In this document: positions 1 through 40,314 of the stretch, piece by piece | Numbering within the stretch: the first letter of the stretch is position 1 | How the letters are laid out: each line of letters opens with the position of its first letter | DNA from: a virus | Lineage: Duplodnaviria > Heunggongvirae > Uroviricota > Caudoviricetes | Direction: 5' to 3' (one strand) | IMG/VR virus record: IMGVR_UViG_2541047163_000016 | Length of the DNA stretch: 40,314 bases | Made by a program: the position numbers and the translations under genes | Notes under the pieces: model-generated | Told to the model about the DNA's origin: nothing | The model's input: the letters and a program-made list of their open reading frames with translations, nothing else | Databases searched by the model: none

Positions 1-520
1 CCGATATCAGCGGTAACGTGAATGCGAACTCCGGGACGCTCAACAACGTCACGATTAACGAGAACTGTCGGGTTCTGGGAAAACTGTCCGCGAACCAGAT
101 TGAAGGCGATCTCGTTAAAACAGTGGGCAAAGCTTTCCCCCGGGACTCCCGTGCACCGGAGCGGTGGCCATCAGGGACCATTACCGTCAGGGTTTATGAC
201 GATCAGCCGTTTGACCGGCAGATTGTTATTCCGGCGGTGGCATTCAGCGGCGCTAAACATGAGAGAGAGAGCATACTGATATTTACTCCTCATGCCGTCT
301 GATAGTGCGGAAAAACGGTGCTGAAATTTATAACCGTACCGCGCTGGATAATACGCTGATTTACAGTGGCGTTATTGATATGCCTGCCGGTCACGGTCAC
401 ATGACGCTGGAGTTTTCGGTGTCAGCATGGCTGGTGAATAACTGGTATCCCACAGCAAGTATCAGCGATTTGCTGGTTGTGGTGATGAAGAAAGCCACCG
501 CAGGCATCAGTATCAGCTGA
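1..520 (+). pseudogene. 3' end of a lambdoid tail-tip/host-specificity (J-like) gene, split across two reading frames
   Basis: ORF 18-302 (frame 0) and ORF 305-520 (frame 2) read as one protein C-terminus; frame-2 translation upstream of 305 ([15 protein letters not shown]...) continues it. The frames meet at (GA)5 at 261-270; removing one GA unit gives one continuous frame. 5' end is outside the window. J-like identity is from recollection of the lambda J C-terminus plus the lom-like gene on the other flank. Confidence 0.5.
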
Positions 521-550
521 ATTTTATAACCCATATACGGGCGCCAGAAA

Positions 551-640
551 TGTATAGCGCGGCGATTTTTTTGATACCGATTTGCATTTCATTTGATACC
601 GCTGAAAAACGCCGATACGCAACTTATTTGATACTAAATC
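551..640. repeat. Right-end (mom-proximal) cluster of putative transposase-binding repeats
   Basis: TTTGATACC at 570-578 and 592-600, TTTGATACT at 627-635, within ~85 bp of the terminus, like clustered R1-R3 sites of Mu attR. Confidence 0.55.
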
Positions 641-680
641 GGCGCTTTTCTTTTGAGTTTTAGAATGAGTTTTTAAGCGC

Positions 681-1418
681 TCATTCACTCTCTTTCAAAC
701 CAGTTTTAACTGTTTGTGGTTTTGGGTAAGGCTGGACTTTGAATAGCTTTGTGTTGAGGCGTTTTCTGGCCCTCTTGTTCAGAAACCGGATGTAACGAAA
801 CTGTCGGAACTTATGAACACTGGCTCTGTCAATATTAGCCCTCAGATGTTCACCTCGTTGTCCGCCTCGTTTAATGGCATTCCTGCAAATCTCGTGATAC
901 CACTCGCCATCAAGTTCATAGAATATTGATTCATGGCTGCCTACATAATCAAAATTGCTTGCCTGATACACGACACCAAGACAGCCACAACGCTCATCTG
1001 CAAACGACTGAACCCACTGTACCTGCGGATAAAGCTGCCTGATTAGCTTGAGCGCGTAACTGATTGCCCTTGATTCGGAGTTTCTCGGCATACAGTCATG
1101 CAGCCATAGCCGGTTAAGCTCCATATATTCTCGGTTCTGCGTACCCGTTACGACGCGTGCACCACTGTTTGGGTTAAGGGCGTAACCCCATTGCATTACG
1201 CCAACAAGTTCCCGTTCTGAAAATATGCCCAGATGAAGGTAGGAGTTATTTACGAAACGGTGGCTGTAATGTTTATTGACGATGACCAGTCTGGCCAGCC
1301 AGCAACTTATTGTCTCAACCCGCAACTCACGGGAGCCATAACCAACGATATTGTCGTTATAGCGAATAAGTTCAGGCGTGCTGATGATTCGGGATGTGAC
1401 TTGCTTTCTGTTCCCCAC
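681..1418 (-). CDS. mom: Mom-like DNA modification protein (GTG start)
   Basis: 245-aa ORF just inside the right end, overlapping the 3' end of the com-like gene by ~47 nt as in Mu; start codon is GTG (plus-strand CAC at 1416-1418) with AAGGA upstream. Call rests on synteny, not recognised motifs. Confidence 0.55.
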
Positions 1419-1572
1419 GACAGGATTTCCTTGTGTATGTGGGGTGCTCTGTGGCGCTCGGAGATGTGATTTGATTGAGGGTTTTACAGCGCGGACATTT
1501 TACTTCCAGATAACTGAAACTGGCCCGTGCCAGTAGCTTATTGCAGTGTCGGCACCGTATGTTTCGATACAT
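1372..1572 (-). CDS. com: Com-like zinc-finger translational activator of mom
   Basis: ATG at 1572 preceded by AGGAGG; product [14 protein letters not shown]...VKCPRCK has the CxxC...CxxC pattern and spacing recalled for Mu Com (IRCKNCNKLL...IRCPRCK); overlaps the mom start. Confidence 0.75.
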
Positions 1573-1615
1573 GACCGCATAACCTCCTGCTTTGTTGTTG
1601 ATGCCTTTCTCATGC

Positions 1616-1640
1616 AATCGATCGACAAAAACGATCGATT
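1616..1640. promoter_or_regulatory. Inverted repeat AATCGATCG-N7-CGATCGATT carrying two GATC (Dam) sites, upstream of com/mom
   Basis: GATC at 1620-1623 and 1633-1636 inside 9-bp inverted-repeat arms, 45-65 bp upstream of the com start; Mu mom promoter is known to be controlled through Dam sites. Confidence 0.5.
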
Positions 1641-1686
1641 CGATTTGTTTAATTGATACAACAAATAGATTGAAAAGTCATCAACA

Positions 1687-2151
1687 ATGATTCAGGGAGG
1701 TGATTATTTACTTAAAGAAAACGAAGAGTTAGGTGGTGAAAACGATCATAAAATGATCATTTTATTGACTTTTTATACAGTGAAGGTAGGATCACGCGTA
1801 TATGTAGTATGTTTCAAATCAACAGGATACTACATAAAAGTGAAACCCAGCATAGCTGGAACTATGCTGGGTCAATCTGTAAAAACTTGCATCAATGCTT
1901 TACTTCGAGCTCGTGGCGTATCCTATGATATTCCCCGGTCTCCTGTAAAGCAGAGATGCATAAAAAGGAGATCTTTATCATGGATGAAAGAGCCTGTTTG
2001 CCCTGCCTGTAAGACTCCCTTACAGCTCATCTATCGCCGTTCTCGATCTCAAAATGGCAAGACATACAAACCCAAAAATGCTTCCTGTTTCAGGATGCTG
2101 ATATGTCCTGCCTGTTCTCCCAGGAGGGAAAATACACAAAACGTGCATTAA
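1687..2151 (+). CDS. Hypothetical protein with C-terminal C4 zinc ribbon; start uncertain (1687, 1753 or 1984)
   Basis: Only sizeable plus-strand ORF in the cargo region; C-terminus CPACKTPL...(29 aa)...CPAC; AAGGAG at 1965-1970 precedes the in-frame ATG at 1984 (55-aa product); converges on the hairpin at 2161-2180. AT-richer than surrounding phage DNA. Confidence 0.35.
   Translation: MIQGGDYLLKENEELGGENDHKMIILLTFYTVKVGSRVYVVCFKSTGYYIKVKPSIAGTMLGQSVKTCINALLRARGVSYDIPRSPVKQRCIKRRSLSWMKEPVCPACKTPLQLIYRRSRSQNGKTYKPKNASCFRMLICPACSPRRENTQNVH
1846..1871 (-). terminator. Perfect 10-bp stem hairpin followed on the minus strand by a U-rich tract
   Basis: CCCAGCATAG-ctggaa-CTATGCTGGG; minus-strand downstream sequence is TTTCACTTTTAT. 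Lies inside the long version of ORF 1687-2151, which argues for the shorter 1984 start. Confidence 0.35.
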
Positions 2152-2160
2152 CAAACTCAC

Positions 2161-2180
2161 CCGGCAGGGAAACCTGCCGG
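2161..2180. terminator. Hairpin between convergent genes
   Basis: CCGGCAGG-gaaa-CCTGCCGG (8-bp stem, GAAA loop) between the stop of 1687-2151 (+) and the stop of 2190-2435 (-), with moderately U-rich flanks on both strands. Confidence 0.5.
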
Positions 2181-2189
2181 TCGGTATTG

Positions 2190-2435
2190 TTACATCATAG
2201 TACCGTCAGTTCCGGGCTGAACCGGCTCTGGTTGCTCTACGGGTTGAGGATCATTTTCCGTGCTGTTTTCAGCCGGAGAACGGCCAACCATTCGGGCCAG
2301 CACTTCATCAACATATGCGTCGATTTGTGCCTCAAAATCCTTGCGAACCTGCGCCTTCAGCACGCGGTTCACTTCTTCAGAATAAAGTGCCTGTTTGACA
2401 AGCTCTTCAGTAACCGTGCCTTTAATCTCTGGCAT
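2190..2435 (-). CDS. Hypothetical small acidic protein (cargo region)
   Basis: 81-aa ORF with AAAGGAGA ribosome-binding site 6 nt upstream of the ATG; no recognisable domain. Confidence 0.6.
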   Translation of the reverse strand: MPEIKGTVTEELVKQALYSEEVNRVLKAQVRKDFEAQIDAYVDEVLARMVGRSPAENSTENDPQPVEQPEPVQPGTDGTMM

Positions 2436-2470
2436 GAATATTCTCCTTTTGCAGGTATATTGCCCCGTTA

Positions 2471-2653
2471 TCAGAGCGGGGTCGGGTCGTTTGGGGATGA
2501 CGGTGCCTGTGCTGTTTTACTGAGTTTTTCAGCTGCCGCATCATCAATTTTACGGCGAATATAATTTCTGATGACCTTATAACCACCGCTCACCAGATAT
2601 AACGCACTGACCACAGCGCAGAAATAAAGCAGCATTGTATGAACGAATGTCAT
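2471..2653 (-). CDS. Hypothetical small membrane protein (cargo region)
   Basis: 60-aa ORF, AAGGTAAGG upstream of ATG; one hydrophobic N-terminal segment (MLLYFCAVVSALYLVSGG) then a charged tail. Confidence 0.55.
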   Translation of the reverse strand: MTFVHTMLLYFCAVVSALYLVSGGYKVIRNYIRRKIDDAAAEKLSKTAQAPSSPNDPTPL

Positions 2654-2766
2654 ATAACCTTACCTTTGATATTGACTACATAATTCGTTATCGGGTAAAA
2701 ACATCGAAGCGACTGATAACCACTCCTTCGGGAGTATTTTTATTTTCCTTTATGGGTTAGGTAGCT

Positions 2767-2801
2767 CCCGCCAGCCATATCATGACCGGCGGGATTTTTT
2801 T
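2767..2801 (+). terminator. Hairpin plus T7 run, plus-strand orientation, abutting the 3' end of the esterase-like gene
   Basis: CCCGCC...GGCGGG stem followed by TTTTTTT on the plus strand; the T-run overlaps the TAA of the minus-strand gene 2800-4839. Would block antisense transcription entering that gene. Confidence 0.4.
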
Positions 2802-4839
2802 ATTCTGTTACCGCTTTTTTCACTTCCACCACAATGCTGTCAATCAGCACCGGGTAAGTTGCATTTTTTGTGATATCCGTTACGCGGAGTTTGTCCACCG
2901 GGAAAGTTCCTACTGGTGACTGCGTCAGGGTAAACGCGGCACCATCCTGACCATCAATAACCGGAATAACCTGAAGGCTGTTATTTCCTGCAAAACGGAA
3001 GGCCAGCGTATGCCATTCATTATCAAATGCACCAAAGGTTCCCAGTTTCTGGTTATTTGTTGCCACTTTTGCATTGTGGTACATCACATTCAGGTCTTTT
3101 GCGTCTGTCTGGATGTAGAACGATGCCAGCAGATTATTCCCTGCATCCCCTGTCAGGGTGACACCCTGCGGCAGAGAGGAAACCGGCCAGTAAAGCCCCA
3201 TGACATACTGGTTTGCCACCAGGTCGCCAGGTACTTTAAAACGACAACTGATTAAACCACCATTTTTCAGCAGTTCAGCACCAGTACCGGCATCATGATC
3301 CAGATACCAAGATGATTTACCTGTTTCCTTGGTCAGTTTCATTGCCTTACCACCTGTGCCTCCTGCATCACTGATAATTTCAGCTTTACCGCCAGCCGGC
3401 TCCCAGCCCTGGGCTTTCAGATTTCCTTCTGACTCACTGACACGATAAGACAGCAGTGTTGTGGTTACTGCTTCAGTTTCTGAAGGTGACGGCACTGGTG
3501 CTTCAGTTTCAGAAGATGGAACATCGGCTTTTACTGTGGTTCGCCCCGCATGAGTCAGAACTGCCGTGGCCAGACGGTCGGAAATAATCCCACGACGTGC
3601 CCATGAACTGAAATGGCTGGCCCGGTCCGCAGATGTCCAGGTGGCGGCACTGTTACGCCACGTTGAGCCGTAATAACCAATGGATTCAATATCCGGGTCT
3701 TCTGCCGGATTGTTGGTGGGTACATTCGCGTCATTTTCATCTGTCATTAATGGAACGAAATGAATGTTTTTATCTGTTTTGTTTTTGTAGCCGCCATAGA
3801 TTGCCTGGTATGCCGGTTCATTTTTCTGTTTCCAGAAATACGTGGTATCGCCACAAATCCACGGAACGCCAGCAGCACTGCCACCGGTACACTGTTCCGC
3901 CTGTTCAGCCAGGTCTGCGCGGAATTTTTCCACCATCGCCAGAAACAGCGCGGAATGCTCCGTCGGCTTCGCATCAATATCAAACTCGCCCTGCATCCAC
4001 ACCACAGCAAGCAGGCGGTTTTTCGGGTTCTTCGCCAGTGCCGCTTTTGTCCGGCTGATTAAGTCCTTATACAGCGGCTTATCCACACCCCAGCGGGCTG
4101 AGTCCTCTGAAGCACCCGTGCTGTCACTGTACGTGCCGTCAGCACCCGCCGTGAATGCAGAACCACCACGGCAGCAGGGAACCAGCAGAATCCCCGCATC
4201 TGCCGGAATAAACGGCAGCAGTTTTTTGGCAATGTGAAGCCCCTGACCCACGGTGCCATATTGCCCTTTAGCCACATCCGCTTTCGGGTGATTTTTTCCA
4301 CTCATATCCTGCACATCATGCAGACAGTGGTCGGCCAGAATGATGTCGTTATACTGACAGGCTTTACCTCCCGGCGTGACTGTACTGCGACGGGCTAACT
4401 GCATAATACGCGGTTCGGGGCGGTCATATGTCTCCGGCAGTGGCAGACCTTCACCGTAAGCCATACCGTTTGACTGACCAGCAAGAACCACCACGTAATA
4501 CCAGGAAGGGGAGCTGGAAGCAGTTTCATTTCCTGACGGACGGGTATGTGTTTCAGCATTATCCCAGTCTGACGGTTCAGCAGTACCGGCAACATCAGCA
4601 CTTAACGGAATGACCGCACCAATACCCGCTCCGGTAATTTCCACACTCGGATCACCGGATACTGGCCTTACCCACAGGCAATCCCGTGTATTAAAACTGA
4701 TGAGACAGTCAGCAAATGTCATTCCTCCTTTTGTTTCGGCCGGAGGAAAGGGAGCCTCAAGAAATGCCGCTGTACCACCGGAAACTTTAACAGTAAAGTT
4801 TCCGGGCATTGATGATAGTTGAACCCATTTGGACGTCAT
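2800..4839 (-). CDS. Large cargo protein: SASA/SGNH-type carbohydrate O-acetylesterase-like domain with C-terminal beta-sandwich/lectin-like region
   Basis: 679-aa ORF with verified ATG; motif VVLAGQSNGMAYG resembles the GQSN(M) nucleophile motif of sialate O-acetylesterase (SASA) family enzymes; serine/threonine/proline-rich linker (...SETEAPVPSPSETEA...) before a C-terminal ~250-aa domain. Not part of the canonical Mu gene set. Confidence 0.55.
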   Translation of the reverse strand: MTSKWVQLSSMPGNFTVKVSGGTAAFLEAPFPPAETKGGMTFADCLISFNTRDCLWVRPVSGDPSVEITGAGIGAVIPLSADVAGTAEPSDWDNAETHTRPSGNETASSSPSWYYVVVLAGQSNGMAYGEGLPLPETYDRPEPRIMQLARRSTVTPGGKACQYNDIILADHCLHDVQDMSGKNHPKADVAKGQYGTVGQGLHIAKKLLPFIPADAGILLVPCCRGGSAFTAGADGTYSDSTGASEDSARWGVDKPLYKDLISRTKAALAKNPKNRLLAVVWMQGEFDIDAKPTEHSALFLAMVEKFRADLAEQAEQCTGGSAAGVPWICGDTTYFWKQKNEPAYQAIYGGYKNKTDKNIHFVPLMTDENDANVPTNNPAEDPDIESIGYYGSTWRNSAATWTSADRASHFSSWARRGIISDRLATAVLTHAGRTTVKADVPSSETEAPVPSPSETEAVTTTLLSYRVSESEGNLKAQGWEPAGGKAEIISDAGGTGGKAMKLTKETGKSSWYLDHDAGTGAELLKNGGLISCRFKVPGDLVANQYVMGLYWPVSSLPQGVTLTGDAGNNLLASFYIQTDAKDLNVMYHNAKVATNNQKLGTFGAFDNEWHTLAFRFAGNNSLQVIPVIDGQDGAAFTLTQSPVGTFPVDKLRVTDITKNATYPVLIDSIVVEVKKAVTE

Positions 4840-4938
4840 AATAATCAGCCTGTTCCTGAATAAACTGAATTATCATATCCACAGACCGATAAACGCCATT
4901 TTGCGTTAATTCAGTAAAGGCCCAACAAAGGGAGCGTC

Positions 4939-5499
4939 TTATTTTTCCGAAACGCTCGCAGGATAATAACGATAAAGGGTTGAAAGGCCGATATCAAAAA
5001 TAAGTGCCACCTGTCTTCGACTGACACCCCCGGCCAGTAAACGCCCGACCTGCTCGTATTGTTCCTGCGTGAGACGACGGGGTCTGCCGCCGGTTCGTCC
5101 CCTTTCACGGGCAGCTGCAAGACCAGCCCGTGTCCGTTCGACAATTAATTCACGCTCCATTTCTGCCAGCGCACCCATTATGTGAAAAAAGAAGCGCCCC
5201 ATGGGGGTTGACGTATCAATGTTGTCAGTAAGACTACGAAAATTTATCCCCTGTTGCTGTAATTCATCTGTCAGCGCAACAAGGTGGCGCATACTGCGCC
5301 CCAGCCTGTCCAGTTTCCAGACCATCAGTGTGTCACCGGGTTTTAGTTTCTTCAGTGCCCGCTTCAGTCCCGGCCGCTGTGTCGTTTTACCACTCATTTT
5401 ATCTTCAAAAATCTGCTCACATCCTGCACATTCCAGCGCATTTCTTTGTAAACCTGTGTTCTGGTCATTTGTTGATACGCGTATATAGCCAATCAGCAT
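4939..5499 (-). CDS. gin: Gin/Hin/Pin/Cin-family serine DNA invertase
   Basis: MLIGYIRVSTNDQNT...VWKLDRLGRS...FFHIMGALAEMERELI... closely matches the recalled Mu Gin sequence; lies next to a gix-like site and the tail-fibre module. Confidence 0.92.
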   Translation of the reverse strand: MLIGYIRVSTNDQNTGLQRNALECAGCEQIFEDKMSGKTTQRPGLKRALKKLKPGDTLMVWKLDRLGRSMRHLVALTDELQQQGINFRSLTDNIDTSTPMGRFFFHIMGALAEMERELIVERTRAGLAAARERGRTGGRPRRLTQEQYEQVGRLLAGGVSRRQVALIFDIGLSTLYRYYPASVSEK

Positions 5500-5553
5500 G
5501 TATTTACCTTCCTTAAAAAGAGGTGGAAAGGCCTTTTAAAGCAGATATACGGC

Positions 5554-5579
5554 ATCCCTGAAACCTCGGTTTACGGGAT
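5554..5579. other. gix-like recombination site (gin-proximal)
   Basis: ATCCCTGAAACC-TC-GGTTTACGGGAT: 12+2+12 bp pseudo-palindrome resembling the Mu gix site TTATCCAAAACC-TC-GGTTTACAGGAA; lies in frame at the 5' edge of the silent tail-fibre cassette. Confidence 0.6.
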
Positions 5580-5924
5580 ACTGTAAACAGGGCCGCGAAT
5601 GCCCTGCCATCGAACGGAGCGGCTGTTGCAGCGAATAAACTCGCCACTCCAAGAAATATTAATGGTGTCCCATTTGACGGAACGCAGGATATAAATATTA
5701 CATCGGGGATGACGCAGTCTGTGGCTGACTCACGTTATGTTCAAAGCATTCGAAGAGGTTCAAGGTCAACGATTGGAATGCAATATAATATTTTTGAGGT
5801 TCCTGACGGATGCGTACTTACAGGGCTTGATGTCGCTGGTGATGGTAATGCAACGGTAACCGCATATTATCGACCTGTTCAGTTTCTGATAGATGGTTCG
5901 TGGAAAACAGCTTCCAGCGCATAA
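5562..5924 (+). other. Promoterless alternative tail-fibre C-terminal cassette (S'v-like)
   Basis: In-frame from the stop at 5559-5561: GLRDTVNRAANALPS...ATPRNINGVPFDGTQDINITSGMTQSVADSRYVQ... parallels residues 178-240 of the expressed tail fibre and then diverges; ends ...YYRPVQFLIDGSWKTASSA. Confidence 0.6.
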
Positions 5925-6003
5925 AAGTGCAGTAGTTCAAAAAACAGATTATCTGAATAAATATATGATGATTTTGTCTTTTCAACAAAAACAAGGTGAA
6001 ATA

Positions 6004-6525
6004 ATGGAGCTTATTAACGTAAAACGATATTACCCGGAACACAAACCCTATGGTGAGGATGTTCAGTATTTCCAGAGTGAGGACGGAAGGGATTTTTATG
6101 AATCTATCCCGCTTTTCACAAAGAAATACAAACTCTGTATTTCGCCTGTAACGGGTATTATCTGCTCTGTTGCTGAAGATGTCTCTGCTTTATATCCGGC
6201 AGGTTTTACTGTTGTTGAAGTGGACGAACTGCCGGAAGGTGTGAATATTGACGGTAACTGGCAGTTTTCTGATGGCCTGATATCAAAGGTGCCGGTAAAC
6301 TGGAAGACGGTTGCTGAAAAGCGCCGCTCATCGCTGCTCCAGGAAGCCAACGAAACTGTGGATGACTGGAAAACGGAATTAAAACTGGACATGATTAGCG
6401 ATGAAAATAAATTACAGCTGACGCGCTGGATGGCGTATATCCGACAGCTTAAAGAAATGCACTTTAATGATATTGCCAGTGAGGGGCATTACCAGGCGAT
6501 TCCCTGGCCGGAAAAACCGGAATAA
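6004..6525 (+). CDS. Tail fibre assembly protein (U'-like), belonging to the silent cassette
   Basis: 173-aa product from the ATG at 6004 (AAGGTGA upstream); size, position after a fibre C-terminus and ...HYQAIPWPEKPE ending fit tail-fibre assembly (Tfa/U) proteins. Alternative start at 5965. Confidence 0.65.
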   Translation: MELINVKRYYPEHKPYGEDVQYFQSEDGRDFYESIPLFTKKYKLCISPVTGIICSVAEDVSALYPAGFTVVEVDELPEGVNIDGNWQFSDGLISKVPVNWKTVAEKRRSSLLQEANETVDDWKTELKLDMISDENKLQLTRWMAYIRQLKEMHFNDIASEGHYQAIPWPEKPE

Positions 6526-6530
6526 TTCAG

Positions 6531-6555
6531 AGGGTGCATTCAGCACCCTTTTCTG
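6531..6555. terminator. Bidirectional hairpin terminator between convergent tail fibre and U' genes
   Basis: AGGGTGC-attca-GCACCCT followed by TTTCTG on plus and preceded by an A-rich tract; sits between stop 6523-6525 (+) and stop 6560-6562 (-). Confidence 0.6.
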
Positions 6556-6559
6556 TGGT

Positions 6560-7471
6560 TTACACTGAACTTACCGTTCTCCAGGCATTATTAATATAAA
6601 TCTGAACCGGGCGATAATAGACCCCACCGATATTGTCCGCAGACCGGGAGCCGGTTTCCTGCACGTTAATTCCGGAAAGCATACAACCGGAAGGTGCGCT
6701 GTAATTCCATGACATTTCATTGCCTCCGGGTGAATGATAGCTCTGTGCTCCAAGCTGAACATTCTGTACATACCGGCCATCTGCGGTTGACTGCGTCATT
6801 CCTGACGTGATGTTGATATCCAGCGTTCCGTCAAAAGGAACACCATTAATATTTCTTGGGGTGGCGAGTCTGTTTGCTGCCACGGCGGTTCCACCCGATG
6901 GCAGGGCATCAGCAGCCTTATTTACCGTTTCCCGTAAACCAACGTTATCGATAAAAGCGCCTTTATCCGGAATGTCTGCGCCGTTCTGCTCCCTGCGCAG
7001 GTAACGGTTATCACCTTCGCTTTTGCTGTAAACATCCAGATTATTACGGGCGGTTCCCGCATTCTCCAGGTCGGCAAGGTTCTGATCCTTCGCCAGAGCA
7101 TTAACGTCACCGGGACCAAGACTGTTTTTTGTGGCAAGCGCCCCAAGACCAAGATAACCACGGGCAAGACGCTGGGCTTCCGCACCGGCATCAGCAATTT
7201 CTTTCAGGTTGTTTTTCCGGGAAAAGGCATTCGCAGCGATAATGGCTTTAATGGACAGCGTAAGCTGGTTTAACTGCGCCTTATCCGGCTGAATACTGGC
7301 TTCAGCCAGAATATTCAGCAGTTCGGCCTGGAGAATATTCAGCCAGTCCTGACCAATCCAGCTGATACCTTTTTGTCCGTCACCTTCGGTAAACCAGGTG
7401 GTGGTATTACTCTGCGCCGGTGCCAGCGCAGGCATATTCGCCACGCCGGAATTATTATCAACATGAAACAT
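6560..7471 (-). CDS. Tail fibre protein (S-like), currently expressed variant
   Basis: ATG at 7471 overlaps the upstream stop (TAATG) and is preceded by GAGGAG; C-terminal ~127 aa parallels the silent cassette; ends ...GGVYYRPVQIYINNAWRTVSSV. The ORF-track start at 7525 lies inside the upstream gene. Confidence 0.75.
   Translation of the reverse strand: MFHVDNNSGVANMPALAPAQSNTTTWFTEGDGQKGISWIGQDWLNILQAELLNILAEASIQPDKAQLNQLTLSIKAIIAANAFSRKNNLKEIADAGAEAQRLARGYLGLGALATKNSLGPGDVNALAKDQNLADLENAGTARNNLDVYSKSEGDNRYLRREQNGADIPDKGAFIDNVGLRETVNKAADALPSGGTAVAANRLATPRNINGVPFDGTLDINITSGMTQSTADGRYVQNVQLGAQSYHSPGGNEMSWNYSAPSGCMLSGINVQETGSRSADNIGGVYYRPVQIYINNAWRTVSSV
6929..6954. other. gix-like recombination site inside the tail fibre gene
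   Basis: Read on the minus strand: TTATCGATAACG-TT-GGTTTACGGGAA (10/12 and 11/12 matches to the Mu gix half-sites); encodes FIDNVGLRE at tail-fibre residues 173-181, exactly where homology with the silent cassette begins. Confidence 0.5.
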
Positions 7472-17393: not shown

Positions 17394-17954
17394 TTACAGT
17401 TCCTCCGGCGGTTCGACCGCCGTTGTCGTGTTCCCCGGCAAATCAATATGTGCCTCAAACGGCGGCGTACCGGGCGGCTCCACAAAGGTTTCGTAATGAC
17501 GCAGGAAGTCGTCCAGCGAGCTGGTATCGGTCAGCGGTGCGATCATTTCCTCGCAGGAGAAATAAAGCGCATACATCACCGCACCACTGTCCGCCTGGGT
17601 TTCGGTGTAACCGTTGACCGCCTTTTCAAAGTAAAGCGGTGAGGTTTTTTCTGTTCTGAAGCCGTTAAGCACGGCAATCAGCCGGGCCACAATCTGATAC
17701 AGTCCGGGACGGCTGGCCTCACGCCCGTTGAGCATGTCGCCGATGACGTAGAACACCCAGTGACTGACCAGGCGACCACGGGTACGGCCTTCACCGGCAC
17801 CCAGCCAGGCAACGTAGATCGCCGGGGCGTTAATCAGCATGGTGCGCAGTACGCTGTCGCTCCAGTCGCCGGGATGCGTGTCAACAGACACCAGTTCATT
17901 CCCGAAATACTCACGGATACGGGCGATGTATGCCTGTTCGGTTTCCGTAATCAT
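17394..17954 (-). CDS. Head-tail region protein (Mu gp37-like)
   Basis: 186-aa ORF in conserved position between head and tail genes. Confidence 0.55.
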   Translation of the reverse strand: MITETEQAYIARIREYFGNELVSVDTHPGDWSDSVLRTMLINAPAIYVAWLGAGEGRTRGRLVSHWVFYVIGDMLNGREASRPGLYQIVARLIAVLNGFRTEKTSPLYFEKAVNGYTETQADSGAVMYALYFSCEEMIAPLTDTSSLDDFLRHYETFVEPPGTPPFEAHIDLPGNTTTAVEPPEEL

Positions 17955-18370
17955 ATGAAGCCCTTCTGGTTGCGCCCGAATACCGCTGCATCAGACTGAA
18001 CCTGTGGTAAATCCCCGGATTCAGGGGCCGCACCGTTCGTATCCACACCGACCGGCACATTGCCGTTCATGACATCTTTCAGCCAGGCCAGCGCTTCACG
18101 GTAACGGTCACGCGCCTGATCGGAGGCTCGCTGATCGCACAGGTAATAAAAGGCAATCGCGCAACAGTGCTGAACAAGAACGGCCGGAATAACCTCCAGC
18201 GGCAACGTGTAACGGGCGGACAGATAGCTGTCGATAAGGGCTGACGCATCTGTCAGCGCCCGGTTCAGCTTGCGCGTGTCCGGCTCATCCGAACGGGGCA
18301 CAGCCAGTAACGGCCTGAGCAAATCCTCGCGGTAACGCGCCCGCATATCGGTTTCAGTGGCGTAATTCAT
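17951..18370 (-). CDS. Head-tail connector-region protein (Mu gp36-like)
   Basis: 139-aa ORF; start codon verified at 18370. Confidence 0.55.
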   Translation of the reverse strand: MNYATETDMRARYREDLLRPLLAVPRSDEPDTRKLNRALTDASALIDSYLSARYTLPLEVIPAVLVQHCCAIAFYYLCDQRASDQARDRYREALAWLKDVMNGNVPVGVDTNGAAPESGDLPQVQSDAAVFGRNQKGFI

Positions 18371-18783
18371 GCACGGGCCTGTTCCGCTTTGTTACCGGTC
18401 TTTTTCCGGGGAGCATCCTGTCCGGCTTCGGCTTCGGCTTCGGCTTCGGCTTCGGCTTCGGCTTCGGCTTCGGCTTCGGCTTCGGCTTCGGCTTCGGCTT
18501 CGGCTAAATCTGTACCGGCCACTGCATGAACCACACCCGCCACGCTCCCCGCATCATCAGCAGACGTCTGTAGTATTCGCACAGTGAGGCATGGCTCCTC
18601 CTCCAGTCGGGCAAGCTGCTCCGGGGTGACCTCAACCTGCTGACGTCCACGCGTGAACAGGAACCCCGCACGACGAAACGCCGAACGACTGCAACGCACT
18701 TCTGCCAGCACCGTGACAGAATTGTCACCACTGACCTGAAGACCTGAATCATCTGTTGCTGCCACAGTGTGATGTTCATTCAT
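18367..18783 (-). CDS. Head-region protein with internal (Ala-Glu)14 repeat
   Basis: 138-aa ORF just downstream of the major head gene; residues ~95-122 are AEAEAE... encoded by the hexanucleotide array. Confidence 0.6.
   Translation of the reverse strand: MNEHHTVAATDDSGLQVSGDNSVTVLAEVRCSRSAFRRAGFLFTRGRQQVEVTPEQLARLEEEPCLTVRILQTSADDAGSVAGVVHAVAGTDLAEAEAEAEAEAEAEAEAEAEAEAEAEAGQDAPRKKTGNKAEQARA
18423..18505. repeat. Hexanucleotide tandem repeat (CGGCTT)13-14
   Basis: 13 perfect CGGCTT units plus one imperfect unit; in-frame (GAA-GCC = Glu-Ala) within gene 18367-18783. Confidence 0.9.
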
Positions 18784-18826
18784 ATTTGCCCTCCGCAGGG
18801 GCCGGGCCGTAAGCCCGGCTCACCGT

Positions 18827-19774
18827 TTACAGATAATCCGCGACAACCAGCTCCAGCTTACCCTTCATCTCGTTAGAGACGGTTGCGTTTCCGTCTGCGA
18901 ACAGTTCACGCTCCAGCAGCTGCACCGCCTGTTTTTCCAGCGAGGTGGGGACAACAATATGGGTGGGTTTAATGCCGAGTTTGCGGCCACCGTCAGCGGT
19001 AAATTCGCGCATGGCTGACCAGCCGTGCCACAGTGCATCCAGCGTCAGCGGTGACTGCATCATGTAGGCCATCTGCCAGAAGCCGTAGCCCACATTGCGA
19101 CGGGCGGATGCACCAAACACAAATTCGTTATCGGTGAATGCGCGACCTTCATCGACTTTGGTCTGGGCAACCAGTTCAGCCTTACGGCGATCCTGATAAA
19201 TCAGCGGTTTTACCGCGCGGGAGCAGTCAAGCAGATACCAGGCCGGACCGCTGTAATCAGCCTGTGCGCCGACAGAGCCGGTTTTTGCCACAAACATATT
19301 GCTGACCATCTGCGCATCCCCGGAGCCATCCACTTTGGGGTAAACCGGATGTTCGGTATCAAAGAAGTTCTGACCGTCATAGCAGGCCGCACTGATCCCG
19401 TCACGCAGGGCAGCAAAGACCAGCTCATCCGGTTGTACCGCCGCAGCGCGCCCCATCTCCTGGAACAACGGGGAATAAATACCGAGGTTGTCGTCTTCGA
19501 AGTCATCGCGGCTAATGGCGACAGTGCCTTCAAAAGTTTTGTTCACGATGGCATAGCCATAGGCTTTCATCTTCTCGATGACGCGGGAGCCGATCCACTC
19601 ACGGAACTGCGGGAACTGCCCCAGCCAGCCGTAGGTGTTGGATTTCGATGTGGAGGGCACGGTCATCGCAATTTTTTTATACTGCGACGGGGCCATGGAC
19701 ATCCCGGCCTGAAAATCAGAACGGTAGCCCGTCATCAGGGCTGTGATCATCGCCGGTGTAATCGGGGTAGGCAT
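18827..19774 (-). CDS. Major head (capsid) protein, Mu T-like
   Basis: 315-aa ORF following the I-like gene with TAATG stop/start overlap. Confidence 0.8.
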   Translation of the reverse strand: MPTPITPAMITALMTGYRSDFQAGMSMAPSQYKKIAMTVPSTSKSNTYGWLGQFPQFREWIGSRVIEKMKAYGYAIVNKTFEGTVAISRDDFEDDNLGIYSPLFQEMGRAAAVQPDELVFAALRDGISAACYDGQNFFDTEHPVYPKVDGSGDAQMVSNMFVAKTGSVGAQADYSGPAWYLLDCSRAVKPLIYQDRRKAELVAQTKVDEGRAFTDNEFVFGASARRNVGYGFWQMAYMMQSPLTLDALWHGWSAMREFTADGGRKLGIKPTHIVVPTSLEKQAVQLLERELFADGNATVSNEMKGKLELVVADYL

Positions 19775-20898
19775 TATTGCATTTCCTCTTTCATTTTCAG
19801 GAACTCGGCTTCGGTTTTACCCAGCAGTTTGGCGGCCGCGATATCTTCAGCCGACAGCGCAGCGGTGGCAGTCTTTTTATCCGGCACGGTCACGGTGTCG
19901 GTCTGAAGAGAGGTCAGGGCCGCAACCGGCTGGCGGGCGTCAAGCTGTGCAGAAAGTGCCGCAACGCCAATCTGCCCGCCCAGTTGTTCCAGATAGCCGC
20001 GTTCGCTTTTGAAGATGCGCCCTTCGGATTCAGCCTTGTCCAGCACCTGCTCCAGCGTGGTGCTGCCGTGCTGCGCCGACAGCGCAACGTATTCGGTACG
20101 CAGGGCGTTATACGTTTCAACGGGCACGTATTTCGTCAGATCAATAATGCCGCCAGCCGGTGTGCCTTTTGCGGTTTCCAGCTCTGCCGACAGACTGGCG
20201 ACCTGTGTTTTCAGGTTGTCGTGTGCATCCGCACGGGTTTTGATCCCGGTGAGGGCAGACAGCGCCGCCGTGCCCAGCTCCGGCGTAAATTCGTCACCGT
20301 CAGCCACGGTCAGACCGAGCGCCGTCAGCAACTGGCGTAATTGCTCATTCATGGAGGTATCCTTTAAAGGAGGGTTTAAGGCGTTATAAAGGTCATCCGC
20401 CGACAGCGCGGCGACAGGATTCATGCCGGTCAGACCGGGGTCACCGGTAATAGCCAGCATCCGAAGTTCGACAGGTTCGCCGGTGTTCTCGTCATAGCCA
20501 ATCACCGGTGAAAACCAGGGGAATTCGTTATTACGCAGATGTTCAAGGGCCGGAGGGTTCCACTTCGGGCGCACCTCGAAGCCACGCTCTTCACTGAAGC
20601 GAAAATTCTCCGGTGAGGCCATCACAAAACCGGCAGCCGGTGCCTGATGCCCCTTAATCAGGGTCTGGTGGTTGTAGTCAATTTTCACCGGCTGATTGAG
20701 CGCCACAACCCGGGATACCATGCGCTCAACGGTCGCACGGTTAATCAGCCAGCCCTCGGCCGGTTTTTCCGGGCGACCGTCACGGGCCTTTACCCGACCG
20801 GCTGGCATGATCTGACACCAGTCACCGTCCCCGTCTGCGGACAGGCTGATGGCATTCAGAATGGCATAAGCAAGTTTGGGCGTGTTTTTCGTCTTCAT
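19774..20898 (-). CDS. Head protease/scaffold protein, Mu I-like
   Basis: 374-aa ORF; first gene after a 175-bp intergenic region, as for the Mu I operon. Confidence 0.75.
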   Translation of the reverse strand: MKTKNTPKLAYAILNAISLSADGDGDWCQIMPAGRVKARDGRPEKPAEGWLINRATVERMVSRVVALNQPVKIDYNHQTLIKGHQAPAAGFVMASPENFRFSEERGFEVRPKWNPPALEHLRNNEFPWFSPVIGYDENTGEPVELRMLAITGDPGLTGMNPVAALSADDLYNALNPPLKDTSMNEQLRQLLTALGLTVADGDEFTPELGTAALSALTGIKTRADAHDNLKTQVASLSAELETAKGTPAGGIIDLTKYVPVETYNALRTEYVALSAQHGSTTLEQVLDKAESEGRIFKSERGYLEQLGGQIGVAALSAQLDARQPVAALTSLQTDTVTVPDKKTATAALSAEDIAAAKLLGKTEAEFLKMKEEMQ

Positions 20899-21044
20899 TC
20901 CGGCAGCATAAGCCGGGAATTTTCAGGGCGGGTTTTGCGGGATTTCAGGAAGTGCTTCCAGGGGAAAAATACAAAGGCGCTTCACGCAGATTTTAAAGCC
21001 CGTTAAATACAGGTTAGAAAATCACGACACGCGCCTGAAGGGGG

Positions 21045-21069
21045 TAAGGTAATGCATTTGCATACCTTA
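21045..21069. promoter_or_regulatory. 25-bp near-palindrome in the intergenic region upstream of the I-like gene
   Basis: TAAGGTAATGCATTTGCATACCTTA: outer 6-7 bp arms plus inner ATGC/GCAT pairs; begins 6 nt after the G-like stop; no U-tract follows on either strand. Confidence 0.3.
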
Positions 21070-21074
21070 AACAA

Positions 21075-21548
21075 TTAAGGCGTTTCTGTGGCCTTTTTAA
21101 AGCGTTTTCTGATTTCGTCCATGATCTCCTGCTCTGCCACCTGATCAAAGCCCATATACGGGCGTGCGCCAATGGCCGCCGGTCCCGGTGGCATACCAGG
21201 CAGGCCACCCCACTGATGAATGGCCGCATAAGGCTCATTTGATCCAATCAGCGCCCAGGTATCGCCATAATCCGTGGTCAGGCGTCGGGCCAGATCGCCG
21301 TTCAGCGTCAGGATTTTGCCGGGCATGTATCCCTTACGGGTACGCCACTTGCGGTAAGGATCTGACCAGTCATGCCAGCGTTCGCCGTCCGGCTCTTTTT
21401 CCTGTTCAAACGCCATTTCTGACGATGACAGAAGACTCGCCGCCACACTGCGGGCCAGGTCTTTCCCTCCACCCACAAACTGAAGCCGGGCAAAGACCCG
21501 CTGGAGACGCGTAACGTCAACAACGACAGCGGCATCAATGGATGACAT
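21075..21548 (-). CDS. Virion morphogenesis protein, Mu G-like
   Basis: 157-aa ORF between the F-like and I-like genes. Confidence 0.65.
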   Translation of the reverse strand: MSSIDAAVVVDVTRLQRVFARLQFVGGGKDLARSVAASLLSSSEMAFEQEKEPDGERWHDWSDPYRKWRTRKGYMPGKILTLNGDLARRLTTDYGDTWALIGSNEPYAAIHQWGGLPGMPPGPAAIGARPYMGFDQVAEQEIMDEIRKRFKKATETP

Positions 21549-21669
21549 ATTGCCTCCGCATAAAGGATGAATATAAAATAAACAGGCGGTCAGTGTACGC
21601 TTAACTGGTAAAGTCGGTGCCTGCCTCCGGGTGGATCATGTATGCGGGTTCAACCCCCGCCACTGACCG

Positions 21670-23001
21670 TTAATCAATATCTCCTTCCAGTACCTCAAGC
21701 ATTCCACCCCGGATATCCGATTTCAGCTTATCCATATTGATAACCCGGTAAGCATTCACAATCACATCCAGTTTATCCGGCTGACGCTTCAGGCTGTACG
21801 GCGCATTAACGGCAATCTGCACACTGCTATCCTTACTTTCCACGATATACATCAGATTGTTGTGGCGTTTGTCCCACAGCACCGCTTTTGGCTTTGCCAG
21901 CATTGCCGGTAATCGACCGAAATCCTCCGGCGTCAGGGCGATACCGTCATTCTGATGTTTCATGCTGTCCGCATGGAGCACATTTTTACCGCTCATCGCC
22001 AGCAGGCGGGCCGGTGGCGTTCCCGTCCGGCTTTCCACCGCCTGCGCAATGCTTTCGGTCATAAAGCCCAGCGTGCGGATATCGTTACCGCCTCGCCGGG
22101 TTTTCATGATGTTTTTTGCCCAGATGCGGAACGCCAGCTGCCGCTCCGGGCTGTTGTTCATCTCCTGCACTACCATTTCCCGCAGCGCCGGGCTTTTCAC
22201 CTCGATCAGTTTACGGATCAACGCCTGGTCTGTGCCGAACGCCGCCGAGCCGGGGTTATATGACCAGCCCACATCCGGTGTCATGGTTCTGGTGCCATCT
22301 GAATATGTGGTCACCGGCATTTCTCTGACTTCTCCGGTCTGCTTATCCACGCCAGCCTCAACATTGCGGGTGGAAAGATGATCCTGACCGGATGAAACGG
22401 ATAACCCCATTGCATCCAGACGGGTCTGAGACAATGGCCGGACACGGCAGCGGCAGTTCCAGCCATTGGGTGGGTAGTGTGTATTCCAGAACGGATCGTC
22501 ATAGCGGAATACCTGCCCGTTAAGGGCGGAATGCGCCGGGCGGGTGCGGCTGTCCATCACCGCCACATACTGCCAGAACGGATGCGTGTCCGTGTTGTTC
22601 ATCATCTGCGTGTAACGCCCGGCATTGTAAGCCACGCGGGTGTTCACGTTGTAAATCAGCGCCAGACGGCGGGGACTGCCCAGTTGCACTTCTTCTGCGT
22701 TACCGGCGCTGTCCACCACAATCTGCTTTCCCCACCATCCCAGCTTTTGCAGGCGGGGTGTCAGTGTGCGGATAAATGCTTTCTGTGAAATCCCCTCATC
22801 AACAGCACGCTGCACTTCCGCCTGTAGTGTGGTCAGTACGTCCAGGCGTGCCACTTTTGCCGCCGTGAATGAACGGGCATGAACATCCGCGTCTGTTTCG
22901 AACCAGTTCCAGCTGATATGCGCCCCTTTGGCGCGGAAGTATGCCACCGCCTCTTTTGAGGGAAGCGTGGCGGCATAACCTAAATCAATCCCCTGTGCCA
23001 T
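21670..23001 (-). CDS. Head morphogenesis protein, Mu F-like (gp30)
   Basis: 443-aa ORF directly after the portal gene. Confidence 0.75.
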   Translation of the reverse strand: MAQGIDLGYAATLPSKEAVAYFRAKGAHISWNWFETDADVHARSFTAAKVARLDVLTTLQAEVQRAVDEGISQKAFIRTLTPRLQKLGWWGKQIVVDSAGNAEEVQLGSPRRLALIYNVNTRVAYNAGRYTQMMNNTDTHPFWQYVAVMDSRTRPAHSALNGQVFRYDDPFWNTHYPPNGWNCRCRVRPLSQTRLDAMGLSVSSGQDHLSTRNVEAGVDKQTGEVREMPVTTYSDGTRTMTPDVGWSYNPGSAAFGTDQALIRKLIEVKSPALREMVVQEMNNSPERQLAFRIWAKNIMKTRRGGNDIRTLGFMTESIAQAVESRTGTPPARLLAMSGKNVLHADSMKHQNDGIALTPEDFGRLPAMLAKPKAVLWDKRHNNLMYIVESKDSSVQIAVNAPYSLKRQPDKLDVIVNAYRVINMDKLKSDIRGGMLEVLEGDID

Positions 23002-24583
23002 CCAGCATCCCCTTCATTTCCGCAGCAAACATGGCATCACTGAGCAGCGTCATCAGGCGGGAATCATCCATTTCACGGTAAAGGGCAGGCAGGTCTGCCA
23101 GTGCCTCCGCCAGCCCCCGCGTTCTGATGGCTTCAATGACCGGCTCCAGTACCGGGTCGATGGCCTCCTGTAACCGGCGGGCAGGCACCGCATCCCCCAT
23201 GTCGTCCAGTTCATCTCGGGGGCTGCTCTTCGCTTCCGGCAGTCTGGCAGCCAGCGCTGTCTGCTCTGTCTTCTCCTGTTTTTCCGGTGGCATCTCTTTG
23301 TCTGTCTGAGCAGGTTCATTGCCACTCTGACGGACACGGAAGATGGCTTCACCGGGGGCAGGCTGTGGAATACCGGTCTGCTCCCGCACCCAGGGATCAG
23401 GAATATCCATCCCCGTACTGAGCTGCATCACCGCACTGGTGATTTTGGTGATATCCCCCGGCTCTTTTGTCTGGAAACAGATACGCGGCAGGCGACGGAT
23501 ATCAATGGCGTGGGCGGTGTTCAGGGCATACAGCGGATACACCAGATCGCGGTTCAGCGTGGCGGCCAGCTGACGTAAATCAGAATCCCTGATTTCCCGG
23601 CGCACCTCGTTATGCACTTCACCCAGCGAACGTGCGCCCTTGTCTCCGGCTTCCGTGGTCAGCGTGCCGCCGAGGATAGCTTTGGAGATGGAACGCTCCC
23701 CCCACGAAATCATGGTTTCAAACGGATCGGCCTGACCGTTCGCTGCCGCCTGAAACTCCAGCGACATCCCGGCCGGGATGATCCCGCCTGTACGTCGCCC
23801 GATATCCATCACCGCCCGCATCAGGGCGCTTTTCTGCTCCGGTGTTGCCCCGGACGGGTATTTACCGACCTTCATCGGCAGGCCGTACACCTCCAGAAAT
23901 TCAGCCAGATCGCGCACGGAATAGTTTTTGAAAATGAACGGCCAGATAAGCGTTCTGACAAGCCCCGTCGCACCACCGTAGCCAGTGCGTGAACGCGACT
24001 GATGCACTATCCAGCCAAAGGGCTGAAACGCCACCCCGGCATGGCTGCCGTCACGCAGCCGCAGTTCGCTCAAATCATCCGGGTTAAGGCAGAAATGCCC
24101 GCTGTCACGCCAGCGGATGGCGCGGATGATGTGCATTTTACCGAGCATCCCGTGCTCAATCTCCATGCAGGAATAGCCTTTCAGGATGGCATCGGTGGCA
24201 TCAAACAGCATGGCATCAAACCAGTCGGCGGAATGCAGGTATTCGTCGAGCATTTCCGCGTCCTTTTTCTCATTCGCGCTGGCGTTCGGGGGCGGCTCAA
24301 TACTCCAGGGCACCCCCTGAATGGCAAGACGTCGCTTGCCCAGCTCTGCAAAAAGATGGGTATCCTTTTCTTCAATGTCAGCGGCCAGATCGGACTGGGC
24401 AATCAGATCGCCACGTTCAGCCCCGCGAAGGCACTGTGCCGCCCGGTTCGGGGTGATACCCGAGGCCGGATGTTCAATATAACGGCTGGCAATCTGCGGA
24501 ATATCCAGCACGGCACTCTGCATCTCCGGGTCAAAGGAGAAAGGTTTTCCGTCAAGATCAATTATGCGTCCCACTACCAGCAC
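22985..24583 (-). CDS. Portal protein (Mu gp29-like)
   Basis: 532-aa ORF directly after the terminase large subunit gene; GTG start. Confidence 0.8.
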   Translation of the reverse strand: MLVVGRIIDLDGKPFSFDPEMQSAVLDIPQIASRYIEHPASGITPNRAAQCLRGAERGDLIAQSDLAADIEEKDTHLFAELGKRRLAIQGVPWSIEPPPNASANEKKDAEMLDEYLHSADWFDAMLFDATDAILKGYSCMEIEHGMLGKMHIIRAIRWRDSGHFCLNPDDLSELRLRDGSHAGVAFQPFGWIVHQSRSRTGYGGATGLVRTLIWPFIFKNYSVRDLAEFLEVYGLPMKVGKYPSGATPEQKSALMRAVMDIGRRTGGIIPAGMSLEFQAAANGQADPFETMISWGERSISKAILGGTLTTEAGDKGARSLGEVHNEVRREIRDSDLRQLAATLNRDLVYPLYALNTAHAIDIRRLPRICFQTKEPGDITKITSAVMQLSTGMDIPDPWVREQTGIPQPAPGEAIFRVRQSGNEPAQTDKEMPPEKQEKTEQTALAARLPEAKSSPRDELDDMGDAVPARRLQEAIDPVLEPVIEAIRTRGLAEALADLPALYREMDDSRLMTLLSDAMFAAEMKGMLDGTGD

Positions 24584-26238
24584 CCCCGATCAAATTCATG
24601 ATATGCCTCATCGTCATCACGATAACCGCCCTCCATGGCCCGCGACCGCTCCGGCAGCGCCTGGCAGGCTGATTCATCCAGGATAAAGCCCTCCATGTAT
24701 GACGCCCGGTTTGCCATACAGAGCGCCACGGCAAAATCACCATGGCGGCGGGCGTTCACAGCTGTTGCGTTCTGGTCCTTCGTACGCCCCTTGTCGATTT
24801 GCGGGATACCGTTCACCACCTTCACATGGCGCAAATCATCAAGCGTGGTCTGATGGCGGGCGACGAGGATATTCTGATCCTCAAACTCGGCCTTCAGTTT
24901 TGGCATCCACTCGCCGTACCACTTCGGCGATAACATCACGCAGTCGATGATGTCCGGGCCAAAGGCCAGCAGCGCGGCTTCGGCCAGATAGCCGCCGTTA
25001 CCGGTGGCGTCGAACGCCGCACCGACCAGCGCCGGAACGCGGGTCAGGATGTACATCATCACCTGCTCCTGCTGGGCATACGGCAGGTTGCGCAGCTCCA
25101 CGCGAAACACCTCGCGTTTTGCCAGGGATTCAGTGATTTCCAGCAGCACAAAGCAGGAGAGGTCACCGGTGCGGGCAAAGTCTTCCCCGAAGCTGAAGCG
25201 GGAACGGGGATTTAACGCCTCTAAAAGCGGTTTTAAATGTTCTTCACACCAGGTTAAAACCTCCGATTCACGCAGCCATGCGGCACGGCTGATGAAGTCG
25301 TCCGGGGCTTCAAACGTCAGAATCGGGATGTCGCGGATCATCGCCATTTCAATAAGCGCGTGAGGAATATAGGCACCGCCGGATTTTTTCGGGATACAGC
25401 CGTATTCCTCGTCGGCATCCTCACGGGTCGGGGCGTTTTTGTAGAGATCATCACGCCACTTCTGCTCGCTTTCCGGTGACCATTCGCGGCCGGTGACATA
25501 ACAGATACGACGGTACAGCCCGTCCGCAATGGCATCATCCAGGGTTATGCGGTGGACACTGTAATCCTTGCGTCCCTCGCGGGCTTCCTGAATGTACTGA
25601 TTAAACAGATTATCGACGCCGTTATGCGTGGAGATAATACGCACGCGCGCGCCCCACATGGTGAGCGCCATTGCCGCCTTGAGAAGCTCATCCAGTGACT
25701 CGTGGAACGCGGCTTCATCAATCACCACATCCCCCTGAAGGCCGCGCAGGTTTGACGGACGGGAAGACAGTGCCTGAATTTTGAATCCACTGTTCGGAAA
25801 GCGGATCATGTAGGTCAGAATTTCTTCTTTTTTATCCCGATCCCAGAAGGTCTGCTCATACACATCAGCATCGGCCAGCTGGTTAAAGGCACGGGAGAAC
25901 AGTGCGCAGGCAGAAATATATTCCAGCGCCATCTCCTGCTTTGACCCCACATAAAACACATTACGGCCACCACGACGCTTAGGCTTTGCGGCGGTAATGA
26001 CGTTACGCCCGGCTTCCGCCCAGGTAAGCCCGGTGCGGCGGGATTTTTCCGCGATGCAGACCTCACTTTCATCCTCAAACCAGCGGGCCTGATAATCCAG
26101 AAACACCGGCATATCACCGGGCAAATCAAGGCTGTCCGGCACATCCACGCCCAGCAGGGCTTTTTCACCGGCCAGATCAATTTTGCGGGTGGAGACGGTA
26201 TTCGTCAGTAAGGGGGAGAGTTCTTCGGCGTTATTCAT
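24574..26238 (-). CDS. Terminase large subunit (Mu gp28-like)
   Basis: 554-aa ORF; ATG overlaps the stop of the upstream small gene (ATGA); position between the small-terminase-like gene and portal. Confidence 0.8.
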   Translation of the reverse strand: MNNAEELSPLLTNTVSTRKIDLAGEKALLGVDVPDSLDLPGDMPVFLDYQARWFEDESEVCIAEKSRRTGLTWAEAGRNVITAAKPKRRGGRNVFYVGSKQEMALEYISACALFSRAFNQLADADVYEQTFWDRDKKEEILTYMIRFPNSGFKIQALSSRPSNLRGLQGDVVIDEAAFHESLDELLKAAMALTMWGARVRIISTHNGVDNLFNQYIQEAREGRKDYSVHRITLDDAIADGLYRRICYVTGREWSPESEQKWRDDLYKNAPTREDADEEYGCIPKKSGGAYIPHALIEMAMIRDIPILTFEAPDDFISRAAWLRESEVLTWCEEHLKPLLEALNPRSRFSFGEDFARTGDLSCFVLLEITESLAKREVFRVELRNLPYAQQEQVMMYILTRVPALVGAAFDATGNGGYLAEAALLAFGPDIIDCVMLSPKWYGEWMPKLKAEFEDQNILVARHQTTLDDLRHVKVVNGIPQIDKGRTKDQNATAVNARRHGDFAVALCMANRASYMEGFILDESACQALPERSRAMEGGYRDDDEAYHEFDRGCW

Positions 26239-26819
26239 CAGGCTTTACCCAACAGAATTCCCTTAATACGGGACTCAAGCTGTTCACTCATCCCGTCCAC
26301 GCCGCGCAGCTCGTCGGTAACCGCGTTTGCCATCTCTTCAGCAAATGCAGCCCGGATTTCTTTTTCACGTTTAATGCTGCGCTCGGCGGCACTTTCCGCA
26401 CGCTGTGCTGACAGGAGGATGTCCTTAATAAGACGCATATCCACGTCGCTGTCACTGTTCAGGGATTCGGTCGCGGCACGCAGACGGCGGTACATCAGGG
26501 CGCGGGACATCTCCAGAATCAGTGCCGTGGTTTCACCGGTCGGCTTGTCCCCCAGTTCGGCCATCATGGCTTTTGTCTGCTCGCGTAAATCACGCAGGTT
26601 ACGGGCAATCAGCTCATTACGGGAGGCTTCCCGGCTGATGGCCGCCGGTGAAAGCTGCTGCTCTTCCGGCAGGCCTGCCTCGCGGATCAGACGGTTGATT
26701 TCCTCGCGGATCTGGACCTGCGTCAGACGTTTTTCACGCAGCATTTCCAGCAGTGGCTTACGGATGCTGTCGGGGAGCAAATCCACCTTGCGCACGCGGC
26801 CACGCGTCGGCTTGTCCAT
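26238..26819 (-). CDS. Putative small terminase / DNA-binding protein (Mu gp27-like)
   Basis: 193-aa charged, helix-rich ORF immediately upstream of the large terminase gene. Confidence 0.55.
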   Translation of the reverse strand: MDKPTRGRVRKVDLLPDSIRKPLLEMLREKRLTQVQIREEINRLIREAGLPEEQQLSPAAISREASRNELIARNLRDLREQTKAMMAELGDKPTGETTALILEMSRALMYRRLRAATESLNSDSDVDMRLIKDILLSAQRAESAAERSIKREKEIRAAFAEEMANAVTDELRGVDGMSEQLESRIKGILLGKA

Positions 26820-26821
26820 CG

Positions 26822-27112
26822 CTACCCCCTTGCGCGTGGTTTCTTCACACCCGGAACGGTGGCGCGGCCTTCCGCCACATCCTGACCCCGGCCGGTCAGT
26901 TCAGCGATGAAATAACCATTAACGAGCGTGCGCTTACGCACCAGCCCCTGCTCGGCAAGCCAGGCAATATGAGTATGAACGGTGTCGCGGGACACGCGGT
27001 GACCGTAATCATCCAGACAGTCCTGGAGCACGGATTCACCCAGTTCGCCGTTGTAATCCGCCAGCGACCGCAGAATGACAAGACGCTGATCTTCAGTAAT
27101 GAAATCACTCAT
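26822..27112 (-). CDS. Hypothetical protein, possible winged-helix DNA-binding
   Basis: 96-aa ORF with verified ATG, between the lysis genes and the terminase genes. Confidence 0.45.
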   Translation of the reverse strand: MSDFITEDQRLVILRSLADYNGELGESVLQDCLDDYGHRVSRDTVHTHIAWLAEQGLVRKRTLVNGYFIAELTGRGQDVAEGRATVPGVKKPRARG

Positions 27113-27417
27113 TGTGTTTTTTTCCTTACCGCCTGCTCCAGCAGCAGTTCGTTCTGATAGGAGACAGAGCGGAGCGTGGCGTTCGTGGTTTTCAGTTCAC
27201 CCCGCAGGGTCACGATTTCCACATTCAGACGGTTGACCTCGGCTTCTGTCGGCAGTGACGACAGGCGGGTTTCCACCTTCTCAACGCGGTCGGAGAGTTT
27301 TTCAAAGGCCTCGCGGGGGACAAACGTTTTGCGCATCAGCGCCATGAATATCCCGCCAGCGGTTGCCGTCGCCGAAAGGATCGGCACAACATAATCTTTA
27401 ACGATGCTGACCCACAT
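27109..27417 (-). CDS. Membrane protein with N-terminal transmembrane segment and coiled-coil tail (possible lysis accessory protein)
   Basis: 102-aa ORF; hydrophobic stretch VVPILSATATAGGIFMALM followed by charged helical sequence; downstream of the spanins. Confidence 0.45.
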   Translation of the reverse strand: MWVSIVKDYVVPILSATATAGGIFMALMRKTFVPREAFEKLSDRVEKVETRLSSLPTEAEVNRLNVEIVTLRGELKTTNATLRSVSYQNELLLEQAVRKKTQ

Positions 27418-27625
27418 GACGGGCCTCCATGATGTTCTGGCAGTTCACACAACGGATGGCATCCGGCACAGCAACAAGACGTGCGGCGGGGATCTCTCCG
27501 CCACAGTCCGCGCAGACACGTCTGCCCGGAGCATCCATTGCCCGGCGCTTACGTGTCAGCCGGTTACAAAGGGCGCGTTCTGATCCCCGCTCCATCACAG
27601 CCTGAGCACGATCTGAATCATCCAT
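27398..27625 (-). CDS. TraR/DksA-family C4 zinc-finger protein
   Basis: ATG at 27625 preceded by AAGGA; C-terminus CADCGGEIP...CVNCQ is the C4 finger typical of phage TraR/DksA-like proteins. Confidence 0.6.
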   Translation of the reverse strand: MDDSDRAQAVMERGSERALCNRLTRKRRAMDAPGRRVCADCGGEIPAARLVAVPDAIRCVNCQNIMEARHVGQHR

Positions 27626-27635
27626 ACCTTTTTCC

Positions 27636-28007
27636 TTACTTCGTCTTTCCTGCCGGAACAGCAGGCGTTCCGGCCATATCAGTAAATTCATGTTGTCGCC
27701 GCGCCTCCAGACGACGAATACTGGCCTTGTCCACGTTGCAGTTCTTGATCACCGCCAGCAGTTGCAGGTTGTAAGTGACCGATGCCCCAAACGTGAACGG
27801 CTCCGGCGCAGGAGGGACCAGGCAGTCAGCCAGCCATTCAGCGGGGATCGGCACCGGCTTCACAGGCACGTATTTCACAGACGGCCCGGCGCACCCGATC
27901 AGCCACATCATCAGGAACAGGGGCAGAGGCCGCAGGCACTGCCTCCAGCGACCGGCGGACAACGCTCTGCTGCCCCTCGCTGTGCTGAATGTTCTGTTGT
28001 TTTTCAT
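27636..28007 (-). CDS. Outer-membrane spanin (o-spanin) lipoprotein, overlapping the i-spanin gene in another frame
   Basis: ATG at 28007 with GAGG upstream; lipobox-like LIGC followed by a proline-rich mature region (CAGPSVKYVPVKPVPIPAEW...). Confidence 0.5.
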   Translation of the reverse strand: MKNNRTFSTARGSRALSAGRWRQCLRPLPLFLMMWLIGCAGPSVKYVPVKPVPIPAEWLADCLVPPAPEPFTFGASVTYNLQLLAVIKNCNVDKASIRRLEARRQHEFTDMAGTPAVPAGKTK

Positions 28008-28236
28008 TCGTGGCCGCCTCACTGATTTGTGAAATGAGTTGCAGGGTGTGCTGCTGATTTGCCAGCACCTGACGCGCCTCATCCCGCTCACGCACAAGCA
28101 CCTGATTATTGTCTTCAAGGCGCTGCGTCTTCTGGTGCATTCCCCATATAGCGGCAACCAGTACAGCGATAATCCCCAGCGCCGCCATGCACGCCCCGGC
28201 AATCAGGGCCGGTAAGGCATTATTCACCGCAGCCAC
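27838..28236 (-). CDS. Inner-membrane spanin (i-spanin); start uncertain (GTG 28236 or 28227, or ATG 28188)
   Basis: N-terminal hydrophobic segment ALPALIAGACMAALGIIAVLVAAIW followed by a Gln/Glu/Arg-rich coiled-coil region; immediately downstream of the endolysin. Confidence 0.5.
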   Translation of the reverse strand: MAAVNNALPALIAGACMAALGIIAVLVAAIWGMHQKTQRLEDNNQVLVRERDEARQVLANQQHTLQLISQISEAATNEKQQNIQHSEGQQSVVRRSLEAVPAASAPVPDDVADRVRRAVCEIRACEAGADPR

Positions 28237-28300
28237 AGGACACCCCGTAACAGCAGTACCGCACACAGCAGCGCTATCATGAGCGGTCGCCAGAAGCGGT

Positions 28301-28801
28301 TCAGACTTTCGGCAAGTCGTAGCGACATAACCATTCATCCGCCGAACGGCGGGCCTCAAGGCCGGGGAGTTTCACCCCCTTTGAATAAATCCAGCGGATA
28401 TACTGCTTACAGGACGCGGGCATCTGCCCGGCATTGATCAGGCGCAGAAGCGTGGAGTTGCGAAAGTTCGTTTCACCGGCCCAGAAGATCCACGAAGCCA
28501 GCGCCACCGTCTGACCACGGGTAAGCGGCACCTGAACACGCCGATCAATGGCCGCAAAGGCCCATTTCATGTCCTTTTCCAGTAGTTCCAGGCATTCTTC
28601 ATCTGTCAGGGTCATACCCGGTTTCACATCCGGGCCGGTATGGCCGTAACAGATGGTGGGTGTACCGGTGGGATCGATATACGTGGAGTTTTCTTTCCCT
28701 TCCCAGTAACCGGTGTAATGCGTGGCAATCGTGAACGTCCCGGCACCGGCCAGAACAAGGGCAATCAGCTTTTTACGCAGTGGTGCGGGGAGTTTTGGCA
28801 T
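28301..28801 (-). CDS. Endolysin, lysozyme (GH24-like) with N-terminal signal-anchor-release-like segment
   Basis: YIDPTGTPTICYGHTG...GMTLTDEECLELLEKDM...VPLTRGQTVAL resembles P22/T4-type lysozymes (recalled); residues 12-27 LIALVLAGAGTFTIAT form a weakly hydrophobic Ala/Gly-rich segment. Confidence 0.85.
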   Translation of the reverse strand: MPKLPAPLRKKLIALVLAGAGTFTIATHYTGYWEGKENSTYIDPTGTPTICYGHTGPDVKPGMTLTDEECLELLEKDMKWAFAAIDRRVQVPLTRGQTVALASWIFWAGETNFRNSTLLRLINAGQMPASCKQYIRWIYSKGVKLPGLEARRSADEWLCRYDLPKV

Positions 28802-28802
28802 T

Positions 28803-28840
28803 GTTACGCTGTCTCATGATGTTCTCTGAGTCAGCGTAAC
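28803..28840. promoter_or_regulatory. Perfect 9-bp inverted repeat GTTACGCTG-N20-CAGCGTAAC at the 5' end of the lysozyme gene
   Basis: Arms at 28803-28811 and 28832-28840, within the 71-bp gap between the mor stop and the lysozyme start, ending 1 nt from the lysozyme ATG. Confidence 0.4.
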
Positions 28841-28872
28841 GGTGAAGGAGAGGCGGCAGGCTTTGCGGAATA

Positions 28873-29298
28873 TCAGAAAAGTGGCGGTTGCGTTCTTACC
28901 AGATGCAGACGGCGCTGTTCGCGTATGACGGTATAAATCTGGGTTTCTGACATCCGGTAATGGCGGCGAAGGGATTCAATTTTCTCGCCCCGGTCCCAGC
29001 GCGAAAATATCTCATTGTTTCGCAGCTCGGCAAAGAGAGATTCCCCGACCGGCAGGTAATAACCCCGTCCGCCCATATAGGCGGCCTGAGCCGCAGCCAC
29101 CTTGCGTGCCAGTTTACCGGCCAGTACCGGCTCAATCCCCTGACGCTGAAGTTCTGCGCCGGTGACTTCAACCAGTTCTGACAGGGTCCGCGGCCAGTTC
29201 TTTTTGAGAACATCATCAGGGATGTCATCAAGGCGGTCGATAAGGGCGTGCAGTTGCTCACTGTCACCACCAAACATGCTCATCTGAGTTTCTGCCAT
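28873..29298 (-). CDS. mor: Mor/C-family transcriptional activator
   Basis: ATG preceded by GGAGG; C-terminal region ...LPVGESLFAELRNNEIFSRWDRGEKIESLRRHYRMSETQIYTVIREQRR parallels the recalled Mu Mor C-terminal helix-turn-helix region. Confidence 0.75.
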   Translation of the reverse strand: MAETQMSMFGGDSEQLHALIDRLDDIPDDVLKKNWPRTLSELVEVTGAELQRQGIEPVLAGKLARKVAAAQAAYMGGRGYYLPVGESLFAELRNNEIFSRWDRGEKIESLRRHYRMSETQIYTVIREQRRLHLVRTQPPLF

Positions 29299-29367
29299 AT
29301 CAGCCTCCGGTTCTCGCGTTCCCGGTAAGTTTAAAATAAAAATCCCGCGTTGTGGCGGGATTTGGAG

Positions 29368-29877
29368 TTAACGGGGAAGTGATTTTTCATACTGCCTGCA
29401 AACGGCGTCATACCCCATCAGCGTGCGTTCGGGCATTCCCATCGCGGCCAGCATTTTGCGGCGGTGCCATCGCTTGAGACGCTCCAGCACATCTGAGGCC
29501 AGGGCGGGGTGTTGCTCCAGCCACTGCCAGTTTGCCACACCTTCGCCGCCGTTCTGCGCGGCCGTCTGCGATTTCACCCAGCGGTTAAGGGCGGTTTCCG
29601 CACCATCGGTGATAAAGCCCTGCCGGTGCATCACCTTCCAGATGGCGCGAATTTTGGCGGTCACCGTACCCGGTTTTAAGGCCCGGTTAACCGGGTTCTG
29701 ACGCACTTTAAAACCGCGTTTTTTGAAAACATCCAGCACGCGGGATAACTCATCCGGTGACATATCCCGGCAGCTGGTTTTGCCGGTAGCTGCCAGCAGC
29801 GCGGATGTATAAGTCTCATCATCCAGGGCAAGCTCGCGCTTTGCCACATGAATGGCGGATATCAGTTTTCCTCTCAT
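29368..29877 (-). CDS. gemA: GemA-like protein (Mu gp16 family)
   Basis: 169-aa ORF immediately upstream of mor, as gemA is in Mu; AAGGT before the ATG. Assignment mainly by synteny and size. Confidence 0.55.
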   Translation of the reverse strand: MRGKLISAIHVAKRELALDDETYTSALLAATGKTSCRDMSPDELSRVLDVFKKRGFKVRQNPVNRALKPGTVTAKIRAIWKVMHRQGFITDGAETALNRWVKSQTAAQNGGEGVANWQWLEQHPALASDVLERLKRWHRRKMLAAMGMPERTLMGYDAVCRQYEKSLPR

Positions 29878-30170
29878 ACCGTATTTACCTTTTTACGGAC
29901 ATGGAAAGCCTTTTCTGCCTCATCCCACCGGGCATGGTGTGTTGGCGGAATAATCATTATGTGCCAGCCATCTCTGCTTGTTATTCGGCAGAAAAATTCA
30001 CCGTTATATAACACAATGGCCTGCTGAATGAGCGCATCAGCCGCCCGTTCAACCGGATGTCTTTTATCAAAAAAGCAGATGATTTTTCGACATAACCACC
30101 GGGTAATAACAAATGCGCCGAAAAAGGATGTGATATATAAGCACCAGAACAACAGAGAACTATTGTCCAT
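29874..30170 (-). CDS. Hypothetical early protein with N-terminal hydrophobic segment
   Basis: 98-aa ORF with verified ATG; LLFWCLYITSFFGAFVITRWL suggests a membrane anchor. Confidence 0.45.
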   Translation of the reverse strand: MDNSSLLFWCLYITSFFGAFVITRWLCRKIICFFDKRHPVERAADALIQQAIVLYNGEFFCRITSRDGWHIMIIPPTHHARWDEAEKAFHVRKKVNTV

Positions 30171-30357
30171 TATCTTTCTCCTTATTCACTCTTCTGCGGC
30201 ATTCGGCACAGTCATCAGGGCTTTCAAATGTATCCGGCTCGCGATTATGAGCCAGATATAACCACCGTCCACATATACTGATATTTTCGCCTGTTTTAAA
30301 AAAATGATGCTTCCTGGCCATTAGTGGCCGCGCCCATCCAGCGGGTAGACTATTCAT
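30160..30357 (-). CDS. Hypothetical small early protein, Cys-containing
   Basis: 65-aa ORF with verified ATG; cysteines at ...SICGRW... and ...DDCAECRRR.... Confidence 0.4.
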   Translation of the reverse strand: MNSLPAGWARPLMARKHHFFKTGENISICGRWLYLAHNREPDTFESPDDCAECRRRVNKEKDNGQ

Positions 30358-30685
30358 TTGCTTTATCCTCCATGCTGGACAGAATCATATGTATTAATGT
30401 CGGGCGTGGAGATATACGCATTTCATTAAGCGTCTGAAGGGCAGCAACAGCTGCCTGTTTATCGGTGCCTTTGGCAATTTCAGCAAGAGAATGCACAATC
30501 CATAACGGGCTTAACGCTACGGCTGAATGCAGAATCATGTCATCCATAATAATTTCTGGCATATCCCGTTTGTCACATTCTTTATCCATAAAAGAAACGA
30601 TTTTTTCTGCATCTTCCGGTTTCATGCCTCCGGCGATGAGAATTTTACGATATTCATAAGACGATCTTAATTCAATACTCATCAT
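30350..30685 (-). CDS. Hypothetical early protein
   Basis: 111-aa ORF, AGGTGA before the ATG. Confidence 0.5.
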   Translation of the reverse strand: MMSIELRSSYEYRKILIAGGMKPEDAEKIVSFMDKECDKRDMPEIIMDDMILHSAVALSPLWIVHSLAEIAKGTDKQAAVAALQTLNEMRISPRPTLIHMILSSMEDKANE

Positions 30686-30697
30686 TCACCTGCCTGT

Positions 30698-31066
30698 TTA
30701 ATCAGTTTCCAGTGCTTTGCTACGGGCAACAGCCTCACACTCAAAAAATACCGACTCCGGCACACGCTCCTTTAATTCACGAACAAGAAAATCATTAACG
30801 AGTTCATGACGTCTTATATTTCTTTCCTTTTCCTCCTGGCGCAATACAGCAAGGCGGTATTCAACAGTCCGGCGTTGTTTCTGAAAGACAGCCAGTGCTT
30901 TTCTGGCAGAGTTACGCAATGTATCATCGCCACAGGGTTCGTATTCAAGCTGAAATTTAATCTCTTCAATGGTTTCTTTTATTTTTGCCAGCAAGCTAAG
31001 ACAGTCGCTGATTGTCTTCAGTTTTTCATTATCAATATAACTTCTCACGCATTCACCTCCCGTCAT
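30698..31066 (-). CDS. Hypothetical early protein
   Basis: ATG at 31066 overlaps the upstream stop (ATGA); the track start at 31090 is GTG inside the upstream gene. Confidence 0.45.
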   Translation of the reverse strand: MTGGECVRSYIDNEKLKTISDCLSLLAKIKETIEEIKFQLEYEPCGDDTLRNSARKALAVFQKQRRTVEYRLAVLRQEEKERNIRRHELVNDFLVRELKERVPESVFFECEAVARSKALETD

Positions 31067-31374
31067 TCCGGTAAAGCTGAAATATGGCACCAGTGCGTCA
31101 CCTGTCCGTCCTCATCTTCAAGGCAGGCTCCGGTTTCTTCATCAATAAAAAAGCCTTCATACCCCATATGGCCGATGCGCAGTTCCTGTTGGTCACCATA
31201 CTGAACAATCAGCACGACAGCCTCCATATCAGGCGGGAAAGCATCATTCAGTGAATGCCAGGGATAACCGCGCAAATCCCCGAAATAAACACCGGTCAGC
31301 GTTCCGCCACAGACCGGCATTCCGACGGCACACACAAGGGGTTCATCTGATTCAACAAATAATGTCGTTATCAT
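31063..31374 (-). CDS. Hypothetical early protein
   Basis: 103-aa acidic ORF with verified ATG. Confidence 0.5.
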   Translation of the reverse strand: MITTLFVESDEPLVCAVGMPVCGGTLTGVYFGDLRGYPWHSLNDAFPPDMEAVVLIVQYGDQQELRIGHMGYEGFFIDEETGACLEDEDGQVTHWCHISALPE

Positions 31375-31922
31375 GGCATTAATTCCCGTAATACAACATC
31401 TTCGGCAGTCCGACGACGGTGATAAATAAAACTCACCGTGCCCTCGGATAATTCAAATTTCTCGCCGATTTCCCTAAAGGTAAGACGCCGTGGTGATTCA
31501 GCATCCCGTAATTCACGAATAAGACGAACATCATCGTCAGGTATGCGGGTGAAGGGCAGCAACTCTCCGTATTTTTTCATGCTTACGCCAATATATCGCG
31601 CCCGATTGTGGACAGAATCCCGGTCTCGCCCCAGATATTCTCCTATTTGCTTACCGGTCATTGTTCTGGCATTTTTTCGGATAAATTTATCTTCATCAGG
31701 TTTAAATCTGAGGCGTTTGCATTTGAGCAACTCCGGGTAAGTACCGCGTAATAAAACAATCCGGTTATGTACACCCCAGAAACTTCTTTTTATCCTGACA
31801 GCAATATCCTTAACCGGGGTGGATGGATAAAGCGCAATCAGCAGCGCATCTTCTTCAGGTGTCCATGCGCGAACATGAGCGGGTGCACGGCCTTTTCTCC
31901 CCATGGGTTGTAATATCATCAT
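31371..31922 (-). CDS. Putative DNA-binding protein with two Myb/SANT-like repeats and a C-terminal helix-turn-helix
   Basis: Repeat 1 WTPEEDALLIALY...FWGVHNR; repeat 2 FKPDEDKFIRKNAR...DSVHNRARY; C-terminus LTFREIGEKFELSEGTVSFIYHRR resembles sigma-70 region 4/LuxR-type HTH. Confidence 0.45.
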   Translation of the reverse strand: MMILQPMGRKGRAPAHVRAWTPEEDALLIALYPSTPVKDIAVRIKRSFWGVHNRIVLLRGTYPELLKCKRLRFKPDEDKFIRKNARTMTGKQIGEYLGRDRDSVHNRARYIGVSMKKYGELLPFTRIPDDDVRLIRELRDAESPRRLTFREIGEKFELSEGTVSFIYHRRRTAEDVVLRELMP

Positions 31923-31925
31923 GCA

Positions 31926-32441
31926 TCACCCCCTGACTCGCTTTTCAGCAGCATAAAACTCATCAGACAGAATTTCGGTCATTTTCTGATTTGCGGGTTT
32001 TACGCCGCACTCAAGGTAAATCACATCGTCAACGCAGAACCACTTCACAGGGCCAAACATGATTGCCGAGAAATCAATACCCAGCCAGAACAACAGTGCA
32101 TCGGTTCTGGCATACGTGACGGGCGAATATTCACGCCACAGACTGTTAAGTTCGTCAGAGGCAACGCGCAGGGCTTTGGGAATACGTGATGTGCGCGGTG
32201 TGCAGCTCCAGCCATTCGACGCAGTCGGTTTTCGCCATAAGTCGCGATGAAAAGGATATTTGTCATCCATAAAGCGCAGCCCTTTAAAACAAAAGCCACT
32301 GATACCGGATACAAATACCGACCGGCACGCAACATTCAGCACGGCCTCAAGGCGTTTTGCCTCATCCTTAACTTTCTGGCAGTCCTGCTGATATTTTTGC
32401 CACGCGGCCAGCGCGGAAGGGTTTGATGTTTTAAAGAACAT
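31926..32441 (-). CDS. Hypothetical early protein
   Basis: 171-aa ORF; stop/start overlaps with neighbours. Confidence 0.5.
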   Translation of the reverse strand: MFFKTSNPSALAAWQKYQQDCQKVKDEAKRLEAVLNVACRSVFVSGISGFCFKGLRFMDDKYPFHRDLWRKPTASNGWSCTPRTSRIPKALRVASDELNSLWREYSPVTYARTDALLFWLGIDFSAIMFGPVKWFCVDDVIYLECGVKPANQKMTEILSDEFYAAEKRVRG

Positions 32442-32974
32442 TACGCCACCTCCGCAGATATCCCGGCAGGCGCGGCCGTCCGGTCAACAATCAGGTAACG
32501 CAGAACGCGCGAGGTGATATTCCAGCCGCTTAAACCGCAGATAATGACACCCAGGCGTATGTCGATATACGCCATCACAAACTGGGGCACGCCTTCTTTC
32601 ATGGCCTGCTCATCAACTTCAGCCACCACATAAACGGTTTCACAGGTCAGAACGCCCTGAGCAAATTCCCACGCCATTGACGGAATATCATGCCCCTCAA
32701 TCCACGGCAGGGATTTTCTGAAGCTGCACCACTGAACATCATCAGCCGCACCTTCCTGGCTGCATTTGCGACGAACCGGCTGCACCGGGCGGGGACGCGG
32801 AATATCATAAAAACCGTTACATTCCGTCAGCACCCCGGCATCGACCGCATCACGCAGAAAATAAACCATCGAGGATGGCGGCATATTCATTTTTTCAGCC
32901 AGAATGCCGCAGGTCAGACGCCCGTAAATACTCAGCCAGTTTTTAACCCCTTCAAGCACTTTTGCACCAATCAT
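32441..32974 (-). CDS. Hypothetical early protein
   Basis: 177-aa ORF with verified ATG. Confidence 0.5.
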   Translation of the reverse strand: MIGAKVLEGVKNWLSIYGRLTCGILAEKMNMPPSSMVYFLRDAVDAGVLTECNGFYDIPRPRPVQPVRRKCSQEGAADDVQWCSFRKSLPWIEGHDIPSMAWEFAQGVLTCETVYVVAEVDEQAMKEGVPQFVMAYIDIRLGVIICGLSGWNITSRVLRYLIVDRTAAPAGISAEVA

Positions 32975-32977
32975 GAA

Positions 32978-33520
32978 TTATTCCTCCGTCAGCGCCACAT
33001 ATTCAGAATGTTTAATCTCCTGGCATTCTTCAGGAATACCCCCTTTTATTTCCCTGCCATAAGCGCCTACTTTAAACACCACGCACAGGGCATCACGGGA
33101 GAGCGACGGGGTCCACCAGGAGTCCATGTTAAACATGGAGGGGATTCTCATTACCCCCAGCTTTTCACAGAGCCAGACAAGGAAATCAGGACGCTTTCTT
33201 AACTCGCGTTCAGCGGCTTCAATCATTGCGGCAATCGCCGGTCCTTCAGGGCATGACTCATCAGGTCTGGCAATAAAGCACGGTCCGTCCCCGATAAAAG
33301 CCACATCATCGCGCTTACGCCAGCCCGCAGGCAGAGCACCAGAAAAATAAAACTCACTGATTACGTCCATGGCAAACGGCTTTAAGCGCAATCCGGCAGC
33401 GCCTGTATTTTTCAGTAATGCCCGAAGAATACTGTTGCGTAGCGGTAAAACAGTCTGTTGATATTTGGTGAAATATTTATTTGTCTGCACACGGTCTAAT
33501 TTGAAATAAAAATATGCCAT
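32978..33520 (-). CDS. Hypothetical early protein
   Basis: 180-aa ORF, AAGGAACAGG before the ATG. Confidence 0.5.
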   Translation of the reverse strand: MAYFYFKLDRVQTNKYFTKYQQTVLPLRNSILRALLKNTGAAGLRLKPFAMDVISEFYFSGALPAGWRKRDDVAFIGDGPCFIARPDESCPEGPAIAAMIEAAERELRKRPDFLVWLCEKLGVMRIPSMFNMDSWWTPSLSRDALCVVFKVGAYGREIKGGIPEECQEIKHSEYVALTEE

Positions 33521-33617
33521 ATATCCTGTTCCTTATTTTCAGTTTACAGGCGCAGGCAGTCCCCTGACGCGAGCGCCATACTTAAAACGATGTGATATTT
33601 AAAGATTTAATGCGGTG

Positions 33618-34148
33618 TTATTTATTCAGTCCGGCGTCCTGTTCAAAAGGCTCGACATAAAAACTTTCAGCGCCTTTATTCACCTTAATACCGGCAATGC
33701 CTTTCACTGCATCCGGCTCCGCTAGGACCGCTTCCTTGTTCACTTCCTCTTTCGTGCGGATGAATCGCTCAAGCCCCATACGGCGCAGCATTTCAATCAC
33801 ACCTTCCACATCACGGCTGACGCTGCATGATGGATTTCCCAGCCGCCATGACACTGTTCCGGTGGTCAGATTGGCTGTTTTGGTTTTGCCGCCGTTCGTC
33901 AGCTCATCGCGGTTGGTTTTGCACCAGTCCTGAATCCCCTTAAAAAGCACTTTGATTTCTTTTTTAAGGTTTTCAATCTGCGGCGTATAACGGGCGGTGA
34001 TTTCTGCCACTTCATCATTCATCGCCGTTTCCAGCCGTAGCGCCTCTCGCTGAATATCGCCCAGGGTACGGATATCGCGGCTGACTTCTTCGCGGGTCTG
34101 CGGTGCAGCCTCGGCTGCGGCCTTTAATTTTGTAACACGTTTAGCCAT
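33618..34148 (-). CDS. gam: Gam-like host-nuclease inhibitor (DNA end-binding, Ku-like)
   Basis: ...LGDIQREALRLETAMNDEVAEIT...CKTNRDELTNGGKTKTANLTTGTVSWR...LERFIRTKEEVNKEAVLAEP... closely parallels the recalled Mu Gam sequence; AAGGA before the ATG. Confidence 0.9.
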   Translation of the reverse strand: MAKRVTKLKAAAEAAPQTREEVSRDIRTLGDIQREALRLETAMNDEVAEITARYTPQIENLKKEIKVLFKGIQDWCKTNRDELTNGGKTKTANLTTGTVSWRLGNPSCSVSRDVEGVIEMLRRMGLERFIRTKEEVNKEAVLAEPDAVKGIAGIKVNKGAESFYVEPFEQDAGLNK

Positions 34149-34159
34149 TTTGTTTTTCC

Positions 34160-34453
34160 TTATTGCAGTGTGCCTGATGCTTTATGCACGCGGTGGCGTT
34201 TAATGATGGCATCCGCCCCAAAAGCCTGTACAGATGCCTGAAATTCCGCTGAGAGAAACTGAATAATTTCAGGACTGTGATACTGGAGAATACTTGCATA
34301 AACGCCACAGAGTGACGTCGGCCTGTTATTCGTATCACGTTCTGTTTTTACATCCACACCAATCTTTTCATGCACTTCAACACAGTCATTGCCTGCCGGT
34401 TTTTCGTCATGCGAAACATGCTTAAATTCAAAAATAACGCGTACTTTGCTCAT
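34160..34453 (-). CDS. Small early protein, paralogue 2 of a tandem pair
   Basis: ATG at 34453; N-terminus MSKVRVIFEFKHVSHDE parallels the upstream gene's MSKVVRIIFEYKEHVIHKN. Confidence 0.5.
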   Translation of the reverse strand: MSKVRVIFEFKHVSHDEKPAGNDCVEVHEKIGVDVKTERDTNNRPTSLCGVYASILQYHSPEIIQFLSAEFQASVQAFGADAIIKRHRVHKASGTLQ

Positions 34454-34457
34454 GGAA

Positions 34458-34730
34458 TTACCCCTGCTGATTAAATTCATTACCTTTAATAACCCCGGAA
34501 CGCATGCTCATATCTTTCATGAGCGCACTGGCTTTCATTGCCACAAGTTCAGCAAAGTCTCTGCTTTCCGCGAGCATAACCACCCCAAAAATCATGGCGG
34601 GTCCATCACCTTTCTGCTTTATCCCGGTTGAACGTATGTCCAGACTTACCCCCATGCGCACTGTTCCATCAGCGTTTTTATGGATAACGTGCTCCTTGTA
34701 TTCGAAAATAATGCGTACGACTTTACTCAT
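34458..34730 (-). CDS. Small early protein, paralogue 1 of a tandem pair
   Basis: 90-aa ORF with verified ATG; shares N-terminal motif with gene 34160-34453. Confidence 0.5.
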   Translation of the reverse strand: MSKVVRIIFEYKEHVIHKNADGTVRMGVSLDIRSTGIKQKGDGPAMIFGVVMLAESRDFAELVAMKASALMKDMSMRSGVIKGNEFNQQG

Positions 34731-35008
34731 CCTCTGGTCCTCGTTCTGTTTGGATAACTGACCCGGCGTCTGACCTCACGGCAGAACCGAATCATGGCAT
34801 TAAAGGCTTCTTCCTCCGTCACCGCTTCCGGTATCCCCGGAACCAGTAACTGCTCCTGTTCATCACGTCCATGACGCGCCATAACCTCAATCACATGCCG
34901 TACCGTGGCAGGCTTTCCGGCAACTATCGGCAATGCACCTTCCGGCAGGACGTAACCAAACTCAATAAGACCACTCGACCACGCCCATGCAATGAGATTT
35001 TTTTTCAC
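34727..35008 (-). CDS. Hypothetical early protein
   Basis: 93-aa ORF, GTG start preceded by GGAGGTG. Confidence 0.45.
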   Translation of the reverse strand: MKKNLIAWAWSSGLIEFGYVLPEGALPIVAGKPATVRHVIEVMARHGRDEQEQLLVPGIPEAVTEEEAFNAMIRFCREVRRRVSYPNRTRTRG

Positions 35009-35009
35009 C

Positions 35010-35264
35010 TCACACCTCCCAGTAAACCGTGCAGCCGCTGATGCGGGTGGCCTTCACACGGCGGCGCAGGCCGTTGGTCTGTATGGTGATTTCAATTTCA
35101 CCGGTTCCCTGCACGTTGCCTACCGGCGGCGTGGTTTTCAGTGCAAAACGTTGCGGATAGCGCTTACTGCGTTCCAGTACCGCACCGGCAAGTTCGGTCA
35201 GACGGCGCGCGCTGTTCAGGGAGTCGAATAAATTCATTTTGTTACCGCAGGATTGCATATTCAT
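35010..35264 (-). CDS. Hypothetical early protein
   Basis: ATG at 35264 preceded by GAGGTG; the track start at 35276 has no ribosome-binding site. Confidence 0.45.
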   Translation of the reverse strand: MNMQSCGNKMNLFDSLNSARRLTELAGAVLERSKRYPQRFALKTTPPVGNVQGTGEIEITIQTNGLRRRVKATRISGCTVYWEV

Positions 35265-35276
35265 ATAACACCTCAT

Positions 35277-35504
35277 TTAGCTGACTTGTTTCGCACCAAC
35301 AGAACGGCATATTCCGCTGTAAACGTCTGTCGCACCTTCGCGATCAAGTCCGGCAGATATCACCATTCGTGTGCGGTCATTAAATTCAAAAAGTAAATCG
35401 CCACATTCTTTATTTTCGGCCAGTGAAATCACCTTCACGTTATCGAAATTAACCAGGTAAAAGCGTCCGTAAATATCAGGAATATTAAATACCGCCATAA
35501 TCAC
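35277..35504 (-). CDS. Small early protein immediately downstream of B (position of Mu kil)
   Basis: 75-aa ORF; size and position match Mu kil, but no sequence-based support. Confidence 0.45.
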   Translation of the reverse strand: MIMAVFNIPDIYGRFYLVNFDNVKVISLAENKECGDLLFEFNDRTRMVISAGLDREGATDVYSGICRSVGAKQVS

Positions 35505-36433
35505 ACCTGTGAGAGTAATTCAGGGTTGGTATAAACCTCTTTAAAGGCCGCATTAATATGTTTTTCTGTCAGCGCCGCGCCTTCACCGCTGGCGGTGAGC
35601 CACGCCTGGTTAAGCGTATGTGTCAGAACGCGTAACGCTCCCGGCTTTTCAGCGATAGCCTGCATGACGGCCAGCTCGGCCTCACCACTGATCCCCCACG
35701 CCCTGGCAATGGCCAGCACATCCGCCTTTTTGGCCTTGCGAAGTTGTTTTGTACGGGCAAGACGGCTGAACAGGCGCGATAAATCATCAAAGGCGCGGCG
35801 TCCACCTTTAAACAATCCGCGCGGGTTACCAATAAGCACCATCCCGATCCCCGTGGCGTCCTGAATTGCCCGGAGTTGCTCCAGACCGTCAATACCCAGA
35901 TGATCCGCCTCATCCACAATCACCAGTCCACGCGTTCCCATCAGGCGACGGCGGATGGCGCGGGATAATGCCCCTTTGTTCGCGCGGGTGTAATCAATCC
36001 CCAGCGCATCGGCCAGCTCCAGCAGACACTCCGTGACGCTGGAGTGCGCGGGTGACAGGGTGATCATCCAGGTGTTTGGTTGCTCCTGGCAGTAATTACG
36101 GGCAGTGGCCGTTTTACCCACACCCGGTACGCCCACAATAACGTTAATACAGCCCATCAGACGAACCGCCTGAAACAGTGCGCGCAGCTCCTGGACTGTC
36201 TGCGTTTCCACAAACTGCGGCGGTTCCGGCAGTGCGCTTTGTTTATTCCAGTTTTCATACCAGGAACGCAGGGAAGCAGCCACAGCGGCGTTATCGCCTT
36301 TATATTTCCCCTTGCGGAAAGCCGATAATGTGCCGTCGGAAATTCCCGCCTCTCTGGCGATGGCATACTGCGTCAGTACGCCGCCATCAATAAGTTCATC
36401 AATGGTCTTGATTACATCGTTAATATCAGTCAT
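35501..36433 (-). CDS. B: Transposition ATPase / target DNA activator B (MuB-like)
   Basis: ...EPPQFVETQTV...VGVPGVGKTATARNY...TWMITLSPAHSSVTECLLELA...LVIVDEADHLG...AEKPGALRVLTHTL closely parallels the recalled MuB sequence including the Walker A motif; ATG preceded by GAGAGG. Confidence 0.9.
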   Translation of the reverse strand: MTDINDVIKTIDELIDGGVLTQYAIAREAGISDGTLSAFRKGKYKGDNAAVAASLRSWYENWNKQSALPEPPQFVETQTVQELRALFQAVRLMGCINVIVGVPGVGKTATARNYCQEQPNTWMITLSPAHSSVTECLLELADALGIDYTRANKGALSRAIRRRLMGTRGLVIVDEADHLGIDGLEQLRAIQDATGIGMVLIGNPRGLFKGGRRAFDDLSRLFSRLARTKQLRKAKKADVLAIARAWGISGEAELAVMQAIAEKPGALRVLTHTLNQAWLTASGEGAALTEKHINAAFKEVYTNPELLSQV

Positions 36434-36504
36434 ATTATTAACCTCTCATTTGATACCTTGTTTAATCAAATAACCTGAGTCGCCGCTCGGGTTATTTTTT
36501 TATT

Positions 36505-38595
36505 TCAGGCCAGCGGGTCATTTTCTTTTAATTTCGCTTCCAGCAACTGCAATCCCCGCTGGAAATTACGCTCGTATTCTTCATCAGGTTCATCGTCAGC
36601 GACCGGTTGCTGAACGGTCACCGTATTACCCACAGGGCGGTATATGTTTTCCAGCCAGGGCTCCTGCGGCTTGTGCTCCAGCACGTTGACAACCTCATCC
36701 TCGGCATCACGGATTTTTTCCTCTGCGCGTTTACGCATGCCTTTAAGGCGTTGCTGCTGTTTGTAGTATTCCGCGCTGACCGGGAAGGCTTCGCGTTTAT
36801 TGCCGTCCCATACCGCCTCGCAAATCACGCTGCCATCCAGGCGACGTACGGTAATTCGTTCGGCATCATGAATGTCATAGCTGATAAGCACCTTACGGCC
36901 ATGCTCGTCACGCAGCTCGGGCGCGTAGTAAATATTATTCAGCCAGCGTATTTCACAGCGTCTTACAGGGCGTTCCACCATCGGCCGGAACATATCCCGC
37001 AGCTCAACATCGGACAGCCATTCAATTTCCGTGTCCTCTTCCGCCAGGCGTTTTTTTCTGAACTCCGCCGGGCTGTAATGCTTGCCGTTCGGCTTCACCG
37101 GTAATTCATCGTGCGGCCGGTTGTTGTACCACTCAACACCGTCACGAATGGCATCAATCAGTTCAGACCAGGACGGTAAATCACGCATCGCTGACTGCTG
37201 CCGGGCGTTCAGCCGTTTGCCCTGTTGCAGGGCAGTAAATGCCGAGCGTAAATCGCGGTTGGTTTTGCGTAACGTCTCGCGATCTGCACCTTTCCCGAAA
37301 TAGGTGCGGTATTTACGGGCTATGCGCATCGGTAATGTGCGGTTAAGCCGTTCGATAATGCCTCGTCCCTGCGGATTACCGGCAATCCCGGTCGGGTGAT
37401 TAATCCCCAGTCGCGGCAGTATCCCCACAACCTCCTTATCCAGGATGTCGGCGGTTTCCCCGGAGCCGTTATCCGAGTAATACAGAAACGGTTTGCCGTG
37501 ATGGCGAATGCCGTGCTGTATGGCACCGGCTACGGCGAAAACATTTTCAGCCAGGTCAAGGCTCCAGCCCACCACAAAGCGCGTGCCACCGTCGATAACA
37601 AAGGTCACTTCCGGTGCAAATGGCCGACCGTGAACCGGGTGTGCGCATTTCAGCTTCATGCCGTGACCGTCACCAATCCAGACATAATTCACCGGCATTC
37701 TGGACCAGTCGCGGCGCGTGAATCCCTCAAGCTGGCGGTATTCACTGCCGGTCACCCGGCCTTTTTGTTTCACCACTTCCGGCAGTTTCTTCATTGCGCG
37801 GCGAATGGTGTCATAAGACGGCATGATATCGAGCATATAAGGCTCATCAGCGTGCCGGTGCTGCCATTCAGCGACAAAATCCTCGTAAGCCTCGGTCATT
37901 GGTCGGCCGTTTGACTGGCGATACTGCGCCAGAAATTCGGGCAGCCAGTTAATATCTTCGGCTTTTATTTCCTGGCGCTTACCCGGTGCCAGTAAAAGCA
38001 GGCGTTCAGCGGCGTTCTGCGCCTTGTTAAAGGCCGCAATCCAGCGTTTCAGCGTGATTTCACTTAACGCGCGGCTGTTTCCCTTTTTGGCGTTCGCCGT
38101 CTCAACCATTGCCACAATGCGCTCGTCCAGCTGCGAACGTGCCAGGTTGTCAACGATAAACCGGATAGCCTTCGCACAGCTGAAACCAGGTTGTTGCGCG
38201 ACTTTCAGAACTTCGCTGACGATCGCGATTCGTGCATCAGCCACCTGGCGCTGGTTTTCAGTCAGGGCATTAAGGCGTTCGACCATCAGTTGTGGTGATC
38301 CGCGATATGCCTCCACCGCATCAACCACGGCAGGCGAGCGTCTGGCCTTTGTCACCACTGGAGCCGGTGATTCATCGACTTTTTGAGTCATCAGTTGCAG
38401 GGCGTAGCGTTCACGTAATGCCTGCTGCGTCACTTCAGGTAAACAGTCGATGCTGTATTCAGTTGCTTTAGAGCCTGAGCGACGACGGGAACAACAGCTT
38501 TTCCCTTGTACGTAACGTTGTAATGCCTGGCGAATACCTTTTGTTGTAGCAGGCATTCCGGGCGCGCCAATCAGTTCTTTTGCAATGACATACAT
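36505..38595 (-). CDS. A: DDE transposase A (MuA-like)
   Basis: 696-aa ORF directly after ner with GAGAAAGG before the ATG; central region with WIGDGHG... and DNG motifs resembles the MuA catalytic core. Confidence 0.9.
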   Translation of the reverse strand: MYVIAKELIGAPGMPATTKGIRQALQRYVQGKSCCSRRRSGSKATEYSIDCLPEVTQQALRERYALQLMTQKVDESPAPVVTKARRSPAVVDAVEAYRGSPQLMVERLNALTENQRQVADARIAIVSEVLKVAQQPGFSCAKAIRFIVDNLARSQLDERIVAMVETANAKKGNSRALSEITLKRWIAAFNKAQNAAERLLLLAPGKRQEIKAEDINWLPEFLAQYRQSNGRPMTEAYEDFVAEWQHRHADEPYMLDIMPSYDTIRRAMKKLPEVVKQKGRVTGSEYRQLEGFTRRDWSRMPVNYVWIGDGHGMKLKCAHPVHGRPFAPEVTFVIDGGTRFVVGWSLDLAENVFAVAGAIQHGIRHHGKPFLYYSDNGSGETADILDKEVVGILPRLGINHPTGIAGNPQGRGIIERLNRTLPMRIARKYRTYFGKGADRETLRKTNRDLRSAFTALQQGKRLNARQQSAMRDLPSWSELIDAIRDGVEWYNNRPHDELPVKPNGKHYSPAEFRKKRLAEEDTEIEWLSDVELRDMFRPMVERPVRRCEIRWLNNIYYAPELRDEHGRKVLISYDIHDAERITVRRLDGSVICEAVWDGNKREAFPVSAEYYKQQQRLKGMRKRAEEKIRDAEDEVVNVLEHKPQEPWLENIYRPVGNTVTVQQPVADDEPDEEYERNFQRGLQLLEAKLKENDPLA

Positions 38596-38596
38596 A

Positions 38597-38845
38597 TCAT
38601 GACGCCTTTCTCATATAGCTCTTAACCTGGTATCGACTGGGCCAGATTTCTTCAGGCGATACCCCAAGAGCATCAGCAATTATTTGCTGATACGGTCGGC
38701 AAGGAGTACGTAATACGCTTTTCAGCGAATCCCTGCTGTAACCAGCCTTTAAAGATAAAGAGCGCAGTGATAAGCCAGCCATGTGTAAGCGCGCCTTGAT
38801 GATTTCAGGCGGCCAATCGTGATCTGAAACTTCTCTTCTACTCAT
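38597..38845 (-). CDS. ner: Ner-like DNA-binding protein
   Basis: ...LSLRSLSLKAGYSRDSLKSVL...QQIIADALGVSPEEIWPSRYQ parallels the recalled Mu Ner/Nlp family sequence; first gene of the early operon, divergent from the repressor. Confidence 0.85.
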   Translation of the reverse strand: MSRREVSDHDWPPEIIKARLHMAGLSLRSLSLKAGYSRDSLKSVLRTPCRPYQQIIADALGVSPEEIWPSRYQVKSYMRKAS

Positions 38846-39012
38846 ACTTCCTCTATTCTAAAAAGTTACCCGCGCGGATATTCGTGCGGATATCTGTACG
38901 GGTAAATAATAGAACAAACAAAAGAACCAAATCAAGGTATTTTGTTCTTTTTATTCTTTGCGGTGTTTTTGTTATTAATATCAATAAGATAAATACAAAG
39001 GAACCTGAGAGC
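38846..39012. promoter_or_regulatory. Divergent early control region (operators and promoters for repressor and ner-A-B)
   Basis: 167-bp gap between divergent starts; direct repeats GCGGATAT at 38874-38881 and 38886-38893; 7-bp inverted repeat TTACCCG (38866-38872) / CGGGTAA (38899-38905); AT-rich tract 38940-38990. Confidence 0.5.
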
Positions 39013-39597
39013 ATGAACATGAAAAACAGTTCTTTTCTCGACGAAGGAAAAGAACCAGTGATCGAACGGATTTTTCGTCTTGCAGAGCGTTACAAATCGA
39101 GAAGTGAGGCGGCTAGAGCATGGGGAATAAACGTTCAGACATTGCAGAACTACTACAAAAGGAGAAACAATCAGCCGCCACCACAACCAAGAAAGCACCA
39201 TCTCCAGAACATTGCAGAAAGAGAACATGTATCTATGGAGTGGCTAGTCAATGGTTATGGTGATGAGCCAAGCATGAAAAAAGAACCAATTGAACAAACA
39301 AAAAGAACAAAAAAACAAAGAATTGATGATAGTGATTCCATCATCATGAGGGCGTGGGACTCGCTAACTTCATCTGAACAAGAGATTTTGTCCAACTTAT
39401 TGATCAGAAAAGGGGCCGAACTACTAACCGTTTTGCTTGATACAGATATTCAAAAACTGCACTCATTGAGCGGAGTCAAAAGAGCACTAGCATTGAGTCT
39501 ACAAGAGTTACCCGATGATACTGTAAGAGAGATTTATGAAGAATGTGAAGCTAAGGTTAATCATTTAAATGTAACCCAGAAAAAGGCTGGTGCGTAA
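39013..39597 (+). CDS. Repressor (Mu c functional analogue) with N-terminal helix-turn-helix
   Basis: ATG at 39013 with AAAGGA 9 nt upstream (track start 38884 is GTG inside the operator region); N-terminal ...RSEAARAWGINVQTLQNYYKRR looks like an HTH; divergent from ner, at the left end as Mu c is. Confidence 0.7.
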   Translation: MNMKNSSFLDEGKEPVIERIFRLAERYKSRSEAARAWGINVQTLQNYYKRRNNQPPPQPRKHHLQNIAEREHVSMEWLVNGYGDEPSMKKEPIEQTKRTKKQRIDDSDSIIMRAWDSLTSSEQEILSNLLIRKGAELLTVLLDTDIQKLHSLSGVKRALALSLQELPDDTVREIYEECEAKVNHLNVTQKKAGA

Positions 39598-39694
39598 GGG
39601 AGTGGTGCAATTTTTGTGCTGTAGTACACTCCTTTAAAGACAATCTGGAGAAAAACGTTTTAAGCCTTTTTAAAGCCATTTTAAGCGTCAATCC

Positions 39695-39869
39695 GTAGTA
39701 TCAAAAGTTTTGCCGATTTTAGAATAAACGATTAATTATTGCACAATCGGTATCAAATAGACTTTAAGCGCTCATCCAGACATCACCTGTTTTATTTCAG
39801 TATCTTACAGGTGATTTCACCTCCTTTCACTAAAACCCTCGTTGGTATCAAATGATTCACCTGGTTACA
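39695..39869. repeat. Left-end (repressor-proximal) cluster of putative transposase-binding repeats
   Basis: GGTATCAAA at 39844-39852 and 39749-39757, GTATCAAAA at 39698-39706 (reverse complement of the right-end TTTGATACC), spread over ~170 bp like L1-L3 of Mu attL. Confidence 0.5.
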
Positions 39870-39908
39870 AATGGCGCCTTTTTTATTGCAGAAAAGCGAG
39901 AGGTAATT

Positions 39909-40314
39909 ATGCGTAAACTTTATGCCGCCATTTTGTCCGCAGCCATCTGTCTGGCCGTATCCGGCGCGCCTGCATGGGCGTCTGAGCAGCAGGCCACGCT
40001 GAGCGCGGGGTATCTTCATGCCCGGACGAGCGCTCCCGGTAGCGATAATCTTAACGGGATTAACGTGAAATACCGTTATGAATTTACGGACACGCTGGGG
40101 CTGGTGACGTCATTCAGCTATGCAGGAGACAAGAATCGCCAGCTTACCCGTTACAGCGATACCCGCTGGCATGAAGATTCCGTCGTAACCGCTGGTTCAG
40201 CGTAATGGCGGGGCCGTCTGTGCGCGTGAATGAATGGTTCAGCGCGTATGCGATGGCGGGTGTGGCTTACAGCCGTGTGTCGACTTTCTCCGGGGATTAT
40301 CTCCGCGTAACTGA
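39909..40314 (+). pseudogene. lom: lom-like outer membrane protein gene (Ail/Lom/PagC family), frame change near 40175-40182, 3' end outside window
   Basis: Signal peptide MRKLYAAILSAAICLAVSGAPAWA and ...GINVKYRYEFTD... in frame 0 to the stop at 40203; the protein continues in frame 2 (RFRRNRWFSVMAGPSVRVNEWFSAYAMAGVAYSR...), paralleling the recalled lambda Lom sequence. Confidence 0.6.

Follow-up and report, generated by a model that had tools for sequence, protein, structure and literature searches.

J, the tail tip protein of the lambdoid phages, is essential for adsorption. Another of their host-recognition genes, the side tail fibre gene stf, is known for a similar lesion: laboratory lambda PaPa differs from Ur-lambda by a frameshift in stf, which all of its descendants have inherited. 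As in the locus that we describe here, a small indel truncates the receptor-binding part of a lambdoid host-recognition gene, but the gene is stf rather than J, and the phage is viable, stf being dispensable. Frame-shifting changes in a short tandem repeat within a surface-recognition gene are also familiar from the contingency loci of Haemophilus, Neisseria, and Campylobacter.

The closest described relatives of our locus are the J gene of E. coli O157:H7 strain Sakai, which lies within "prophage Sp12, lambda-like phage", and the pseudogenes that PGAP labels "frameshifted gpJ" in other O157:H7 genomes. In Sakai, J is split into ECs_2235, ECs_2234, and ECs_2233. Asadulghani et al. 2009 (PMC2669165) catalogued the defects of the 18 Sakai prophages. 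Their Table 1 marks the "Host Specificity" function of Sp12 as D (defective); the repressor, integrase, recombination, portal, and head functions of Sp12 are defective as well, and Sp12 was not excised, replicated, or packaged. The J defect is already on record, in annotation as well as in that study.

We analyzed a window of 40,314 nt, which is an entire draft WGS contig (AVQS01000054.1, from assembly GCA_000461955.2). Its features are listed in Table 1. In this window, J is a pseudogene and not a functional gene. We put the probability at roughly 90% that its (GA)5 tract is a pseudogenising +2 insertion in the J of an Sp12-type defective lambdoid prophage, which arose in one old slippage event and has been inherited since.

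Table 1. Coordinates of J, lom, and the Mu-like insertion in the 40,314-nt window.
Feature	Position	Strand	Remarks
3' part of the lambdoid tail-tip/host-specificity gene J	1..302	+	Contig begins within the gene; identified by RefSeq gpJ, PDB lambda J, and Pfam PF12421
(GA)5 tract, a +2 frameshift	261..270	+	Intact homologues have (GA)4; from alignments and allele counts
Remainder of J in the +2 frame, uninterrupted, last 82 residues (HTDIYSSC...ATAGISIS)	271..520	+	Stop at 518-520
Left half of the J intrinsic terminator hairpin (GGGCGCCA arm, GAAA loop)	539..552	+	Cut by the Mu-like insertion
Sp18-type Mu-like prophage, 39,316 bp	553..39868	-	mom/com end at the left, repressor/transposase end at the right; lies between J and lom
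Right copy of the AAATG target-site duplication	39869..39873	+	Followed by the right terminator arm and T-run, 39874-39885
lom (Ail/Lom outer-membrane protein gene) of the same lambdoid prophage	39909..40314	+	Runs off the contig end

Read directly, window positions 258-272 are cat GAGAGAGAGA gc. Frame 0 (codons from base 3) passes through the GA run to a premature TGA at 300-302, which is followed by TAG at 303-305, and the last 10 codons before the stop (270-299) are out of frame and encode aberrant residues. The frame that starts at 263 is open up to the natural stop codon of J, with the ending ...ATAGISIS. When one GA (261-262) is removed in silico, the result is a single open frame of 171 amino acids that corresponds to the C-terminus of J. 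The initial annotation, which described a tail-tip (J-like) gene that is broken by one extra GA unit and would be continuous with (GA)4, was correct on both points, including the tract, its coordinates, and both frames. It also proposed that the receptor-binding C-terminus is truncated by ~85 residues; it is truncated, and the count is 82 (171 residues after repair minus the 89 up to HERE). An intact J would be a single frame of about 1,130-1,160 codons, and here that frame is broken at the GA run. Dinucleotide repeats of at least five units occur nowhere else in the 40.3-kb window, and a (GA)5 run is by itself statistically unremarkable. We consider the observation solid because the break in the frame coincides exactly with a one-unit difference in length from the intact homologues.

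Along its whole length, the repaired C-terminus can be aligned to residues 961-1131 of J, the tip attachment protein of lambda (PDB 8iyk, E = 6.3e-41). Its closest solved relative is not lambda J itself but the gpJ of A8 (9wca_J, E = 1.3e-63). It also matches the full length of Pfam's Ig_GpJ_C family (PF12421; profile positions 1-135 of 135, residues 41-171) at 133.3 bits and E = 8e-39, where the cut-off for the family is 26.2 bits. Pfam describes PF12421 as the [quoted passage not shown]. Homologous DNA is annotated as gpJ in RefSeq in thousands of E. coli genomes. The window and lambda J (PDB 8iyk and 8xcj; PF12421) have in common the homology at the C-terminus, a match to the whole domain profile, and the order of J and then lom. 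In contrast to lambda J, the domain in the window is cut by the frameshift, which falls after residue 89: about 49 of the ~131 residues of the receptor-binding domain are kept and 82 are lost.

When the same gene is compared across related strains, as the initial annotation suggested, the intact homologues have (GA)4 and the O157 relatives have (GA)5, like the window. For instance, gpJ of E. coli Ecol_316, which is an intact CDS, has (GA)4 and is otherwise identical to the window over 141 nt; across the 552 nt of the J end, there are 2 mismatches. J is also intact in the atypical O157:H7 strain LSU61 (3,474 nt, with (GA)4). All 53 of the deposited phage records that carry the J module have (GA)4, including phages grown on E. 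coli C. Their best matches were 98-nt alignments with (GA)4, and (GA)5 was found in none of the 53.

To count alleles in complete genomes, we used a query of 100 nt centred on the tract and a threshold of at least 99% identity. The (GA)5 stretch was found in 217 complete E. coli records, so the allele is shared by hundreds of genomes that were sequenced independently. Among the matches listed (60 of the 217), all were 100% identical over the 100 nt, and every stated serotype was O157. The carriers include Sakai, EDL933, TW14359, EC4115, Xuzhou21, and 86-24. In IMG/VR, the exact context was found with (GA)4 in 103 contigs and with (GA)5 in 11, and synthetic queries with (GA)3 or (GA)6 found no contigs. 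In the complete genomes, a synthetic (GA)6 query matched 2,713 records, none of which has that allele, and a synthetic (GA)3 query turned up its allele in 4 records; we looked at two of these. In SCU-484, nearly all of the neighboring genes are "frameshifted" in the assembly, and its (GA)3 is probably an assembly error. NCCP 13946 (NZ_CM167685.1, piece 827-4297) has an O157 Sp12-type J with (GA)3 whose aligned bases are all the same as in the Sakai J. The length of this gene is now a multiple of three, yet ~2.1 kb between its two lesions is out of frame. This (GA)3 is either a real contraction of 4 nt or an assembly error.

The reference copies of the Sp12 gene have a second lesion. In both Sakai and strain 3384, J is 3,475 nt, and relative to LSU61, it has the 2-nt GA insertion at nt 3216 and a deletion of one C at nt 1110. 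The deletion lies upstream, in a part of the gene that is outside the window. Sp12 in these two strains is further marked by disrupted int and cI and by a cluster of nleG genes downstream of the tail fibre genes. Over the J end, 5 of 550 positions in the window do not match Sakai Sp12, and 2 do not match strain 3384. Overall, the J and lom ends are 99.1-99.6% identical to the Sp12-type copies, and lom is nearer to the Sp12 copy than to the Sp4-like copy. The resident prophage is probably of the Sp12 type; this assignment rests on the 552-nt J end and the 446-nt lom end, with the 5' part of J lying outside the window.

Like Sakai Sp12 and the PGAP pseudogenes, the window has (GA)5, the same 100 nt around it, and the same terminator and then lom. 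In Sakai, the tail of the stretch that matches window 271-520 is annotated as a separate CDS of 71 amino acids (ECs_2233). The window differs from Sakai Sp12 in having a Mu-like prophage between J and lom and an additional -1 frameshift in lom. The allele in the window is ordinary, because it is an inherited and annotated defect that is common to the Sp12-type prophages of O157:H7.

The Mu-like prophage, which is complete, is not part of the J defect, and it explains the neighborhood. Homology to the J-lom region of the lambdoid prophage ends at window position 552 and restarts at 39869. The sequence AAATG is present at 548-552 and again on the far side of the element, and it occurs once in the uninterrupted locus of Sakai, which identifies it as a 5-bp target-site duplication. 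Without the insert, the two flanks join up just as they do in Sakai Sp12, in the order J, terminator, lom, as expected for a lambda-type J at the end of its tail operon; the tail genes upstream lie beyond the contig. The J terminator in Sakai is GGGCGCCA-GAAA-TGGCGCCT-TTTTT, with an 8-bp stem and a T-run (-15.7 kcal/mol, z = -3.9), and the target of the insertion is the loop of this hairpin. Among 5,426 complete E. coli genomes, none has this J/Mu-like junction. Two other insertions, at different chromosomal sites and with their own flanks, have the same ends as this element (TATAGCGCGG...CCTGGTTAC): one adjoins gsiB in O157:H7 F1273, and the other adjoins folA in an O111:H8 strain, with AATGA as the 5-bp duplication. 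The outermost bases of the element are TATAGCG...GGTTAC; the ends of phage Mu are TG...CA.

How did (GA)5 arise and spread? The initial annotation proposed a slipped-strand +2 event. The gain of GA relative to intact J is observed, and slippage is its likely mechanism: the (GA)4 run, which encodes His-Glu-Arg-Glu-His, would have gained one unit by slipped-strand mispairing during replication. We infer a single origin of (GA)5, followed by vertical inheritance through the O157:H7 clade. A ribosome that reaches the expanded run would read 10 wrong codons and then stop. The product would be short of 82 of the ~131 receptor-binding residues, would not bind the receptor, and would presumably not support adsorption. 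The expansion was probably fixed in a prophage that was already non-functional, or soon to be so, and it probably persists because the prophage was already non-functional and nothing selects for repair. The downstream frame is open and nearly identical to that of intact genes, as would be expected if the event is relatively recent or if this module continues to be homogenised.

Some of the spread may have been horizontal. Over the last ~500 nt of J, we found 0-3 mismatches per 300 nt between genes that have 50-98 mismatches per 300 nt upstream, so resident prophages appear to exchange or homogenise the receptor-binding module of J. Strain PV15-279 (NZ_AP018488.1) has (GA)5 in an Sp4-like prophage whose neighbors are tccP2 and a tRNA-Ser. 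This J (piece 1041-4518) is ~30% divergent over nt 1800-3000 and has its own second lesion, a 2-nt insertion of GT at nt 629; the tail fibre gene of the same prophage is frameshifted too. The (GA)5 allele could have moved between resident prophages by recombination within the near-invariant 3' module. Both recombination with an Sp12 J and independent recurrence would fit the PV15-279 allele, because J genes that are very divergent elsewhere (20-30%) become almost the same in their final ~500 nt. Together, (GA)5 in PV15-279 and (GA)3 in NCCP 13946 imply some recurrent slippage or some conversion between prophages. A stronger form of this idea is that (GA)4 is a recurrent hot spot for slippage, and that its expansion was fixed or copied in both Sp12-type and Sp4-like prophages because silencing of the tail tip is advantageous. 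We consider this improbable. If it were true, silencing would favor the host or competing prophages, for instance by keeping defective particles from adsorbing to sister cells.

Before accepting a pseudogenising insertion, we considered whether the extra GA might be an artefact of a draft contig, either a miscall or a consensus that was collapsed from several copies of J at the contig end. The initial annotation raised the possibility of a sequencing or assembly error, and the contig gives some reason for caution. At both of its ends it runs into multi-copy prophage sequence (J and lom), of which a genome can have as many as 15 copies. Such repeats are where short-read assemblies usually break, which is why the contig ends at J and lom. 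There is also a private 1-bp deletion in lom, 131 nt from the other contig end, and errors in tract length do exist in public data, as in SCU-484. However, the same allele is present in the 217 complete genomes, including Sakai and EDL933, and it would be expected in any O157-type genome. The interior of the contig is accurate: several independent complete O157:H7-type genomes match it at 100.0% identity throughout the 9,869 nt of positions 30000-39868, and the large Mu-like ORFs are all intact. Given this accuracy and the ubiquity of the allele, an artefact is very unlikely. We think it no more plausible that the (GA)n tract is a contingency switch, which would turn the receptor-binding end of J reversibly on and off. 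A repeat within a host-range gene is the classical layout for such a switch; the tract lies inside the coding region, and a change of one unit shifts the frame. Three lengths, (GA)3, (GA)4, and (GA)5, are seen in public genomes, two different prophage backgrounds carry (GA)5, and the J of NCCP 13946 departs from the Sakai Sp12 J in tract length alone. Yet 4-5 units is short for efficient slippage, and the 217 matching records all have the same tract length, with no flickering among close isolates. (GA)6 is absent from both collections, and of the two (GA)3 records that we looked at, one is error-ridden. Also, judged from the reference Sp12 copies, the gene is not otherwise intact: given the non-repeat deletion at nt 1110, a return to (GA)4 would not restore J. 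Finally, Sp12 cannot excise or be packaged. Three of the four defining features of phase variation fail (the tract is short, its length is constant, and reversion would not rescue the reference gene). Compared to the contingency loci of Haemophilus, Neisseria, and Campylobacter, the J tract has few units and is clonally fixed, and the reference prophage has a second, irreversible lesion and is immobile.

Lambda-type tail operons do use a -1 ribosomal frameshift elsewhere (G/GT). This raises the idea that full-length J is made from the (GA)5 gene by a programmed -1 frameshift or by transcriptional slippage on the GA run, and indeed the frame would be regained by a -1 shift anywhere in 261-299, beyond which it is wholly open. 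We give this almost no credence. By inspection, there is no slippery heptamer of the form X XXY YYZ in frame 0 between 240 and 302. The intact homologues, including all of the deposited phages, encode J in one ORF that has (GA)4, and a two-frame layout is therefore not conserved. Transcriptional slippage is described for long homopolymer runs and is not known to occur at GA runs of 10 nt. And even if the frame were restored at the tract, the upstream -1 deletion in the Sp12 J would still break the protein.

The J lesion belongs to a large set of small defects, catalogued in 2009, because of which most lambdoid prophages of O157:H7 are not infectious by themselves. Genes broken in this way are divided by annotation pipelines into two or three "host specificity" CDSs; this contig should be annotated with one J pseudogene, not two genes. 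(GA)5 could also be used as a lineage marker for the Sp12-type allele of J. Beyond this bookkeeping, the J lesion matters little. The strain has an O157:H7-type genome in which an active Mu-like phage hopped into a resident prophage.

The lom gene on the far side of the Mu-like prophage has its own lesion. One G is missing between 40183 and 40184, which leads to a premature stop at 40203-40205. This G is present in the lom of every close relative with a complete genome, so the deletion is private to the contig. Either a real mutation or an error could account for it.

The Mu-like prophage encodes mom and com (with a Pfam match to Mom), an invertible tail-fibre segment with its recombinase, contractile-tail and head genes, and Mor, Gam, MuB-like, and MuA-like proteins, as well as a repressor region. 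Its early region is shared with F1273 (O157:H7), the two being 100.0% identical across 9,869 nt. A cargo region (window 2190-4839, on the minus strand) separates the invertible tail-fibre segment from com/mom; it encodes a 679-amino-acid protein with SASA (sialate O-acetylesterase) and DUF6645 domains and then has DUF1378 and DUF826 genes. Cargo of this kind, with a SASA-type esterase and DUF genes, is usually found in the late region of Stx phages. We considered whether the sequence to the right of J is a Stx-phage late region, with its esterase, DUF826, and DUF1378 genes, and rejected this: the genes are cargo of the Mu-like prophage.

RefSeq annotates a "tRNA-OTHER" in the Mu-like prophage of the O111:H8 strain (piece 21206-21286), which corresponds to about 21590-21670 in our window. 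Across the whole window, ARAGORN and Rfam (at the gathering thresholds) found no tRNA or structured RNA. The O111:H8 prophage is 98-99% identical to the one in the window except for two segments of the window that have no match in it (30697-31365 and 38943-39694). The first of these lies in the early region. The second lies over a putative repressor ORF (38884-39597) that has only weak matches to helix-turn-helix (HTH) domains, and this difference in sequence suggests that the two prophages may be of different immunity types.

What the first reader, a model, noticed from the sequence alone, without database searches (positions are those of the whole stretch)
540..555. Insertion junctions: a perfect 5-bp direct repeat AAATG conflicts with TG...CA termini
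AAATG occurs at 548-552 and again at 39869-39873, and it is the only perfect 5-bp duplication compatible with the reconstructed empty site. Yet both ends read inward as TGTA (551-554; reverse complement of 39866-39869), which would place Mu-type TG/CA termini at 551 and 39869 and leave only a 2-bp duplication. Either the termini of this element are not TG/CA, or the duplication has mutated, or the TGTA match is coincidental.
Basis: seen in the sequence. Interest (0 to 1): 0.5.

Follow-up and report, generated by a model that had tools for sequence, protein, structure and literature searches.

The report
Mu-like prophage: TA end, 4-bp duplication
The two junctions belong to an Sp18-type Mu-like prophage whose real ends are 5'-TG…TA-3' (window 39869 and 553) and whose insertion duplicated 4 bp (AATG), not 5, which departs from the textbook Mu rule of TG…CA ends and a 5-bp duplication.

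Summary
In detail: AAATG lies at 548-552 and 39869-39873, and TGTA reads inward at both ends.

Comparison with 17 other independent insertions of the same prophage family shows that the conserved element runs from T553 to A39869. In phage orientation it reads 5'-TGTAACC…GCGCTATA-3'. The TG at 551-552 is target DNA. A39869 is the element's last base, not part of the duplication.

The true duplication is AATG (549-552 and 39870-39873). It looks like 5 bp only because the next target base happens to equal the element's terminal base. That coincidence occurs in 5 of the 17 four-bp insertions.

Across the family, 17 of 18 insertions have exactly 4 bp and one has 5 bp. A sister clade (transposase about 78% identical, TA at both ends) gives 2 of 2 with 4 bp. 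A true Mu prophage analysed the same way gives TG…CA and 5 bp.

The transposase is a distant MuA relative: 22% identity, and its profile hits the MuA transpososome chain 4FCY at E = 6e-25. The B protein is 48% identical to MuB.

The 4-bp repeat is annotated in one GenBank record (LC727881.1). I found no paper that describes it. Reviews state that Mu-like phages have TG-CA ends and duplicate 5 or 6 bp.

The parts
553..39869 (-). Complete Sp18-type Mu-like prophage, 39,317 bp. The phage map runs on the minus strand: repressor end at 39869, mom end at 553.
   Evidence: Homology with 283 copies in 232 E. coli genomes stops at these two bases. The element is 99.93% identical to the copy in CP028607 with no single-base indels. 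The gene content is Mu-like.
549..552 (.). Left copy of the 4-bp target duplication, AATG.
   Evidence: It directly abuts conserved terminus T553 and is identical to 39870-39873. The register scan supports k = 4 in 17 of 18 insertions.
39870..39873 (.). Right copy of the 4-bp target duplication, AATG.
   Evidence: It directly abuts conserved terminus A39869.
553..554 (+). Mom-end (attR) terminal dinucleotide: TA read inward, so the transferred strand ends …CTATA-3'. This is the non-canonical end.
   Evidence: It is invariant in all 18 insertions. It aligns base for base with Mu's attR TGAAGCG as TATAGCG.
39868..39869 (+). Repressor-end (attL) terminal dinucleotide: CA on the plus strand, which is 5'-TG in phage orientation. 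This is the canonical end.
   Evidence: 55 of 60 alignments reach 39869 or beyond and none ends at 39868. The five that end at 39867 are TATAACC variants.
570..634 (+). Three direct TTTGATAC cores at 570, 592 and 627 (inward positions 18, 40 and 75). These are putative transposase-binding sites R1-R3.
   Evidence: The function is inferred from the repeat pattern and from the Mu end layout as I recall it.
39698..39852 (-). Three TTTGATAC cores on the minus strand (GTATCAA at 39698, 39750 and 39845 on the plus strand; inward positions 165, 113 and 18). These are putative sites L3, L2 and L1.
   Evidence: The terminal core starts 18 nt from the terminus at both ends only if the termini are 553 and 39869.
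36505..38595 (-). Transposase A, 696 aa: a distant MuA-type DDE enzyme.
   Evidence: Pfam Mu-transpos_C at 1.5e-17 and HTH_Tnp_Mu_1 at 6.9e-6. The family profile hits the MuA transpososome chain 4FCY_A at 6e-25. D309, D375 and E415 are invariant. Identity to MuA is 22%.
35501..36433 (-). MuB-like AAA+ transposition ATPase, 310 aa.
   Evidence: Pfam Phage-MuB_C at 2.5e-25 and AAA_22. It is 48% identical to the MuB of a true Mu prophage.
38884..39597 (+). Putative repressor, divergently oriented at the left end of the phage map.
   Evidence: Position and orientation. There is a weak DicA-like HTH hit. Equivalent genes in other copies are annotated as HTH proteins.
681..1418 (-). The mom DNA-modification gene, the last gene at the right end of the phage map.
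   Evidence: Pfam Mom at 4e-77. It shows about 71% nucleotide identity to the mom genes of Mu, D108 and SfMu.
541..552 (+). 5' half of the interrupted target: the stem and loop of the J-lom intrinsic terminator. The 3' half is at 39870-39885.
   Evidence: The rejoined site folds as GGGCGCCA-GAAA-UGGCGCC followed by a U run, at -15.7 kcal/mol and z = -3.1.

Best explanation
A 39,317-bp Sp18-type Mu-like transposable prophage (window 553-39869, phage map on the minus strand) transposed into the loop and 3' stem of the intrinsic terminator between gpJ and lom of a lambdoid prophage.

Its transposase is a distant MuA-type DDE enzyme with invariant D309, D375 and E415. It presumably binds three TTTGATAC-core sites at each end. 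It exposes the 3'-OH of the terminal A on each transferred strand: …GGTTACA-3' at the repressor end and …GCGCTATA-3' at the mom end. It then joins these to target phosphates staggered by 4 bp, and host repair of the gaps creates the duplication.

The termini are therefore 5'-TG…TA-3'. The duplication is AATG at 549-552 and 39870-39873. The apparent fifth base is a coincidence between target base A548 and the element's terminal A39869. The TG at 551-552 is target DNA.

Shown directly: the positions of the termini, the duplication length, the protein family assignments and the repeat layout of the ends. Inferred: that the repeats are the binding sites, and that the 4 bp reflects a 4-bp stagger of strand transfer.
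For: (1) Empty site. The reconstructed empty site is found at 100/100 identity in many genomes.

(2) Population boundaries. With a probe running 22 nt into this window's flank, 27 of 60 sampled alignments start exactly at 553. The rest extend 1-4 nt at chance-like frequencies, and none starts inside the element. At the other end, 34 of 60 stop exactly at 39869 and none at 39868.

(3) Junction pairs. Eighteen independent insertions were read at both junctions. Seventeen have a perfect 4-bp repeat directly against 5'-T(G/A)TAACC…GCGCTATA-3'. In a scan of boundary shifts from -2 to +2 at each end and repeat lengths 4-6, only the unshifted boundaries with k = 4 fit, in 17 of 18 insertions.

(4) Independent annotation. 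The depositors of LC727881.1 annotated a 4-bp 'duplication due to insertion' at exactly these boundaries.

(5) Symmetry. The first TTTGATAC core begins at position 18 from the terminus at both ends only with termini at 553 and 39869. The terminal 30 nt of the two ends then align at 19 of 30 positions without gaps.

(6) Homology of the terminus. Mu attR TGAAGCG, Sp18 attR TATAGCG and sister-clade attR TAAAGCG align in one register.

(7) Positive control. A true Mu prophage in E. coli W gives TG…CA and a 5-bp GCGGC repeat by the same method.

(8) Sister clade. With a transposase about 78% identical, it has TA at both ends and a 4-bp duplication in 2 of 2 cases.

(9) Sequence quality. There are no single-base indels over 39.3 kb relative to an independent assembly.

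(10) Activity. The family occupies 283 places in 232 genomes, with up to 4 copies per genome. Sp18 DNA is packaged into particles (PMC2669165).
Against: One of the 18 insertions (CP028126) has a 5-bp repeat, CGTCT, so the 4-bp spacing is not absolute.

No biochemical or virion-end data were available. A 4-bp stagger is inferred from prophage scars alone.

The binding-site assignment rests on repeat pattern only.

Both flanking genes, J and lom, look frameshifted in this window. That would be a warning sign for indel errors, although the element itself shows none.
Confidence: 0.9

Rival explanations
1. The element spans 553-39868 with non-inverted termini (TA…AC on the window strand) and made a canonical 5-bp duplication, AAATG.
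For: AAATG is a perfect 5-bp repeat at the two junctions and is compatible with the empty site. Five bp is the textbook value for Mu (PMC3562280).
Against: A39869 is present at every other insertion, next to unrelated flanks: 55 of 60 alignments reach it and none stops at 39868. It is also present in all 17 other junction pairs and in the 10 IMG/VR loci that retain host flank. It therefore belongs to the element. The corresponding 5-bp register fits only 5 of 18 insertions, about the 25% expected by chance. This model would also put the first binding-site core at unequal distances from the two ends.
Confidence: 0.03
2. The termini are Mu-type TG/CA at 551 and 39869, and the 5-bp duplication has decayed or was never made, leaving only 2 bp.
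For: Both ends read TGTA inward. TG…CA is regarded as universal for Mu-like phages (PMC8705779, PMC5977238).
Against: TG 551-552 is part of the uninterrupted target sequence. It is not conserved at other insertions: only 20 of 60 alignments extend as far as 551, and 7 of those are one clonal insertion. In the 18 junction pairs, the bases before TATAGC vary freely. Taking 551 as the terminus would put the first binding-site core at 20 nt from one end against 18 nt from the other.
Confidence: 0.02
3. The transposase makes the usual 5-bp stagger, and one base is then lost. The loss could come from a sequencing error in the A run at 39869-39871, from a deletion after insertion, or from systematic trimming during flap removal and gap repair. 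The scar would then look like 4 bp.
For: J and lom in the flanks look frameshifted, so indels exist nearby. One family member does show 5 bp. Sequence alone cannot tell a 4-bp stagger from a 5-bp stagger followed by an obligatory one-base loss.
Against: Nineteen of 20 insertions from many laboratories and sequencing platforms show the same 4 bp. That rules out random error or sporadic deletion. The element has no single-base indels relative to an independent assembly. No target base is missing relative to the empty site. A model in which cleavage occurs one base inside the end predicts copies that lack the terminal A or T, and none was seen among the 60 sampled alignments at each end.
Confidence: 0.05

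Closest known systems
Prophage Sp18 of E. coli O157:H7 Sakai (NC_002695.2, inserted in sorM)
   Same: It is the same phage family. The terminal sequences are identical (TGTAACCAGG… and …CGCCGCGCTATA), the gene order is the same, and nucleotide identity is 97-99.9% over most of the genome. It too has a 4-bp duplication, TAAA.
   Different: The insertion site differs (sorM rather than the J-lom terminator), and the repressor region is partly mosaic. The Sakai record draws the prophage from the G of TGTAACC to 5 nt beyond CTATA, so its annotated boundaries are offset from the conserved ends.
Bacteriophage Mu (MuA/MuB; control copy in E. coli W, NC_017664.1)
   Same: It is a transposable myovirus with the order c-ner-A-B…gin-com-mom and insertion at essentially random sites. 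As I recall the Mu end layout, it also has three A-binding sites per end in an L1…L2-L3 / R1-R2-R3 arrangement. B is 48% identical. The attR terminal heptamer is homologous (TGAAGCG against TATAGCG), and attL begins with TGTA in both.
   Different: Mu has CA-3' at both ends and a 5-bp duplication (PMC3562280). Here the mom end is TA-3' and the duplication is 4 bp. The transposase is only 22% identical. The repeated core of the end sites is TTTGATAC, which does not occur in the first 50 nt of either Mu end shown; those ends carry CGAAA-type motifs instead.
D3112/DMS3-group Pseudomonas transposable phages, with Pseudomonas phage VW-6B and Klebsiella phage Kp4852-3
   Same: They carry the closest sequenced free-phage transposases: VW-6B 48%, Kp4852-3 41%, and the D3112 group about 30%.
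   Different: D3112-group genomes start with TGT and end with ACA (PMC5977238), and DMS3 makes a 5-bp duplication (PMC11406979). They are siphoviruses, whereas this element has Mu-type sheath and baseplate genes.
TA-TA transposable prophages of Leptospira (B3/Tn552-type; PMC8705779)
   Same: These are natural transposable prophages whose ends carry TA instead of TG/CA and that have demonstrably moved.
   Different: Their transposase is B3/Tn552-type and they make a 6-bp duplication. That paper calls TA-TA ends new and asks whether they exist in other bacteria. Here they occur in E. coli with a MuA-type enzyme and a 4-bp duplication.
Retroviral integrases
   Same: They share the RNase-H-fold DDE core; the family profile hits RSV, ASV and HIV integrase cores. 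Attack is by the 3'-OH of a terminal A. The duplication length is characteristic of the enzyme and varies from 4 to 6 bp among relatives (PMC4422553).
   Different: The mobile element is of an unrelated kind. This is an analogy for how the stagger can differ among homologous enzymes, not a claim of membership.

Membership tests
Mu-like transposable phages (Mu sensu lato) | A MuA-type DDE transposase | tested here: met
   Pfam Mu-transpos_C at 1.5e-17 and HTH_Tnp_Mu_1 at 6.9e-6. The family profile's best PDB hit is the MuA transpososome chain 4FCY_A at 6e-25, and it also hits 1BCM and 1TNS. D309, D375 and E415 are invariant. D309 and D375 align with MuA's GDG and DN motifs.
Mu-like transposable phages (Mu sensu lato) | A MuB-type AAA+ target-capture ATPase next to A | tested here: met
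   Phage-MuB_C at 2.5e-25 and AAA_22. It is 48% identical to MuB over 300 aa.
Mu-like transposable phages (Mu sensu lato) | Insertion at many unrelated sites with a short target duplication, and no site-specific integrase | tested here: met
   There are 283 places in 232 genomes, within many different genes. Every one of the 18 junction pairs has a flanking direct repeat.
Mu-like transposable phages (Mu sensu lato) | Mu gene order: divergent repressor, ner-like gene, A, B, gam, mor, lysis, head, tail, invertase, com-mom | tested here: met
   Annotations of near-identical copies and ORFs and domains in the window.
Mu-like transposable phages (Mu sensu lato) | Several transposase-binding repeats at each end, widely spaced at the left end and clustered at the right | tested here: inconclusive
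   TTTGATAC cores lie at inward positions 18, 113 and 165 (left end) and 18, 40 and 75 (right end). The layout matches the Mu layout as I recall it, but binding was not tested.
Mu-like transposable phages (Mu sensu lato) | Virion DNA carries variable host DNA at both ends (headful packaging from integrated copies) | not testable with these tools
   Only prophage sequence is available. The literature reports that Sp18 DNA is packaged and not circularised (PMC2669165).
Canonical Mu type (Mu, D108, SfMu; also the rule stated for D3112- and B3-like phages) | 5'-TG…CA-3' at both termini | tested here: not met
   The repressor end is TG in this window, and TA in 4 of the 18 copies. The mom end is TA-3' in all 18 copies. 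The sister clade has TA at both ends. The Mu control gives TG…CA.
Canonical Mu type (Mu, D108, SfMu; also the rule stated for D3112- and B3-like phages) | A 5-bp target duplication (6 bp for the B3 type) | tested here: not met
   The duplication is 4 bp in 17 of 18 Sp18-type insertions and in 2 of 2 sister-clade insertions. It is 5 bp in the Mu control.

The most novel reading that the evidence does not exclude
A widespread enterobacterial lineage of Mu-like phages includes Sp18 of O157 Sakai, sequenced in 2001, and a sister clade found in E. coli, Salmonella, Shigella and Yersinia. This lineage uses a highly diverged MuA-type transposase that naturally works on TA-3' termini and joins the ends 4 bp apart. 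Neither property has been described for a transposable phage in the literature I could search, where TG-CA ends and 5- or 6-bp duplications are treated as defining. It would give a natural pair of systems, in the same host and on the same MuB-type and virion background, for asking what sets the stagger length and the terminal-dinucleotide requirement in Mu-type transpososomes.
Probability: 0.5. Interest if true: 0.6.

Novelty: new variant of a known kind. Interest (0 to 1): 0.5.

Why it matters
For annotation, prophage boundaries and scars of Sp18-type elements are easily drawn wrongly if a 5-bp duplication and TG/CA ends are assumed. The Sakai reference record itself is offset from the conserved ends. 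Tools that detect Mu-like insertions by looking for a 5-bp overlap of split reads would misplace or miss these events in STEC genomes, where the phage is common and often interrupts Stx and other prophages.

For mechanism, the terminal CA and the 5-bp stagger are treated as hallmarks shared by Mu and HIV. A natural, active Mu-type system with a TA end (or two) and a 4-bp stagger shows that both can change within the family. It also answers the question raised in PMC8705779 of whether TA-ended transposable prophages exist outside Leptospira, and it offers a tractable E. coli system for finding the determinants.

Tried and rejected
1. Pattern scans of the species-representative genomes. The strict pattern covering both ends gave 0 hits. 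A loose pattern fixing 18 bases gave 13 singleton hits in unrelated phyla, which matches chance expectation. These scans yielded no relatives outside the E. coli collections.

2. The phage collection. No sequenced free phage has these ends. The only matches are 'inserted Mu-like phage' regions in two Stx prophage records.

3. The viral-contig scan for the Sp18 repressor end. It gave 11 loci, all on contigs too short to hold both ends, so they served only to confirm the terminal T.

4. A single-sequence phmmer search of the transposase against the PDB missed MuA. A family profile was needed.

5. Structure prediction was not run. Only the shallow set of homologues at 76% identity or more was eligible as input, and the profile hit to 4FCY already settled the family.

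6. Mechanistic alternatives considered and rejected. Cleavage one base inside the end predicts copies that lack the terminal base, and none was seen. Cleavage one base outside predicts a 5-bp repeat offset by one base, which does not fit. Target preference cannot explain the conserved T and A, because the matching positions in the other repeat copy vary freely.

7. Lee & Harshey's papers on the terminal CA dinucleotide could not be retrieved. I therefore make no quantitative claim about how well MuA tolerates TA.

8. tRNA and Rfam scans of the window found nothing.

9. No complete E. coli genome in the collection carries this exact J-lom insertion, so the source strain was not identified.

Full report
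OBSERVATION

The sequence features are exactly as described. AAATG is at 548-552 and 39869-39873. TGTA is at 551-554, and the reverse complement of 39866-39869 is also TGTA. Joining 500-552 to 39874-39920 gives a sequence found at 100/100 identity between gpJ and lom of lambdoid prophages in many E. coli genomes; 1364 records are at least 99% identical. The rejoined site is a GNRA-loop intrinsic terminator (GGGCGCCA-GAAA-UGGCGCC followed by a U run; -15.7 kcal/mol, z = -3.1).

WHAT THE ELEMENT IS

The 39.3 kb between the junctions is a Mu-like prophage whose map runs on the minus strand.

- A putative repressor lies at 38884-39597 (+).
- The transposase A lies at 36505-38595 (-). It has Pfam Mu-transpos_C at 1.5e-17 and HTH_Tnp_Mu_1 at 6.9e-6.
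- The B protein lies at 35501-36433 (-). It has Phage-MuB_C at 2.5e-25 and an AAA domain.
- The mom gene lies at 681-1418 (-), with Pfam Mom at 4e-77.

The element belongs to the family of prophage Sp18 of E. coli O157:H7 Sakai. That family is present at 283 places in 232 of 5426 complete E. coli genomes, within many different genes and with up to four copies per genome. Sp18 DNA is reported to be packaged and not circularised (PMC2669165). Sp18-like phages are reported at variable loci, often inside other prophages (PMC10132054, PMC7430833). No genome in the collection carries this exact J-lom insertion, so the window is an independent event.

WHERE THE ELEMENT ENDS

I used probes that run 22 nt into this window's flanks, so that at other insertion sites the alignment must stop where the element stops.

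At the mom end, 27 of 60 sampled alignments start exactly at window 553. Thirteen start at 552, five at 551, four at 550 and nine at 549 (seven of those nine are one clonal insertion). One starts at 545 and one at 531, and none starts inside 553. That is the pattern expected for random flanks next to a terminus at 553. If the TG at 551-552 belonged to the element, every alignment would reach 551.

At the repressor end, 34 of 60 alignments stop exactly at 39869 and 21 run further. None stops at 39868. The five that stop at 39867 are copies with a C-to-T change at 39868.

The conserved element is therefore 553-39869. In phage orientation it reads 5'-TGTAACCAGG…CGCCGCGCTATA-3'.

THE DUPLICATION

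I read both junctions of 17 further independent insertions. These are Sakai sorM and insertions in gpJ, cas7e, next to flgG, paaA, fimD, a diguanylate cyclase gene, a portal gene, caiB/caiC, oppF, a fimbrial gene, tssM, ydeE, an Stx2c phage, flgL, torZ and a head-closure gene.

With the window included, 17 of 18 have a perfect direct repeat of exactly 4 bp lying directly against the conserved ends. The fifth base does not match on either side except by chance. One insertion (CP028126) has 5 bp, CGTCT.

I scanned all boundary shifts from -2 to +2 at each end and repeat lengths of 4, 5 and 6. Only the unshifted boundaries with k = 4 fit, in 17 of 18 insertions.

For this window the duplication is AATG at 549-552 and 39870-39873. 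It looks like AAATG only because target base A548 equals the element's terminal A39869. The TGTA at 551-554 is target TG followed by element TA.

Independently, the depositors of LC727881.1 annotated a 4-bp 'duplication due to insertion of Mu_JNE082796' at exactly these boundaries.

CHECKS

1. Positive control. A true Mu prophage in E. coli W has a 663-aa transposase and a 312-aa B protein. Its ends are TGAAGCGGCGCACG… and …TCAATACA. Analysed the same way, it gives TG…CA termini and a perfect 5-bp repeat, GCGGC.

2. Symmetry. Each end carries three TTTGATAC cores, all in inward orientation, at positions 18, 113 and 165 (repressor end) and 18, 40 and 75 (mom end). As I recall the Mu ends, this mirrors their L1…L2-L3 / R1-R2-R3 layout. 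The first core is 18 nt from the terminus at both ends only if the termini are 553 and 39869, and the terminal 30 nt of the two ends then align at 19 of 30 positions without gaps. Spacing between the terminus and the first binding site is known to be critical in Tn7-like relatives (PMC10201428).

3. Homology of the terminus. Mu attR TGAAGCG, Sp18 attR TATAGCG and sister-clade attR TAAAGCG line up in one register. T553 is therefore the homologue of Mu's terminal base, with G replaced by A at position 2. On the transferred strand that is CA-3' becoming TA-3'.

4. Sequence quality. J and lom in the flanks look frameshifted. However, the element differs from an independently assembled copy (CP028607) by only 8 substitutions and one 18-bp indel, with no single-base indels in 39.3 kb. 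A lost A at the junction is therefore unlikely, and it could not explain the same 4 bp in 16 other Sp18-type insertions.

5. Alternative chemistries. Cleavage one base inside an end would generate copies lacking the terminal base, and none was seen. Cleavage one base outside would give a 5-bp repeat offset by one base, which does not fit.

BREADTH

Four of the 18 copies (in paaA, fimD, the diguanylate cyclase gene and flgL) begin with TATAACC at the repressor end. They have TA at both ends, lie at four different sites, and each has a 4-bp duplication, so TA-TA elements are mobile.

The transposase has a 98%-identity cluster of 7044 member sequences. It also has a large sister clade at 76-80% identity in E. 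coli, Salmonella, Shigella and Yersinia. Eight sister-clade copies at eight different sites all begin 5'-TATAGAGAGGTAAATCATTTGATACT, again with the core at position 18. Two complete sister-clade insertions have TA at both ends and 4-bp duplications: TTAA in strain S6 and GTGC in an IMG/VR contig. The mom-end boundary of that clade is confirmed at population level.

THE ENZYME

The transposase is only 22% identical to MuA, and a single-sequence search misses MuA. Its closest sequenced free-phage relatives are Pseudomonas phage VW-6B (48%), Klebsiella phage Kp4852-3 (41%) and the D3112/DMS3 group (about 30%).

A profile of 51 diverse family members hits the MuA transpososome chain 4FCY_A best (E = 6e-25). 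It then hits TnsB (2e-17), the MuA core 1BCM (1e-15), the MuA N-terminal domain 1TNS (1e-13) and retroviral integrase cores. D309, D375 and E415 are invariant. D309 and D375 align with MuA's GDG and DN motifs.

The B protein is 48% identical to MuB, and mom is about 71% identical at nucleotide level to Mu's. The picture is a Mu-type virion, MuB and mom backbone combined with a strongly diverged transposase. The diverged end-site repeats, the TA terminus and the 4-bp duplication have come with that transposase.

MECHANISM

This part is inferred. The transposase binds the three sites at each end and pairs the ends. It exposes the 3'-OH of the terminal A on each transferred strand (…TTACA-3' and …CTATA-3'). 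It joins them to target phosphates 4 bp apart, presumably with MuB-type target capture. Host repair fills the two 4-nt gaps.

The 19 four-bp targets show a weak two-fold preference centred on the middle of the 4 bp:

- G at -2 in 11 of 19.
- Pyrimidine at duplication position 1 in 15 of 19.
- Purine at position 4 in 13 of 19.
- C at +2 in 9 of 19.

That is what a symmetric 4-bp stagger would predict, but the sample is small.

The single 5-bp case suggests occasional slippage of the spacing. Duplication length also varies from 4 to 6 bp among homologous retroviral integrases (PMC4422553).

COMPARISON WITH WHAT IS KNOWN

- Mu is described as having CA at each end and a 5-bp stagger (PMC3562280).
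- MuA gave a 5-bp duplication in 11 of 11 in vitro insertions (PMC1475752).
- D3112-group genomes start with TGT and end with ACA (PMC5977238).
- A 5-bp duplication is called characteristic of Mu and Mu-like phages (PMC11406979).
- B3 makes 6 bp (PMC8705779).
[quoted passage not shown] It reports TA-TA ends as new in Leptospira (B3-type, 6 bp) and asks whether they exist in other bacteria.

I found no paper that gives the ends or duplication length of Sp18-type phages. The only trace is the 4-bp repeat_region annotation in LC727881.1. The Sakai record draws Sp18 from the G of TGTAACC to 5 nt past CTATA, so its boundaries are offset from the conserved ends. The library I could search lacks most subscription-journal papers, so prior description cannot be excluded.

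VERDICT

It is resolved by a third model: asymmetric termini, 5'-TG…TA-3', at 39869 and 553, and a 4-bp duplication, AATG.

The element is a member of the known Sp18 family of Mu-like prophages. That family departs from two textbook hallmarks of Mu-like phages, and the departures are consistent, shared with a sister clade, and apparently undescribed in print. I rate it a new variant of a known kind, of moderate interest.

Noticed in passing
window 255-305 and 40180-40210: Both flanking lambdoid genes look frameshifted. The J reading frame changes around the GA run at 261-275: one frame stops at about 297-302, and the normal C-terminus …[12 protein letters not shown] continues in another frame to 520. 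The lom ORF (39910-40205) stops early, and its normal C-terminus continues in another frame after about 40186. These may be real pseudogenes or local indel errors.
   Followed up: partly
window 541-552 joined to 39870-39885: The prophage landed in the loop and 3' stem of a strong GNRA-loop intrinsic terminator between gpJ and lom (-15.7 kcal/mol, z = -3.1). It splits that terminator.
   Followed up: yes
L023/L024 (NZ_CP028126.1, portal gene of another prophage): This is the only exception among the 18 Sp18-type insertions: a 5-bp duplication, CGTCT, with otherwise identical ends. It may reflect occasional 5-bp spacing, or one carried-over flank base.
   Followed up: partly
window 39400-39693, compared with copies listed: Many copies share only the last ~176 bp of the repressor end with the window (query 295-470). 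Upstream, the repressor region is replaced or only 80-87% identical. The immunity region is mosaic, while the terminal stretch carrying the three site cores stays conserved.
   Followed up: no
L001 (NC_002695.2, 5040971-5079729): The reference annotation of Sp18 in O157 Sakai starts at the G of TGTAACC and ends 5 nt beyond CTATA. It is offset from the conserved ends, as if an imperfect 5-bp duplication (TAAAT/TAAAG) had been assumed.
   Followed up: yes
L017, L019, L022, L036 (repressor ends of four copies): There is a polymorphism at the terminal dinucleotide within the family. Four copies begin with TATAACC instead of TGTAACC, so they have TA at both ends. Each lies at a different site with a 4-bp duplication.
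   Followed up: yes
window 35501-38595 compared with L068 32922-35890: Neighbouring genes have diverged very unevenly from Mu. The transposase is 22% identical to MuA, while the adjacent B protein is 48% identical to MuB and mom is about 71% identical at nucleotide level. This suggests module exchange or rapid divergence of the transposase together with its end sites.
   Followed up: partly
19 target sites listed: There is a weak two-fold-symmetric target preference around the 4-bp duplication: G at -2, pyrimidine at position 1, purine at position 4, C at +2. The sample is too small for firm statistics.
   Followed up: partly
L036 20867-20946 and L037 21539-21626: RefSeq annotates a 'tRNA-OTHER' between the virion-morphogenesis and minor-head genes in two divergent copies. 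ARAGORN finds no tRNA anywhere in the window, and Rfam finds nothing.
   Followed up: partly

Follow-up and report, generated by a model that had tools for sequence, protein, structure and literature searches.

The 40,314-nucleotide stretch of DNA analysed here (the window; virus record IMGVR_UViG_2541047163_000016) raises the question of how a Mu-like phage came to lie between J and lom, two tail genes of lambdoid phages, and whether it is a prophage inserted into another prophage. Judging by its flanks, its ends and its relatives, an intact phage of the Sp18 family very probably reached this place by transposition, the target being the spacer between J and lom in a lambdoid prophage of an O157:H7-like E. 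coli.

The J-lom site and its hairpin

Both flanks are lambdoid, as an earlier note on this DNA had claimed. On the left, the 3' end of a J-like gene matches the Pfam profile Ig_GpJ_C, the C-terminal receptor-binding domain of J, at positions 3-299 (E 4e-13) and 302-517 (E 6e-17). Against phage PhiR5_1, in which J is intact, it has gained 2 nt within the (GA)n tract at ~259-269, and the frame terminates at 300-302; this frameshift is shared by the empty-site O157:H7 strain 3384, whose gpJ is labelled 'frameshifted' in RefSeq. On the right, the lom-like gene begins, as had been described, with an ATG 39 bp past position 39870, and matches Ail_Lom at 39909-40202 (E 2e-47, profile positions 1-92 of 199). 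A 1-bp deletion at 40184, seen against L001 and PhiR5_1, closes its frame at 40203-40205, while re-adding a G at 40184 recovers the Lom frame. J and lom are likewise adjacent in lambda, with a spacer of 61 bp (~60 bp in the earlier note) compared to 67 bp here. The lambda spacer also has an analogous GC-rich hairpin followed by TTTTATT, but the hairpin sequence is different, and the lambda genes are distant from those of the window at the nucleotide level (~80% over short patches).

When the insert and one repeat copy are taken out, the joined flanks (1-552 plus 39874-40314) match as a single unbroken piece in 3253 of 5426 complete E. coli genomes, which bears out the expectation that they would be found rejoined in related strains. 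The best match, with 99.6% identity, is strain 3384, where the annotation reads gpJ followed by Ail/Lom and the empty site sits in a full tail module comprising tape measure, phage tail protein, L, C40 peptidase, tail assembly protein, J, lom and tail fibres. The removal of the element and one AATG copy gives exactly the spacer sequence common among related genomes, its 67 bp being equal to that of the uninterrupted relatives L001 and PhiR5_1, the latter a functional phage with the same spacer. Aligned to the empty site, the left and right halves overlap by AAATG.

The reconstructed spacer holds a terminator-like hairpin, GGGCGCCA-GAAA-TGGCGCCT and then T6, in agreement with the intrinsic terminator that had been proposed for the joined flanks. 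An independent pattern scan of the empty site (L001 6539-6558) returned eight pairs, six of them G-C, with a loop of 4 followed by TTTTTATT, and the joined flanks fold at -18.2 kcal/mol. The hairpin comes just past the stop codon; its stem is rich in G-C, its loop is short and a T tract follows it on the transcribed strand, so that it would be an intrinsic (Rho-independent) terminator. The pattern scan found no terminator-like site at either junction of the interrupted window, and the division of a predicted terminator hairpin by the insertion is supported. The earlier note had placed the insertion in the loop; the hairpin is indeed split, but the AATG duplication spans the boundary between the loop and the 3' stem, not lying wholly inside the loop. 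No preference for hairpin targets was seen, as the rebuilt target sites of the other insertions did not consistently exceed their shuffled versions in degree of structure (z -2.7 to +0.4).

Ends of the element and the 4-bp duplication

On the minus strand, the element reads TGTAACC...GCGCTATA, with TGTA... termini at both ends and the mom end finishing in ...CTATA (Table 1). Of the ends given previously, 551 and 39869, the right one is retained, while the left one is moved to 553 by nine other simple insertions: the TG at 551-552 belongs to the target, since all other copies of the element end in ...GCGCTATA whatever follows. Comparing the boundaries of these nine insertions and the window, an exact 4-bp repeat is present at all ten, at ten different sites (creC, sorM, dcuC and Stx phages among them), and the fifth duplicated base agrees in just five of them. 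Two readings with a 5-bp duplication were rejected. Ends at 551 and 39869 of the TG...CA type give unlike pentamers, AGAAA and AATGG; a repeat of AAATG would require the element to start with GTAACC and fails at 5 of the 10 insertions, whereas the 4-bp repeat fits all ten.

A search for the motif TTTGATAC yielded eight matches against 0.84 expected, with three per end in inverted orientation, presumed to be transposase-binding sites. At the repressor end, one repeat is terminal and two lie ~110-165 bp inward, a spacing like that of Mu L1 versus L2/L3. The element resembles bacteriophage Mu in having three presumed binding repeats at either end, spaced much as in Mu, and in starting with TG at the transposase end. 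In contrast, the stagger of Mu is 5 bp (PMC3325207) compared to 4 bp here, and the mom end of the element has ...TA-3' instead of CA; the 5-bp duplication and the 5'-TG...CA-3' termini that serve as the criterion for Muvirus are not those of this element. Tentatively, the Sp18 family may transpose with a 4-bp stagger and a ...TA-3' mom-end terminus, possibly an undescribed natural variant of the Mu-type transpososome geometry. No literature describing or explaining a 4-bp duplication in Sp18-type phages was found in the searchable library; the depositors of GenBank LC727881 and LC727895 annotate 4-bp repeats for Mu-like phages. If the 4-bp stagger is formally undescribed, a natural transpososome variant would be available in many sequenced strains.

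Table 1. Positions of the features in the window, their strand and the basis of each assignment.
Feature	Positions	Strand	Basis and details
Lambdoid tail-tip gene J, 3' end	1-520	+	Stop codon 518-520; Pfam Ig_GpJ_C in both frames
Predicted terminator, left half	539-552	+	5' stem GGGCGCCA 539-546, loop GAAA 547-550, TG the first two 3'-stem bases; scan at L001, joined-flank fold
Target-site duplication AATG, left copy	549-552	.	Junction comparison, 10 simple insertions
Sp18-type Mu-like transposable prophage, 39,317 bp	553-39869	-	mom end 553, repressor/transposase end 39869; near-identical copies elsewhere
mom-end terminal region	553-640	+	Three TTTGATAC repeats at 570, 592, 627; presumed transposase-binding sites, spaced closely like Mu R1-R3
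mom and com	681-1572	-	mom 681-1418, com 1372-1572; Pfam Mom E 4e-77; RefSeq annotation of identical proteins
Cargo absent from Mu, four genes	1687-4839	.	Pfam
Cargo: hypothetical protein	1687-2151	+	
Cargo: DUF826	2190-2435	-	Pfam
Cargo: DUF1378	2471-2653	-	Pfam
Cargo: SASA-esterase/DUF6645 protein, 679 aa	2800-4839	-	Pfam
Gin-like serine invertase and tail-fibre region	4939-7471	.	
Gin-like serine invertase	4939-5499	-	Pfam Resolvase and HTH_7
S'v fragment	5721-5924	+	
Tail-fibre assembly protein	6004-6525	+	Caudo_TAP
Tail fibre S	6560-7471	-	
Late genes	7471-28801	-	RefSeq annotation of protein-identical copies
Mor activator, semi-essential early genes, Gam	28873-35498	-	Mor 28873-29298, Gam 33618-34148; RefSeq, protein-identical copies
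MuB-like AAA+ ATPase	35501-36433	-	Pfam Phage-MuB_C E 2.5e-25, AAA_22; adjoins transposase
MuA-like DDE transposase	36505-38595	-	Pfam Mu-transpos_C E 1.5e-17, HTH_Tnp_Mu_1 E 7e-6; phrog_310 E 1e-212
Ner-like HTH protein	38597-38845	-	Pfam HTH_35
Repressor (c-like)	39013-39597	+	phrog_3037 transcriptional repressor E 3e-59; placed as in Mu; reads outward to lom
Repressor-end terminal region	39698-39869	-	Three TTTGATAC repeats, 39845-39852, 39750-39757, 39698-39705
Target-site duplication AATG, right copy	39870-39873	.	Junction comparison
Predicted terminator, right half	39870-39887	+	Loop AA, 3' stem TGGCGCCT, T tract; scan and fold
lom	39909-40314	+	Pfam Ail_Lom; remainder past the deletion reads on in another frame to the window edge

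Gene content and relatives

The description of the insert as a complete Mu-like prophage is supported by its predicted genes, which include those for MuA-like and MuB-like proteins, repressor, Ner, Gam, Mor, a Mu-type head, a contractile tail, Gin and Com/Mom. In comparison with RefSeq, all 59 CDSs are intact, 58 with proteins identical to those of the E. coli strain 113 copy and one differing by a 2-aa repeat unit. The gene order is that of Mu, namely repressor, ner, A, B, gam, mor, lysis, head, contractile tail, an invertible tail-fibre segment that includes gin, and com/mom. According to the RefSeq annotation, the late genes comprise baseplate, DNA circularization protein, tape measure, tube and sheath; a head set with gpT, protease, G, F, DUF935 portal and packaging; and lysozyme and Rz/Rz1-like lysis genes. 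The invertase and tail-fibre region contains inverted repeats at 5562-5743 and 6765-6946.

Besides its likeness to Mu, the element has an extra cassette with a SASA-domain esterase, DUF1378 and DUF826, and its cargo region has 78-81% nucleotide identity to Stx/lambdoid phage genes, some annotated as yjhS 9-O-acetyl-N-acetylneuraminic acid deacetylase. PADLOC gave no match to defence systems among the cargo genes or the repressor. The transposase has diverged so far from MuA that phmmer gave no match to the MuA chains in the PDB at E <= 1e-3, a search that returned retroviral integrase cores only; its core aligns to these DDE cores, DNG and ER motifs included. No tRNA was found within the window by ARAGORN. 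RefSeq marks 'tRNA-OTHER' in some Sp18 variants.

The element is 99.98% identical to the copy in strain 113 and 99.94% to that in O157:H7 F1273, both at other loci, and other strains carry near-identical copies at many loci unrelated to one another; the Sp18-type family is present in 248 of the 5426 complete E. coli genomes, in up to four places each. Across the ten simple insertions, the copies lie at many unrelated sites with a short duplication and no integrase or att site, and Mu-like prophages are known to occupy strain-specific loci (PMC7430833). Sakai Sp18, which is predicted to be intact and whose DNA is packaged but not circularised (PMC2669165), has 98.4% nucleotide identity over 37,977 of the 39,317 bp, with the same termini and gene order. 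Sp18 also has a 4-bp duplication, TAAA in sorM, at an insertion site unlike that of the window. Its immunity region is different, having a 176-aa regulatory protein compared to the 194-aa repressor here, as are ~0.65 kb of the early genes.

Alternatives, mechanism and similar insertions

The exact junction of the window was not found in the 5426 complete E. coli genomes, 50,697 phage records, GTDB representatives, IMG/VR or JGI metagenomes and is therefore without independent confirmation. This uniqueness would fit an assembly artefact, in which a real Mu-like prophage was joined to the wrong repeat copy, or a Mu copy and J-lom form a chimera, with no nested insertion here. J-lom regions are multi-copy in the complete E. 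coli genomes (median 2 places, up to 14 per genome), so that an assembler could attach a Mu copy to the wrong lambdoid one, and the lom frameshift at 40184, private to the window, could be a sequencing error. Nevertheless, a chimera would not yield an exact 4-bp duplication, the length typical of the family, precisely at the family termini, nor would taking the element out of a chimera give back a known spacer to the base, and a mix-up among lambdoid copies would still place the element in a J-lom spacer; an artefact is thus very unlikely. Phages of the Mu type take up host sequence at both ends by headful packaging, and Mu virions carry only ~50-150 bp of host DNA at the repressor end. The flanks could then be packaged host DNA and the window the molecule of a phage particle, not a resident nested prophage, an account that agrees with the packaging of Sp18 DNA (PMC2669165) but is extremely improbable, as at least 445 bp lie beyond the repressor end here, AATG on both sides indicates that both flanks come from one insertion site, and the donor cell would still have carried the nested prophage.

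The term prophage within prophage, as proposed in the earlier note, leans on related genomes, because the window has only ~0.5 kb of lambdoid DNA per side (552 bp on the left and 445 bp on the right), and it is from these relatives that we infer a whole prophage as the host. The lambdoid context could be a mere J-lom fragment, with the term overstated: in the window, J has a frameshift and lom is cut short, and many O157 lambdoid prophages are defective (PMC2669165). However, the closest empty-site genome has the same sequence in a full tail module with T3SS effector cargo downstream, which supports the nesting and makes a cryptic remnant rather unlikely.

With transposition into a resident lambdoid prophage as the preferred reading, the predicted transposase would have bound the end repeats and joined both 3' ends to target phosphates 4 bp apart, at the boundary between the loop and the 3' stem of the hairpin after J, and subsequent gap repair would have produced the AATG duplication. 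The hairpin halves are now 39 kb apart, therefore the predicted terminator downstream of J is presumably destroyed, and transcripts leaving J would enter the element at its mom end, in antisense direction to the Mu genes. On the other side, the Mu repressor gene reads outward, and lom now follows 312 bp downstream of it; all that lies between them is an orphan T tract. The host prophage, with J and lom both frameshifted, seems to have been already defective before the insertion analysed here, as the J frameshift is also seen in empty-site strains; thus, the insertion probably cost the cell nothing.

A Mu-like phage landing in a lambdoid prophage in this manner would split a terminator and then travel with its host prophage or further disable it, and transposable phages would thereby enlarge the prophage mosaic of Shiga-toxin-producing E. 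coli (STEC). Prophage callers and comparative pipelines call for caution with such loci, as they would call a single 90-kb 'phage' or give the lambdoid element the wrong size. Nested insertion itself is already recorded, the consistent 4-bp (not 5-bp) duplication being the sole modestly interesting by-product, and the present case is an ordinary example of documented behaviour. Sp18-like phages inserted in prophages and Stx phages were described in 2023 in CC119 STEC, in which six of ten Mu-like phages were located in mobile elements (PMC10132054). In LC727881.1 and LC727895.1, Mu-like phages of the same family and termini are annotated inside Stx-converting lambdoid phages; these copies have other insertion points and are more diverged (78-98% by segment), and the window junctions are absent from both records. 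The copy in O157:H7 strain Show KS 470-1 (NZ_CP038309.1) is 100% identical over window positions 35800-39870. It, too, is nested in a lambdoid tail region of this kind and points the same way with respect to lom, but it interrupts J itself, of which 804 bp are left before lom, and represents a separate insertion event.

Flanking genes and the empty site

The left flank encodes, in two frames, the Ig_GpJ_C domain, the C-terminal receptor-binding domain of the tail-tip protein J, and an Ail/Lom gene begins in the right flank, bearing out an earlier note that had read the flanks as J-like and lom-like. When 1-552 was joined to 39874-40314 and searched in 5426 complete E. coli genomes, the flanks were found as a single uninterrupted place in 3253 of them. 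The closest empty site, in O157:H7 strain 3384 (99.6% identity), carries gpJ and then an Ail/Lom protein in RefSeq; a complete lambdoid tail module (tape measure, phage tail protein, L, C40 peptidase and tail assembly protein) precedes it, and tail fibres and effector genes, nleG7 among them, come after it. When aligned to this site, the left and right parts of the window share an AAATG overlap. Without the element, the J-lom spacer measures 67 bp, identical in length in the functional phage PhiR5_1, while in lambda, where the two genes had been said to be adjacent and about 60 bp apart, it measures 61 bp and contains a comparable GC hairpin with TTTTATT after it.

Regarding the terminator-like hairpin proposed for the joined flanks, a pattern scan agrees, finding a single such site at the empty site, GGGCGCCA-GAAA-TGGCGCCT and then TTTTTATT, and the joined sequence has a folding energy of -18.2 kcal/mol; the scan detected none at either window junction. 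The hairpin is thus interrupted, as claimed, but not wholly within its loop, as the staggered cuts take in two bases at the end of the loop and two at the start of the 3' stem. The nested insertion itself is confirmed.

The lambdoid host prophage was already impaired before the insertion, because the J frameshift is also present in the empty-site strain 3384, whose gpJ is flagged as frameshifted. Relative to PhiR5_1, this change in the (GA)n tract shortens the receptor-binding domain by its final ~75 residues. The deletion in lom, which none of the compared relatives has, leaves a Lom of 98 aa; it occurs in the window alone and may be either genuine or a sequencing error. That the host is a whole prophage is suggested by its relatives, beyond the reach of the window, and it is quite improbable that it is merely a remnant.

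Features of the window and their supporting evidence
Feature	Coordinates	Evidence or content
Ig_GpJ_C, two frames	3-299; 302-517	Pfam, E 4e-13; E 6e-17
J (GA)n tract	259-269	+2 nt, frameshift
Target duplication AATG	549-552; 39870-39873
Element	553-39869	39,317 bp
Cargo cassette	1687-4839	679-aa SASA-esterase/DUF6645, DUF1378, DUF826, 154-aa hypothetical protein
Inverted repeats	5562-5743; 6765-6946	182 nt, 78% complementary
CGGCTT array	18423-18505	perfect, x13.8, within HI1506-related head-region gene
MuA-like transposase	36505-38595	Mu-transpos_C, HTH_Tnp_Mu_1, phrog_310
MuB-like ATPase		Phage-MuB_C
Ner-like protein		HTH_35
Repressor		phrog_3037
Gin-like invertase		Resolvase + HTH_7
Mom		Pfam Mom
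Ail/Lom gene	from 39909	domain search, E 2e-47
lom deletion	40184	1 bp

Element ends, target duplication and mode of insertion

The window contains 8 occurrences of the motif TTTGATAC, where 0.84 would be expected, with three plus-strand copies at most 85 bp from the mom end and three minus-strand copies at most 172 bp from the repressor end, a layout resembling that of the R1-R3 and L1/L2-L3 sites of Mu. The window was compared with nine other simple insertions of the Sp18-family element (L003-L006, L008-L010, L012 and L013), located in creC, an ABC-transporter gene, a permease gene, dcuC, Sakai sorM and two Stx phages, and downstream of folA and folK. All copies read TGTAACC...GCGCTATA, independently of the adjoining sequence, and an exact 4-bp repeat flanks 10 of 10, the fifth base matching in 5. 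Since termini and repeats are shared, the left boundary, previously placed at 551 from TG...CA ends, is moved to 553, and the right end is kept. The depositors of LC727881.1 and LC727895.1, two Stx phages with Mu-like inserts in GenBank, also annotate 4-bp repeats. Mu, in contrast, has a 5-bp stagger (PMC3325207), and its terminus reads ...CA, compared to ...CTATA-3' at the mom end of the Sp18 family. A literature search retrieved no paper discussing the 4-bp duplication or the ...TA terminus of these phages, and their consistency is the sole point that may merit a note.

With boundary and duplication corrected, the interpretation of transposition is supported: the element is equipped with genes for transposition and with end repeats, its target duplication has the length usual in the family, in-silico excision regenerates the common J-lom spacer exactly, to the base, and near-identical copies occupy unrelated loci in other strains. 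It is conceivable that misassembly joined the element to a J-lom region, as these regions occur in several copies, at as many as 14 places in a genome, and the window's junction is absent from every other record in the collections searched; however, this leaves unexplained an exact family-typical duplication at exact family termini. The flanks are unlikely to be host DNA on a packaged virion molecule, considering the flank of at least 445 bp at the repressor end and the duplication common to both sides.

Transposition would have proceeded by Mu-type strand transfer, with the J-lom hairpin as the target, and the gaps would then have been repaired. J would have lost its terminator, so that late lambdoid transcription would run on into the mom end, in antisense to the genes of the Mu-like element. 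The Mu repressor gene, which reads outward, would now end 312 bp ahead of lom, and an orphan T tract alone would separate the two.

Separately, the element at L007 (NZ_AP027159.1, strain 2313; ends ~1161 and 39931) has no target duplication (CGTG versus TATT) and lies between hyaE and torS. This suggests that DNA was deleted or rearranged either at a Mu copy or between copies.

Relatives, gene content and cargo

By sequence comparison, the insert belongs with Sakai Sp18 among the Mu-like prophages, with 98.4% identity to Sp18 across 37,977 bp, 99.94% to the O157:H7 F1273 copy (in an ABC-transporter gene) and 99.98% to the copy in strain 113, which lies at a different locus and from which it differs by one synonymous SNP and one CGGCTT unit. 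All 59 RefSeq CDSs of the latter are open in the window (58 protein-identical, one with a two-residue difference), and together with the transposase, MuB, Mom and repressor domains this upholds the earlier view of a complete transposable prophage. Gam, Mor, Com and the lysis, Mu-type head, contractile tail and baseplate genes are taken from the annotation of identical copies.

Sp18 is described as Mu-like, apparently intact, packaged and non-circularising (PMC2669165), its relatives occupying strain-specific loci (PMC7430833). In CC119 STEC, 6 of 10 Sp18-like phages lie within mobile elements, and several Stx phages carry them (PMC10132054). Nested insertion is therefore already known, and what the window adds is a new site, both the element and its behaviour being on record. 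A nested insertion that arose independently, some 0.8 kb away from that of the window, is found in L002 (NZ_CP038309.1, O157:H7 Show KS 470-1): the element, 100% identical across window 35800-39870 and in the same orientation, lies inside J (locus ~4070), so that 804 bp of J remain ahead of lom.

The transposase gene is present in 248 of the 5426 genomes, at up to 4 places in each. Its phmmer matches in the PDB are retroviral integrase catalytic cores only, with no MuA chain at E <= 1e-3, and among the matches listed it is at most 45% identical to transposases of phages not of Sp18 type (Mannheimia and Pseudomonas phages).

The cargo cassette, between gin and com/mom, is without counterpart in Mu. 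Its SASA-esterase gene has 78-81% nucleotide identity to genes in about 300 Stx/lambdoid phage records, of which some bear the annotation yjhS 9-O-acetyl-N-acetylneuraminic acid deacetylase, and this resemblance suggests that Mu-like and lambdoid phages have exchanged genes.

An ARAGORN search of the whole window found no tRNA; some Sp18 variants (L005, ~21406-21486; L007; L008) have an 81-nt RefSeq 'tRNA-OTHER' between head-morphogenesis genes. The CGGCTT copy number differs among otherwise near-identical prophages, giving gene lengths of 387, 399, 417 and 423 bp. The inverted repeats enclose a tail-fibre assembly gene and an S'v fragment beside the Gin-like invertase, presumably an invertible host-range segment, whose orientation is annotated identically in all copies examined.

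Follow-up and report, generated by a model that had tools for sequence, protein, structure and literature searches.

A Dam-site palindrome upstream of com–mom in a Mu-like prophage is probably the core of an OxyR-type operator

The com–mom module of the Mu-like prophage analysed here is preceded by a palindrome carrying two Dam sites, which is probably the core of an operator whose binding by the host LysR-type regulator OxyR is sensitive to Dam methylation. That the site is a Dam-sensitive operator for a host repressor, with the principle known from phage Mu retained, had been proposed in the first-pass annotation of this DNA, and its conservation and its sequence likeness to Mu and agn43 make this very probable. 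The palindrome system is a variant of the known OxyR-type control of Mu and agn43, and existing knowledge is not overturned by it. To our knowledge, Dam/OxyR control of Mu mom, a textbook case, is known from one phage only. The prophage studied here, an EHEC prophage found in more than 200 complete E. coli genomes, is a natural two-site, promoter-proximal variant that could serve to test the number of methylation sites needed for OxyR discrimination and possible phase variation of mom expression, the latter question being unanswered even for Mu (PMC2909390). The literature on Sp18 of EHEC O157 Sakai, a published Mu-like prophage of the same host group, and on STEC methylomes yielded nothing on mom regulation.

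The com–mom module and its prophage setting

The window, that is, the whole 40,314-nucleotide stretch that was analysed, contains a Mu-like prophage (553..39868) of a kind typical of EHEC strains. Its com–mom module comprises the following features:

681-1418, minus strand: mom, GTG start, predicted from Pfam, Mu Mom and PDB matches to encode a Gly-tRNA(Gly)-dependent adenine N6-carbamoylmethyl transferase
1372-1572, minus strand: com, predicted zinc-ribbon translational activator of mom (Pfam, identity to Mu Com, PGAP)
1583-1587, minus strand: com Shine-Dalgarno sequence GGAGG, read from the sequence and kept in all lineage variants
1413-1444, minus strand: mom start hairpin CCCCAC...GUGGGG, with the GUG start (1418-1416) sequestered and the Shine-Dalgarno sequence in the loop

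The mom product matches the Pfam Mom family PF25680 over its full length (4e-77, profile positions 1-202 of 202), shares 76% identity with Mu Mom, and is matched by PDB 8bv8, a solved Mom structure (E 4.5e-124, residues 5-233). The crystallised Mom is an S124A variant, S124 being the catalytic serine of Mu Mom, and activity requires S124 together with an HTH-like insertion at Mu ~175-209 (PMC13219725). In an ungapped alignment to 8bv8, S116 of the window Mom lies opposite the alanine of the S124A variant, and the region of the HTH-like insertion aligns with no gaps. Moreover, S116 is invariant across 24 Mom homologues.

The com product matches Pfam Zn_ribbon_Com (1.9e-12), is 47% identical to Mu Com and carries a CxxC-N16-CxxC arrangement (C7, C10, C27 and C30); PGAP annotates an identical 66-aa com CDS. 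The mom start hairpin is the minimum-free-energy fold of 1395-1480 (minus strand), its Mu equivalent, CCCAC...GUGGG, also folds, and the motif is present in every Enterobacterales com–mom locus listed. The Pfam matches, the Mom identity, the conserved start hairpin and a 47-nt overlap of com and mom together bear out the Mu-like arrangement that had been read from the sequence beforehand. Both genes are intact in 235 E. coli records, of which 209 are near full length.

Further upstream, the module is preceded by a hairpin:

1844-1873, minus (com/mom) strand: intrinsic-terminator-like hairpin, from scan and fold

Its stem consists of 13 bp with 6 GC pairs (dG -21.5 kcal/mol, z -6.76). On the com/mom strand the scan gives the tail as TCACTTTTAT, the sequence after the stem is UUUCACUUUUAU and the U tract is UCACUUUUAU, and no T tract follows the hairpin on the plus strand. 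The hairpin earlier placed at 1846-1871 is thus real, terminator-like and on the correct strand, and it lies 272 nt upstream of the module.

A conserved Dam-site palindrome precedes com

The region immediately upstream of com contains two nested features:

1616-1640, unstranded: palindrome AATCGATCG-N7-CGATCGATT, whose Dam sites occupy 1620-1623 and 1633-1636, from sequence and counts
1616-1667, minus strand: conserved control block of the window-type lineage, whose 52 nt vary in 4 columns across 15 distinct sequences

The palindrome has 9-bp arms around the N7 spacer ACAAAAA, and its GATCs begin at 1620 and at 1633, a spacing of 13 bp. The palindrome and this spacing agree with the first-pass annotation, while the distance to the com ATG (1572) becomes 44-68 nt instead of 45-65. 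Within the 40 kb, AATCGATC and GATCGATT occur once each; GATC-N9-GATC has a single occurrence in the window and a single one in the entire Mu genome, each of them before com. The chance of one GATC pair 13 bp apart somewhere in 40 kb is ~1/3; a lone pair being so common, the case rests on position, extended arms and conservation. The palindrome exceeds chance. An Rfam search of 400-3000 returned no meaningful matches.

The exact sequence AATCGATC-N9-GATCGATT is present in 60 viral contigs, and com adjoins it in 52 of them. Across 80 Mom loci retrieved by protein, the density of GATC-N9-GATC is 2.19/kb upstream of com versus 0.031/kb elsewhere, a difference of ~70-fold, and the motif lies upstream in 60 of the best 80 viral Mom loci. 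The remaining 20 were classed as having no such motif; among the 14 distinct upstream sequences listed from that group, 11 have a palindromic GATC-N14-GATC followed by N9-CATC, one (L223) has a non-palindromic GATC-N14-GATC, and two (L222 and L224) have no GATC pair. No GATC pairs were found upstream of com in Desulfovibrio, alphaproteobacterial or Pseudomonas loci, and no clusters of GANTC (CcrM), sought as a parallel to GATC, upstream of com in the alphaproteobacterial loci.

Within the window-type lineage, the GATC-N9-GATC core GATCGTTTTTGTCGATC is identical in all 26 loci retrieved by Mom protein, and the outer right arm varies in a single column, in one variant. The DNA upstream of 1667, the boundary of the control block, is replaced in E. 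coli M3, and the next 15 nt after the block (1601-1615) are hypervariable. The GATCs at 1744, 1755 and 1790, considered as a counterpart of the Mu sites, were rejected as non-conserved filler that is likewise replaced in M3. Furthermore, the GATC-to-ATG distance is 51-54 nt in four sequence-divergent lineages in which the intervening sequence is quite different, and across lineages the two GATCs and their spacing are invariant, while arms and spacer vary. The sequence identity, conservation and position of the site are direct observations. By sequence comparison, the GATC-N9-GATC core is a conserved hallmark of the mom control regions of Enterobacterales Mu-like phages, whose lineages, on the same comparison, retain differing subsets of three GATC sites at differing promoter distances.

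The palindrome as the core of a predicted OxyR operator

As reported in PMC7549136 (citing Sun and Hattman 1996) and PMC3378877, the Mu mom gene has three GATC sites in a 43-bp upstream region, and Dam methylation prevents OxyR binding there. When unmethylated, these Mu sites are bound by OxyR/MomR. The 23-bp core of the window, ATCGATCG-N7-CGATCGAT, is identical at 21/23 positions to the agn43 (flu) core, ATCGATCGTTTATATCGATCGAT. The palindrome is predicted to form part of a larger operator:

1621-1657, minus strand: predicted full OxyR-type operator ATCAATTAAACAAAT - CGAATCG - ATCGTTTTTGTCGAT, two half-sites 22 bp apart

The predicted half-sites are 15-mers, ATCAATTAAACAAAT at 1657-1643 and ATCGTTTTTGTCGAT at 1635-1621, with 6/10 and 7/10 matches to ATAGnTnnnAnCTAT, plain match counts that are modest in absolute terms. 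A 1-nt shift of the upstream frame lowers these counts to 2-3/10. The same scoring at the same 22-bp phase gives 6 and 7 for Mu mom, and 6 and 8 for agn43.

In the mechanism that we propose, the inner 15-mer ATCGTTTTTGTCGAT, which carries both GATCs, would be the site of one OxyR dimer, and ATCAATTAAACAAAT, 22 bp upstream, that of a partner dimer. When the GATCs are unmethylated or hemimethylated, OxyR would bind and prevent com–mom transcription, and full Dam methylation would exclude it. The operator probably overlaps the core promoter, in which case repression would be by direct occlusion of RNA polymerase. Translation of mom would still need Com, predicted to unfold the hairpin in which the GUG start is hidden. 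If the -10 element is [C/T]ATCA[A/T] at 1603-1598, the GATCs would lie at about -46/-33, the geometry of the P22 gtr repressing site. OxyR binding and its sensitivity to methylation, like the promoter location and any need for a phage activator, are what we infer. Against the operator reading, the site lacks the distal GATC found in Mu and agn43, and an AATCG duplication displaces the upstream half-site relative to Mu.

Candidate promoters and the phage activator

Two putative promoters and one activator gene are relevant to where com–mom transcription might start:

1653-1681, minus strand: candidate promoter A, with a putative -35 ATGACT (1681-1676), a 17-nt spacer and a putative -10 TATCAA (1658-1653)
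1598-1628, minus strand: candidate promoter B, with a putative -35 TTGTCG (1628-1623), a 19-nt spacer and a putative -10 CATCAA (1603-1598)
28873-29298, minus strand: Mor/C-family late-activator homologue, the sole one in the prophage (tblastn, 39% to Mu C, E 4e-28; 26% to Mor)

The com–mom promoter is not placeable from sequence. In a scan of the com strand for consensus sigma-70 promoters none passed the threshold, promoter A included, and the PWM cannot decide the matter because it also misses the genuine Mu Pmom. Promoter B has the top PWM score in the variants L153 and L157 (8.9); it is weak in the window, where its -10 is poor, and in sister variants this -10 reads TATCAT. In the sister lineages L060 and L170-172, strong -10 hexamers follow the second GATC at a distance of 7-9 nt. 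Promoter A has the best PWM score in the window, 5.3, a weak value slightly above that of promoter B there.

It is possible, though unlikely, that the OxyR/Dam logic is kept with transcription starting upstream, at promoter A, in which case the palindrome would lie at about +6 to +31 and act as a roadblock past the start, as in agn43. The rank of promoter A in the window itself fits this arrangement, as do the survival of the ATGAC of its -35 in the diverged upstream sequence of E. coli M3 and the precedent of agn43, whose operator is transcribed, given that the 5' end of the annotated leader RNA (IsrC) coincides with GATC-I. However, the -10 of promoter A lacks the near-invariant final T, and its -35 falls outside the conserved module, which ends at 1667. 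Moreover, ATCAAT recurs in the distal half of the operator in Mu, agn43 and L171, which argues for an operator element and not a -10, and the strong -10 hexamers of the sister lineages lie downstream of the GATC pair.

With respect to activation, neither TTAT-N6-ATAA, the Mu-type C box, on the com strand nor CATAAC near com was found, and the phage's own presumed late-promoter motif, common to the lys and I promoters, was not found near com either. The C box of Mu itself (TTATGCCCCAATAA), its ACCACA -35, its T6 run and its TAAGAT -10 are all absent in the window, and the 43-nt stretch from the palindrome toward the com start is unrelated to Mu. An extension of the occlusion mechanism, which we regard as improbable, is that in the window lineage and in L060 and L170-172 the operator has shifted onto the core promoter, with loss of the phage-activator box, and that com–mom is gated mainly by Dam/OxyR competition, as agn43 and gtr are. 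If this were true, heritable ON/OFF (phase-variable) expression of Mom from the resident prophage could follow, with some lysogens having carbamoylmethylated DNA and pre-protected progeny phage, and others avoiding Mom toxicity.

Aligned on the com start, the palindrome sits at the position of the Mu C box and -35, and its first description as a palindrome where the mom promoter should be was in one sense apt. The same alignment on the com ATG (Mu +1 from PMC3378877), the dyad symmetry, which fits a dimer, and the lack of any other visible activator box near com would suit a site for a dimeric phage regulator, for example the Mor/C-family activator encoded at 28873-29298, with the GATCs incidental. 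We consider this very unlikely, since Mu shares the palindrome and yet its mapped C site lies downstream of it: PvuI cuts the first two GATC sites of Mu, and purified C binds only the fragment downstream (PMC3378877). The 21/23 identity is, furthermore, to a chromosomal, non-phage operator; it is the GATCs and their spacing that are invariant across lineages, not the arms or the spacer; and the lys/I promoter motif is unrelated to the palindrome.

The missing Mu elements and the failure to detect a consensus promoter could also be read as the outcome of a 27-bp deletion that took the C box and promoter of Mu, leaving com–mom silent or expressed by read-through only, and the palindrome as a non-functional relic that persists by recency. 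This is highly improbable, given that hundreds of genomes keep both genes intact, that block 1616-1667 is conserved beside a hypervariable stretch, and that the 51-54 nt geometry between operator and ATG is kept despite the different intervening sequence. The terminator 272 nt upstream also argues against reliance on read-through.

Finally, it is extremely unlikely that the palindrome acts as RNA, either as a 9-bp com-leader hairpin affecting stability or translation or as an antisense terminator, even though the predicted fold of 1573-1645 (minus strand) contains the hairpin and the scan flags it as terminator-like on the plus strand (tail CGATTTGTTT): the leader hairpin was rejected on a fold z of only -1.45 and on the lineage comparison, in which GATC-N9-GATC is kept with non-complementary flanking arms (L069 and L172) and no compensatory change breaks a GATC, and the plus-strand terminator on its weak, A/U-rich stem with 4 GC pairs, on the lack of anything obvious to terminate, and on conservation that favours the GATCs over pairing. 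Were promoter B right, the site would moreover be untranscribed.

Comparison with Mu, agn43 and P22 gtr

Mu and the window prophage have the same host, and their downstream genes are alike, with com overlapping mom and a hairpin at the start codon. The palindrome AATCGATC-N9-GATCGATT, with the same 13-bp spacing, is also found in Mu (L002 2174-2198), where it comprises GATC sites 2 and 3. In both it is preceded by the same ATCAATTAA, a sequence that forms the end of gin in Mu and survives as a remnant in the window. The same palindrome after the same sequence indicates that the site was inherited from a common ancestor with Mu. The first-pass annotation had attributed to the window a different, more symmetric architecture; this does not hold, because Mu itself has the palindrome with the same spacing. 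The arms are 9 bp here versus 8 bp in Mu, and the spacer sequence differs.

The site has two GATCs in the window and three in Mu, the distal one being missing here: its position reads AATT, the nearest relative being TATC, 22 nt upstream. In the window the palindrome lies 27 bp closer to the com ATG than in Mu, at 43 nt as against 70 nt. In Mu, gin adjoins the com region; in the window the two are separated by an inserted 3.3-kb cargo. The loss of the distal GATC, the shorter distance, and the missing C box and Pmom core had been overlooked in the earlier annotation. The phage resembles Mu in encoding a C homologue, and its candidate promoter resembles Pmom in a poor -35 and a 19-bp spacer, whereas the window lacks a C box and shows no similarity to Pmom.

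The agn43 regulatory region is arranged as GATC-N15-GATC-N9-GATC. The OxyR site there is overlapped by all three GATCs, and OxyR is blocked when they are methylated (PMC13337833; PMC2909390). The third GATC, 19 bp upstream, has no counterpart in the window, while ATCAAT in the distal half is common to both. In agn43 the operator comes immediately after the transcription start, and the system governs a chromosomal adhesin and is known to phase-vary.

P22 gtr has GATC pairs with a 13-bp spacing, each pair inside a single OxyR half-site and the repressing one at -46/-33; these half-site pairs indicate that two GATCs can suffice (PMC2909390). OxyR takes either of two alternative positions at the three half-sites of P22 gtr, activating in one and repressing in the other, whereas a single predicted two-half-site operator is visible in the window. 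P22 gtr and the predicted operator of the window both have a 13-bp GATC pair in one OxyR half-site and a GATC-free partner half-site, and, if promoter B is right, the GATC positions of the window relative to the start would be those of P22 gtr.

Identification of a Mu-like com/mom module and an inherited palindrome

The module and its upstream region comprise the following features:

681-1418, - strand: mom
1372-1572, - strand: com
1616-1640: palindrome AATCGATCG-ACAAAAA-CGATCGATT, with GATC at 1620 and 1633
1844-1873, com/mom strand (-): strong terminator-like hairpin, dG -21.5 kcal/mol, z -6.8

The first-pass annotation had proposed a Mu-like com/mom module, and this assignment holds: com gave a Pfam match at 1.9e-12 and mom at 4e-77, and the mom product, 76% identical to Mu Mom, gave an ungapped alignment with the solved Mom structure 8bv8 (E 4.5e-124), in which the catalytic serine is retained (PMC13219725). 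In the predicted fold, as in Mu, a CCCCAC/GUGGGG hairpin sequesters the GUG start of mom. The hairpin and the two-GATC palindrome previously noticed upstream of the module were both confirmed, the latter lying 44-68 nt upstream of the com ATG (1572). However, the earlier description of the palindrome architecture as "different, more symmetric" is not supported: the Mu sequence directly 5' of the mom promoter, GATCGAATCAATTAAATCGATCGGTAATACAGATCGATT, contains AATCGATC-N9-GATCGATT, with arms and a 13-bp GATC spacing equal to those of the window, and the core of the E. coli agn43 region (ATCGATCGTTTATATCGATCGAT) matches the window (ATCGATCGTTTTTGTCGATCGAT) at 21 of 23 positions. Moreover, ATCAATTAA is found upstream of the palindrome in both phages, at a distance of 1 nt in Mu and 10 nt in the window. 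In Mu it constitutes the end of gin, final codons plus stop; the window retains it as a remnant, since gin has come to lie 3.3 kb distant, beyond a cargo of Stx-phage-type genes. On sequence comparison, the window palindrome is inherited, not new.

Genomic context of the module

The Mu-like prophage (553..39868) lies in reverse orientation between copies of a 5-bp duplication, AAATG (548-552 and 39869-39873), and Mu proteins are collinear with it from B and the C-terminal part of A (~35.5-36.9 kb, adjoined by a 696-aa ORF at 36505-38595) to gin (4939-5499), com and mom. Its insertion point is the loop of a terminator hairpin, GGCGCC-AGAAAT-GGCGCC-T6. The surrounding DNA (1-550 and 39910-40314) carries a lambdoid J tail gene on one side and a putative lom on the other; the ORF after J looks like lom from its N-terminal signal peptide and its position. 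This is one prophage inserted within another. The same right end is shared by 235 records of complete E. coli genomes, mostly EHEC O157, O111 and O121, in which it occupies many different places on the chromosome. Unlike Mu, the window carries additional genes between gin and com:

2190-4839, - strand: gin–com cargo, 3.3 kb, encoding a SASA/DUF6645 sialate-esterase-like protein (679 aa), DUF1378 and DUF826
1668-2190: variable filler separating DUF826 from the com control block

Genes of the three cargo families occur in Stx/lambdoid phages. PGAP annotates a 154-aa ORF in the filler (1687-2151, +); a CPAC...CPAC zinc ribbon makes up its C-terminal 56 aa. In E. coli M3 this position is taken by an 86-aa ORF unrelated to it. 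Three more GATC sites are present in the filler (1744, 1755 and 1790), the last within the -10 of a promoter-like site, TTGACT-16-TAGGAT (1765-1792, +).

Conservation of the GATC arrangement

An exact-pattern scan of viral contigs yielded 60 loci, 52 of them with com adjoining the pattern; they form two types by palindrome-to-ATG distance, the Mu type (70 nt) and the window type (43 nt). Among the 80 best Mom loci, a sample unbiased regarding the palindrome because it was retrieved by protein, GATC-N9-GATC was found upstream in 60, including all 26 window-type loci, and was missing from 20. Among 14 distinct upstream sequences listed from the latter group, 11 had a palindromic CGATCGATA-N6-TATCGATCG, that is, GATC-N14-GATC followed by N9-CATC; one locus (L223) had a non-palindromic GATC-N14-GATC, and two (L222 and L224) had no GATC pair. 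GATC-N14-GATC-N9-CATC is the same three-site skeleton with a degenerate third site. The density of GATC-N9-GATC was 2.19/kb in the control stretch versus 0.031/kb elsewhere, and the Mu genome, like the window, has it just once. Sequences of the window-type lineage hardly vary at 1616-1667 and are hypervariable at 1601-1615, and past 1667 E. coli M3 has unrelated sequence instead. In species-representative genomes, GATC-(N14/15/27)-GATC-N9-GATC was located upstream of com or mom in Edwardsiella, Symbiopectobacterium, Pantoea, Apirhabdus and other Enterobacteriaceae; no such arrangement was detected upstream of com in Desulfovibrio, alphaproteobacterial or Pseudomonas loci.

A third Enterobacterales mom lineage (L177, L184, L185, L200, L204, L206-L208, L210, L214, L215, L218 and L220) has CGATCGATA-N6-TATCGATCG as its sole pair, and after a further N9 the third site reads CATC, not GATC. 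The CATC mutations introduced in experiments at gtr (PMC2909390) have a natural counterpart here.

Other com/mom control regions

Mom loci outside Enterobacterales (L082-L139, L130, L135, L072-L074 and L224, from Desulfovibrionaceae, Azospirillum and other Rhodospirillaceae, Pseudomonas and Neptunomonas) lacked a GATC pair in front of com and had in its place a GC-rich multi-hairpin element of 120-150 nt (e.g. L109:2001-2165 and L085:2106-2270). Several helices of this element show compensatory base changes; a long-range helix, GCCCC...GGGGC, closes it, and GCCTATCA is conserved past the last hairpin. It matched no Rfam family and may represent a cis-regulatory RNA of the com–mom operon that has yet to be described. 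Yersinia/Serratia-type mom loci (L075-L079 and L120) have neither com nor GATC clusters, and a different conserved structured leader lies ~130 nt before the mom start (z -3.5 for L077). At a further locus, L060:2950-3320 (-), a com homologue (68% identical) has the same operator with three GATC and an extended -10, TGGTATCAT; it precedes a non-mom ORF whose N-terminus, judged by eye, looks DNA methyltransferase-like, comparable to Mu-like prophages with methyltransferases in place of mom (PMC3299994).

Predicted promoter position relative to the palindrome

In Mu, +1 lies 22 nt ahead of the com ATG, as placed via the published -58..+20 promoter fragment (PMC4461284; PMC3378877), so that the Mu palindrome spans ~ -73..-49, upstream of the C box and -35. 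The palindrome-to-ATG gap in the window is only 43 nt, and with a leader similar to that of Mu the palindrome would cover ~ -46..-22. None of the Mu elements (C box, ACCACA, T6 run, TAAGAT) is present in the com upstream region of the window. The phage has a sole Mor/C homologue:

28873-29298: Mor/C homologue, 39% identical to C

The upstream regions of its lys and I homologues share CTGAWATYCCGCAAARCCYGCC (22 nt; 20927-20948 and 28855-28876, -; chance expectation 0), which is probably part of late promoters recognised by the C homologue; in Mu, lys and I similarly have a match of 10 bp (PMC4461284). No match to this motif was found near com.

In a sigma-70 scan of the com/mom strand no site passed, and two weak candidates were compared:

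1628-1598, - strand: candidate B, overlapping the palindrome, TTGTCG-19-[C/T]ATCA[A/T]
1681-1653, - strand: candidate A, upstream of the palindrome, ATGACT-17-TATCAA

Candidate B lies wholly within the conserved module and is the top-scoring match in sister variants with TATCAT; in L060 and L170-172, strong -10 hexamers occur 7-9 nt past the second GATC, with the GATC-to-ATG distance fixed at 51-54 nt. It would place the GATCs at ~ -46 and -33, the same positions as in gtr. With candidate A the operator would fall just past the start site, as at agn43, but its -10 is without the key final T and its -35 falls outside the conserved block. We favour candidate B as the probable com–mom promoter, candidate A being considerably less likely. 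An occupied operator would block transcription under either. Both the promoter position and any dependence on a phage activator are what we infer from these sequence features.

Likeness to OxyR/Dam operators

The E. coli K-12 agn43 regulatory region reads GATC-N15-GATC-N9-GATC. Scored against the standard OxyR dimer site, ATAGnTnnnAnCTAT (printed as ATAGxTxxxAxCATAT in PMC2909390), the inner 15-mer matched at 7/10 positions in both the window and Mu, and at 8/10 in agn43. Exactly 22 bp upstream, all three have another 15-mer that scored 6/10, a value that fell to 2-3/10 when the frame was moved by one base. At agn43, the OxyR site is overlapped by three GATC and repression is blocked by methylation (PMC13337833); at P22 gtr, GATC pairs with 13 bp spacing are each contained in a single OxyR half-site, and binding is lost on methylation (PMC2909390). 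In Mu, OxyR can no longer bind once Dam has methylated three GATC located in a 43-bp stretch (PMC7549136 citing Sun and Hattman 1996; PMC3378877). By analogy, OxyR would bind the window palindrome and methylation would affect this binding. The principle originally put forward, in which a host repressor controls mom in a Dam-sensitive manner, is well supported by homology. The window site is a promoter-proximal form of this known operator, with two GATC.

Follow-up and report, generated by a model that had tools for sequence, protein, structure and literature searches.

The NanS-p sialic acid O-acetylesterases of lambdoid phages combine an N-terminal DUF1737 domain with a SASA catalytic domain and a lectin-like C-terminal domain. 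Their gene is located between stx and the S/lysis genes, in the late operon 3′ of Q/stx and 5′ of the holin gene S, and is controlled by Q antitermination. The blocks that define the family include a serine in a GQSN motif (block I) and a histidine in a RASH or RSSH motif, R(A/S)SH (block IV), and four aromatic residues, Y510, Y515, Y540 and F611, belong to a proposed sugar site (PMC10462455). Lambdoid alleles have been reported to be active on Neu5,9Ac2 or O-acetylated mucin glycans, and release of the enzyme at lysis with a benefit to lysogens has been reviewed as a role for the family (PMC8065619). The DUF1737 domain of phage phi24B gp84 is a capsid-decorating anchor bound to the capsid hexons, and gp84 is abundant in phi24B virions, this being the only phage for which presence in the virion has been demonstrated (phi24B cryo-EM preprint). 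The chromosomal enzyme NanS (YjhS), encoded in the nanCMS operon, is a single-domain protein of ~326 aa that has neither an N-terminal nor a lectin domain and is not phage-borne.

We examined a window of 40,314 nucleotides, by which we mean the whole stretch of DNA analyzed, containing an Sp18-type Mu-like prophage of the E. coli O157 type. The region of interest is 100% identical in many E. coli O157:H7 genomes. A module on the minus strand is bounded upstream by a gin-type DNA invertase gene (4939-5499; Pfam Resolvase and HTH_7) and downstream by com and its upstream regulatory region (1372-1667). The com gene (Pfam Zn_ribbon_Com) occupies 1372-1572, or starts at 1617, and mom (Pfam Mom) occupies 681-1418, both on the minus strand. 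Upstream of com is a 9-bp inverted repeat with two GATC sites (1616-1640), a region resembling the GATC region 5′ of Mu mom, and the block that is conserved with divergent prophages stops at ~1667. As the gap between gin and com is only 94 bp in phage Mu, the ~3.3 kb present here is extra relative to Mu; the original prediction of additional genes between gin and com/mom was thus supported by this gap, by the Pfam matches and by an ORF check in which all described open reading frames were confirmed. Judged from its sequence, the module is a NanS-p sialic acid O-acetylesterase gene with two small companion genes (DUF1378 and DUF826) and encodes a known kind of phage enzyme, although the version found here appears to be undescribed in having a different N-terminal domain and an apparent late-gene promoter of its own.

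The first gene of the module (2800-4839, minus strand) encodes a 679-aa protein of NanS-p type, and the exact protein is labeled "sialate O-acetylesterase" in NCBI and UniRef. Matches were obtained to Pfam SASA (46 bits against a cut-off of 24.8) and DUF6645 (231 bits), to the NanS structure 3PT5 over aa 104 to 428 (E 1.9e-118) and to the NanS-p C-terminal domain structure 6YP6 over aa 459 to 674 (E 1e-111), and identity to the esterase (gp44) of Stx phage 1717 was 78% across aa 102 to 673. Alignment to 3PT5 delimited a NanS-homologous SASA/SGNH catalytic domain (aa 114 to 432; 3544-4500) in which the serine and histidine are conserved as the putative nucleophile Ser123, within GQSN (aa 121 to 124; codon 4471-4473), and His409, within RASH (codon 3613-3615). 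A Ser/Thr/Pro linker (linker 2; aa 433 to 460; 3460-3543) precedes a lectin-like jelly-roll C-terminal domain assigned from the 6YP6 match (DUF6645; aa 461 to 679; 2803-3459). All four sugar-site aromatics are present in this domain, with Y545, Y550, Y575 and F646 aligning with Y510, Y515, Y540 and F611 in the phage 1717 esterase alignment. The dN/dS ratio was ~0.1 in the catalytic domain and ~0.1 to 0.2 across both domains. These analyses bore out the earlier proposal of a SASA/SGNH carbohydrate O-acetylesterase with a GQSN nucleophile motif, a Ser/Thr/Pro-rich linker and a beta-rich C-terminal domain able to bind glycans, the suggested profile and structure searches having recovered the SGNH/SASA fold with the serine and the histidine conserved. 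No experiments on this esterase allele were found in the literature searched, the scope of which excluded Rangel 2016 and Saile 2016.

The two companion genes are located downstream of the esterase gene on the same strand. The DUF1378 gene (2471-2653; Pfam E 1.2e-38, 131.5 bits against a cut-off of 25) encodes a 60-aa protein with an N-terminal hydrophobic helix and a basic tail (pI 9.3), and the DUF826 gene (2190-2435; Pfam E 2.8e-15, 56.7 bits against a cut-off of 25), which has a strong AAGGAG ribosome-binding site, encodes an acidic protein of 81 aa (pI 4.3). The original prediction had placed a 60-aa membrane protein and an 81-aa acidic one at these positions. In lambdoid Stx phage 1720a-02, the esterase gene is followed by a 60-aa gene, an 81-aa gene and then directly by holin S; the same-position gene is 54% identical to the DUF1378 gene and "ORF C81-like" is 47% identical to the DUF826 gene. 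The small genes of this phage are equal in size to those in the window. As both small genes accompany the esterase gene in the two phage lineages, their products probably function together with the enzyme.

A comparison with the lambdoid systems detected both similarities and differences. The catalytic and lectin-like domains are 78 to 82% identical to those of lambdoid NanS-p proteins; GQSN, RASH, the sugar-site aromatics and two flexible Ser/Pro-rich linkers are common to both, and in both the DUF1378 and DUF826 genes follow in a late-gene context. The element in the window is a transposable Mu-like myovirus rather than a lambdoid phage, its esterase gene follows gin and precedes com/mom instead of occupying a late operon between Q/stx and S, an apparent C-type activator promoter is found in place of Q antitermination, and the N terminus is formed by an all-beta domain unrelated to DUF1737. 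This Mu-lineage-specific domain (aa 1 to ~78; 4606-4839) is joined to the catalytic domain by a predicted disordered linker (linker 1; aa 79 to 113; 4501-4605) that ends in ASSSPSW and has a pLDDT of <50 from aa 80. There was no Pfam match to DUF1737 in the 679-aa protein, whereas phage 1717 gp44 scored 57.8 bits, and column identity in the N-terminal region was ~15% in the comparison bearing on DUF1737. DNA homology to lambdoid nanS-p begins at approximately position 4494, just past linker 1.

The N-terminal domain is ~60% identical at the amino acid level among Mu-type alleles and 26 to 29% identical in an esterase encoded 3′ of gin in a Salmonella Mu-like prophage, with the same architecture in every Mu-type and Salmonella allele. 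The catalytic and C-terminal body in the window resembles lambdoid alleles more than it does the other Mu-type alleles, and in strain 2012C-4502 the N-terminal domain is identical while the C-terminal domain is only 38% identical. These comparisons indicated that recombination exchanges the catalytic and lectin portion with lambdoid alleles and that the N-terminal domain tracks the phage lineage. In modular tail-fiber and tailspike genes, the N-terminal part, a conserved virion anchor, likewise tracks the phage lineage and the distal body, an enzyme or receptor-binding module, is exchanged horizontally, even with unrelated phages, but the body here is a mucin-directed esterase and not a host-receptor binder, and its attachment to the particle is a proposal. 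The replacement of DUF1737 by a ~78-aa Mu-lineage-specific beta domain appears, from the alleles compared, to be undescribed.

The module was carried by all eight of the Sp18-type E. coli prophages examined, with alleles only ~70% identical, and was not present in phage Mu or in a Yersinia Mu-like phage, in both of which gin abuts com. This distribution and the related gene in the Salmonella prophage indicated that the module is lineage-stable and not recent cargo. Separate acquisition, as originally proposed, is consistent with the lack of the module in Mu and the Yersinia phage but not with its presence in all eight Sp18-type prophages and in the Salmonella relative; the opposing view, conserved core in all related Mu-like phages, holds for the Sp18-type prophages but fails for Mu and the Yersinia phage. 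The AT-richness ascribed to the module is marked only at 1618-2189 (GC content of 0.40), the esterase core having a GC content of 0.51 versus 0.545 for the rest of the phage.

The dyad bound by Mu C is centered at −43.5, in promoters that have a recognizable −10 hexamer but no −35 hexamer (PMC2582627). A putative late promoter for the esterase operon, of the kind that depends on a C-type activator, was located at 4872-4914 on the minus strand and consists of CTGAATTAACGCAAA (4914-4900), a 22-nt spacer and a −10-like TATGAT (4877-4872), with no −35 hexamer. The composite motif, CTGAnnTnnCGCAAA-N22/23-TAYGMT, occurs in three exact copies (0 mismatches) in the whole window, against a chance expectation of ~0.02 for its 11 fixed bases, and all three copies are intergenic and on the minus strand. 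The second copy lies between the C homologue and the lysozyme gene lys, and the third lies between a G-like gene and gene I (protease); these are the positions of the Mu late promoters Plys and PI. TATGAT, TATGCT and TACGCT are found 22 to 23 nt past CGCAAA at the three sites, such that the shared element covers approximately −35 to −50 relative to the −10 hexamer, as in the layout of Mu late promoters. The C homologue (28873-29298) is 39% identical to Mu C. In the divergent prophage of strain 23CRST047, the motif is kept 5′ of a divergent esterase allele and at the Plys-like and PI-like sites; the spacer between gin and the esterase gene is otherwise poorly conserved. Several differences from Mu were apparent: the element (CTGAnnTnnCGCAAA) is unlike the Mu C site in sequence, one of only three copies precedes a gene absent from Mu, the two Mor/C-family genes of Mu have a single counterpart in the window, and the motif was not found in the window at the PP-like (tail genes) or Pmom-like (com/mom) positions, unlike in Mu. 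Overall, the motif suggested a dedicated promoter for the esterase gene, of the type found at the lys and head-gene late promoters.

Hairpin terminators had been proposed between the genes, and three hairpins are real, with differing likely roles. A stem-loop with a 13-bp stem (2766-2794; RNA fold) lies just past the esterase stop codon, and an A-run that precedes it on the minus strand forms a U7 run after it on the plus strand. This structure looks like a terminator for antisense (plus-strand) transcription and not for the operon, although it might still reduce expression of DUF1378 and DUF826. Phage 1720a-02 and strain 23CRST047 also have a hairpin here, built from a different stem sequence. 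A GC-rich hairpin with an 8-bp stem (2161-2180, both strands; −22 kcal/mol; z values of −3.3 on the minus strand and −4.2 on the plus strand) between the convergent DUF826 and zinc-ribbon open reading frames is likely a bidirectional terminator. An intrinsic terminator on the minus strand (1844-1873; z −5.65), with a 13-bp stem and then the U-run UUUCACUUUUAU, lies inside a 154-aa open reading frame on the plus strand (1687-2151), and clustered changes are present here in a 95.6%-identical variant (L001). The 154-aa frame was rejected as a gene: indels break it in this variant, and RefSeq annotates it elsewhere as frameshifted or partial. The sole conserved part is the final 55 codons (1984-2151, plus strand; CPAC-X33-CPAC), with two substitutions in the variant, both synonymous; homologues were limited to near-identical E. 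coli sequences, and an unrelated 86-aa frame takes its place in strains M3 and 23CRST047. The zinc-ribbon gene of the original prediction was thus reduced to, at most, a 55-aa orphan.

Taken as a whole, the module is, with good probability, a late-expressed three-gene operon (esterase, DUF1378 and DUF826) of the NanS-p family with a variant N-terminal domain. Ser123 and His409 would serve to 9-O-deacetylate the sialic acids carried by gut mucin glycans, Neu5,9Ac2 for example, as in the lambdoid NanS-p enzymes that have been tested, while the lectin-like domain would hold the enzyme on the glycan; E. coli and sialidase-producing neighbors would gain the use of otherwise protected sialic acid. 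Synthesis probably occurs late in the lytic cycle, driven by the C-type activator, with the enzyme leaving the cell at lysis and possibly displayed on the virion. Low-level read-through from gin may occur in lysogens, as no terminator separates the two genes. By analogy with DUF1737 on phi24B, docking on the Mu-type particle (capsid or tail) is the most likely task of the exchanged N-terminal domain, this step being the least certain part of the explanation. The anchor of phi24B gp84 differs from the domain in the window, and the literature search recovered nothing on the virions of Sp18-type phages. Among the roles first suggested, release at lysis (PMC8065619) and virion association (phi24B cryo-EM preprint) both fit the NanS-p family.

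It is possible, but rather doubtful, that the module mediates plain lysogenic conversion, with esterase production in the lysogen (from transcripts running on past a constitutive gin, for instance), a role in host nutrition only and an N-terminal domain that is a leftover of recombination. No terminator-like site was found between gin and the esterase gene, and NanS-p alleles have been reported to aid growth of lysogens on Neu5,9Ac2 (PMC8065619). Furthermore, Sp18 is not induced by mitomycin C (PMC2669165), which also counts against the late-expressed operon, and a benefit expressed in the lysogen would hence explain retention of the module. Against this explanation, the late-promoter motif is kept at the same spot in divergent alleles, the N-terminal domain is not junk-like given its conservation and constant architecture in the Mu-type and Salmonella alleles, and the lysogen would need lysis to release an esterase that has no signal peptide.

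An adsorption enzyme on the baseplate or fibers, de-O-acetylating O-antigen or an O-acetylated sialic acid capsule to aid infection in the manner of SGNH tailspike esterases, is unlikely. The gene directly follows the tail-fiber, invertible-segment and gin genes, at the end of that cluster, there was a weak PHROG "tail protein" match (E 4e-5; aa 210 to 311), and receptor unmasking has been raised as a possibility (PMC8065619); however, the catalytic domain aligns over almost its whole length with NanS, which is specific for sialate, lambdoid phages of different tail types carry the same body, and the phi24B anchor is on the capsid and not the tail. Superinfection exclusion or defense by the membrane protein, the acidic protein and the zinc-ribbon frame, with the esterase incidental, is very improbable. 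Small membrane proteins beside phage accessory genes are often exclusion factors and the DUF826-com region is variable among relatives, but DUF1378 and DUF826 occur directly after the esterase in a lambdoid late lysis operon, the zinc-ribbon frame is not conserved and none of the four proteins matched a PADLOC defense model below E 0.05, leaving this suggested role without support.

Returning to the late-expressed operon, we tentatively suggest that NanS-p proteins are modular virion-displayed enzymes in which the anchor is swapped to suit unrelated particles, and that the ~78-aa beta-barrel may be a Mu-type docking domain expressed from a C-dependent late promoter. If so, this domain would be the counterpart, on the Mu-type head or tail, of DUF1737 on lambdoid capsids, and the surface of Mu-like phages from EHEC and Salmonella would bear an enzyme that both binds and acts on mucin.

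The prophage in the window is read on the minus strand and corresponds to Sp18, the Mu-like prophage of strain Sakai, which is reported to be intact and not to respond to mitomycin induction (PMC2669165). ORF and Pfam analyses located gin at 4939-5499, com at 1372-1572 and mom at 681-1418, all on the minus strand, and three further minus-strand ORFs were identified by Pfam between gin and com. These encode a 679-aa esterase (2800-4839; SASA and DUF6645), a 60-aa DUF1378 protein (2471-2653) and an 81-aa DUF826 protein (2190-2435). NCBIfam yielded zero matches for every protein of the region. As the gap between gin and com is 94 bp in phage Mu, and as a Yersinia Mu-like phage has gin then com in the same manner, about 3.3 kb of DNA is extra relative to Mu. 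This insertion had been proposed in the original prediction, whose overall reading proved essentially right.

The 679-aa protein, of 72.6 kDa, was compared with known structures and sequences. Residues 104-428 matched the E. coli NanS structure 3PT5 (E 1.9e-118), residues 459-674 matched the C-terminal domain of phi24B NanS-p, 6YP6 (E 1e-111), and residues 102-673 exhibited 78% identity to the esterase of Stx2 phage 1717. Both the nucleophile motif GQSN (Ser123) and the RASH motif (His409) of block IV, one of the sequence blocks defined for this family (PMC10462455), were present. Residues Y545, Y550, Y575 and F646 aligned with Y510, Y515, Y540 and F611, the proposed sugar-binding aromatics of the phi24B C-terminal domain (PMC10462455). 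The dN/dS ratio was ∼0.1 to 0.2 in the catalytic and C-terminal domains, and both domains are under purifying selection. The Pfam SASA match, the similarity to 3PT5 and the presence of Ser123 bore out the predicted SASA/SGNH carbohydrate O-acetylesterase, while the suggestion of a beta-rich, glycan-binding C-terminal domain was upheld by the 6YP6 match and the aligned sugar-site aromatics. Overall, these comparisons indicated that the product is a NanS-p-type sialate O-acetylesterase. Removal of O-acetyl groups from Neu5,9Ac2 and from mucin glycans has been reported for members of this family, which reportedly also enable lysogens to grow on Neu5,9Ac2 (PMC8065619). The exact 679-aa sequence is already called "sialate O-acetylesterase" in public databases, where it occurs on at least ∼1,000 contigs, and hence the basic finding, a further copy of a known enzyme, is an ordinary one. 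NanS-p is thought to aid Shiga-toxin-producing E. coli in using the O-acetylated sialic acids of gut mucus as food.

The N terminus of the protein differs from that of its lambdoid relatives. Lambdoid NanS-p starts with DUF1737, whereas Pfam analysis detected no DUF1737 in the window protein, which has a lineage-specific beta domain in this position; a Pfam search with this domain gave no match. A six-stranded beta domain was predicted for the first ∼78 residues (pLDDT of 80 to 89 at residues 11-70), in a model built on four sequences only, and was followed by a predicted disordered linker ending in ASSSPSW. An exhaustive search of 1.8 billion representatives produced five matches to the N-terminal domain: two (P0004 and P0008) were fragments of esterases that share this architecture, two were short fragments and the fifth, a repeat protein, was probably matched through its composition. 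Every match long enough to tell was fused to a SASA esterase. Fold searches detected just small unnamed phage proteins and generic barrels of the cupin or jelly-roll type.

At the DNA level, homology with lambdoid nanS-p was limited to positions 2811-4494, which encode the catalytic and C-terminal domains. These domains had identities of 82% and 79% to 82%, respectively, to lambdoid alleles, compared to 70% and 72% to other Mu-type alleles. A chimeric esterase was detected in the prophage of strain 2012C-4502 (L013, 7147-9165), with an N-terminal domain that was nucleotide-identical to that of the window, a catalytic domain with 67% identity and a C-terminal domain with only 38% identity. The closer similarity of the enzyme body to lambdoid alleles and the structure of this chimera indicated that the body swaps across phage lineages and that the N-terminal domain remains tied to the Mu-type backbone.

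The distribution of the module was examined in other genomes. Many STEC chromosomes, those of E. coli O157:H7 among them, matched positions 1500-5000 with 100% identity. In a set of 5,426 complete E. coli genomes, a near-identical island was found in 167, this com/mom block in 226 and this gin in 204. Individual strains have several NanS-p copies: the region was matched in 1,133 of the genomes, with a median of 3 places per genome and a maximum of 12. The esterase, DUF1378 and DUF826 genes were located between the tail-fibre/gin end and com in all eight Sp18-type E. coli prophages examined (the window, PA20, LC727881, M3, 23CRST047, FORC_043, 2012C-4502 and SW070917), with some alleles being only ∼70% identical. 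All three genes were kept even in M3 (L004, 10439-10742), in which gin is missing and the esterase gene is located directly after the tail-fibre genes. A Salmonella Mu-like prophage, on a contig that stops within the esterase gene, has such a gene downstream of gin with the same N-terminal domain (26% to 29% identity). The module is, from these comparisons, not recent cargo. Two extra small ORFs, of 58 aa with a C-terminal hydrophobic segment and of 87 aa, were observed between gin and the esterase gene of the Salmonella prophage (L009, 9426-9910).

The prophage insertion site differed in every strain examined, with sites elsewhere in bcsA, flgL, ydcF, a FimD/PapC usher gene and melA and beside lambdoid nin-region genes. 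These varied sites are consistent with active transposition and, as each strain has a different one, indicated that the element is mobile and carries the module along. The left flank of the window (1-552) is the 3' end of the lambdoid tail-tip gene gpJ (Pfam Ig_GpJ_C) and is 99.6% identical to gpJ in many genomes. As the Mu-like right end meets gpJ at ∼553, the window is a prophage inside a prophage; this junction was absent from all complete E. coli genomes in the collection.

The two small genes were also detected in a lambdoid phage, 1720a-02, which has the order esterase, 60-aa gene, 81-aa gene and holin S. The sizes of these genes are the same as in the window, with protein identities of 54% and 47%. 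Genes for DUF826 and DUF1378 have been described between nanS-p and S (PMC10462455). The presence of both genes alongside the esterase in two unrelated phage lineages argues that their products work with the esterase and not with the lambdoid lysis cassette. A PADLOC search with the proteins of the region gave no match.

A zinc-ribbon ORF had also been predicted on the opposite strand, and this prediction was sustained only in part. The 154-aa plus-strand ORF (1687-2151) was rejected as a gene: it is broken by indels in a 95.6%-identical prophage, is labelled frameshifted or partial elsewhere in RefSeq, contains the minus-strand terminator at 1844-1873 and is replaced by an unrelated ORF in relatives. 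Preservation was restricted to the final 55 codons (1984-2151), which contain two CPAC motifs and have AGGAG upstream; the two substitutions in this part were both synonymous. Searches for homologues of the 55-aa ORF found only near-identical E. coli copies, Pfam and PHROG matches were insignificant, and more divergent prophages have an unrelated 86-aa ORF in its place. With the longer ORF broken and the shorter one an orphan that is replaced in relatives, 1668-2189 is a variable AT-rich spacer. Clear AT-richness was confined to 1618-2189 (GC content of 0.40), leaving a weak case for recent foreign acquisition by composition.

The minus-strand transcript would run from a putative late promoter (∼4872-4914), with a start predicted near 4865, through the esterase gene, a stem-loop (2766-2794), the DUF1378 and DUF826 genes and a hairpin downstream of DUF826 (2161-2180) to a strong terminator (1844-1873; z of -5.7). 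The stem-loop at 2766-2794 was kept in relatives with a different stem sequence and, because it has a U7 tract on the plus strand and no U-run on the minus strand, is more likely to be a block to antisense transcription. No terminator was detected between gin and the esterase gene, so that basal read-through in lysogens may also be possible.

Two blocks stood out in the gin-esterase spacer, which otherwise showed little conservation among divergent alleles. One block is CTGAATTAACGCAAA (4914-4900), and TATGAT (4877-4872) is located 22 nt further on; a -35 hexamer is lacking. Exactly three mismatch-free copies of the pattern CTGAnnTnnCGCAAA were present in the window, compared to ∼0.02 expected by chance, and all three were intergenic, on the minus strand and followed after 22 to 23 nt by TAYGMT. 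The other copies are located at 20934-20948, after a G-like gene and before the gene I protease, and at 28862-28876, after a Mor/C-family gene and before the lysozyme gene, each with TATGCT or TACGCT 23 nt after the pattern. These two sites are candidate late promoters and, by gene order, occupy the positions of the C-dependent late promoters PI and Plys of Mu. Mu late promoters have a -10 hexamer without a -35 hexamer, and the dyad to which C binds has its centre at -43.5 (PMC2582627); the element in the window covers about -35 to -50 and was kept at all three sites of the divergent prophage 23CRST047. Upstream of the tail genes and com/mom, where Mu has the late promoters PP and Pmom, nothing convincing was found with up to two mismatches or looser patterns. 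A Mu-type C site (TTAT...ATAA) was not seen by eye upstream of the esterase gene. The Mor/C-family gene (28873-29298, minus strand) shares 39% identity with Mu C and 27% with Mor. It was the single activator gene of this family detected in the window and is located directly between gemA and lys, whereas Mu has both mor and C with three small genes between them. Judged by these motifs, a late promoter dedicated to the esterase gene is very probable.

Other features were observed around the module. Within 1616-1667, a 9-bp perfect inverted repeat with two GATC sites, AATCGATCG...CGATCGATT, is located only about 45 to 70 nt upstream of the com ATG and is reminiscent of the Dam/OxyR GATC cluster at Mu mom. 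The interval from the GATC sites to com is seemingly too short to accommodate a Mu-style C site. Next to the repeat, ATCAATTAA is similar to the 3' end of Mu gin, a hint that the module junction may fall in an ancestral gin end. In the close relatives LC727881 (L001, 4867-5919) and SW070917 (L014, 4463-5515), mom is replaced by a gene for a 350-aa DNA cytosine methyltransferase after com, a swap of DNA-modification genes behind the same com. Inverted repeats of 182 nt with 78% complementarity (5562-5743 and 6765-6946) flank the ∼1-kb invertible tail-fibre segment beside gin and are much longer than the short sites at the Mu G segment. RefSeq lists a "tRNA-OTHER" between the virion morphogenesis and minor head genes of 23CRST047 (L015, 17248-17327); ARAGORN detected no tRNA across the entire window.

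Until now, NanS-p enzymes have been treated as a trait of lambdoid Stx prophages. The same enzyme body is located here in a Mu-like phage, a transposable element with insertions at many sites in the chromosome. In the literature searched, we found no joint mention of nanS-p and Mu-like phages and no earlier description of the Mu-type architecture, in which a lineage-specific domain takes the place of DUF1737, of exchange of the enzyme body between Mu-type and lambdoid prophages or of a dedicated late promoter for the esterase gene. In phi24B, gp84 (NanS-p) is an abundant virion protein whose DUF1737 attaches as a hexamer to capsid hexons, the remainder being cut off later at Ser/Pro-rich linkers (2026 preprint). 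[quoted passage not shown] The combination of this capsid anchor in phi24B with a different N-terminal domain and a late-promoter-like site in the Mu-like phage suggests that phages of different architectures may each display a mucin-active esterase on their particles. Should this link to the virion not hold, the protein would be a well-annotated paralogue in an unusual phage. If virion display is true, these genes would be seen less as cargo for host nutrition and more as structural accessories that suit phages to life in mucus, and the natural swap between DUF1737 and the Mu-type domain would be a clean system for examining how anchors recognise capsids.

Follow-up and report, generated by a model that had tools for sequence, protein, structure and literature searches.

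Can a tail-fibre switch still turn when its two crossover sites carry different cores? The question is raised by a 40,314-nucleotide stretch of viral DNA (hereafter the window), in which a sequence-only reading had placed a Gin-type tail-fibre inversion module at positions 5554-6954, asymmetric and possibly locked. In such a module, two 26-bp sites stand in inverted orientation, and by exchanging DNA at their 2-bp cores the invertase would flip a 1.4-kb segment, joining the constant part of the fibre (Sc) to either of two tips, Sv or Sv'. A change of one base pair in the core of one hix site was found to block ligation in the recombinant orientation by Hin (PMC4817059). At the crossover sites of Cin, a localized conversion through mismatch repair or replication was described by Iida and Hiestand-Nauer (1986, 1987), as those studies are cited in PMC4134206 and PMC8649754. 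Invertase-mediated allele switches were also revealed by long reads in E. coli prophages, namely Phi1, Phi2 and Phi4 of EC958 (PMC4134206).

Genome comparison identified the module as the switch by which the Sp18 family, Mu-like prophages of Shiga-toxin E. coli (STEC), changes its host range through inversion. Mu-like prophages in E. coli O157:H7 and in other STEC match the window at 100% identity, over 2.7 kb in no fewer than 27 complete STEC genomes, and Sp18 of O157:H7 strain Sakai is the same module. Altogether, the Sp18-family module occurs in about 200 of 5,426 complete E. coli genomes. In the literature we found nothing on which way the Sp18 segment lies or on the alleles of its cores, and the papers found on Sp18 describe neither its site alleles nor its layout with a single assembly gene (tfa).

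Layout of the inversion module

The invertase gene (4939-5499, minus strand) encodes 186 amino acids with a Pfam Resolvase domain (E 1.4e-51) and HTH_7. Its product is 76% identical to SfMu Gin, has Gin as its best PDB matches (3UJ3 and 4M6F; E 2e-91) and retains the RVSTNDQ motif with Ser9; it is thus a small serine recombinase of the invertase subfamily adjoining the segment, as in systems of the Gin/Hin/Cin/Pin type. In E. coli, most of the related loci that were examined have an identical invertase annotated (WP_000904930.1), in either orientation of the segment. In Mu, P1 and Hin, a Fis-dependent recombinational enhancer lies within the 5' end of the invertase gene, that of Mu in the first 120 nt. 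The corresponding 120 nt of the window gene have about 80% identity with SfMu gin, with which they share one match to the Fis consensus (71-85); a second Fis site at the correct spacing was not identified in them.

Two 26-bp sites, inverted relative to each other, bound the segment, each made up of 12-bp half-sites that form an imperfect dyad about a 2-bp core. The invertase-side site (5554-5579, core 5566-5567) reads ATCCCTGAAACC TC GGTTTACGGGAT and is a near-perfect dyad (10/12 positions); the fibre-side site (6929-6954, core 6941-6942, minus strand), as its reverse complement, reads TTATCGATAACG TT GGTTTACGGGAA. The half-sites resemble the published consensus (PMC4134206, Table 3), and the sites of the EC958 switches are likewise 26 bp long, with TC or TT cores and GGTTTA(C/G)G(A/G)GAA half-sites. 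As had been noted from the sequence, exact sharing between the two sites is limited to GGTTTACGGGA, of which the 40-kb window holds these two copies only, and the central dinucleotides do differ, TC versus TT, although identical cores characterize Gin/Hin/Cin/Pin-type systems, where they are required for ligation once the strands have turned by 180 degrees. A degenerate core pattern gave five matches in the window, both sites included (0.63 expected). Neither the exact nor the degenerate search of the window turned up any third site or a nested arrangement with a larger segment. At 6941 the window has A, and copies with a matched TC core have G; the change is synonymous (GTC versus GTT, both Val), and through this single G>A the fibre-side core is TT against an invertase-side TC. 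The sites stand at the outer ends of an inverted repeat of 182 nt and 78% identity (left arm 5562-5743, right arm 6765-6946), which corresponds to the homologous N-terminal parts of Sv' and Sv.

The fibre gene (7471-6560, minus strand) encodes 303 amino acids. Its N-terminal part of about 177 amino acids, Sc (6943-7471, minus strand), is 48% identical to the N-terminus of the SfMu fibre gp49 and conserved in 53 related viral loci. The C-terminal 126 amino acids form the expressed tip, Sv (6560-6940, minus strand), a homolog of Mu S and of the P2-like H and SfMu gp52 tips; the silent cassette, Sv' (5568-5924, plus strand), encodes 118 amino acids with no start codon of its own. Sv and Sv' are 36% identical, and both align to the extreme C-terminus of the Mu S tip (5YVQ_A 435-504; Sv' at 436-504), so that the fold of the tips can be proposed by homology to the solved Mu S-U complex. 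The prediction that inversion would fuse the alternative cassette in frame held: joining Sv' at the core preserves the frame, and the exact 295-amino-acid Sc-Sv' fusion is encoded in inverted genomes and exists in 153 contigs, the exact Sc-Sv protein in at least 1000. Two alternative C-termini are therefore joined in frame to one constant N-terminus, as in segments of the Mu G, P1 C and e14 P type. The suggestion that the expressed C-terminus might contain an intramolecular chaperone now appears unlikely. A Pfam search found neither Peptidase_S74 nor any other domain in either fibre; the end of Sv is that of the Mu S tip and of a solved short-tail-fibre tip, and only about 70 amino acids lie beyond the shared region.

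The module resembles the G segment of Mu (and of SfMu and D108) in its order, baseplate genes being followed by the constant fibre part, the invertible segment and the invertase, in its 26-bp sites with a 2-bp core inside the fibre reading frame, and in tips and Tfa akin to Mu S and Mu U. It differs from Mu G in that the segment is shorter (1.4 kb against about 3 kb), the tips measure only about 120 amino acids, one tfa replaces U and U', the cores of the window copy are not identical, a single hairpin (weaker fibre-ward) separates both stop codons, and the gene after the invertase encodes a DUF6645/SASA esterase-like protein rather than com/mom. The EC958 switches, unlike the module described here, are built as mirror images 2-3 kb long, in which every allele has its own minor fibre or assembly gene and the two cores of a module are identical.

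One assembly gene and two tips

Besides the two tips, the segment contains one assembly gene, tfa (6004-6525, plus strand; 173 amino acids; Pfam Caudo_TAP, E 1.9e-18; phrog_136), whose product is homologous to Mu U (5YVQ_B). It comes after Sv' and runs convergently to Sv, and none stands behind the expressed tip; the module is thus asymmetric, as first described. Instead of a mirror image with a cognate assembly gene per cassette (S-U/U'-S'), the segment has a single Caudo_TAP gene, as do all variant modules of the family, whereas SfMu has two. The one-tfa layout is conserved in at least three diverged cassette sets. A remnant of a deleted second tfa was excluded, just 34 bp, all hairpin, lying between the stop codons. 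On these sequence comparisons, having just one assembly gene is a conserved trait of the family rather than the outcome of a recent loss. The hairpin (6531-6549) folds at -17.9 and -18.4 kcal/mol (z about -2.7 and -2.9) and had been taken for a bidirectional terminator. This is supported for the plus strand, where a good T-run follows tfa and where alone the terminator scan detected it, but fibre-ward the tail on the minus strand is weak.

How tfa might be expressed in the Sv orientation is suggested by relatives. No sigma-70-like promoter upstream of tfa or elsewhere inside the segment reached the scan threshold in the window, and a TATGAT at 5964-5969 was rejected as a tfa promoter, its -35 being poor. 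Seven loci that have no invertase keep Sc and a tip convergent with an intact tfa. Their Sv-type tips are 81-90% identical to Sv; in the five of these loci that were compared, the dN/dS of tfa is 0.10-0.23, indicating purifying selection, and a conserved 420-bp upstream region, unrelated to that of the window, has a 10/12 promoter match. Moreover, in one pair of loci (L030 and L042) Tfa is 94% identical and the tips just 46%. Since the same type of Tfa accompanies tips so different, and judging from the invertase-less relatives, one shared, independently expressed Tfa for both tips seems the likeliest arrangement: tfa, convergent to the Sv-type tip, would probably be transcribed on its own and probably serve both. 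The earlier statement that the expressed variant has no assembly gene is accurate insofar as none follows Sv, but a shared convergent tfa, with its presumed expression in the Sv orientation, describes the layout better and comes near to the assembly gene for the expressed orientation that was named at the outset as a refuting find.

Orientations and core alleles in E. coli

Among the 5,426 complete E. coli genomes surveyed, inverted copies were identified by colinearity with a construct inverted in silico. The module was found in the orientation of the window in 182 and inverted in 23, the former making up about 89% of all copies; an assembly shows only the majority orientation of a culture. 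Breakpoints of the inverted copies fall inside the predicted sites, and the sequence to the right of the invertase-side site is swapped exactly at the site. In six of ten inverted loci, those whose cassettes differ there, the base directly 3' of GGTTTACGGGA moves with the segment, which maps the exchange to 13 bp including the core. For example, PA20 (window orientation) is identical over 4.7 kb to 2-6-2 and 07_3636 (inverted), the flip excepted. Thus, both orientations occur in the Sp18 family with junctions at the cores, on other allele pairs than that of the window, and the family switch, to judge by these genomes, works. The suspected lock is hence not a property of the family, which flips and includes many copies with matched cores, but for the mismatched window copy a strong impairment is probable. 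Contigs of draft assemblies that end at the switch were set aside as a sign of mixed orientation, since in several of these genomes a second Mu-like copy is present and would interrupt the assembly in the same manner.

Core pairs are written here as invertase-side/fibre-side. All ten inverted loci examined have matched cores (eight TC/TC and two TT/TT), and the two inverted genomes with TT on the fibre side are the same two, and no others, with TT on the invertase side. Mismatched pairs were found in the window orientation only: TC/TT in the window and F1273, and TT/TC in 13E0780. The cattle strains 113-143 and strain 2000-3039 also have TC/TT cores. Matched copies in that orientation include PA20 (TC/TC) and Sakai (TT/TT); the 55-nt junction probes over both sites match Sp18 of Sakai exactly, except at the invertase-side core, Sakai being TT/TT and the window TC/TT. 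Genomes differ in the invertase-side core (TC, TT or TTC), and about 36 related genomes carry the 1-nt insertion, TTC, which should truly disable the site; FRIK944 is a TTC strain. On a single 4.7-kb haplotype, eight loci differ almost solely at 5566/5567 and 6941, and matched alleles co-occur there with both orientations. The lack of inverted mismatched copies is in itself weak statistically, because the window orientation already accounts for some nine-tenths of all copies; the mismatched genomes, moreover, are mostly clonal (24 cattle strains of one numbered series, 113-143) and represent few independent lineages.

Core mismatch and the state of the switch

Is the module, then, locked for good and in decay, having lost a second tfa and acquired its core mismatch on the way down from a symmetric Mu-G-like segment? 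The differing cores of the window, whose ligation in the recombinant orientation is not expected on biochemical grounds, the single orientation of at least 27 identical genomes and the genomes with TTC all point that way. We nevertheless consider permanent decay improbable, since genomes of the family carry the same undamaged invertase, tips and tfa, matched alleles and both orientations share a haplotype, the one-tfa layout recurs in diverged cassette sets as well as in fixed relatives, where purifying selection acts on tfa, and the 34 bp between the stop codons hold no trace of a second tfa. A different objection is that the inverted copies arose by RecA-dependent homologous recombination in the inverted repeat and say nothing about the sites. 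The repeat does flank the segment on the inside, and three chimeric cassettes (L014, L068 and L070), each an Sv' tip with an Sv-like N-terminal part, demonstrate that exchange or gene conversion between its arms does occur. Scattered junctions would be expected from it, however, and the switch from flank to cassette falls within 13 bp including the core, at the outermost end of the repeat, in the six distinguishable inverted loci, where the longest exact identity at the junctions is just 11 bp; nor does it predict the coupled core alleles TC/TC and TT/TT. The junction positions lead us to reject this origin, to which we give hardly any weight.

More credible, though still doubtful, is that tfa serves Sv' alone, Sv either not needing a Tfa or borrowing one from another prophage; the two orientations would then differ in their chaperone or adaptor cap. 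STEC hosts carry many lambdoid prophages, commonly with tfa genes. In addition, tfa is co-oriented with Sv' only and has no predicted promoter in the Sv orientation, and the Tfa of Mu stays attached at the tip of the fibre, where it has a part in recognizing the receptor (PMC9608196). Against this, the fixed relatives keep a constrained tfa convergent to close homologs of Sv, and every homologous tip in SfMu and P2-like phages has a tfa behind it. The Tfa of those phages is a different one of their own, only 28-33% identical to that of the window, which counts against a shared Tfa. We favor, at a probability of roughly 0.7, a host-range switch in which the core-mismatched window copy is held in the Sv orientation and a single Tfa is shared.

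That the window copy is probably held in place for now is suggested by the biochemistry of other invertases together with the population pattern. Serine invertases must re-pair 2-nt overhangs for ligation, and from studies of Hin, Gin and Cin the window copy would be expected mostly to undergo cleavage, 360-degree rotation and resealing in the parental Sv orientation. The initial claim that a core mismatch blocks productive inversion thus agrees with the ligation block of Hin, but the mismatch is one polymorphic allele state of the family. Rare, mismatch-tolerant inversion may leave heteroduplex cores, which replication or repair would turn into TC/TC or TT/TT progeny with free switching restored, and the allele pattern fits this. 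For P1 Cin, Iida and Hiestand-Nauer reportedly found that sites with different core dinucleotides recombine rarely, leaving converted cores. P1, whose C segment also switches tail-fibre tips by a serine invertase, has no single-tfa layout like that of the window, and its case was a laboratory cross rather than a natural polymorphism in hundreds of genomes; but TC/TC and TT/TT sister states, with mismatches in one orientation only, are what localized conversion of this kind predicts, and the concentration of nearly all variation on the core positions fits it as well. Alternatively, TT/TT could stem from a second point mutation that selection favored. The window allele is probably a transitional, strongly impaired state and not a dead switch. 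Tentatively, and with less than even confidence, the cores may be seen as an inherited dial for locking and unlocking and as a hot spot of mutation driven by the recombinase (TC/TC to TC/TT to TT/TT, TTC being a permanent freeze left by aberrant events), combined with one promiscuous, independently transcribed Tfa for both dissimilar tips in a minimal 1.4-kb switch.

If this is true, a point change in one core would freeze the host range of a prophage, and a rare inversion would copy the change to the other core. Core identity would then be kept by co-conversion, single-base core changes would leave strains fixed in one fibre state, and the Sp18 family would offer a natural, population-scale view of a process otherwise known only from plasmid experiments of the 1980s. 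The core pairs may serve as sequence markers of switching ability (TC/TC or TT/TT versus TC/TT or TTC), and the layout of one Tfa with two tips, together with the fixed relatives, may provide leads for engineering fibres without matching chaperones. Since the family is widespread in STEC and packaging of Sp18 was reported (PMC2669165), its host range would bear on gene flow among pathogens.

Layout of the inversion module and its relatives

The tail-fibre gene (303 aa; 7471-6560, minus strand) lies 3' of two baseplate genes on the same strand, one YmfQ-like (7471-8031) and one gp47-like (8022-9107). Downstream of it, again on the minus strand, are the genes for a serine invertase of 186 aa (5499-4939) and a DUF6645/SASA protein of 679 aa (4839-2800). 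Two 26-bp crossover sites in inverted orientation separate the constant N-terminal part of the fibre (Sc) from the invertase: ATCCCTGAAACC TC GGTTTACGGGAT on the invertase side (5554-5579) and, read on the minus strand, TTATCGATAACG TT GGTTTACGGGAA on the fibre side (6929-6954). These sites lie at the outer ends of a 182-nt inverted repeat of 78% identity, and are the only two places in the 40 kb where the 11-mer GGTTTACGGGA occurs. The segment between them carries, on the plus strand, an alternative tip of 118 aa that lacks a start codon (Sv'; 5568-5924) and tfa, a gene for a Caudo_TAP assembly protein of 173 aa (6004-6525). Sequence and ORF reading bear out this layout as first described, as well as the difference between the central dinucleotides (cores), TC versus TT. 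The bidirectional terminator of the sequence-only reading fared less well: a hairpin does lie between the stop codons of tfa and the fibre gene (6531-6549), but a proper T-run is found on the tfa side only.

The invertase shares 76% identity with SfMu Gin, and the solved structures that match it best are those of Gin. The module resembles Mu G/Gin and P1 C/Cin in invertase type, 26-bp dyad sites, in-frame cassette fusion and the occurrence of both orientations, but differs in the non-identical cores of the window copy and in that no mirror-image pair of assembly genes exists anywhere in the family. An enhancer comparison found the 5' end of the invertase gene ~80% identical in nucleotide sequence to that of Mu gin, with one shared Fis-like match. 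While com/mom follow the invertase in Mu, the SASA/DUF6645 gene stands directly there in the window. Over 2.7 kb the sequence matches, at 100% identity, Mu-like prophages in many complete genomes of STEC, O157:H7 and O121 among them, and the module is that of prophage Sp18 of O157:H7 Sakai. The prophage had been noted before; its switch is a minimal form with one tfa, and nothing categorically new.

Several observations accompany this layout. The 679-aa protein (2800-4839) has a SASA/SGNH carbohydrate-esterase domain at residues 116-312 and a C-terminal DUF6645, and its gene directly adjoins tfa in invertase-less relatives; it may be a second enzyme that modifies receptors or is associated with the tail. 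RefSeq annotation is inconsistent: a 61-aa "hypothetical protein" is called over the crossover site (5513-5698, minus strand), the silent cassette is labelled a 67-aa "tail fiber protein", and an intact 295-aa Sc-Sv' fusion is absent from the annotation of two related loci (L067 and L069), with the same gap in a third (L071), whose fibre ORF was not recovered. Chimeric cassettes in three other loci (L014, 5517-5885; L068 and L070, ~2315) join an Sv' tip to an N-terminal part like that of the expressed tip, Sv (ETVNKAANALPS...), so that the inverted repeat is longer and more identical there. Such chimeras point to gene conversion between the repeat arms besides the action of the invertase.

Orientation and core alleles among E. 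coli genomes

The in-silico product of inversion at the cores was used to search 5,426 complete E. coli genomes. Colinearity with the window (Sv fused to Sc) was found in 182 genomes, and with the inverted construct (Sv' fused to Sc) in 23, of which seven reach >=99% identity. At least 1000 contigs of a larger protein collection carry the exact Sc-Sv protein, and 153 carry the exact Sc-Sv' fusion. PA20, in the window orientation, is identical over 4.7 kb to the inverted 2-6-2 and 07_3636 apart from the flip. Within the module, inverted loci depart from the construct only at the cores. The base directly 3' of GGTTTACGGGA travels with the segment in six of ten inverted loci, namely those whose cassettes differ there, which confines the exchange to 13 bp including the predicted core. 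This position agrees with invertase action, and not with homologous recombination along the 182-nt repeat. On evolutionary timescales the switch is active in this family. The proposal that the module is locked fails for the family, both orientations being present in complete genomes, and holds in weaker form for the window copy, whose TC/TT pair would be strongly impaired.

About 10 of 53 related draft contigs end at the fibre-side crossover site or within ~150 bp of it (near locus position 5507-5680; L018, L022, L027, L028, L034, L038, L040, L043, L044 and L048), and many truncated fibre proteins are on record. Both would be expected if the sequenced cultures held a mixture of orientations, and equally if a genome had several Mu-like copies.

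Cores were typed with 55-nt probes (variable base at position 28, 28-nt seed). As every 28-nt seed covers the variable base, the search selects copies with the probed base, except that a one-base insertion allele, TTC, matched both invertase-side probes via a one-base gap. Fibre-side TT was found in 87 genomes in the window orientation and two inverted, and fibre-side TC in 80 exact matches, in the window orientation; invertase-side TT was found in 24 and two, respectively, and TC in 89 exact matches. The same pair of inverted genomes carries TT on both sides. Written invertase side/fibre side, the pairs in the window orientation are TC/TT (the window, F1273), TT/TT (Sakai), TC/TC (PA20), TT/TC (13E0780), TTC/TT (FRIK944) and TTC/TC (FRIK2455), and those of inverted loci are TC/TC (eight) and TT/TT (two). 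No mismatched pair was seen among these ten inverted examples, an association with orientation that is statistically weak, most TC/TT genomes being clonal and 89% of all copies lying in the window orientation. Eight loci on one 4.7-kb haplotype differ almost exclusively at 5566/5567 and 6941. The window carries a synonymous G>A at the latter position (GTC to GTT, Val). The 13E0780 mismatch is carried on a mosaic haplotype and looks like a product of homologous recombination. We found no prior description of this natural core-allele series in the literature.

Predicted consequences of unlike cores

The TC/TT pair should hold the window copy of the segment in the Sv orientation. A rare inversion would make each new junction a heteroduplex, T·G at one and C·A at the other; followed strand by strand, this would give one daughter duplex with TC at both sites and one with TT at both. 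In P1 Cin, rare inversion between unlike cores reportedly yields such converted cores, a process called localized conversion. Two papers attribute it to repair or replication (PMC4134206, PMC8649754). The natural allele pattern agrees with localized conversion: matched pairs occur in both orientations and mismatches in one only, and TT is found at either site where the background is otherwise identical. The TT/TT end state could also come from a second point mutation that was selected. Under either conversion or second mutation the two cores evolve together, and this implies selection on switching. We infer that the window allele marks a switch in transition, strongly impaired but not dead.

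The TTC insertion lies in the invertase-side core (ACC TTC GG; equivalent to 5566-5567) of ~36 complete genomes spanning several serotypes (O157:H7, O103, O26, O145 and O111). Its fibre-side partner is either TT or TC, and every copy has the window orientation. The insertion alters half-site spacing and is expected to inactivate the site. Speculatively, it is also what a TT overhang paired by a single base with the TC-site overhang, then filled in, would leave; it may instead be an assembly artefact.

A single assembly gene, probably shared by two tips

In the solved Mu S-U complex, the tip of fibre S (5YVQ_A 435-504) is homologous to both tips, as U is to Tfa. An intramolecular chaperone, suggested for the expressed C-terminus, is unlikely, because no Pfam domain, and hence no Peptidase_S74, was found in either fibre and both tips terminate where Mu S does. 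The absence of an assembly gene after the expressed tip is a real asymmetry, since the Sv-type tips of SfMu and P2-like phages each have a tfa of their own behind them (only 28-33% identical to the window Tfa). It is no recent accident: in each variant module of the 53 related viral loci, a single tfa runs in the direction of one cassette and converges on the other, a pattern that extends over at least four types of tip and three Tfa/invertase variants.

Seven loci (L019, L020, L021, L030, L031, L033 and L042) have neither invertase nor second cassette, and run fibre, convergent tfa, DUF6645 gene. Their tfa is intact although it could never sit behind the fibre gene, its dN/dS is 0.10-0.23 (five loci compared), and it is preceded by a conserved region of its own, 420 bp long, that contains a 10/12 promoter match. 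Two of them, L030 and L042, have 94% identical Tfa and identical upstream regions with tips only 46% identical. Invertase-less loci (e.g. L030, 5001-6773) also retain the fibre-side crossover sequence TTATCGATAACG TC GGTTTACGGGA within the fibre gene.

The likeliest reading of these comparisons is a promiscuous Tfa, expressed apart from the fibre operon, that would serve both tips. Against independent expression, no convincing promoter was found in the window's 79-bp spacer 5' of tfa, and that spacer is unrelated to the upstream region of the fixed relatives; that Sv needs no Tfa, or borrows one, is a live rival to the shared Tfa. The Sv tip (6560-6770) resembles the tip of a solved "Short tail fiber" of 554 aa (PDB 9CUY/9MJN, E 1e-16) more closely than it does Mu S, and a bound Tfa in that structure, if present, could bear on the chaperone question.

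The proposed lock, convert and unlock series of the cores and the probable sharing of a convergent Tfa are specific and testable, and help to predict which prophages of STEC retain a working host-range switch.

What the first reader, a model, noticed from the sequence alone, without database searches (positions are those of the whole stretch)
18423..18505. 13-14 unit hexanucleotide microsatellite encoding an (Ala-Glu)14 linker inside a head-region gene
A perfect CGGCTT array of this length is unusual in phage structural regions and is a hotspot for slipped-strand length variation. Because the unit is 6 bp, expansion or contraction keeps the frame and only changes the acidic spacer between the N-terminal domain and the basic C-terminal tail (...GQDAPRKKTGNKAEQARA). 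This could tune a head-decoration, scaffolding or DNA-interaction function, or just be a tolerated repeat.
Basis: seen in the sequence. Interest (0 to 1): 0.6.

Follow-up and report, generated by a model that had tools for sequence, protein, structure and literature searches.

The report
Known typing repeat in Mu-like prophage
The repeat is real and highly variable between E. coli strains, but it is the established strain-typing marker EHC-5, lying in a floppy, loosely constrained tail of a small Mu-like prophage protein, so it is ordinary rather than new.

Summary
Window 18423-18505 is a perfect 13.8-copy CGGCTT array and the only strong tandem repeat in the 40 kb. On the minus strand it encodes (Ala-Glu)13-Ala, not (AE)14, in a 138-aa gene (18367-18783) between the Mu-type major head gene gpT and the adaptor gene gp36. 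The protein is an HI1506/Mu gp35 homologue (Pfam FluMu_N; PDB 2OUT).

The element is an Sp18-type Mu-like prophage of Shiga-toxigenic E. coli. The two published primers of MLVA locus EHC-5 match exactly on either side of the array, so it is a known VNTR typing marker. In 228 of 5426 complete E. coli genomes the locus varies. I extracted alleles of 1 to 20 units, and those of 4 to 20 units have essentially identical flanks. Isolates 113-141, apparently one lysogen, carry 13, 14 or 15 units.

The repeat sits in a predicted disordered region (pLDDT below 50). This lineage lacks the C-terminal helical domain of Mu gp35. The gene evolves under relaxed constraint (dN/dS about 0.7, against 0.03-0.06 for its neighbours).

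Best reading: a slippage-driven, frame-neutral, tolerated acidic spacer. Nothing supports functional tuning, head decoration or scaffolding. Novelty: already known. Interest is low.

The parts
18423..18505 (-). Perfect hexanucleotide VNTR, (CGGCTT)13.8 on the + strand, equal to [GCC GAA]13 GCC on the coding strand. Encodes (Ala-Glu)13-Ala, residues 94-120.
   Evidence: TRF; sequence; translation and unit count.
18367..18783 (-). Gene for a 138-aa HI1506-related / Mu gp35-family protein (orthologue of ECs_4975 of prophage Sp18).
   Evidence: ORF; Pfam FluMu_N PF17891, 35 bits against cut-off 25.8; PDB 2OUT E 1.6e-4; PHROG 3622 E 1e-79; RefSeq annotation 'HI1506-related protein'.
18553..18717 (-). 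Folded N-terminal FluMu_N domain (residues about 23-77: beta-hairpin, helix, strand).
   Evidence: AlphaFold2 pLDDT 86-95 over these residues. The only meaningful fold match is 2OUT/HI1506, probability 1.0.
18505..18552 (-). Non-repetitive linker (residues 78-93, DDAGSVAGVVHAVAGTDL). Predicted disordered.
   Evidence: pLDDT below 50 from residue 79; aligns to the linker of Mu gp35 and HI1506.
18370..18423 (-). Basic C-terminal tail GQDAPRKKTGNKAEQARA (residues 121-138). Stands where Mu gp35 has a 3-helix C-domain.
   Evidence: Translation; alignment with Mu gp35 and Edwardsiella P0083; tail (A120-A138) charge +2.8, pI 10.3.
18384..18406 (+). Exact binding site of the EHC-5 MLVA reverse primer CCGCTTTGTTACCGGTCTTTTTC.
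   Evidence: Primer from S5 Table of PMC10062581; single exact match, 0 expected by chance.
18554..18576 (-). Exact binding site of the EHC-5 MLVA forward primer ATACTACAGACGTCTGCTGATGA. With the other primer it gives a 193-bp amplicon across the array.
   Evidence: Primer from S5 Table of PMC10062581; single exact match.
18827..19774 (-). Upstream neighbour: Mu-like major head subunit gpT.
   Evidence: Pfam Mu-like_gpT E 7e-119.
17951..18370 (-). Downstream neighbour: Mu gp36-type head-tail adaptor. Its start overlaps the stop of the repeat gene (ATGA).
   Evidence: Pfam Phage_Mu_Gp36 E 3.5e-35; sequence.

Best explanation
The array is a coding VNTR in the gp35-family (HI1506-related) gene of an Sp18-type Mu-like prophage of Shiga-toxigenic E. 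coli. It is the locus already used as MLVA typing marker EHC-5. Shown: units of 6 bp are gained and lost, so every allele stays in frame and only the number of Ala-Glu dipeptides changes (1 to at least 20). Inferred: the changes arise by slipped-strand mispairing during replication. Shown or predicted: the repeat lies in the disordered part of the protein, after a small folded N-terminal domain and before a short basic tail. In this lineage that part has replaced the linker plus 3-helix C-domain of Mu gp35 and HI1506. Inferred: because this segment is an unstructured spacer in a gene under weak selective constraint, length changes are tolerated and close to neutral. On this view the repeat has no tuned function beyond being a flexible acidic spacer. 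The protein itself is an accessory protein encoded at the head-neck boundary. In Mu it is called 'probably structural, possibly connector-related' and its role is unresolved. It is neither a capsid decoration protein nor the scaffold.
For: 1. Reality of the array: a perfect 13.8-copy repeat.

2. Identity with EHC-5: both published primers match exactly at 18384-18406 and 18554-18576 and bracket the array. In the published MLVA data EHC-5 is null in 31-100% of strains per O157 clade and otherwise takes values from 2 to 14. That fits a variably present prophage, and 228 of 5426 complete genomes carry the locus.

3. Hypervariability: the span of a fixed 551-nt query runs from 485 to 593 nt, always in multiples of 3. 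The 22 alleles I extracted have 1, 2, 4-15, 18 and 20 perfect units. Fourteen alleles (4-20 units) have 0-1 mismatches in 673 nt of flank.

4. Recent change: cattle isolates 113-141 carry the prophage at the same chromosomal position, and their locus spans correspond to 13, 14 or 15 units. I confirmed this by sequence for strains 121, 113 and 118.

5. Disorder: AlphaFold2 gives pLDDT above 90 for residues 23-77 and below 50, with no secondary structure, for 79-138. In the solved homologue the N-domain alignment ends at the residue before the repeat.

6. Weak constraint: between the window and strain FORC_043, dN/dS is 0.71 for residues 1-93, against 0.06 for gp36 and 0.03 for gpT (Fisher p = 4e-4).

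7. No special DNA structure: the array folds less well than shuffled controls (z = +3.6).

8. Short ancestral forms exist and are common: LAEAGQD with one unit (P0055, 150 member sequences) and three units (P0039, 149 member sequences).
Against: No experiment here measures phage fitness as a function of repeat number. A 6-bp unit preserves the frame automatically, so in-frame alleles say nothing about selection either way. Net charge changes from about -3 to about -22 across alleles, which is a large change for something with no effect. The array is pure, with no interruptions over 13 units; that fits recent expansion but does not exclude selection for length. The dN/dS contrast rests on one genome pair and 23 substitutions. 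The disorder prediction comes from a shallow 11-sequence alignment. I could not read Izumiya et al. 2010 itself, so identity with EHC-5 rests on the primer sequences reprinted in PMC10062581.
Confidence: 0.8

Rival explanations
1. Adaptive tuning. The number of Ala-Glu units sets the reach or charge of an acidic spacer between the N-domain and the basic tail, and so adjusts a neck, packaging or DNA-binding activity. Slippage supplies heritable variants on which selection acts.
For: Net charge varies widely, from -3 to -22. An acidic tract lies next to a basic tail. Other family members also carry acidic or A/E/K-rich segments after the N-domain (P0085, P0093). The ORF is intact in all 22 alleles.
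Against: There is no favoured length: alleles from 1 to 20 units occur, nearly continuously. Apparently clonal isolates differ by single steps. The gene is under weak constraint compared with its neighbours. One-unit forms are common. Frame preservation follows automatically from a 6-bp unit. Mu gp35 was not resolved in the virion structure.
Confidence: 0.08
2. Decaying or dispensable gene. After loss of the gp35 C-domain the gene is no longer needed, and the repeat is simply expanding in a gene on its way to becoming a pseudogene.
For: The 3-helix C-domain present in Mu gp35, the Edwardsiella homologue P0083 and most other homologues (P0086, P0088, P0090 and others) is absent here. dN/dS is 0.5-0.7. 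From my own knowledge of Mu genetics, no amber complementation group maps between genes T and J. Occasional frameshifted variants exist (P0071, P0082).
Against: The ORF is intact with conserved start, Shine-Dalgarno sequence and ATGA coupling to gp36 in all 22 alleles examined. The core motifs FRRAG and TPEQLARLExEPCL are conserved from E. coli to Edwardsiella and Mu. The gene keeps its position across distant Mu-like phages. dN/dS is still below 1.
Confidence: 0.12
3. Capsid decoration or scaffolding protein whose spacer length sets the geometry on or inside the head.
For: The gene lies directly downstream of the major capsid gene.
Against: The Mu capsid structure shows no cement or decoration proteins, and gp35 was not resolved anywhere (PMC11915804). 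Scaffolding in Mu is done by gpZ, nested in gene I (annotation), whose homologue is present at 19774-20898. No fold similarity to decoration proteins was found.
Confidence: 0.03

Closest known systems
MLVA locus EHC-5 of the Izumiya et al. 2010 EHEC O157/O26/O111 typing scheme (Microbiol Immunol 54:569; primers reprinted in PMC10062581, S5 Table)
   Same: It is the same locus. Both primers match the window exactly and flank the array. The locus is polymorphic in copy number and often null, as expected for a repeat carried on a variably present prophage.
   Different: Nothing differs at the DNA level. The typing papers I could read treat it as an anonymous marker and give no protein-level reading. 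I could not read the original paper to see which gene and unit size it states.
HI1506 / FluMu gp35 (PDB 2OUT) and phage Mu gp35 (Mu_35)
   Same: Homologous N-terminal FluMu_N domain. Same gene position between gpT and gp36. A non-globular segment follows the N-domain; the GenBank note and PDB title describe a two-domain protein, and from my memory of Sari et al. 2007 the linker is about 30 unstructured residues.
   Different: The window protein lacks the C-terminal 3-helix domain. In its place it has the (AE)n VNTR and an 18-21 residue basic tail. Mu and HI1506 have no tandem repeat.
Other in-frame hexanucleotide VNTRs used for typing enterobacteria, such as the O157-series loci of PulseNet MLVA; from memory, STTR6 in the Gifsy-1 prophage and STTR5 in yohM of Salmonella Typhimurium
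   Same: A 6-bp unit, single-step changes between apparently clonal isolates (the O157-series loci appear in the same published tables), and in some cases a prophage location.
   Different: Different genes and repeat sequences. These resemblances are recalled, not tested here.
Phase-variable contingency loci (simple-sequence repeats that switch genes on and off)
   Same: Slippage-prone repeat inside a gene.
   Different: The unit length is a multiple of 3, so there is no frameshift and no on/off switching. All 22 alleles are in frame.
Lambda gpFI (a small DNA-packaging chaperone encoded just after the major capsid gene, with a flexible linker; from memory)
   Same: Similar size, similar position after the major capsid gene, and partly disordered.
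   Different: No sequence or fold similarity was detected. This is a positional analogy only and no membership is claimed.

Membership tests
MLVA/VNTR locus EHC-5 | Both published PCR primers anneal on either side of the repeat | tested here: met
   Exact single matches at 18384-18406 (+) and 18554-18576 (-), giving a 193-bp amplicon that contains 18423-18505.
MLVA/VNTR locus EHC-5 | Copy number differs among strains while the flanks stay conserved | tested here: met
   1-20 units in 22 extracted alleles. Flanks show 0-1 mismatch in 673 nt for the alleles with 4-20 units. Spans run 485-593 nt in the listed genomes.
MLVA/VNTR locus EHC-5 | Locus absent (null allele) from many EHEC strains | tested here: met
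   Present in 228 of 5426 complete E. coli genomes. The published null frequency is 31-100% per O157 clade.
MLVA/VNTR locus EHC-5 | Repeat unit size and gene location as stated in the original description (Izumiya 2010) | not testable with these tools
   The paper is not held in the library.
FluMu gp35 / HI1506 family (Pfam PF17891 FluMu_N) | N-terminal FluMu_N domain above the Pfam gathering score | tested here: met
   35 bits against a cut-off of 25.8, E 1.2e-8; PDB 2OUT E 1.6e-4; Foldseek probability 1.0 to 2OUT.
FluMu gp35 / HI1506 family (Pfam PF17891 FluMu_N) | Gene lies between the Mu-type major head gene and gp36 | tested here: met
   Window gene order; the same order in Mu, Sp18 and an Edwardsiella prophage.
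FluMu gp35 / HI1506 family (Pfam PF17891 FluMu_N) | C-terminal 3-helix domain (LNxRIRxAV...NPxHFT...GxPxVxAV...LG) as in HI1506 and Mu gp35 | tested here: not met
   Absent. The protein ends 18 residues after the repeat, whereas most homologues have the domain. It is therefore a truncated or variant member.
Phage head decoration / cement protein | Bound on the capsid surface in a fixed ratio to the major capsid protein, with a known decoration fold | tested here: not met
   No fold match to decoration proteins. The Mu capsid has no cement proteins and gp35 was not resolved (PMC11915804). This was not tested on Sp18 virions themselves.
Phage scaffolding protein | Is the element's internal scaffold | tested here: not met
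   A Mu gpI/Z protease-scaffold homologue is present at 19774-20898. The repeat gene has no similarity to it.
Phase-variable contingency locus | Repeat changes shift the reading frame or promoter spacing and so switch expression | tested here: not met
   The unit is 6 bp and lies inside the ORF. All 22 alleles are in frame.

The most novel reading that the evidence does not exclude
The (AE)n tract could be a functional, slippage-adjustable module. For example, it could be an acidic intramolecular mask or DNA mimic for the adjacent basic tail, or a spacer of adjustable reach at the head-neck junction. Mu-like prophage populations would then carry standing variation in packaging or head-completion efficiency, a protein-length 'rheostat' in a phage morphogenesis gene. 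My evidence does not exclude this, because no phenotype was measured and the net charge change across alleles is large.
Probability: 0.06. Interest if true: 0.45.

Novelty: already known. Interest (0 to 1): 0.14.

Why it matters
The practical value is modest. The work places an anonymous surveillance marker (EHC-5) in a specific gene of a mobile, randomly inserting Mu-like prophage. That explains its frequent null alleles, and it means a strain could give more than one allele, since up to four copies of the locus occur per genome. It also implies that EHC-5 differences can reflect gain or loss of the prophage as well as slippage, which matters when MLVA distances are interpreted. Biologically, it shows that the C-terminal region of the gp35 family tolerates very large changes in length and charge. 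That fits an accessory role for a protein that remains one of the few unassigned late proteins of phage Mu.

Tried and rejected
- Literature searches for 'HI1506', 'ECs4975' and 'Sp18'+VNTR+O157 found nothing. The HI1506 structure paper and Iwasaki 2018 are not held. 'FluMu protein gp35' returned only two genome-annotation papers.
- The EHC-6 forward primer is not in the window, so only EHC-5 maps here.
- Foldseek of the model against the PDB gave only 2OUT. The other hits (GINS, PsaD and so on) have E above 0.4 and were rejected. Against BFVD nothing had E below 0.01, so no function could be transferred.
- An exhaustive phmmer search with residues 1-93 found only 14 relatives. It helped with domain architecture but not with function.
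- Hairpin-driven instability was rejected: the repeat strand folds worse than shuffled controls.
- A terminator between gpT and the repeat gene was considered. The consensus scan found none there. An 8-bp G+C-rich stem-loop is present, but it lacks a T-run and has only z = -2.15.
- Decoration, scaffold and contingency-locus readings were rejected; see the membership tests.
- The megablast spans that differ from the 551-nt window span by 3 nt rather than 6 (518, 554, 542 and others) come from a separate 9-nt indel in the basic tail (KAEQARA against KAKQAKKARA), not from half-units.

Full report
**1. The observation**

Tandem Repeats Finder reports one outstanding array in the 40,314-nt window. 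It spans 18423-18505, has period 6 and 13.8 copies, is 100% perfect, and scores 166 with consensus CGGCTT. No other array scores above 56. The raw sequence shows it directly.

The array lies in a minus-strand ORF, 18367-18783, of 138 aa. The ORF has a GGAGG Shine-Dalgarno sequence 8 nt before the ATG, and its stop overlaps the next gene's start as ATGA. On the coding strand the array is [GCC GAA]x13 + GCC. This encodes residues 94-120 = (Ala-Glu)13-Ala, followed by GQDAPRKKTGNKAEQARA. The only correction is (AE)13-A rather than (AE)14.

**2. The gene and the element**

The flanking genes form a Mu-type late module on the minus strand:
- gpI protease/scaffold, 19774-20898
- gpT major head, 18827-19774, E 7e-119
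- the repeat gene
- gp36, 17951-18370
- gp37, 17394-17954
- DUF2635, 17148-17393
- tail sheath, 15649-17151

The repeat protein matches several references:
- Pfam FluMu_N (PF17891), 35 bits against a cut-off of 25.8
- PDB 2OUT, HI1506 / FluMu gp35, E 1.6e-4 over residues 25-93
- PHROG 3622, function unknown

Megablast identifies the region as the Sp18-type Mu-like prophage of E. coli O157:H7 Sakai, where the gene is ECs_4975. RefSeq calls it 'HI1506-related protein'. In phage Mu the equivalent gene, Mu_35, sits in the same place. The same gene order is kept in an Edwardsiella prophage, and gene sizes suggest a similar order on a distant 3.2-kb contig.

**3. It is a known typing marker**

The S5 Table of Hirai et al. 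2023 (PMC10062581) reprints the primers of the Japanese EHEC MLVA scheme of Izumiya et al. 2010. The EHC-5 primers are ATACTACAGACGTCTGCTGATGA and CCGCTTTGTTACCGGTCTTTTTC. Each matches the window exactly once, at 18554-18576 (-) and 18384-18406 (+), with 0 matches expected by chance. They bracket the array in a 193-bp amplicon.

In that paper's data EHC-5 is null in 76%, 31%, 100%, 97% and 60% of clade 2, 3, 7, 8 and 12 strains. Where present it takes the values 2, 3, 5, 6, 7, 10, 11, 12, 13 and 14. This is what a repeat on a variably present prophage should give. The finding is therefore the published VNTR locus EHC-5.

**4. Variation among related prophages**

A 551-nt query (18300-18850) hits 228 of 5426 complete E. 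coli genomes, with up to 4 places per genome. In the roughly 105 records listed, the matched span runs from 485 to 593 nt and always changes by multiples of 3.

I fetched 22 alleles and counted units:
- Perfect GCCGAA units: 1, 2, 4, 5, 6, 7, 8, 9, 10, 11, 12, 13, 14, 15, 18 and 20.
- Protein lengths: 117-152 aa, all in frame.
- In the fourteen alleles with 4-20 units, the 673 nt of flank show 0-1 mismatches to the window.
- In those same alleles the neighbouring proteins are the same RefSeq entries throughout (WP_001104956, WP_001142982).

Cattle isolates 113-141 have nearly identical genome sizes and carry the prophage at the same coordinate. Their locus spans correspond to 13 units in nine strains, 14 in seven and 15 in one. 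I confirmed this by sequence for strains 121, 113 and 118. The array thus mutates far faster than the surrounding sequence and changes in single steps. This is the expected signature of replication slippage, although slippage itself is inferred. The repeat strand has no hairpin potential (z = +3.6 against shuffles).

Some lineages carry interrupted arrays (AEVEAEVE...). The shortest forms read LAEAGQD. Mu gp35 also has LAEAGG in its linker, which suggests the array grew from a pre-existing AEA seed.

**5. The protein context**

AlphaFold2, run on an 11-sequence alignment, gives pLDDT 86-95 for residues about 23-77 (beta-hairpin, helix, strand). For residues 79-138, which are the linker, the repeat and the tail, it gives pLDDT below 50 and no secondary structure. 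Foldseek against the PDB returns only 2OUT with high probability. BFVD gives nothing below E = 0.01.

An exhaustive phmmer search with residues 1-93 found only 14 relatives. Most of them, like Mu gp35 and the Edwardsiella homologue, have three parts: the N-domain, a 20-40 residue acidic or Pro/Ala/Ser-rich linker, and a conserved C-terminal domain of about 50 residues. The Sp18 lineage lacks that C-domain. In its place it has (AE)n and an 18-21 residue basic tail. Two distant members also end in A/E/K-rich low-complexity tails (P0085, P0093), and two have tandem N-domains (P0091, P0095).

Net charge goes from about -3 (1 unit) to about -22 (20 units).

**6. Constraint on the gene**

I compared the window with strain FORC_043 (L022). 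Residues 1-93 of the repeat gene differ at 23 nucleotides and 13 amino acids, giving dN/dS = 0.71. In the same pair, 113 codons of gp36 give 0.06 and 140 codons of gpT give 0.03. Fisher's exact test on replacement against silent changes gives p = 4e-4.

The core motifs FRRAG and TPEQLARLExEPCL are nevertheless conserved as far as Mu. The gene is therefore weakly constrained rather than dead.

**7. What is known about gp35**

The GenBank record of Mu labels Mu_35 'head-to-tail connector complex protein', citing Iwasaki et al. 2018 and the HI1506 structure. The 2025 cryo-EM study of whole Mu lists gp35 among three 'probably structural' proteins. [quoted passage not shown] They also report that the Mu capsid has no cement proteins (PMC11915804).

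A decoration role therefore has no support. The scaffold role belongs to gpZ, which is nested in gene I.

**8. Conclusion**

The best-supported account is a slippage-driven, frame-neutral VNTR in an intrinsically disordered, weakly constrained C-terminal region of an accessory protein encoded at the head-neck boundary. The protein tolerates 1 to at least 20 Ala-Glu dipeptides.

The suggestions of functional tuning, decoration and scaffolding have no support.

The locus is already known (EHC-5) and the protein family is already described. The one new point here is the placement of the marker in this gene, together with the loss of the C-domain. What remains untested is whether repeat length has any phenotype; the experiments that would settle it are listed under next steps.

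Noticed in passing
window 1-552 and 39869-40314: The Mu-like prophage sits inside another prophage. The left flank matches lambdoid tail-tip gene J and the right flank matches an Ail/Lom family gene. Identity to the cattle-strain copies of the Mu-like phage starts at about 549. Two GenBank Stx-converting phages (LC727881, LC727895) are also annotated with an 'inserted Bacteriophage Mu-like phage'.
   Followed up: partly
window 18370-18390 (C-terminal tail of the repeat gene); L015-L022: The basic tail comes in two forms...GNKAEQARA (window, Sakai) and ...GNKAKQAKKARA (+3 aa, more basic). This 9-nt indel explains the megablast spans that differ from the 551-nt window span by 3 rather than 6 nt.
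   Followed up: partly
window 18790-18826, minus strand (gap between gpT stop and the repeat-gene start): A G+C-rich 8-bp stem-loop (GCCGGGCU UAC GGCCCGGC) lies right after the major head gene: -23.6 kcal/mol for the 61-nt stretch 18775-18835, z = -2.15, no T-run. Mu has a predicted terminator at the equivalent place. It may lower expression of the downstream genes relative to gpT.
   Followed up: partly
protein P0071 (E. coli, 119 aa): One database variant reads ...VAVWWFMQPAGTKPKPKPDEGYSRKKTGNK.... The repeat is translated in the AAG CCG (Lys-Pro) frame, between an upstream frameshift and a downstream one that restores the frame. This is either a sequencing error or a real compensated frameshift. 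P0082 shows an N-terminal frameshift.
   Followed up: no
L017 (NCCP 13963) and P0002: Some lineages carry interrupted arrays, AEVEAEVE(AE)n, which give a 12-nt super-period at the 5' end of the repeat.
   Followed up: no
window 18505-18783 compared with 17951-18370 and 18827-19250 (against L022): Synonymous divergence of the repeat gene (dS 0.11) is less than half that of its two neighbours (0.25-0.33) in the same genome pair. This may be a sign of mosaic recombination across this small gene.
   Followed up: no
E. coli genome hits: Up to 4 copies of the locus occur per genome, and chromosomal positions differ widely between strains, which would fit Mu-type random insertion. A strain with several copies could give multiple EHC-5 bands or alleles in MLVA.
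   Followed up: no
window 39278-39319 and 39658-39686: A-rich imperfect tandem repeats (AAAAAGAACCAAAAAAACAAAC x2; TTTTAAGCCA x2.8) lie near the repressor-side end of the prophage. They could be transposase or repressor binding repeats of the Mu-type left end.
   Followed up: no
proteins P0091 and P0095: Distant family members carry two FluMu_N domains in tandem, each with a GP.KGRRRAGFQF motif, and have no C-domain.
   Followed up: no

Follow-up and report, generated by a model that had tools for sequence, protein, structure and literature searches.

The 40,314-nt stretch of DNA that we analyzed (hereafter, the window) contains a complete Mu-like prophage, whose lysis and late-control region includes the genes and predicted regulatory elements listed in Table 1. 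Fragments of lambda-type J and lom genes lie on both sides of the prophage and represent its insertion context. A 3.1-kb test stretch was 100% identical to prophages in E. coli O157:H7 chromosomes. When used as a query, it was present in 231 of 5426 E. coli genomes, at no more than four places per genome, and identical copies of the prophage occurred at differing chromosomal sites as well as inside Stx phages. In the FRIK804 chromosome, the 100% match (419,065–422,165) falls within Phi804-3 (409,092–448,271), which is described as capable of transposition and 96.5% identical to Sp18 (PMC7430833), this percentage being the published figure for Phi804-3 vs Sp18 and not one for the window vs Sp18. 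Quite probably, then, the element belongs to the Sp18/Phi804-3 type of E. coli O157 and is a functional, transposable Mu-like prophage, and the region considered here is its early-to-late switch together with the lysis block.

Table 1. Coordinates of the prophage and of the genes and predicted elements discussed in the text (positions in the window)
Feature	Position	Strand	Basis or remark
Complete Mu-like prophage	mom 681–1418 to c repressor 38884–39597	−	Wholly within the window
Predicted PI homologue, second late promoter, before the head protease gene	20905–20951	−	Register, PWM, footprint pattern
gp27 (small terminase), end marker of the lysis block	26238–26819	−	Pfam Phage_Mu_Gp27, E = 2e-33
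gp26-like winged-helix protein, next in the same operon	26822–27112	−	63% identity to Mu gp26, E = 3e-42
DUF2730 protein, 102 aa, Mu gp25 releasin homologue	27109–27417	−	Pfam DUF2730, E = 7e-20, residues 6–97
TraR/DksA-type C4 zinc-finger protein, Mu gp24 position	27398–27625	−	Pfam zf-dskA_traR, E = 7.7e-12
o-spanin	27636–28007; start probably ATG 28007 or TTG 27962	−	Pfam LysC, E = 5e-16
i-spanin (Mu gp23 homologue)	27838–28266; start uncertain, ATG 28338 alternative	−	phrog_214
Predicted SAR-type endolysin (Mu gp22 homologue)	28301–28801	−	Pfam Phage_lysozyme, E = 6e-37
Predicted Plys homologue, late promoter of the lysis/head operon	28833–28879	−	Register with Mu C-dependent promoters
Mor/C-family activator, 141 aa, predicted C (late activator) type	28873–29298	−	Pfam Mor, phrog_532, similarity to Mu C
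Candidate activator-gene promoter: GCCACA (29356–29351), 17-nt spacer, TAAACT (29333–29328)	29328–29356	−	Inferred
Intrinsic-terminator-like hairpin AAATCCCGC-CACAAC-GCGGGATTT with T-run, right 3′ of gemA	29340–29363	−	Terminator scan
gemA (gp16 family), last gene of the early operon	29368–29877	−	Pfam GemA, E = 3.2e-30; RefSeq "gp16 family protein"

The lysozyme gene is separated from the activator gene by a gap of only 71 nt (28802–28872). Its product is 39% identical to Mu gp22 (E = 9e-35), shows the catalytic pattern E34-X8-D43-X5-T49 (as read from the translation) and begins with a weakly hydrophobic, Gly/Ala/Thr-rich segment, LIALVLAGAGTFTIA, whose Kyte–Doolittle value is 1.68 vs 2.70 for the spanin transmembrane segment. 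The T4-lysozyme-like domain, the triad and the N-terminal segment point to a SAR endolysin, i.e., a muramidase of the Mu gp22/P21 R type. The residues R9-K10-K11, just before the SAR segment, are the one feature suggesting that this endolysin may depend on a releasin.

The i-spanin (Rz-like spanin, E = 1.6e-32; 27% identity to Mu gp23) has an N-terminal transmembrane segment. The o-spanin (phrog_3001, E = 8e-42) carries the lipobox LIGC and shares 49% identity with the C-terminal part of its Mu counterpart, whose annotation lies between gp23 and gp24. Its gene starts within the i-spanin gene, in another frame, and ends 202 nt beyond the i-spanin stop codon, so that the two proteins are predicted to form a two-component pair of the overlapped architecture. 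The o-spanin start given in RefSeq leaves out the lipobox and was therefore probably placed too far downstream.

The zinc-finger protein (phrog_54, E = 9e-20) resembles Mu gp24 solely through a weak match over the four cysteines, and its equivalence to gp24 is positional only; among related loci, a zinc-finger ORF begins at most 700 nt upstream of DUF2730 in 56 out of 69. The DUF2730 protein is 34% identical to Mu gp25 (BLASTP, E = 5e-18) and combines an N-terminal transmembrane segment, VVPILSATATAGGIFMA (residues 10–26), with a coiled-coil region. Its gene is the fourth after that of the endolysin. By the criteria of PMC9239132, a releasin of the Mu gp25 kind (DUF2730 type I) is expected to have an N-terminal transmembrane segment and a gene not more than five places after that of a SAR endolysin. 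An initial annotation of this DNA had placed the lysozyme start 71 bp after the activator gene, followed by an i-spanin with an overlapping and longer-reaching o-spanin gene, a TraR/DksA-type zinc finger and a small membrane/coiled-coil protein as a possible holin or release factor; our results agree with this layout throughout, the last protein being the homologue of the Mu releasin.

The absence of a canonical holin, also noted there, was confirmed insofar as no cassette protein matched a holin family in Pfam or PHROGs, although absence from profile searches is no proof. Between 27109 and 28801 there was no small membrane-protein ORF besides those of the endolysin, the spanins and the releasin homologue, and homologues of Mu gp19 or gp20 were not found. 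Mu has been described as holin-less, with a SAR endolysin and a releasin, the latter designation being given to gp25, which aids the release of the endolysin (Chamblee 2022, PMC9239132). The lack of a holin is hence already published for Mu itself and is no novelty here.

The activator matched the Pfam Mor family over profile positions 2–107 of 107 (PF08765; E = 1.2e-31, 109.3 bits against a cut-off of 24.9), a 145-sequence family alignment with an hhalign probability of 100%, and the PHROG annotated as "late transcriptional activator" (E = 1.3e-44). In BLASTP comparisons it was 39% identical to Mu C (E = 6e-35, 105 bits) vs 27% to Mu Mor (E = 4e-14, 51 bits), and the PDB matches were MuC (9l0x, E = 2e-26) and Mor (1rr7, E = 3.8e-9). 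The position of the gene, directly 5′ of a Plys-type promoter, is also that of C. The protein keeps the GGRxxYxP β-strand linker (G76, G77, R78, Y81 and P83, invariant or nearly so in the alignments), and in its C-terminal HTH S117, Q120 and Y122 align with MuC S110, Q113 and Y115. With respect to the DNA-contact residues of MuC (MuC numbering), R72, Y75, P77, S110, Q113 and Y115 are kept and R98, Q116 and R120 are replaced, which fits the altered activator box described below.

[quoted passage not shown] Two stretches of the activator, QMSMF (residues 5–9) and QPPLF (137–141, C-terminal), resemble these motifs, but each is off consensus at one position (S for D/E and P for D, respectively). 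Judged from its sequence, the protein is an activator of the C (late) type and not of the Mor (middle) type. The name mor, which the initial annotation had given to the gene, is thus inappropriate, and the parts absent relative to Mu are mor and gp18–20 rather than C, as had been supposed.

The same annotation had counted only one Mor/C-family gene, and this count stands. When the window was translated in six frames and all 936 segments of 25 aa or more were searched by phmmer with Mu Mor, Mu C, the window protein and the 145-sequence family profile (all with --max), a single match was obtained (E = 1.9e-48), the next best being at E = 1.4. Comparison by hhalign of 23 phage-strand ORFs with the family alignment (the small early ORFs that follow B as far as gemA, plus ner, the com-region ORF and four ORFs of the cassette) likewise gave no other Mor/C match, with a best probability of 3.6%. 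Since the prophage lies entirely inside the window, the search covered the whole element, and the two Mor/C paralogues with an intervening middle operon that make up the three-stage cascade of Mu were not found in it.

In the gap between the activator and lysozyme genes we could recognize a putative Plys homologue, composed of a CTGA element, the box TCCGCAAAGCC (28869–28859), a 20-nt spacer and the −10 hexamer TACGCT (28838–28833). The start of the box lies 31 nt before the −10, in exact register with Plys, PI and Pmom of Mu and with Plys of five intermediate lineages; box and −10 are kept, with a variable spacer, in 81%-identical relatives. Only two strong PWM matches occurred in the window, namely this site (26.7 bits) and a putative PI homologue (27.1 bits), with the box CCCGCAAAACC (20941–20931) and the −10 TATGCT (20910–20905). 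The register is the same, the box of both promoters starting 31 nt before a TAnnCT hexamer. When the Plys pattern obtained by phylogenetic footprinting was compared with the window, the PI homologue was the best match other than Plys itself (23/33 positions, a level reached in 1 of 200 shuffles).

Both strong sites directly precede operon starts that correspond to those of Mu Plys or PI. Four loci from three more lineages (L024, L026 and L027/L031) had a PI-equivalent site in the same register; these lineages have the same Plys and PI pair and a version of the box particular to each. The Plys and PI homologues are accordingly placed as predicted targets of the C-type activator, ahead of the lysis and morphogenesis operons. 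Equivalents of Mu PP and Pmom were not found in the promoter and PWM scan of the window; the tail and mom genes may be either read through from PI or preceded by promoters too divergent to detect.

At the other end of the activator gene, a mere 69 nt separate it from gemA. The hairpin located there has a 9-bp stem, a 6-nt loop and the tail TTATTTTAAA according to the terminator scan, and the same hairpin appeared in the fold. Of 81 sequences (the window and 80 related loci), 34 share the same stem, TCCCGC/GCGGGA, and in each case it is located between gemA and the activator gene; these 34 belong to lineages whose activators are 45–99% identical to that of the window, and their loops differ. 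The conserved terminator overlaps a conserved −10-like element before the activator gene. Indeed, all lineages that were examined show, about 30–55 nt 5′ of the activator ATG, a T-run followed by a TAnnnT hexamer (TAAACT, TATATT, TATAGT, TATACT or TATAAT), also those in which the hairpin next to the activator gene has decayed or gemA and the activator gene are separated by a gene on the reverse strand. With 7 of 12 positions agreeing with the consensus, the candidate promoter is too weak to pass a sigma-70 consensus scan, and upstream of the activator gene no activator box in register with it was found. The most likely way in which the activator gene would be turned on is this weak putative promoter of its own, overlapping the terminator.

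The stem is identical despite activators that are only 45–55% identical and unrelated flanking DNA, which suggests that it is read as DNA. The dyad might thus be recognized by a conserved phage or host factor (e.g., the early phrog_323 regulator), or its reading might be coupled to replication, instead of acting solely as an RNA hairpin. One may then conjecture, albeit with considerable doubt, that in a large clade of Mu-like phages the step performed by Mor goes to an undescribed switch, the invariant dyad TCCCGC-N6-GCGGGA, which may end the early operon and at the same time overlap the conserved promoter that serves the only late activator gene.

The arrangement described above is widespread. 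Among 80 related IMG/VR loci, which were gathered with a C-like query and are therefore biased toward C-like proteins, 76 had a single Mor/C gene followed by the same gene order, and the contigs concerned form 15 clusters at 90% identity. GemA was upstream of the activator in 79 of the 80, with DUF2730, gp26, gp27 and TerL downstream. In the Pasteurella phage Pmp9 the order is GemA, one activator, endolysin, two small proteins, DksA zinc finger, DUF2730, winged-helix protein and small terminase. An identical gene order in other characterized Mu-like phages had been fixed beforehand as the case that would speak against the initial reading; such an order is present in Pmp9 and, in addition, in the 76 loci. 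For Burkholderia KS10, the accessible text of the published description reports a gp16-like gene, then a gene annotated as Mor, then a protease gene, and that text names no second Mor/C-type gene (PMC2628397). Among Mu relatives, the two-activator cascade of Mu is the exception, and a single activator before the lysis cassette is the usual layout.

From homology, synteny, promoter register and family-wide distribution, we infer the following sequence of activities. Early transcription would end at the hairpin terminator just 3′ of gemA. By homology with MuC, the C-type activator would bind the box just upstream of the −35 position at promoters that have a −10 and no −35, bring in sigma-70 RNA polymerase and probably engage the β sliding clamp via its terminal motifs. 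The Plys-type promoter would then drive the lysis, terminase and head genes, while the PI-type promoter would serve as a second activator-driven site. Such a cascade would have two stages, from early genes to the C-like activator and on to late genes, with no Mor-dependent middle stage. Lysis may proceed without a holin, as published for Mu: the SAR endolysin would be exported by Sec and then held in the inner membrane, the releasin homologue would promote its release and activation, and the spanin pair would then disrupt the outer membrane.

Some points of this scheme admit other readings. The activator gene might lack a promoter and depend solely on transcripts that start at the early promoter and partly escape the gemA terminator. 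This is somewhat unlikely, even though the activator ATG is about 40 nt past the end of the hairpin and T-run, the putative promoter has the low consensus score given above, and a lysogen that carried a constitutive promoter for its late activator would be at risk. Several lineages have both a reverse-strand gene and an intact terminator between gemA and the activator gene; in them the T-run and the −10-like hexamer persist right before the activator gene, even where the hairpin at that position has decayed. As for lysis, a holin could have gone unrecognized, given that the diversity of holins is too great for profile searches to be decisive. The DUF2730 protein has a single transmembrane segment and a coiled-coil region, and a 98-aa ORF upstream of gemA (29874–30170) has a strongly hydrophobic N-terminal segment (Kyte–Doolittle 2.12). 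However, the homologous Mu gp25 is a releasin in a phage described as holin-less (PMC9239132), the 98-aa ORF is an early gene while confirmed holins are late genes, and export of a SAR endolysin needs no hole-forming holin, all of which makes a hidden holin very unlikely.

It is scarcely probable that the Mor/C protein is a Mor-like middle regulator and that the true late activator is non-homologous. Candidates for such a role can be named (an early 183-aa HTH regulator matching phrog_323 "transcriptional regulator" at 31371–31922, the winged-helix gp26 and the zinc-finger protein), and no PP or Pmom sites were detected for the activator. Nevertheless, the protein resembles C far more than Mor, the lys and protease promoters bear a Mu C-type box in exact register that varies with the activator lineage, and gp26 and the zinc finger, being encoded downstream of Plys, would be unable to start it. 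We give almost no credence to the prophage being a defective derivative in which mor and the middle operon were lost by deletion. Those genes are absent relative to Mu, and some relatives are clearly degraded, such as AST46 with its truncated head genes; still, the identical copies at differing sites and inside Stx phages, the description of the Phi804-3/Sp18 type as intact and transposition-capable (PMC2669165; PMC7430833) and the occurrence of the same arrangement in the 15 clusters and in the isolated phage Pmp9 all argue against decay, as do the two junctions flanking the activator gene, which consist of conserved, functional-looking elements and not of deletion scars.

The two-stage, holin-less scheme is mainly of value as a correction. 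What the region contains is the normal lysis block and late-gene switch of the Sp18 type of Mu-like prophage, already known from E. coli; it is no oddity, and the unusual one is the textbook model Mu, as most Mu relatives have a single C-type activator directly before a holin-less cassette (SAR endolysin, spanins, zinc finger and releasin). In annotations, "Mor" labels on such genes are better read as "late activator", and DUF2730 genes adjoining SAR endolysins are releasin candidates. Shiga-toxin-producing E. coli commonly carry this prophage, which also inserts into Stx phages, so that its late switch is of some practical interest.

Sp18 of strain Sakai and Phi804-3 of FRIK804, which are already sequenced and annotated, are elements of the same type as the prophage in the window; the insertion site differs, being here between lambda-type J and lom genes. 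More distant phages, i.e., Pmp9, Shewanella MuM16-1, Pseudoalteromonas HS6, KS10 and most of the IMG/VR relatives, share the succession of GemA, one Mor/C activator and late genes, and single-activator phages have the DksA-type zinc finger, DUF2730, winged-helix protein and small terminase in the same order as here. They differ in the type of endolysin (an amidase in Pmp9) and in the annotated holin of HS6; in some of them gemA and the activator gene overlap and lack an intervening terminator, and others have an additional secreted-protein gene between the two.

When set beside Mu, the cassette is not unusual. The Mu lys operon (AF083977; PMC9239132), from gp22 to gp27, is colinear with the cassette, with the same order and number of genes and identities from 27% (i-spanin) to 63% (gp26). 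Overlapped spanins, a 202-nt overhang, basic residues before the SAR segment, the lack of a holin and a C-dependent-type promoter in front, in the same register, are all found in both. Mu gp24, on the other hand, fails the zinc-finger Pfam model, whereas the protein in its position here is a clear TraR/DksA zinc finger; a terminator follows C in Mu, but here there is none and the promoter directly abuts the activator stop codon. The activator box is TCCGCAAAGCC here vs ACCATAATCCC in Mu, and two late promoters were detected here vs four in Mu. In the Mu cascade, Mor acts at Pm and C then acts at Plys, PI, PP and Pmom. The prophage has no Mor, no gp18–20 and no Mor/C box 5′ of the activator gene, implying two stages vs the three of Mu. 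The suggestion that late control is wired unlike that of Mu is therefore correct in that the three-stage Mor–C–late cascade cannot operate; for the late step, a C-type activator and Plys/PI-type promoters are predicted. Further likenesses to the Mu cascade are gemA upstream, a terminator hairpin ending the early operon, late promoters in which an activator box lies upstream of a −10 and the −35 is absent, and, with one deviating position each, the clamp-binding-like motifs at the termini of the activator.

Within the 40.3-kb window lies an entire transposable prophage of the Mu-like type, on the minus strand, with the layout shown in the table. Its neighbours are lom and the C-terminal portion of a lambda-type J gene, between which its ends lie at ~551 and ~39859 (TGTATAGCGCGG... 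and ...AAATGATTCA, both containing repeated TTTGATACC motifs); the adjoining 5-nt sequences, AGAAA and CCTGG, do not form a direct repeat. Several E. coli O157:H7 chromosomes match a 3.1-kb test stretch at 100% identity. Of 5426 complete E. coli genomes, 231 have this stretch, at up to four places per genome, and it also occurs within two Stx phages, where it is annotated 'inserted Mu-like phage'. The FRIK804 match (419,065-422,165) falls within prophage Phi804-3, which is published as capable of transposition and as sharing 96.5% identity with Sp18 of strain Sakai (PMC7430833); Sp18 is described as apparently intact (PMC2669165). Mitomycin is reported not to induce Sp18. No match to the window was returned by Rfam and no tRNA by ARAGORN. 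In the related locus of E. coli FORC_069 (L006), RefSeq places a 'tRNA-OTHER' at 28089-28168, where it stands between the F-like head gene and the G-like one but on the other strand; the equivalent position in the window is ~21549-21669. The host-range region spans 2800-7525, and the inverted repeats within it enclose a segment of ~1 kb in which a tail-fibre assembly gene lies on the other strand.

Features of the prophage and of its activator and lysis regions (window coordinates)
Feature	Position	Strand	Remark
c repressor	38884-39597	+	
ner	38597-38845	-	
Transposase A	36505-38595	-	
B	35501-36433	-	
gam	33618-34148	-	
gp11-like gene	32441-32974	-	
183-aa early protein	31371-31922	-	C-terminal HTH, weak Sigma70_r4 match
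98-aa early ORF	29874-30170	-	just upstream of gemA; strongly hydrophobic N-terminal segment; phrog_17269
gemA	29368-29877	-	
Hairpin and T-run	29340-29363	-	9 bp, directly after gemA
-35-like GCCACA		-	17 nt upstream of TAAACT, in hairpin loop
-10-like TAAACT	29333-29328	-	
Mor/C-family activator gene	28873-29298	-	
Lysis block	27109-28801	-	then gp26-like gene
Zinc finger, TraR/DksA-type	27398-27625	-	in lysis block
gp27, terminase, portal, head and tail genes			after gp26-like gene, in this order
gin invertase with invertible segment, com, mom			past tail genes
679-aa protein	2800-4839		sialate O-acetylesterase (SASA) domain and DUF6645
gin-type invertase	4939-5499		
Inverted repeats	5562-5743 and 6765-6946		182 nt, 78% complementary
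com-like zinc-ribbon ORF	1380-1760	-	precedes mom
mom	681-1418		

All the elements listed in the initial annotation were found where it had placed them, and the Mor/C and lysozyme genes were confirmed to be 71 nt apart. The presence of only one Mor/C gene in the element was likewise confirmed, by phmmer, family-profile and hhalign searches. Unfiltered (--max) searches of 936 six-frame segments of at least 25 aa, using phmmer with Mu Mor, Mu C and the window activator as queries and profiles of 3 sequences and of 145 diverse members (taken from a search of 1.84 billion representative proteins that gave 531 matches at E ≤ 0.001), returned one match (E 1.9e-48), the next having an E of 1.4. No second member was found when 23 phage-strand ORFs (the small early ORFs from downstream of B to gemA, ner, four cassette ORFs and the com-region ORF) were compared with the family profile by hhalign. 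The 183-aa early protein aligned with Mor/C at its HTH alone, with 3.6% probability, and falls into a different family, phrog_323 ('transcriptional regulator, D5-like', E 6e-58), so that it was ruled out as a Mor/C member; it is conserved among related E. coli prophages.

The sole activator is nearer to Mu C (BLASTP, 39% identity, E 6e-35) than to Mu Mor (27%, E 4e-14). The same order was obtained against solved structures, with E values of 2e-26 for MuC (9l0x, 9vw8) and 3.8e-9 for Mor (1rr7), and PHROGs classes the protein as 'late transcriptional activator'. It keeps the GGRxxYxP strand and the MuC DNA-contact residues R72, Y75, P77, S110, Q113 and Y115 (MuC numbering), while departing from MuC at R98, Q116 and R120. 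The sequence QMSMF near its N terminus and its C-terminal end QPPLF resemble the two beta-clamp-binding motifs needed for MuC function (PMC12867686); motifs of this type are also seen in the Mor/C family consensus. No homologue of Mu Mor or of gp18-20 was found anywhere in the window, and the 98-aa early ORF showed no homology to Mu gp19 or gp20. Consequently, what is absent with respect to Mu is Mor together with the middle-operon genes gp18-20, and not a C activator, as had initially been supposed.

In the Mu record, C is followed by its late promoter Plys, gp22 (SAR endolysin), gp23 (i-spanin), the overlapping o-spanin gene, gp24, gp25 (releasin, DUF2730), gp26 (winged helix) and gp27 (small terminase). 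The cassette proteins of the window are colinear with Mu gp22-gp26, with identities of 39% for the endolysin, 27% for the i-spanin, 49% for the o-spanin (C-terminal part), 34% for the DUF2730 protein and 63% for the winged-helix protein, plus a weak four-cysteine match between the zinc finger and gp24; Mu gp24 retains the four cysteines alone. The endolysin carries an E-X8-D-X5-T pattern, and its N-terminal segment, LIALVLAGAGTFTIA, is weakly hydrophobic and directly preceded by RKK; in Mu, release depends on gp25 owing to lysines immediately ahead of the SAR segment (PMC9239132). The o-spanin gene extends 202 nt past the i-spanin stop in the window and in Mu alike. Its start is likely ATG 28007 or TTG 27962 (window 27636-28007, minus strand); RefSeq annotates an 80-aa protein (LysC) from GTG 27878, by which the signal peptide and LIGC lipobox are lost. 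A PDB search with the DUF2730 protein gave nothing meaningful. Chamblee et al. showed Mu to lack a holin, its SAR endolysin being released by gp25, and found DUF2730 genes at most five genes from the endolysin in 34 of the 34 Mu-like phages examined (PMC9239132). The lack of a canonical holin, which the initial annotation had pointed out, is therefore a known property of this cassette type rather than an oddity.

The 71-nt gap between activator and lysozyme is, as judged from alignment, a C-type late promoter. When the post-activator regions of the window, Mu and five intermediate IMG/VR lineages were aligned on the -10 hexamer, every Plys showed an 11-nt box starting exactly 31 nt before a TAnnCT hexamer, with a CTGA-like element ~7 nt upstream of the box. 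The box reads ACCATAATCCC in Mu and L061, ACCGGAATCCC or ACCGGAATCAC in L035 and L037, ACCGCAATCCT or ACCGCAAATCC in L024 and L026, and TCCGCAAAGCC in the window; PI and Pmom, two further C-dependent promoters of Mu, share the register. In E. coli relatives 81% identical, box and -10 are kept and the 14-nt spacer is not. We scanned the window with a mask of only the positions conserved among these relatives, and the best non-self match (23/33 positions, a score reached in 1 of 200 shuffles) was a site just upstream of the head protease gene. This PI counterpart has the box CCCGCAAAACC and a -10 TATGCT in the same register as Plys.

A weight matrix of ten aligned promoters, the window's own two sites included, scored the pair at 27.1 and 26.7 bits, against 11.1 for the next best anywhere. 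The same search found exactly two sites each in L024, L026, L027 and L031 (three further lineages), the first following the activator gene and the second ~8 kb downstream, ahead of the protease gene, and both bear the form of the box particular to their lineage. Comparison across lineages thus gives good evidence that the late promoters would be direct targets of the single activator. Neither pattern nor matrix scans detected equivalents of the Mu late promoters PP and Pmom in the window; the region upstream of com/mom is GATC-rich and has short palindromes, with no activator box detected.

The hairpin after gemA bears on how the activator gene itself may be expressed. Among 81 sequences, 34 have exactly the same stem, TCCCGC/GCGGGA; their activators are 45-99% identical to that of the window, and the dyad is confined to the gemA-activator interval, with varying loops and unrelated flanks. 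The dyad, TCCCGC-N6-GCGGGA, was noted in the window and in loci L010-L062 and L077, its 6-nt loop varying around an invariant stem even where the activators are just 45-55% identical. No covarying alternative stem was seen across lineages; such invariance is unusual for a structure needing only RNA folding. Many lineages have an extra gene at this junction, which is free of inserts in the window. The junction is a hot spot for genes of secreted proteins, often of one family (motif KDPASGFW.C.G..LHM.VD) and in either orientation (L005 1667-2008, from E. coli M1; L022, L024, L026, L028, L031, L035, L037, L044, L061), and in L005, L022 and L035 a copy of the hairpin stands at either side of the insert. 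At loci with an insert, the intact hairpin stays beside gemA and the activator-side copy has decayed, while a T-run and a TAnnnT hexamer are retained ~30-55 nt before the activator ATG.

We read these elements as a weak promoter of the activator's own, overlapping the early terminator; alternatively, read-through of the terminator would express the gene. Autoregulation was considered, the left arm of the hairpin, AAATCCCGC, being the same as the opening 9 nt of the PI site and over-represented (6 observed, 0.55 expected). However, this excess is partly due to coding sequence and to another terminator, the promoter alignment has no late-type box in register upstream of the activator gene, the hexamer placed like that of Mu Pm is without A-11 in one lineage and without T-7 in another, and the dyad stays invariant across lineages while the late box changes; autoregulation is thus unsupported, and we rejected it. 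In Mu, the dyad of the Mor-dependent promoter Pm is centred near -43. A Pm-like geometry was also rejected, since the hairpin centre lies only ~53 nt from the ATG. A weak promoter of the activator's own could be timed by an early protein, by replication and clamp loading, or by slow accumulation, and the 183-aa HTH protein is a candidate regulator of it. Only this conserved terminator/promoter element gives the region some research value.

Ten aligned C-like proteins, used to scan IMG/VR, retrieved 80 loci, whose activators are 39-99% identical to the window's. One Mor/C match was present within 10 kb either side in 76 of them; three had two matches 1.4 kb apart, as in Mu, and one a fragment of a second copy. 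GemA was upstream of the activator in 79/80 and DUF2730 downstream in 69/80, a TraR/DksA-type zinc-finger ORF standing just before DUF2730 in 56 of these 69. At 90% identity the loci form 15 clusters, 12 of them wholly single-activator. Even L061 and L062, whose activators cluster with Mu C at ≥70% identity, have a single activator. The single-activator layout is thus common to most Mu relatives, in a sample that over-represents C-like lineages because the query was C-like.

The isolated Pasteurella phage Pmp9 shows it as well, with, in sequence, GemA, activator, amidase, two small proteins, DksA zinc finger, DUF2730, winged-helix protein and small terminase; the zinc finger immediately precedes DUF2730 here and in Pseudoalteromonas HS6. 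The activator gene of Shewanella MuM16-1 begins before gemA has ended, so that the two overlap; in HS6, two small genes separate it from gemA upstream; and in Burkholderia KS10 a gene annotated Mor stands between the gp16-like gene and the protease gene (PMC2628397). Other characterised Mu-like phages thus have the same gene order, the finding that the initial annotation had said would refute it. Overall, the finding is real but ordinary: a known type of prophage, with a holin-less lysis cassette homologous to that of Mu behind a putative C-type promoter.
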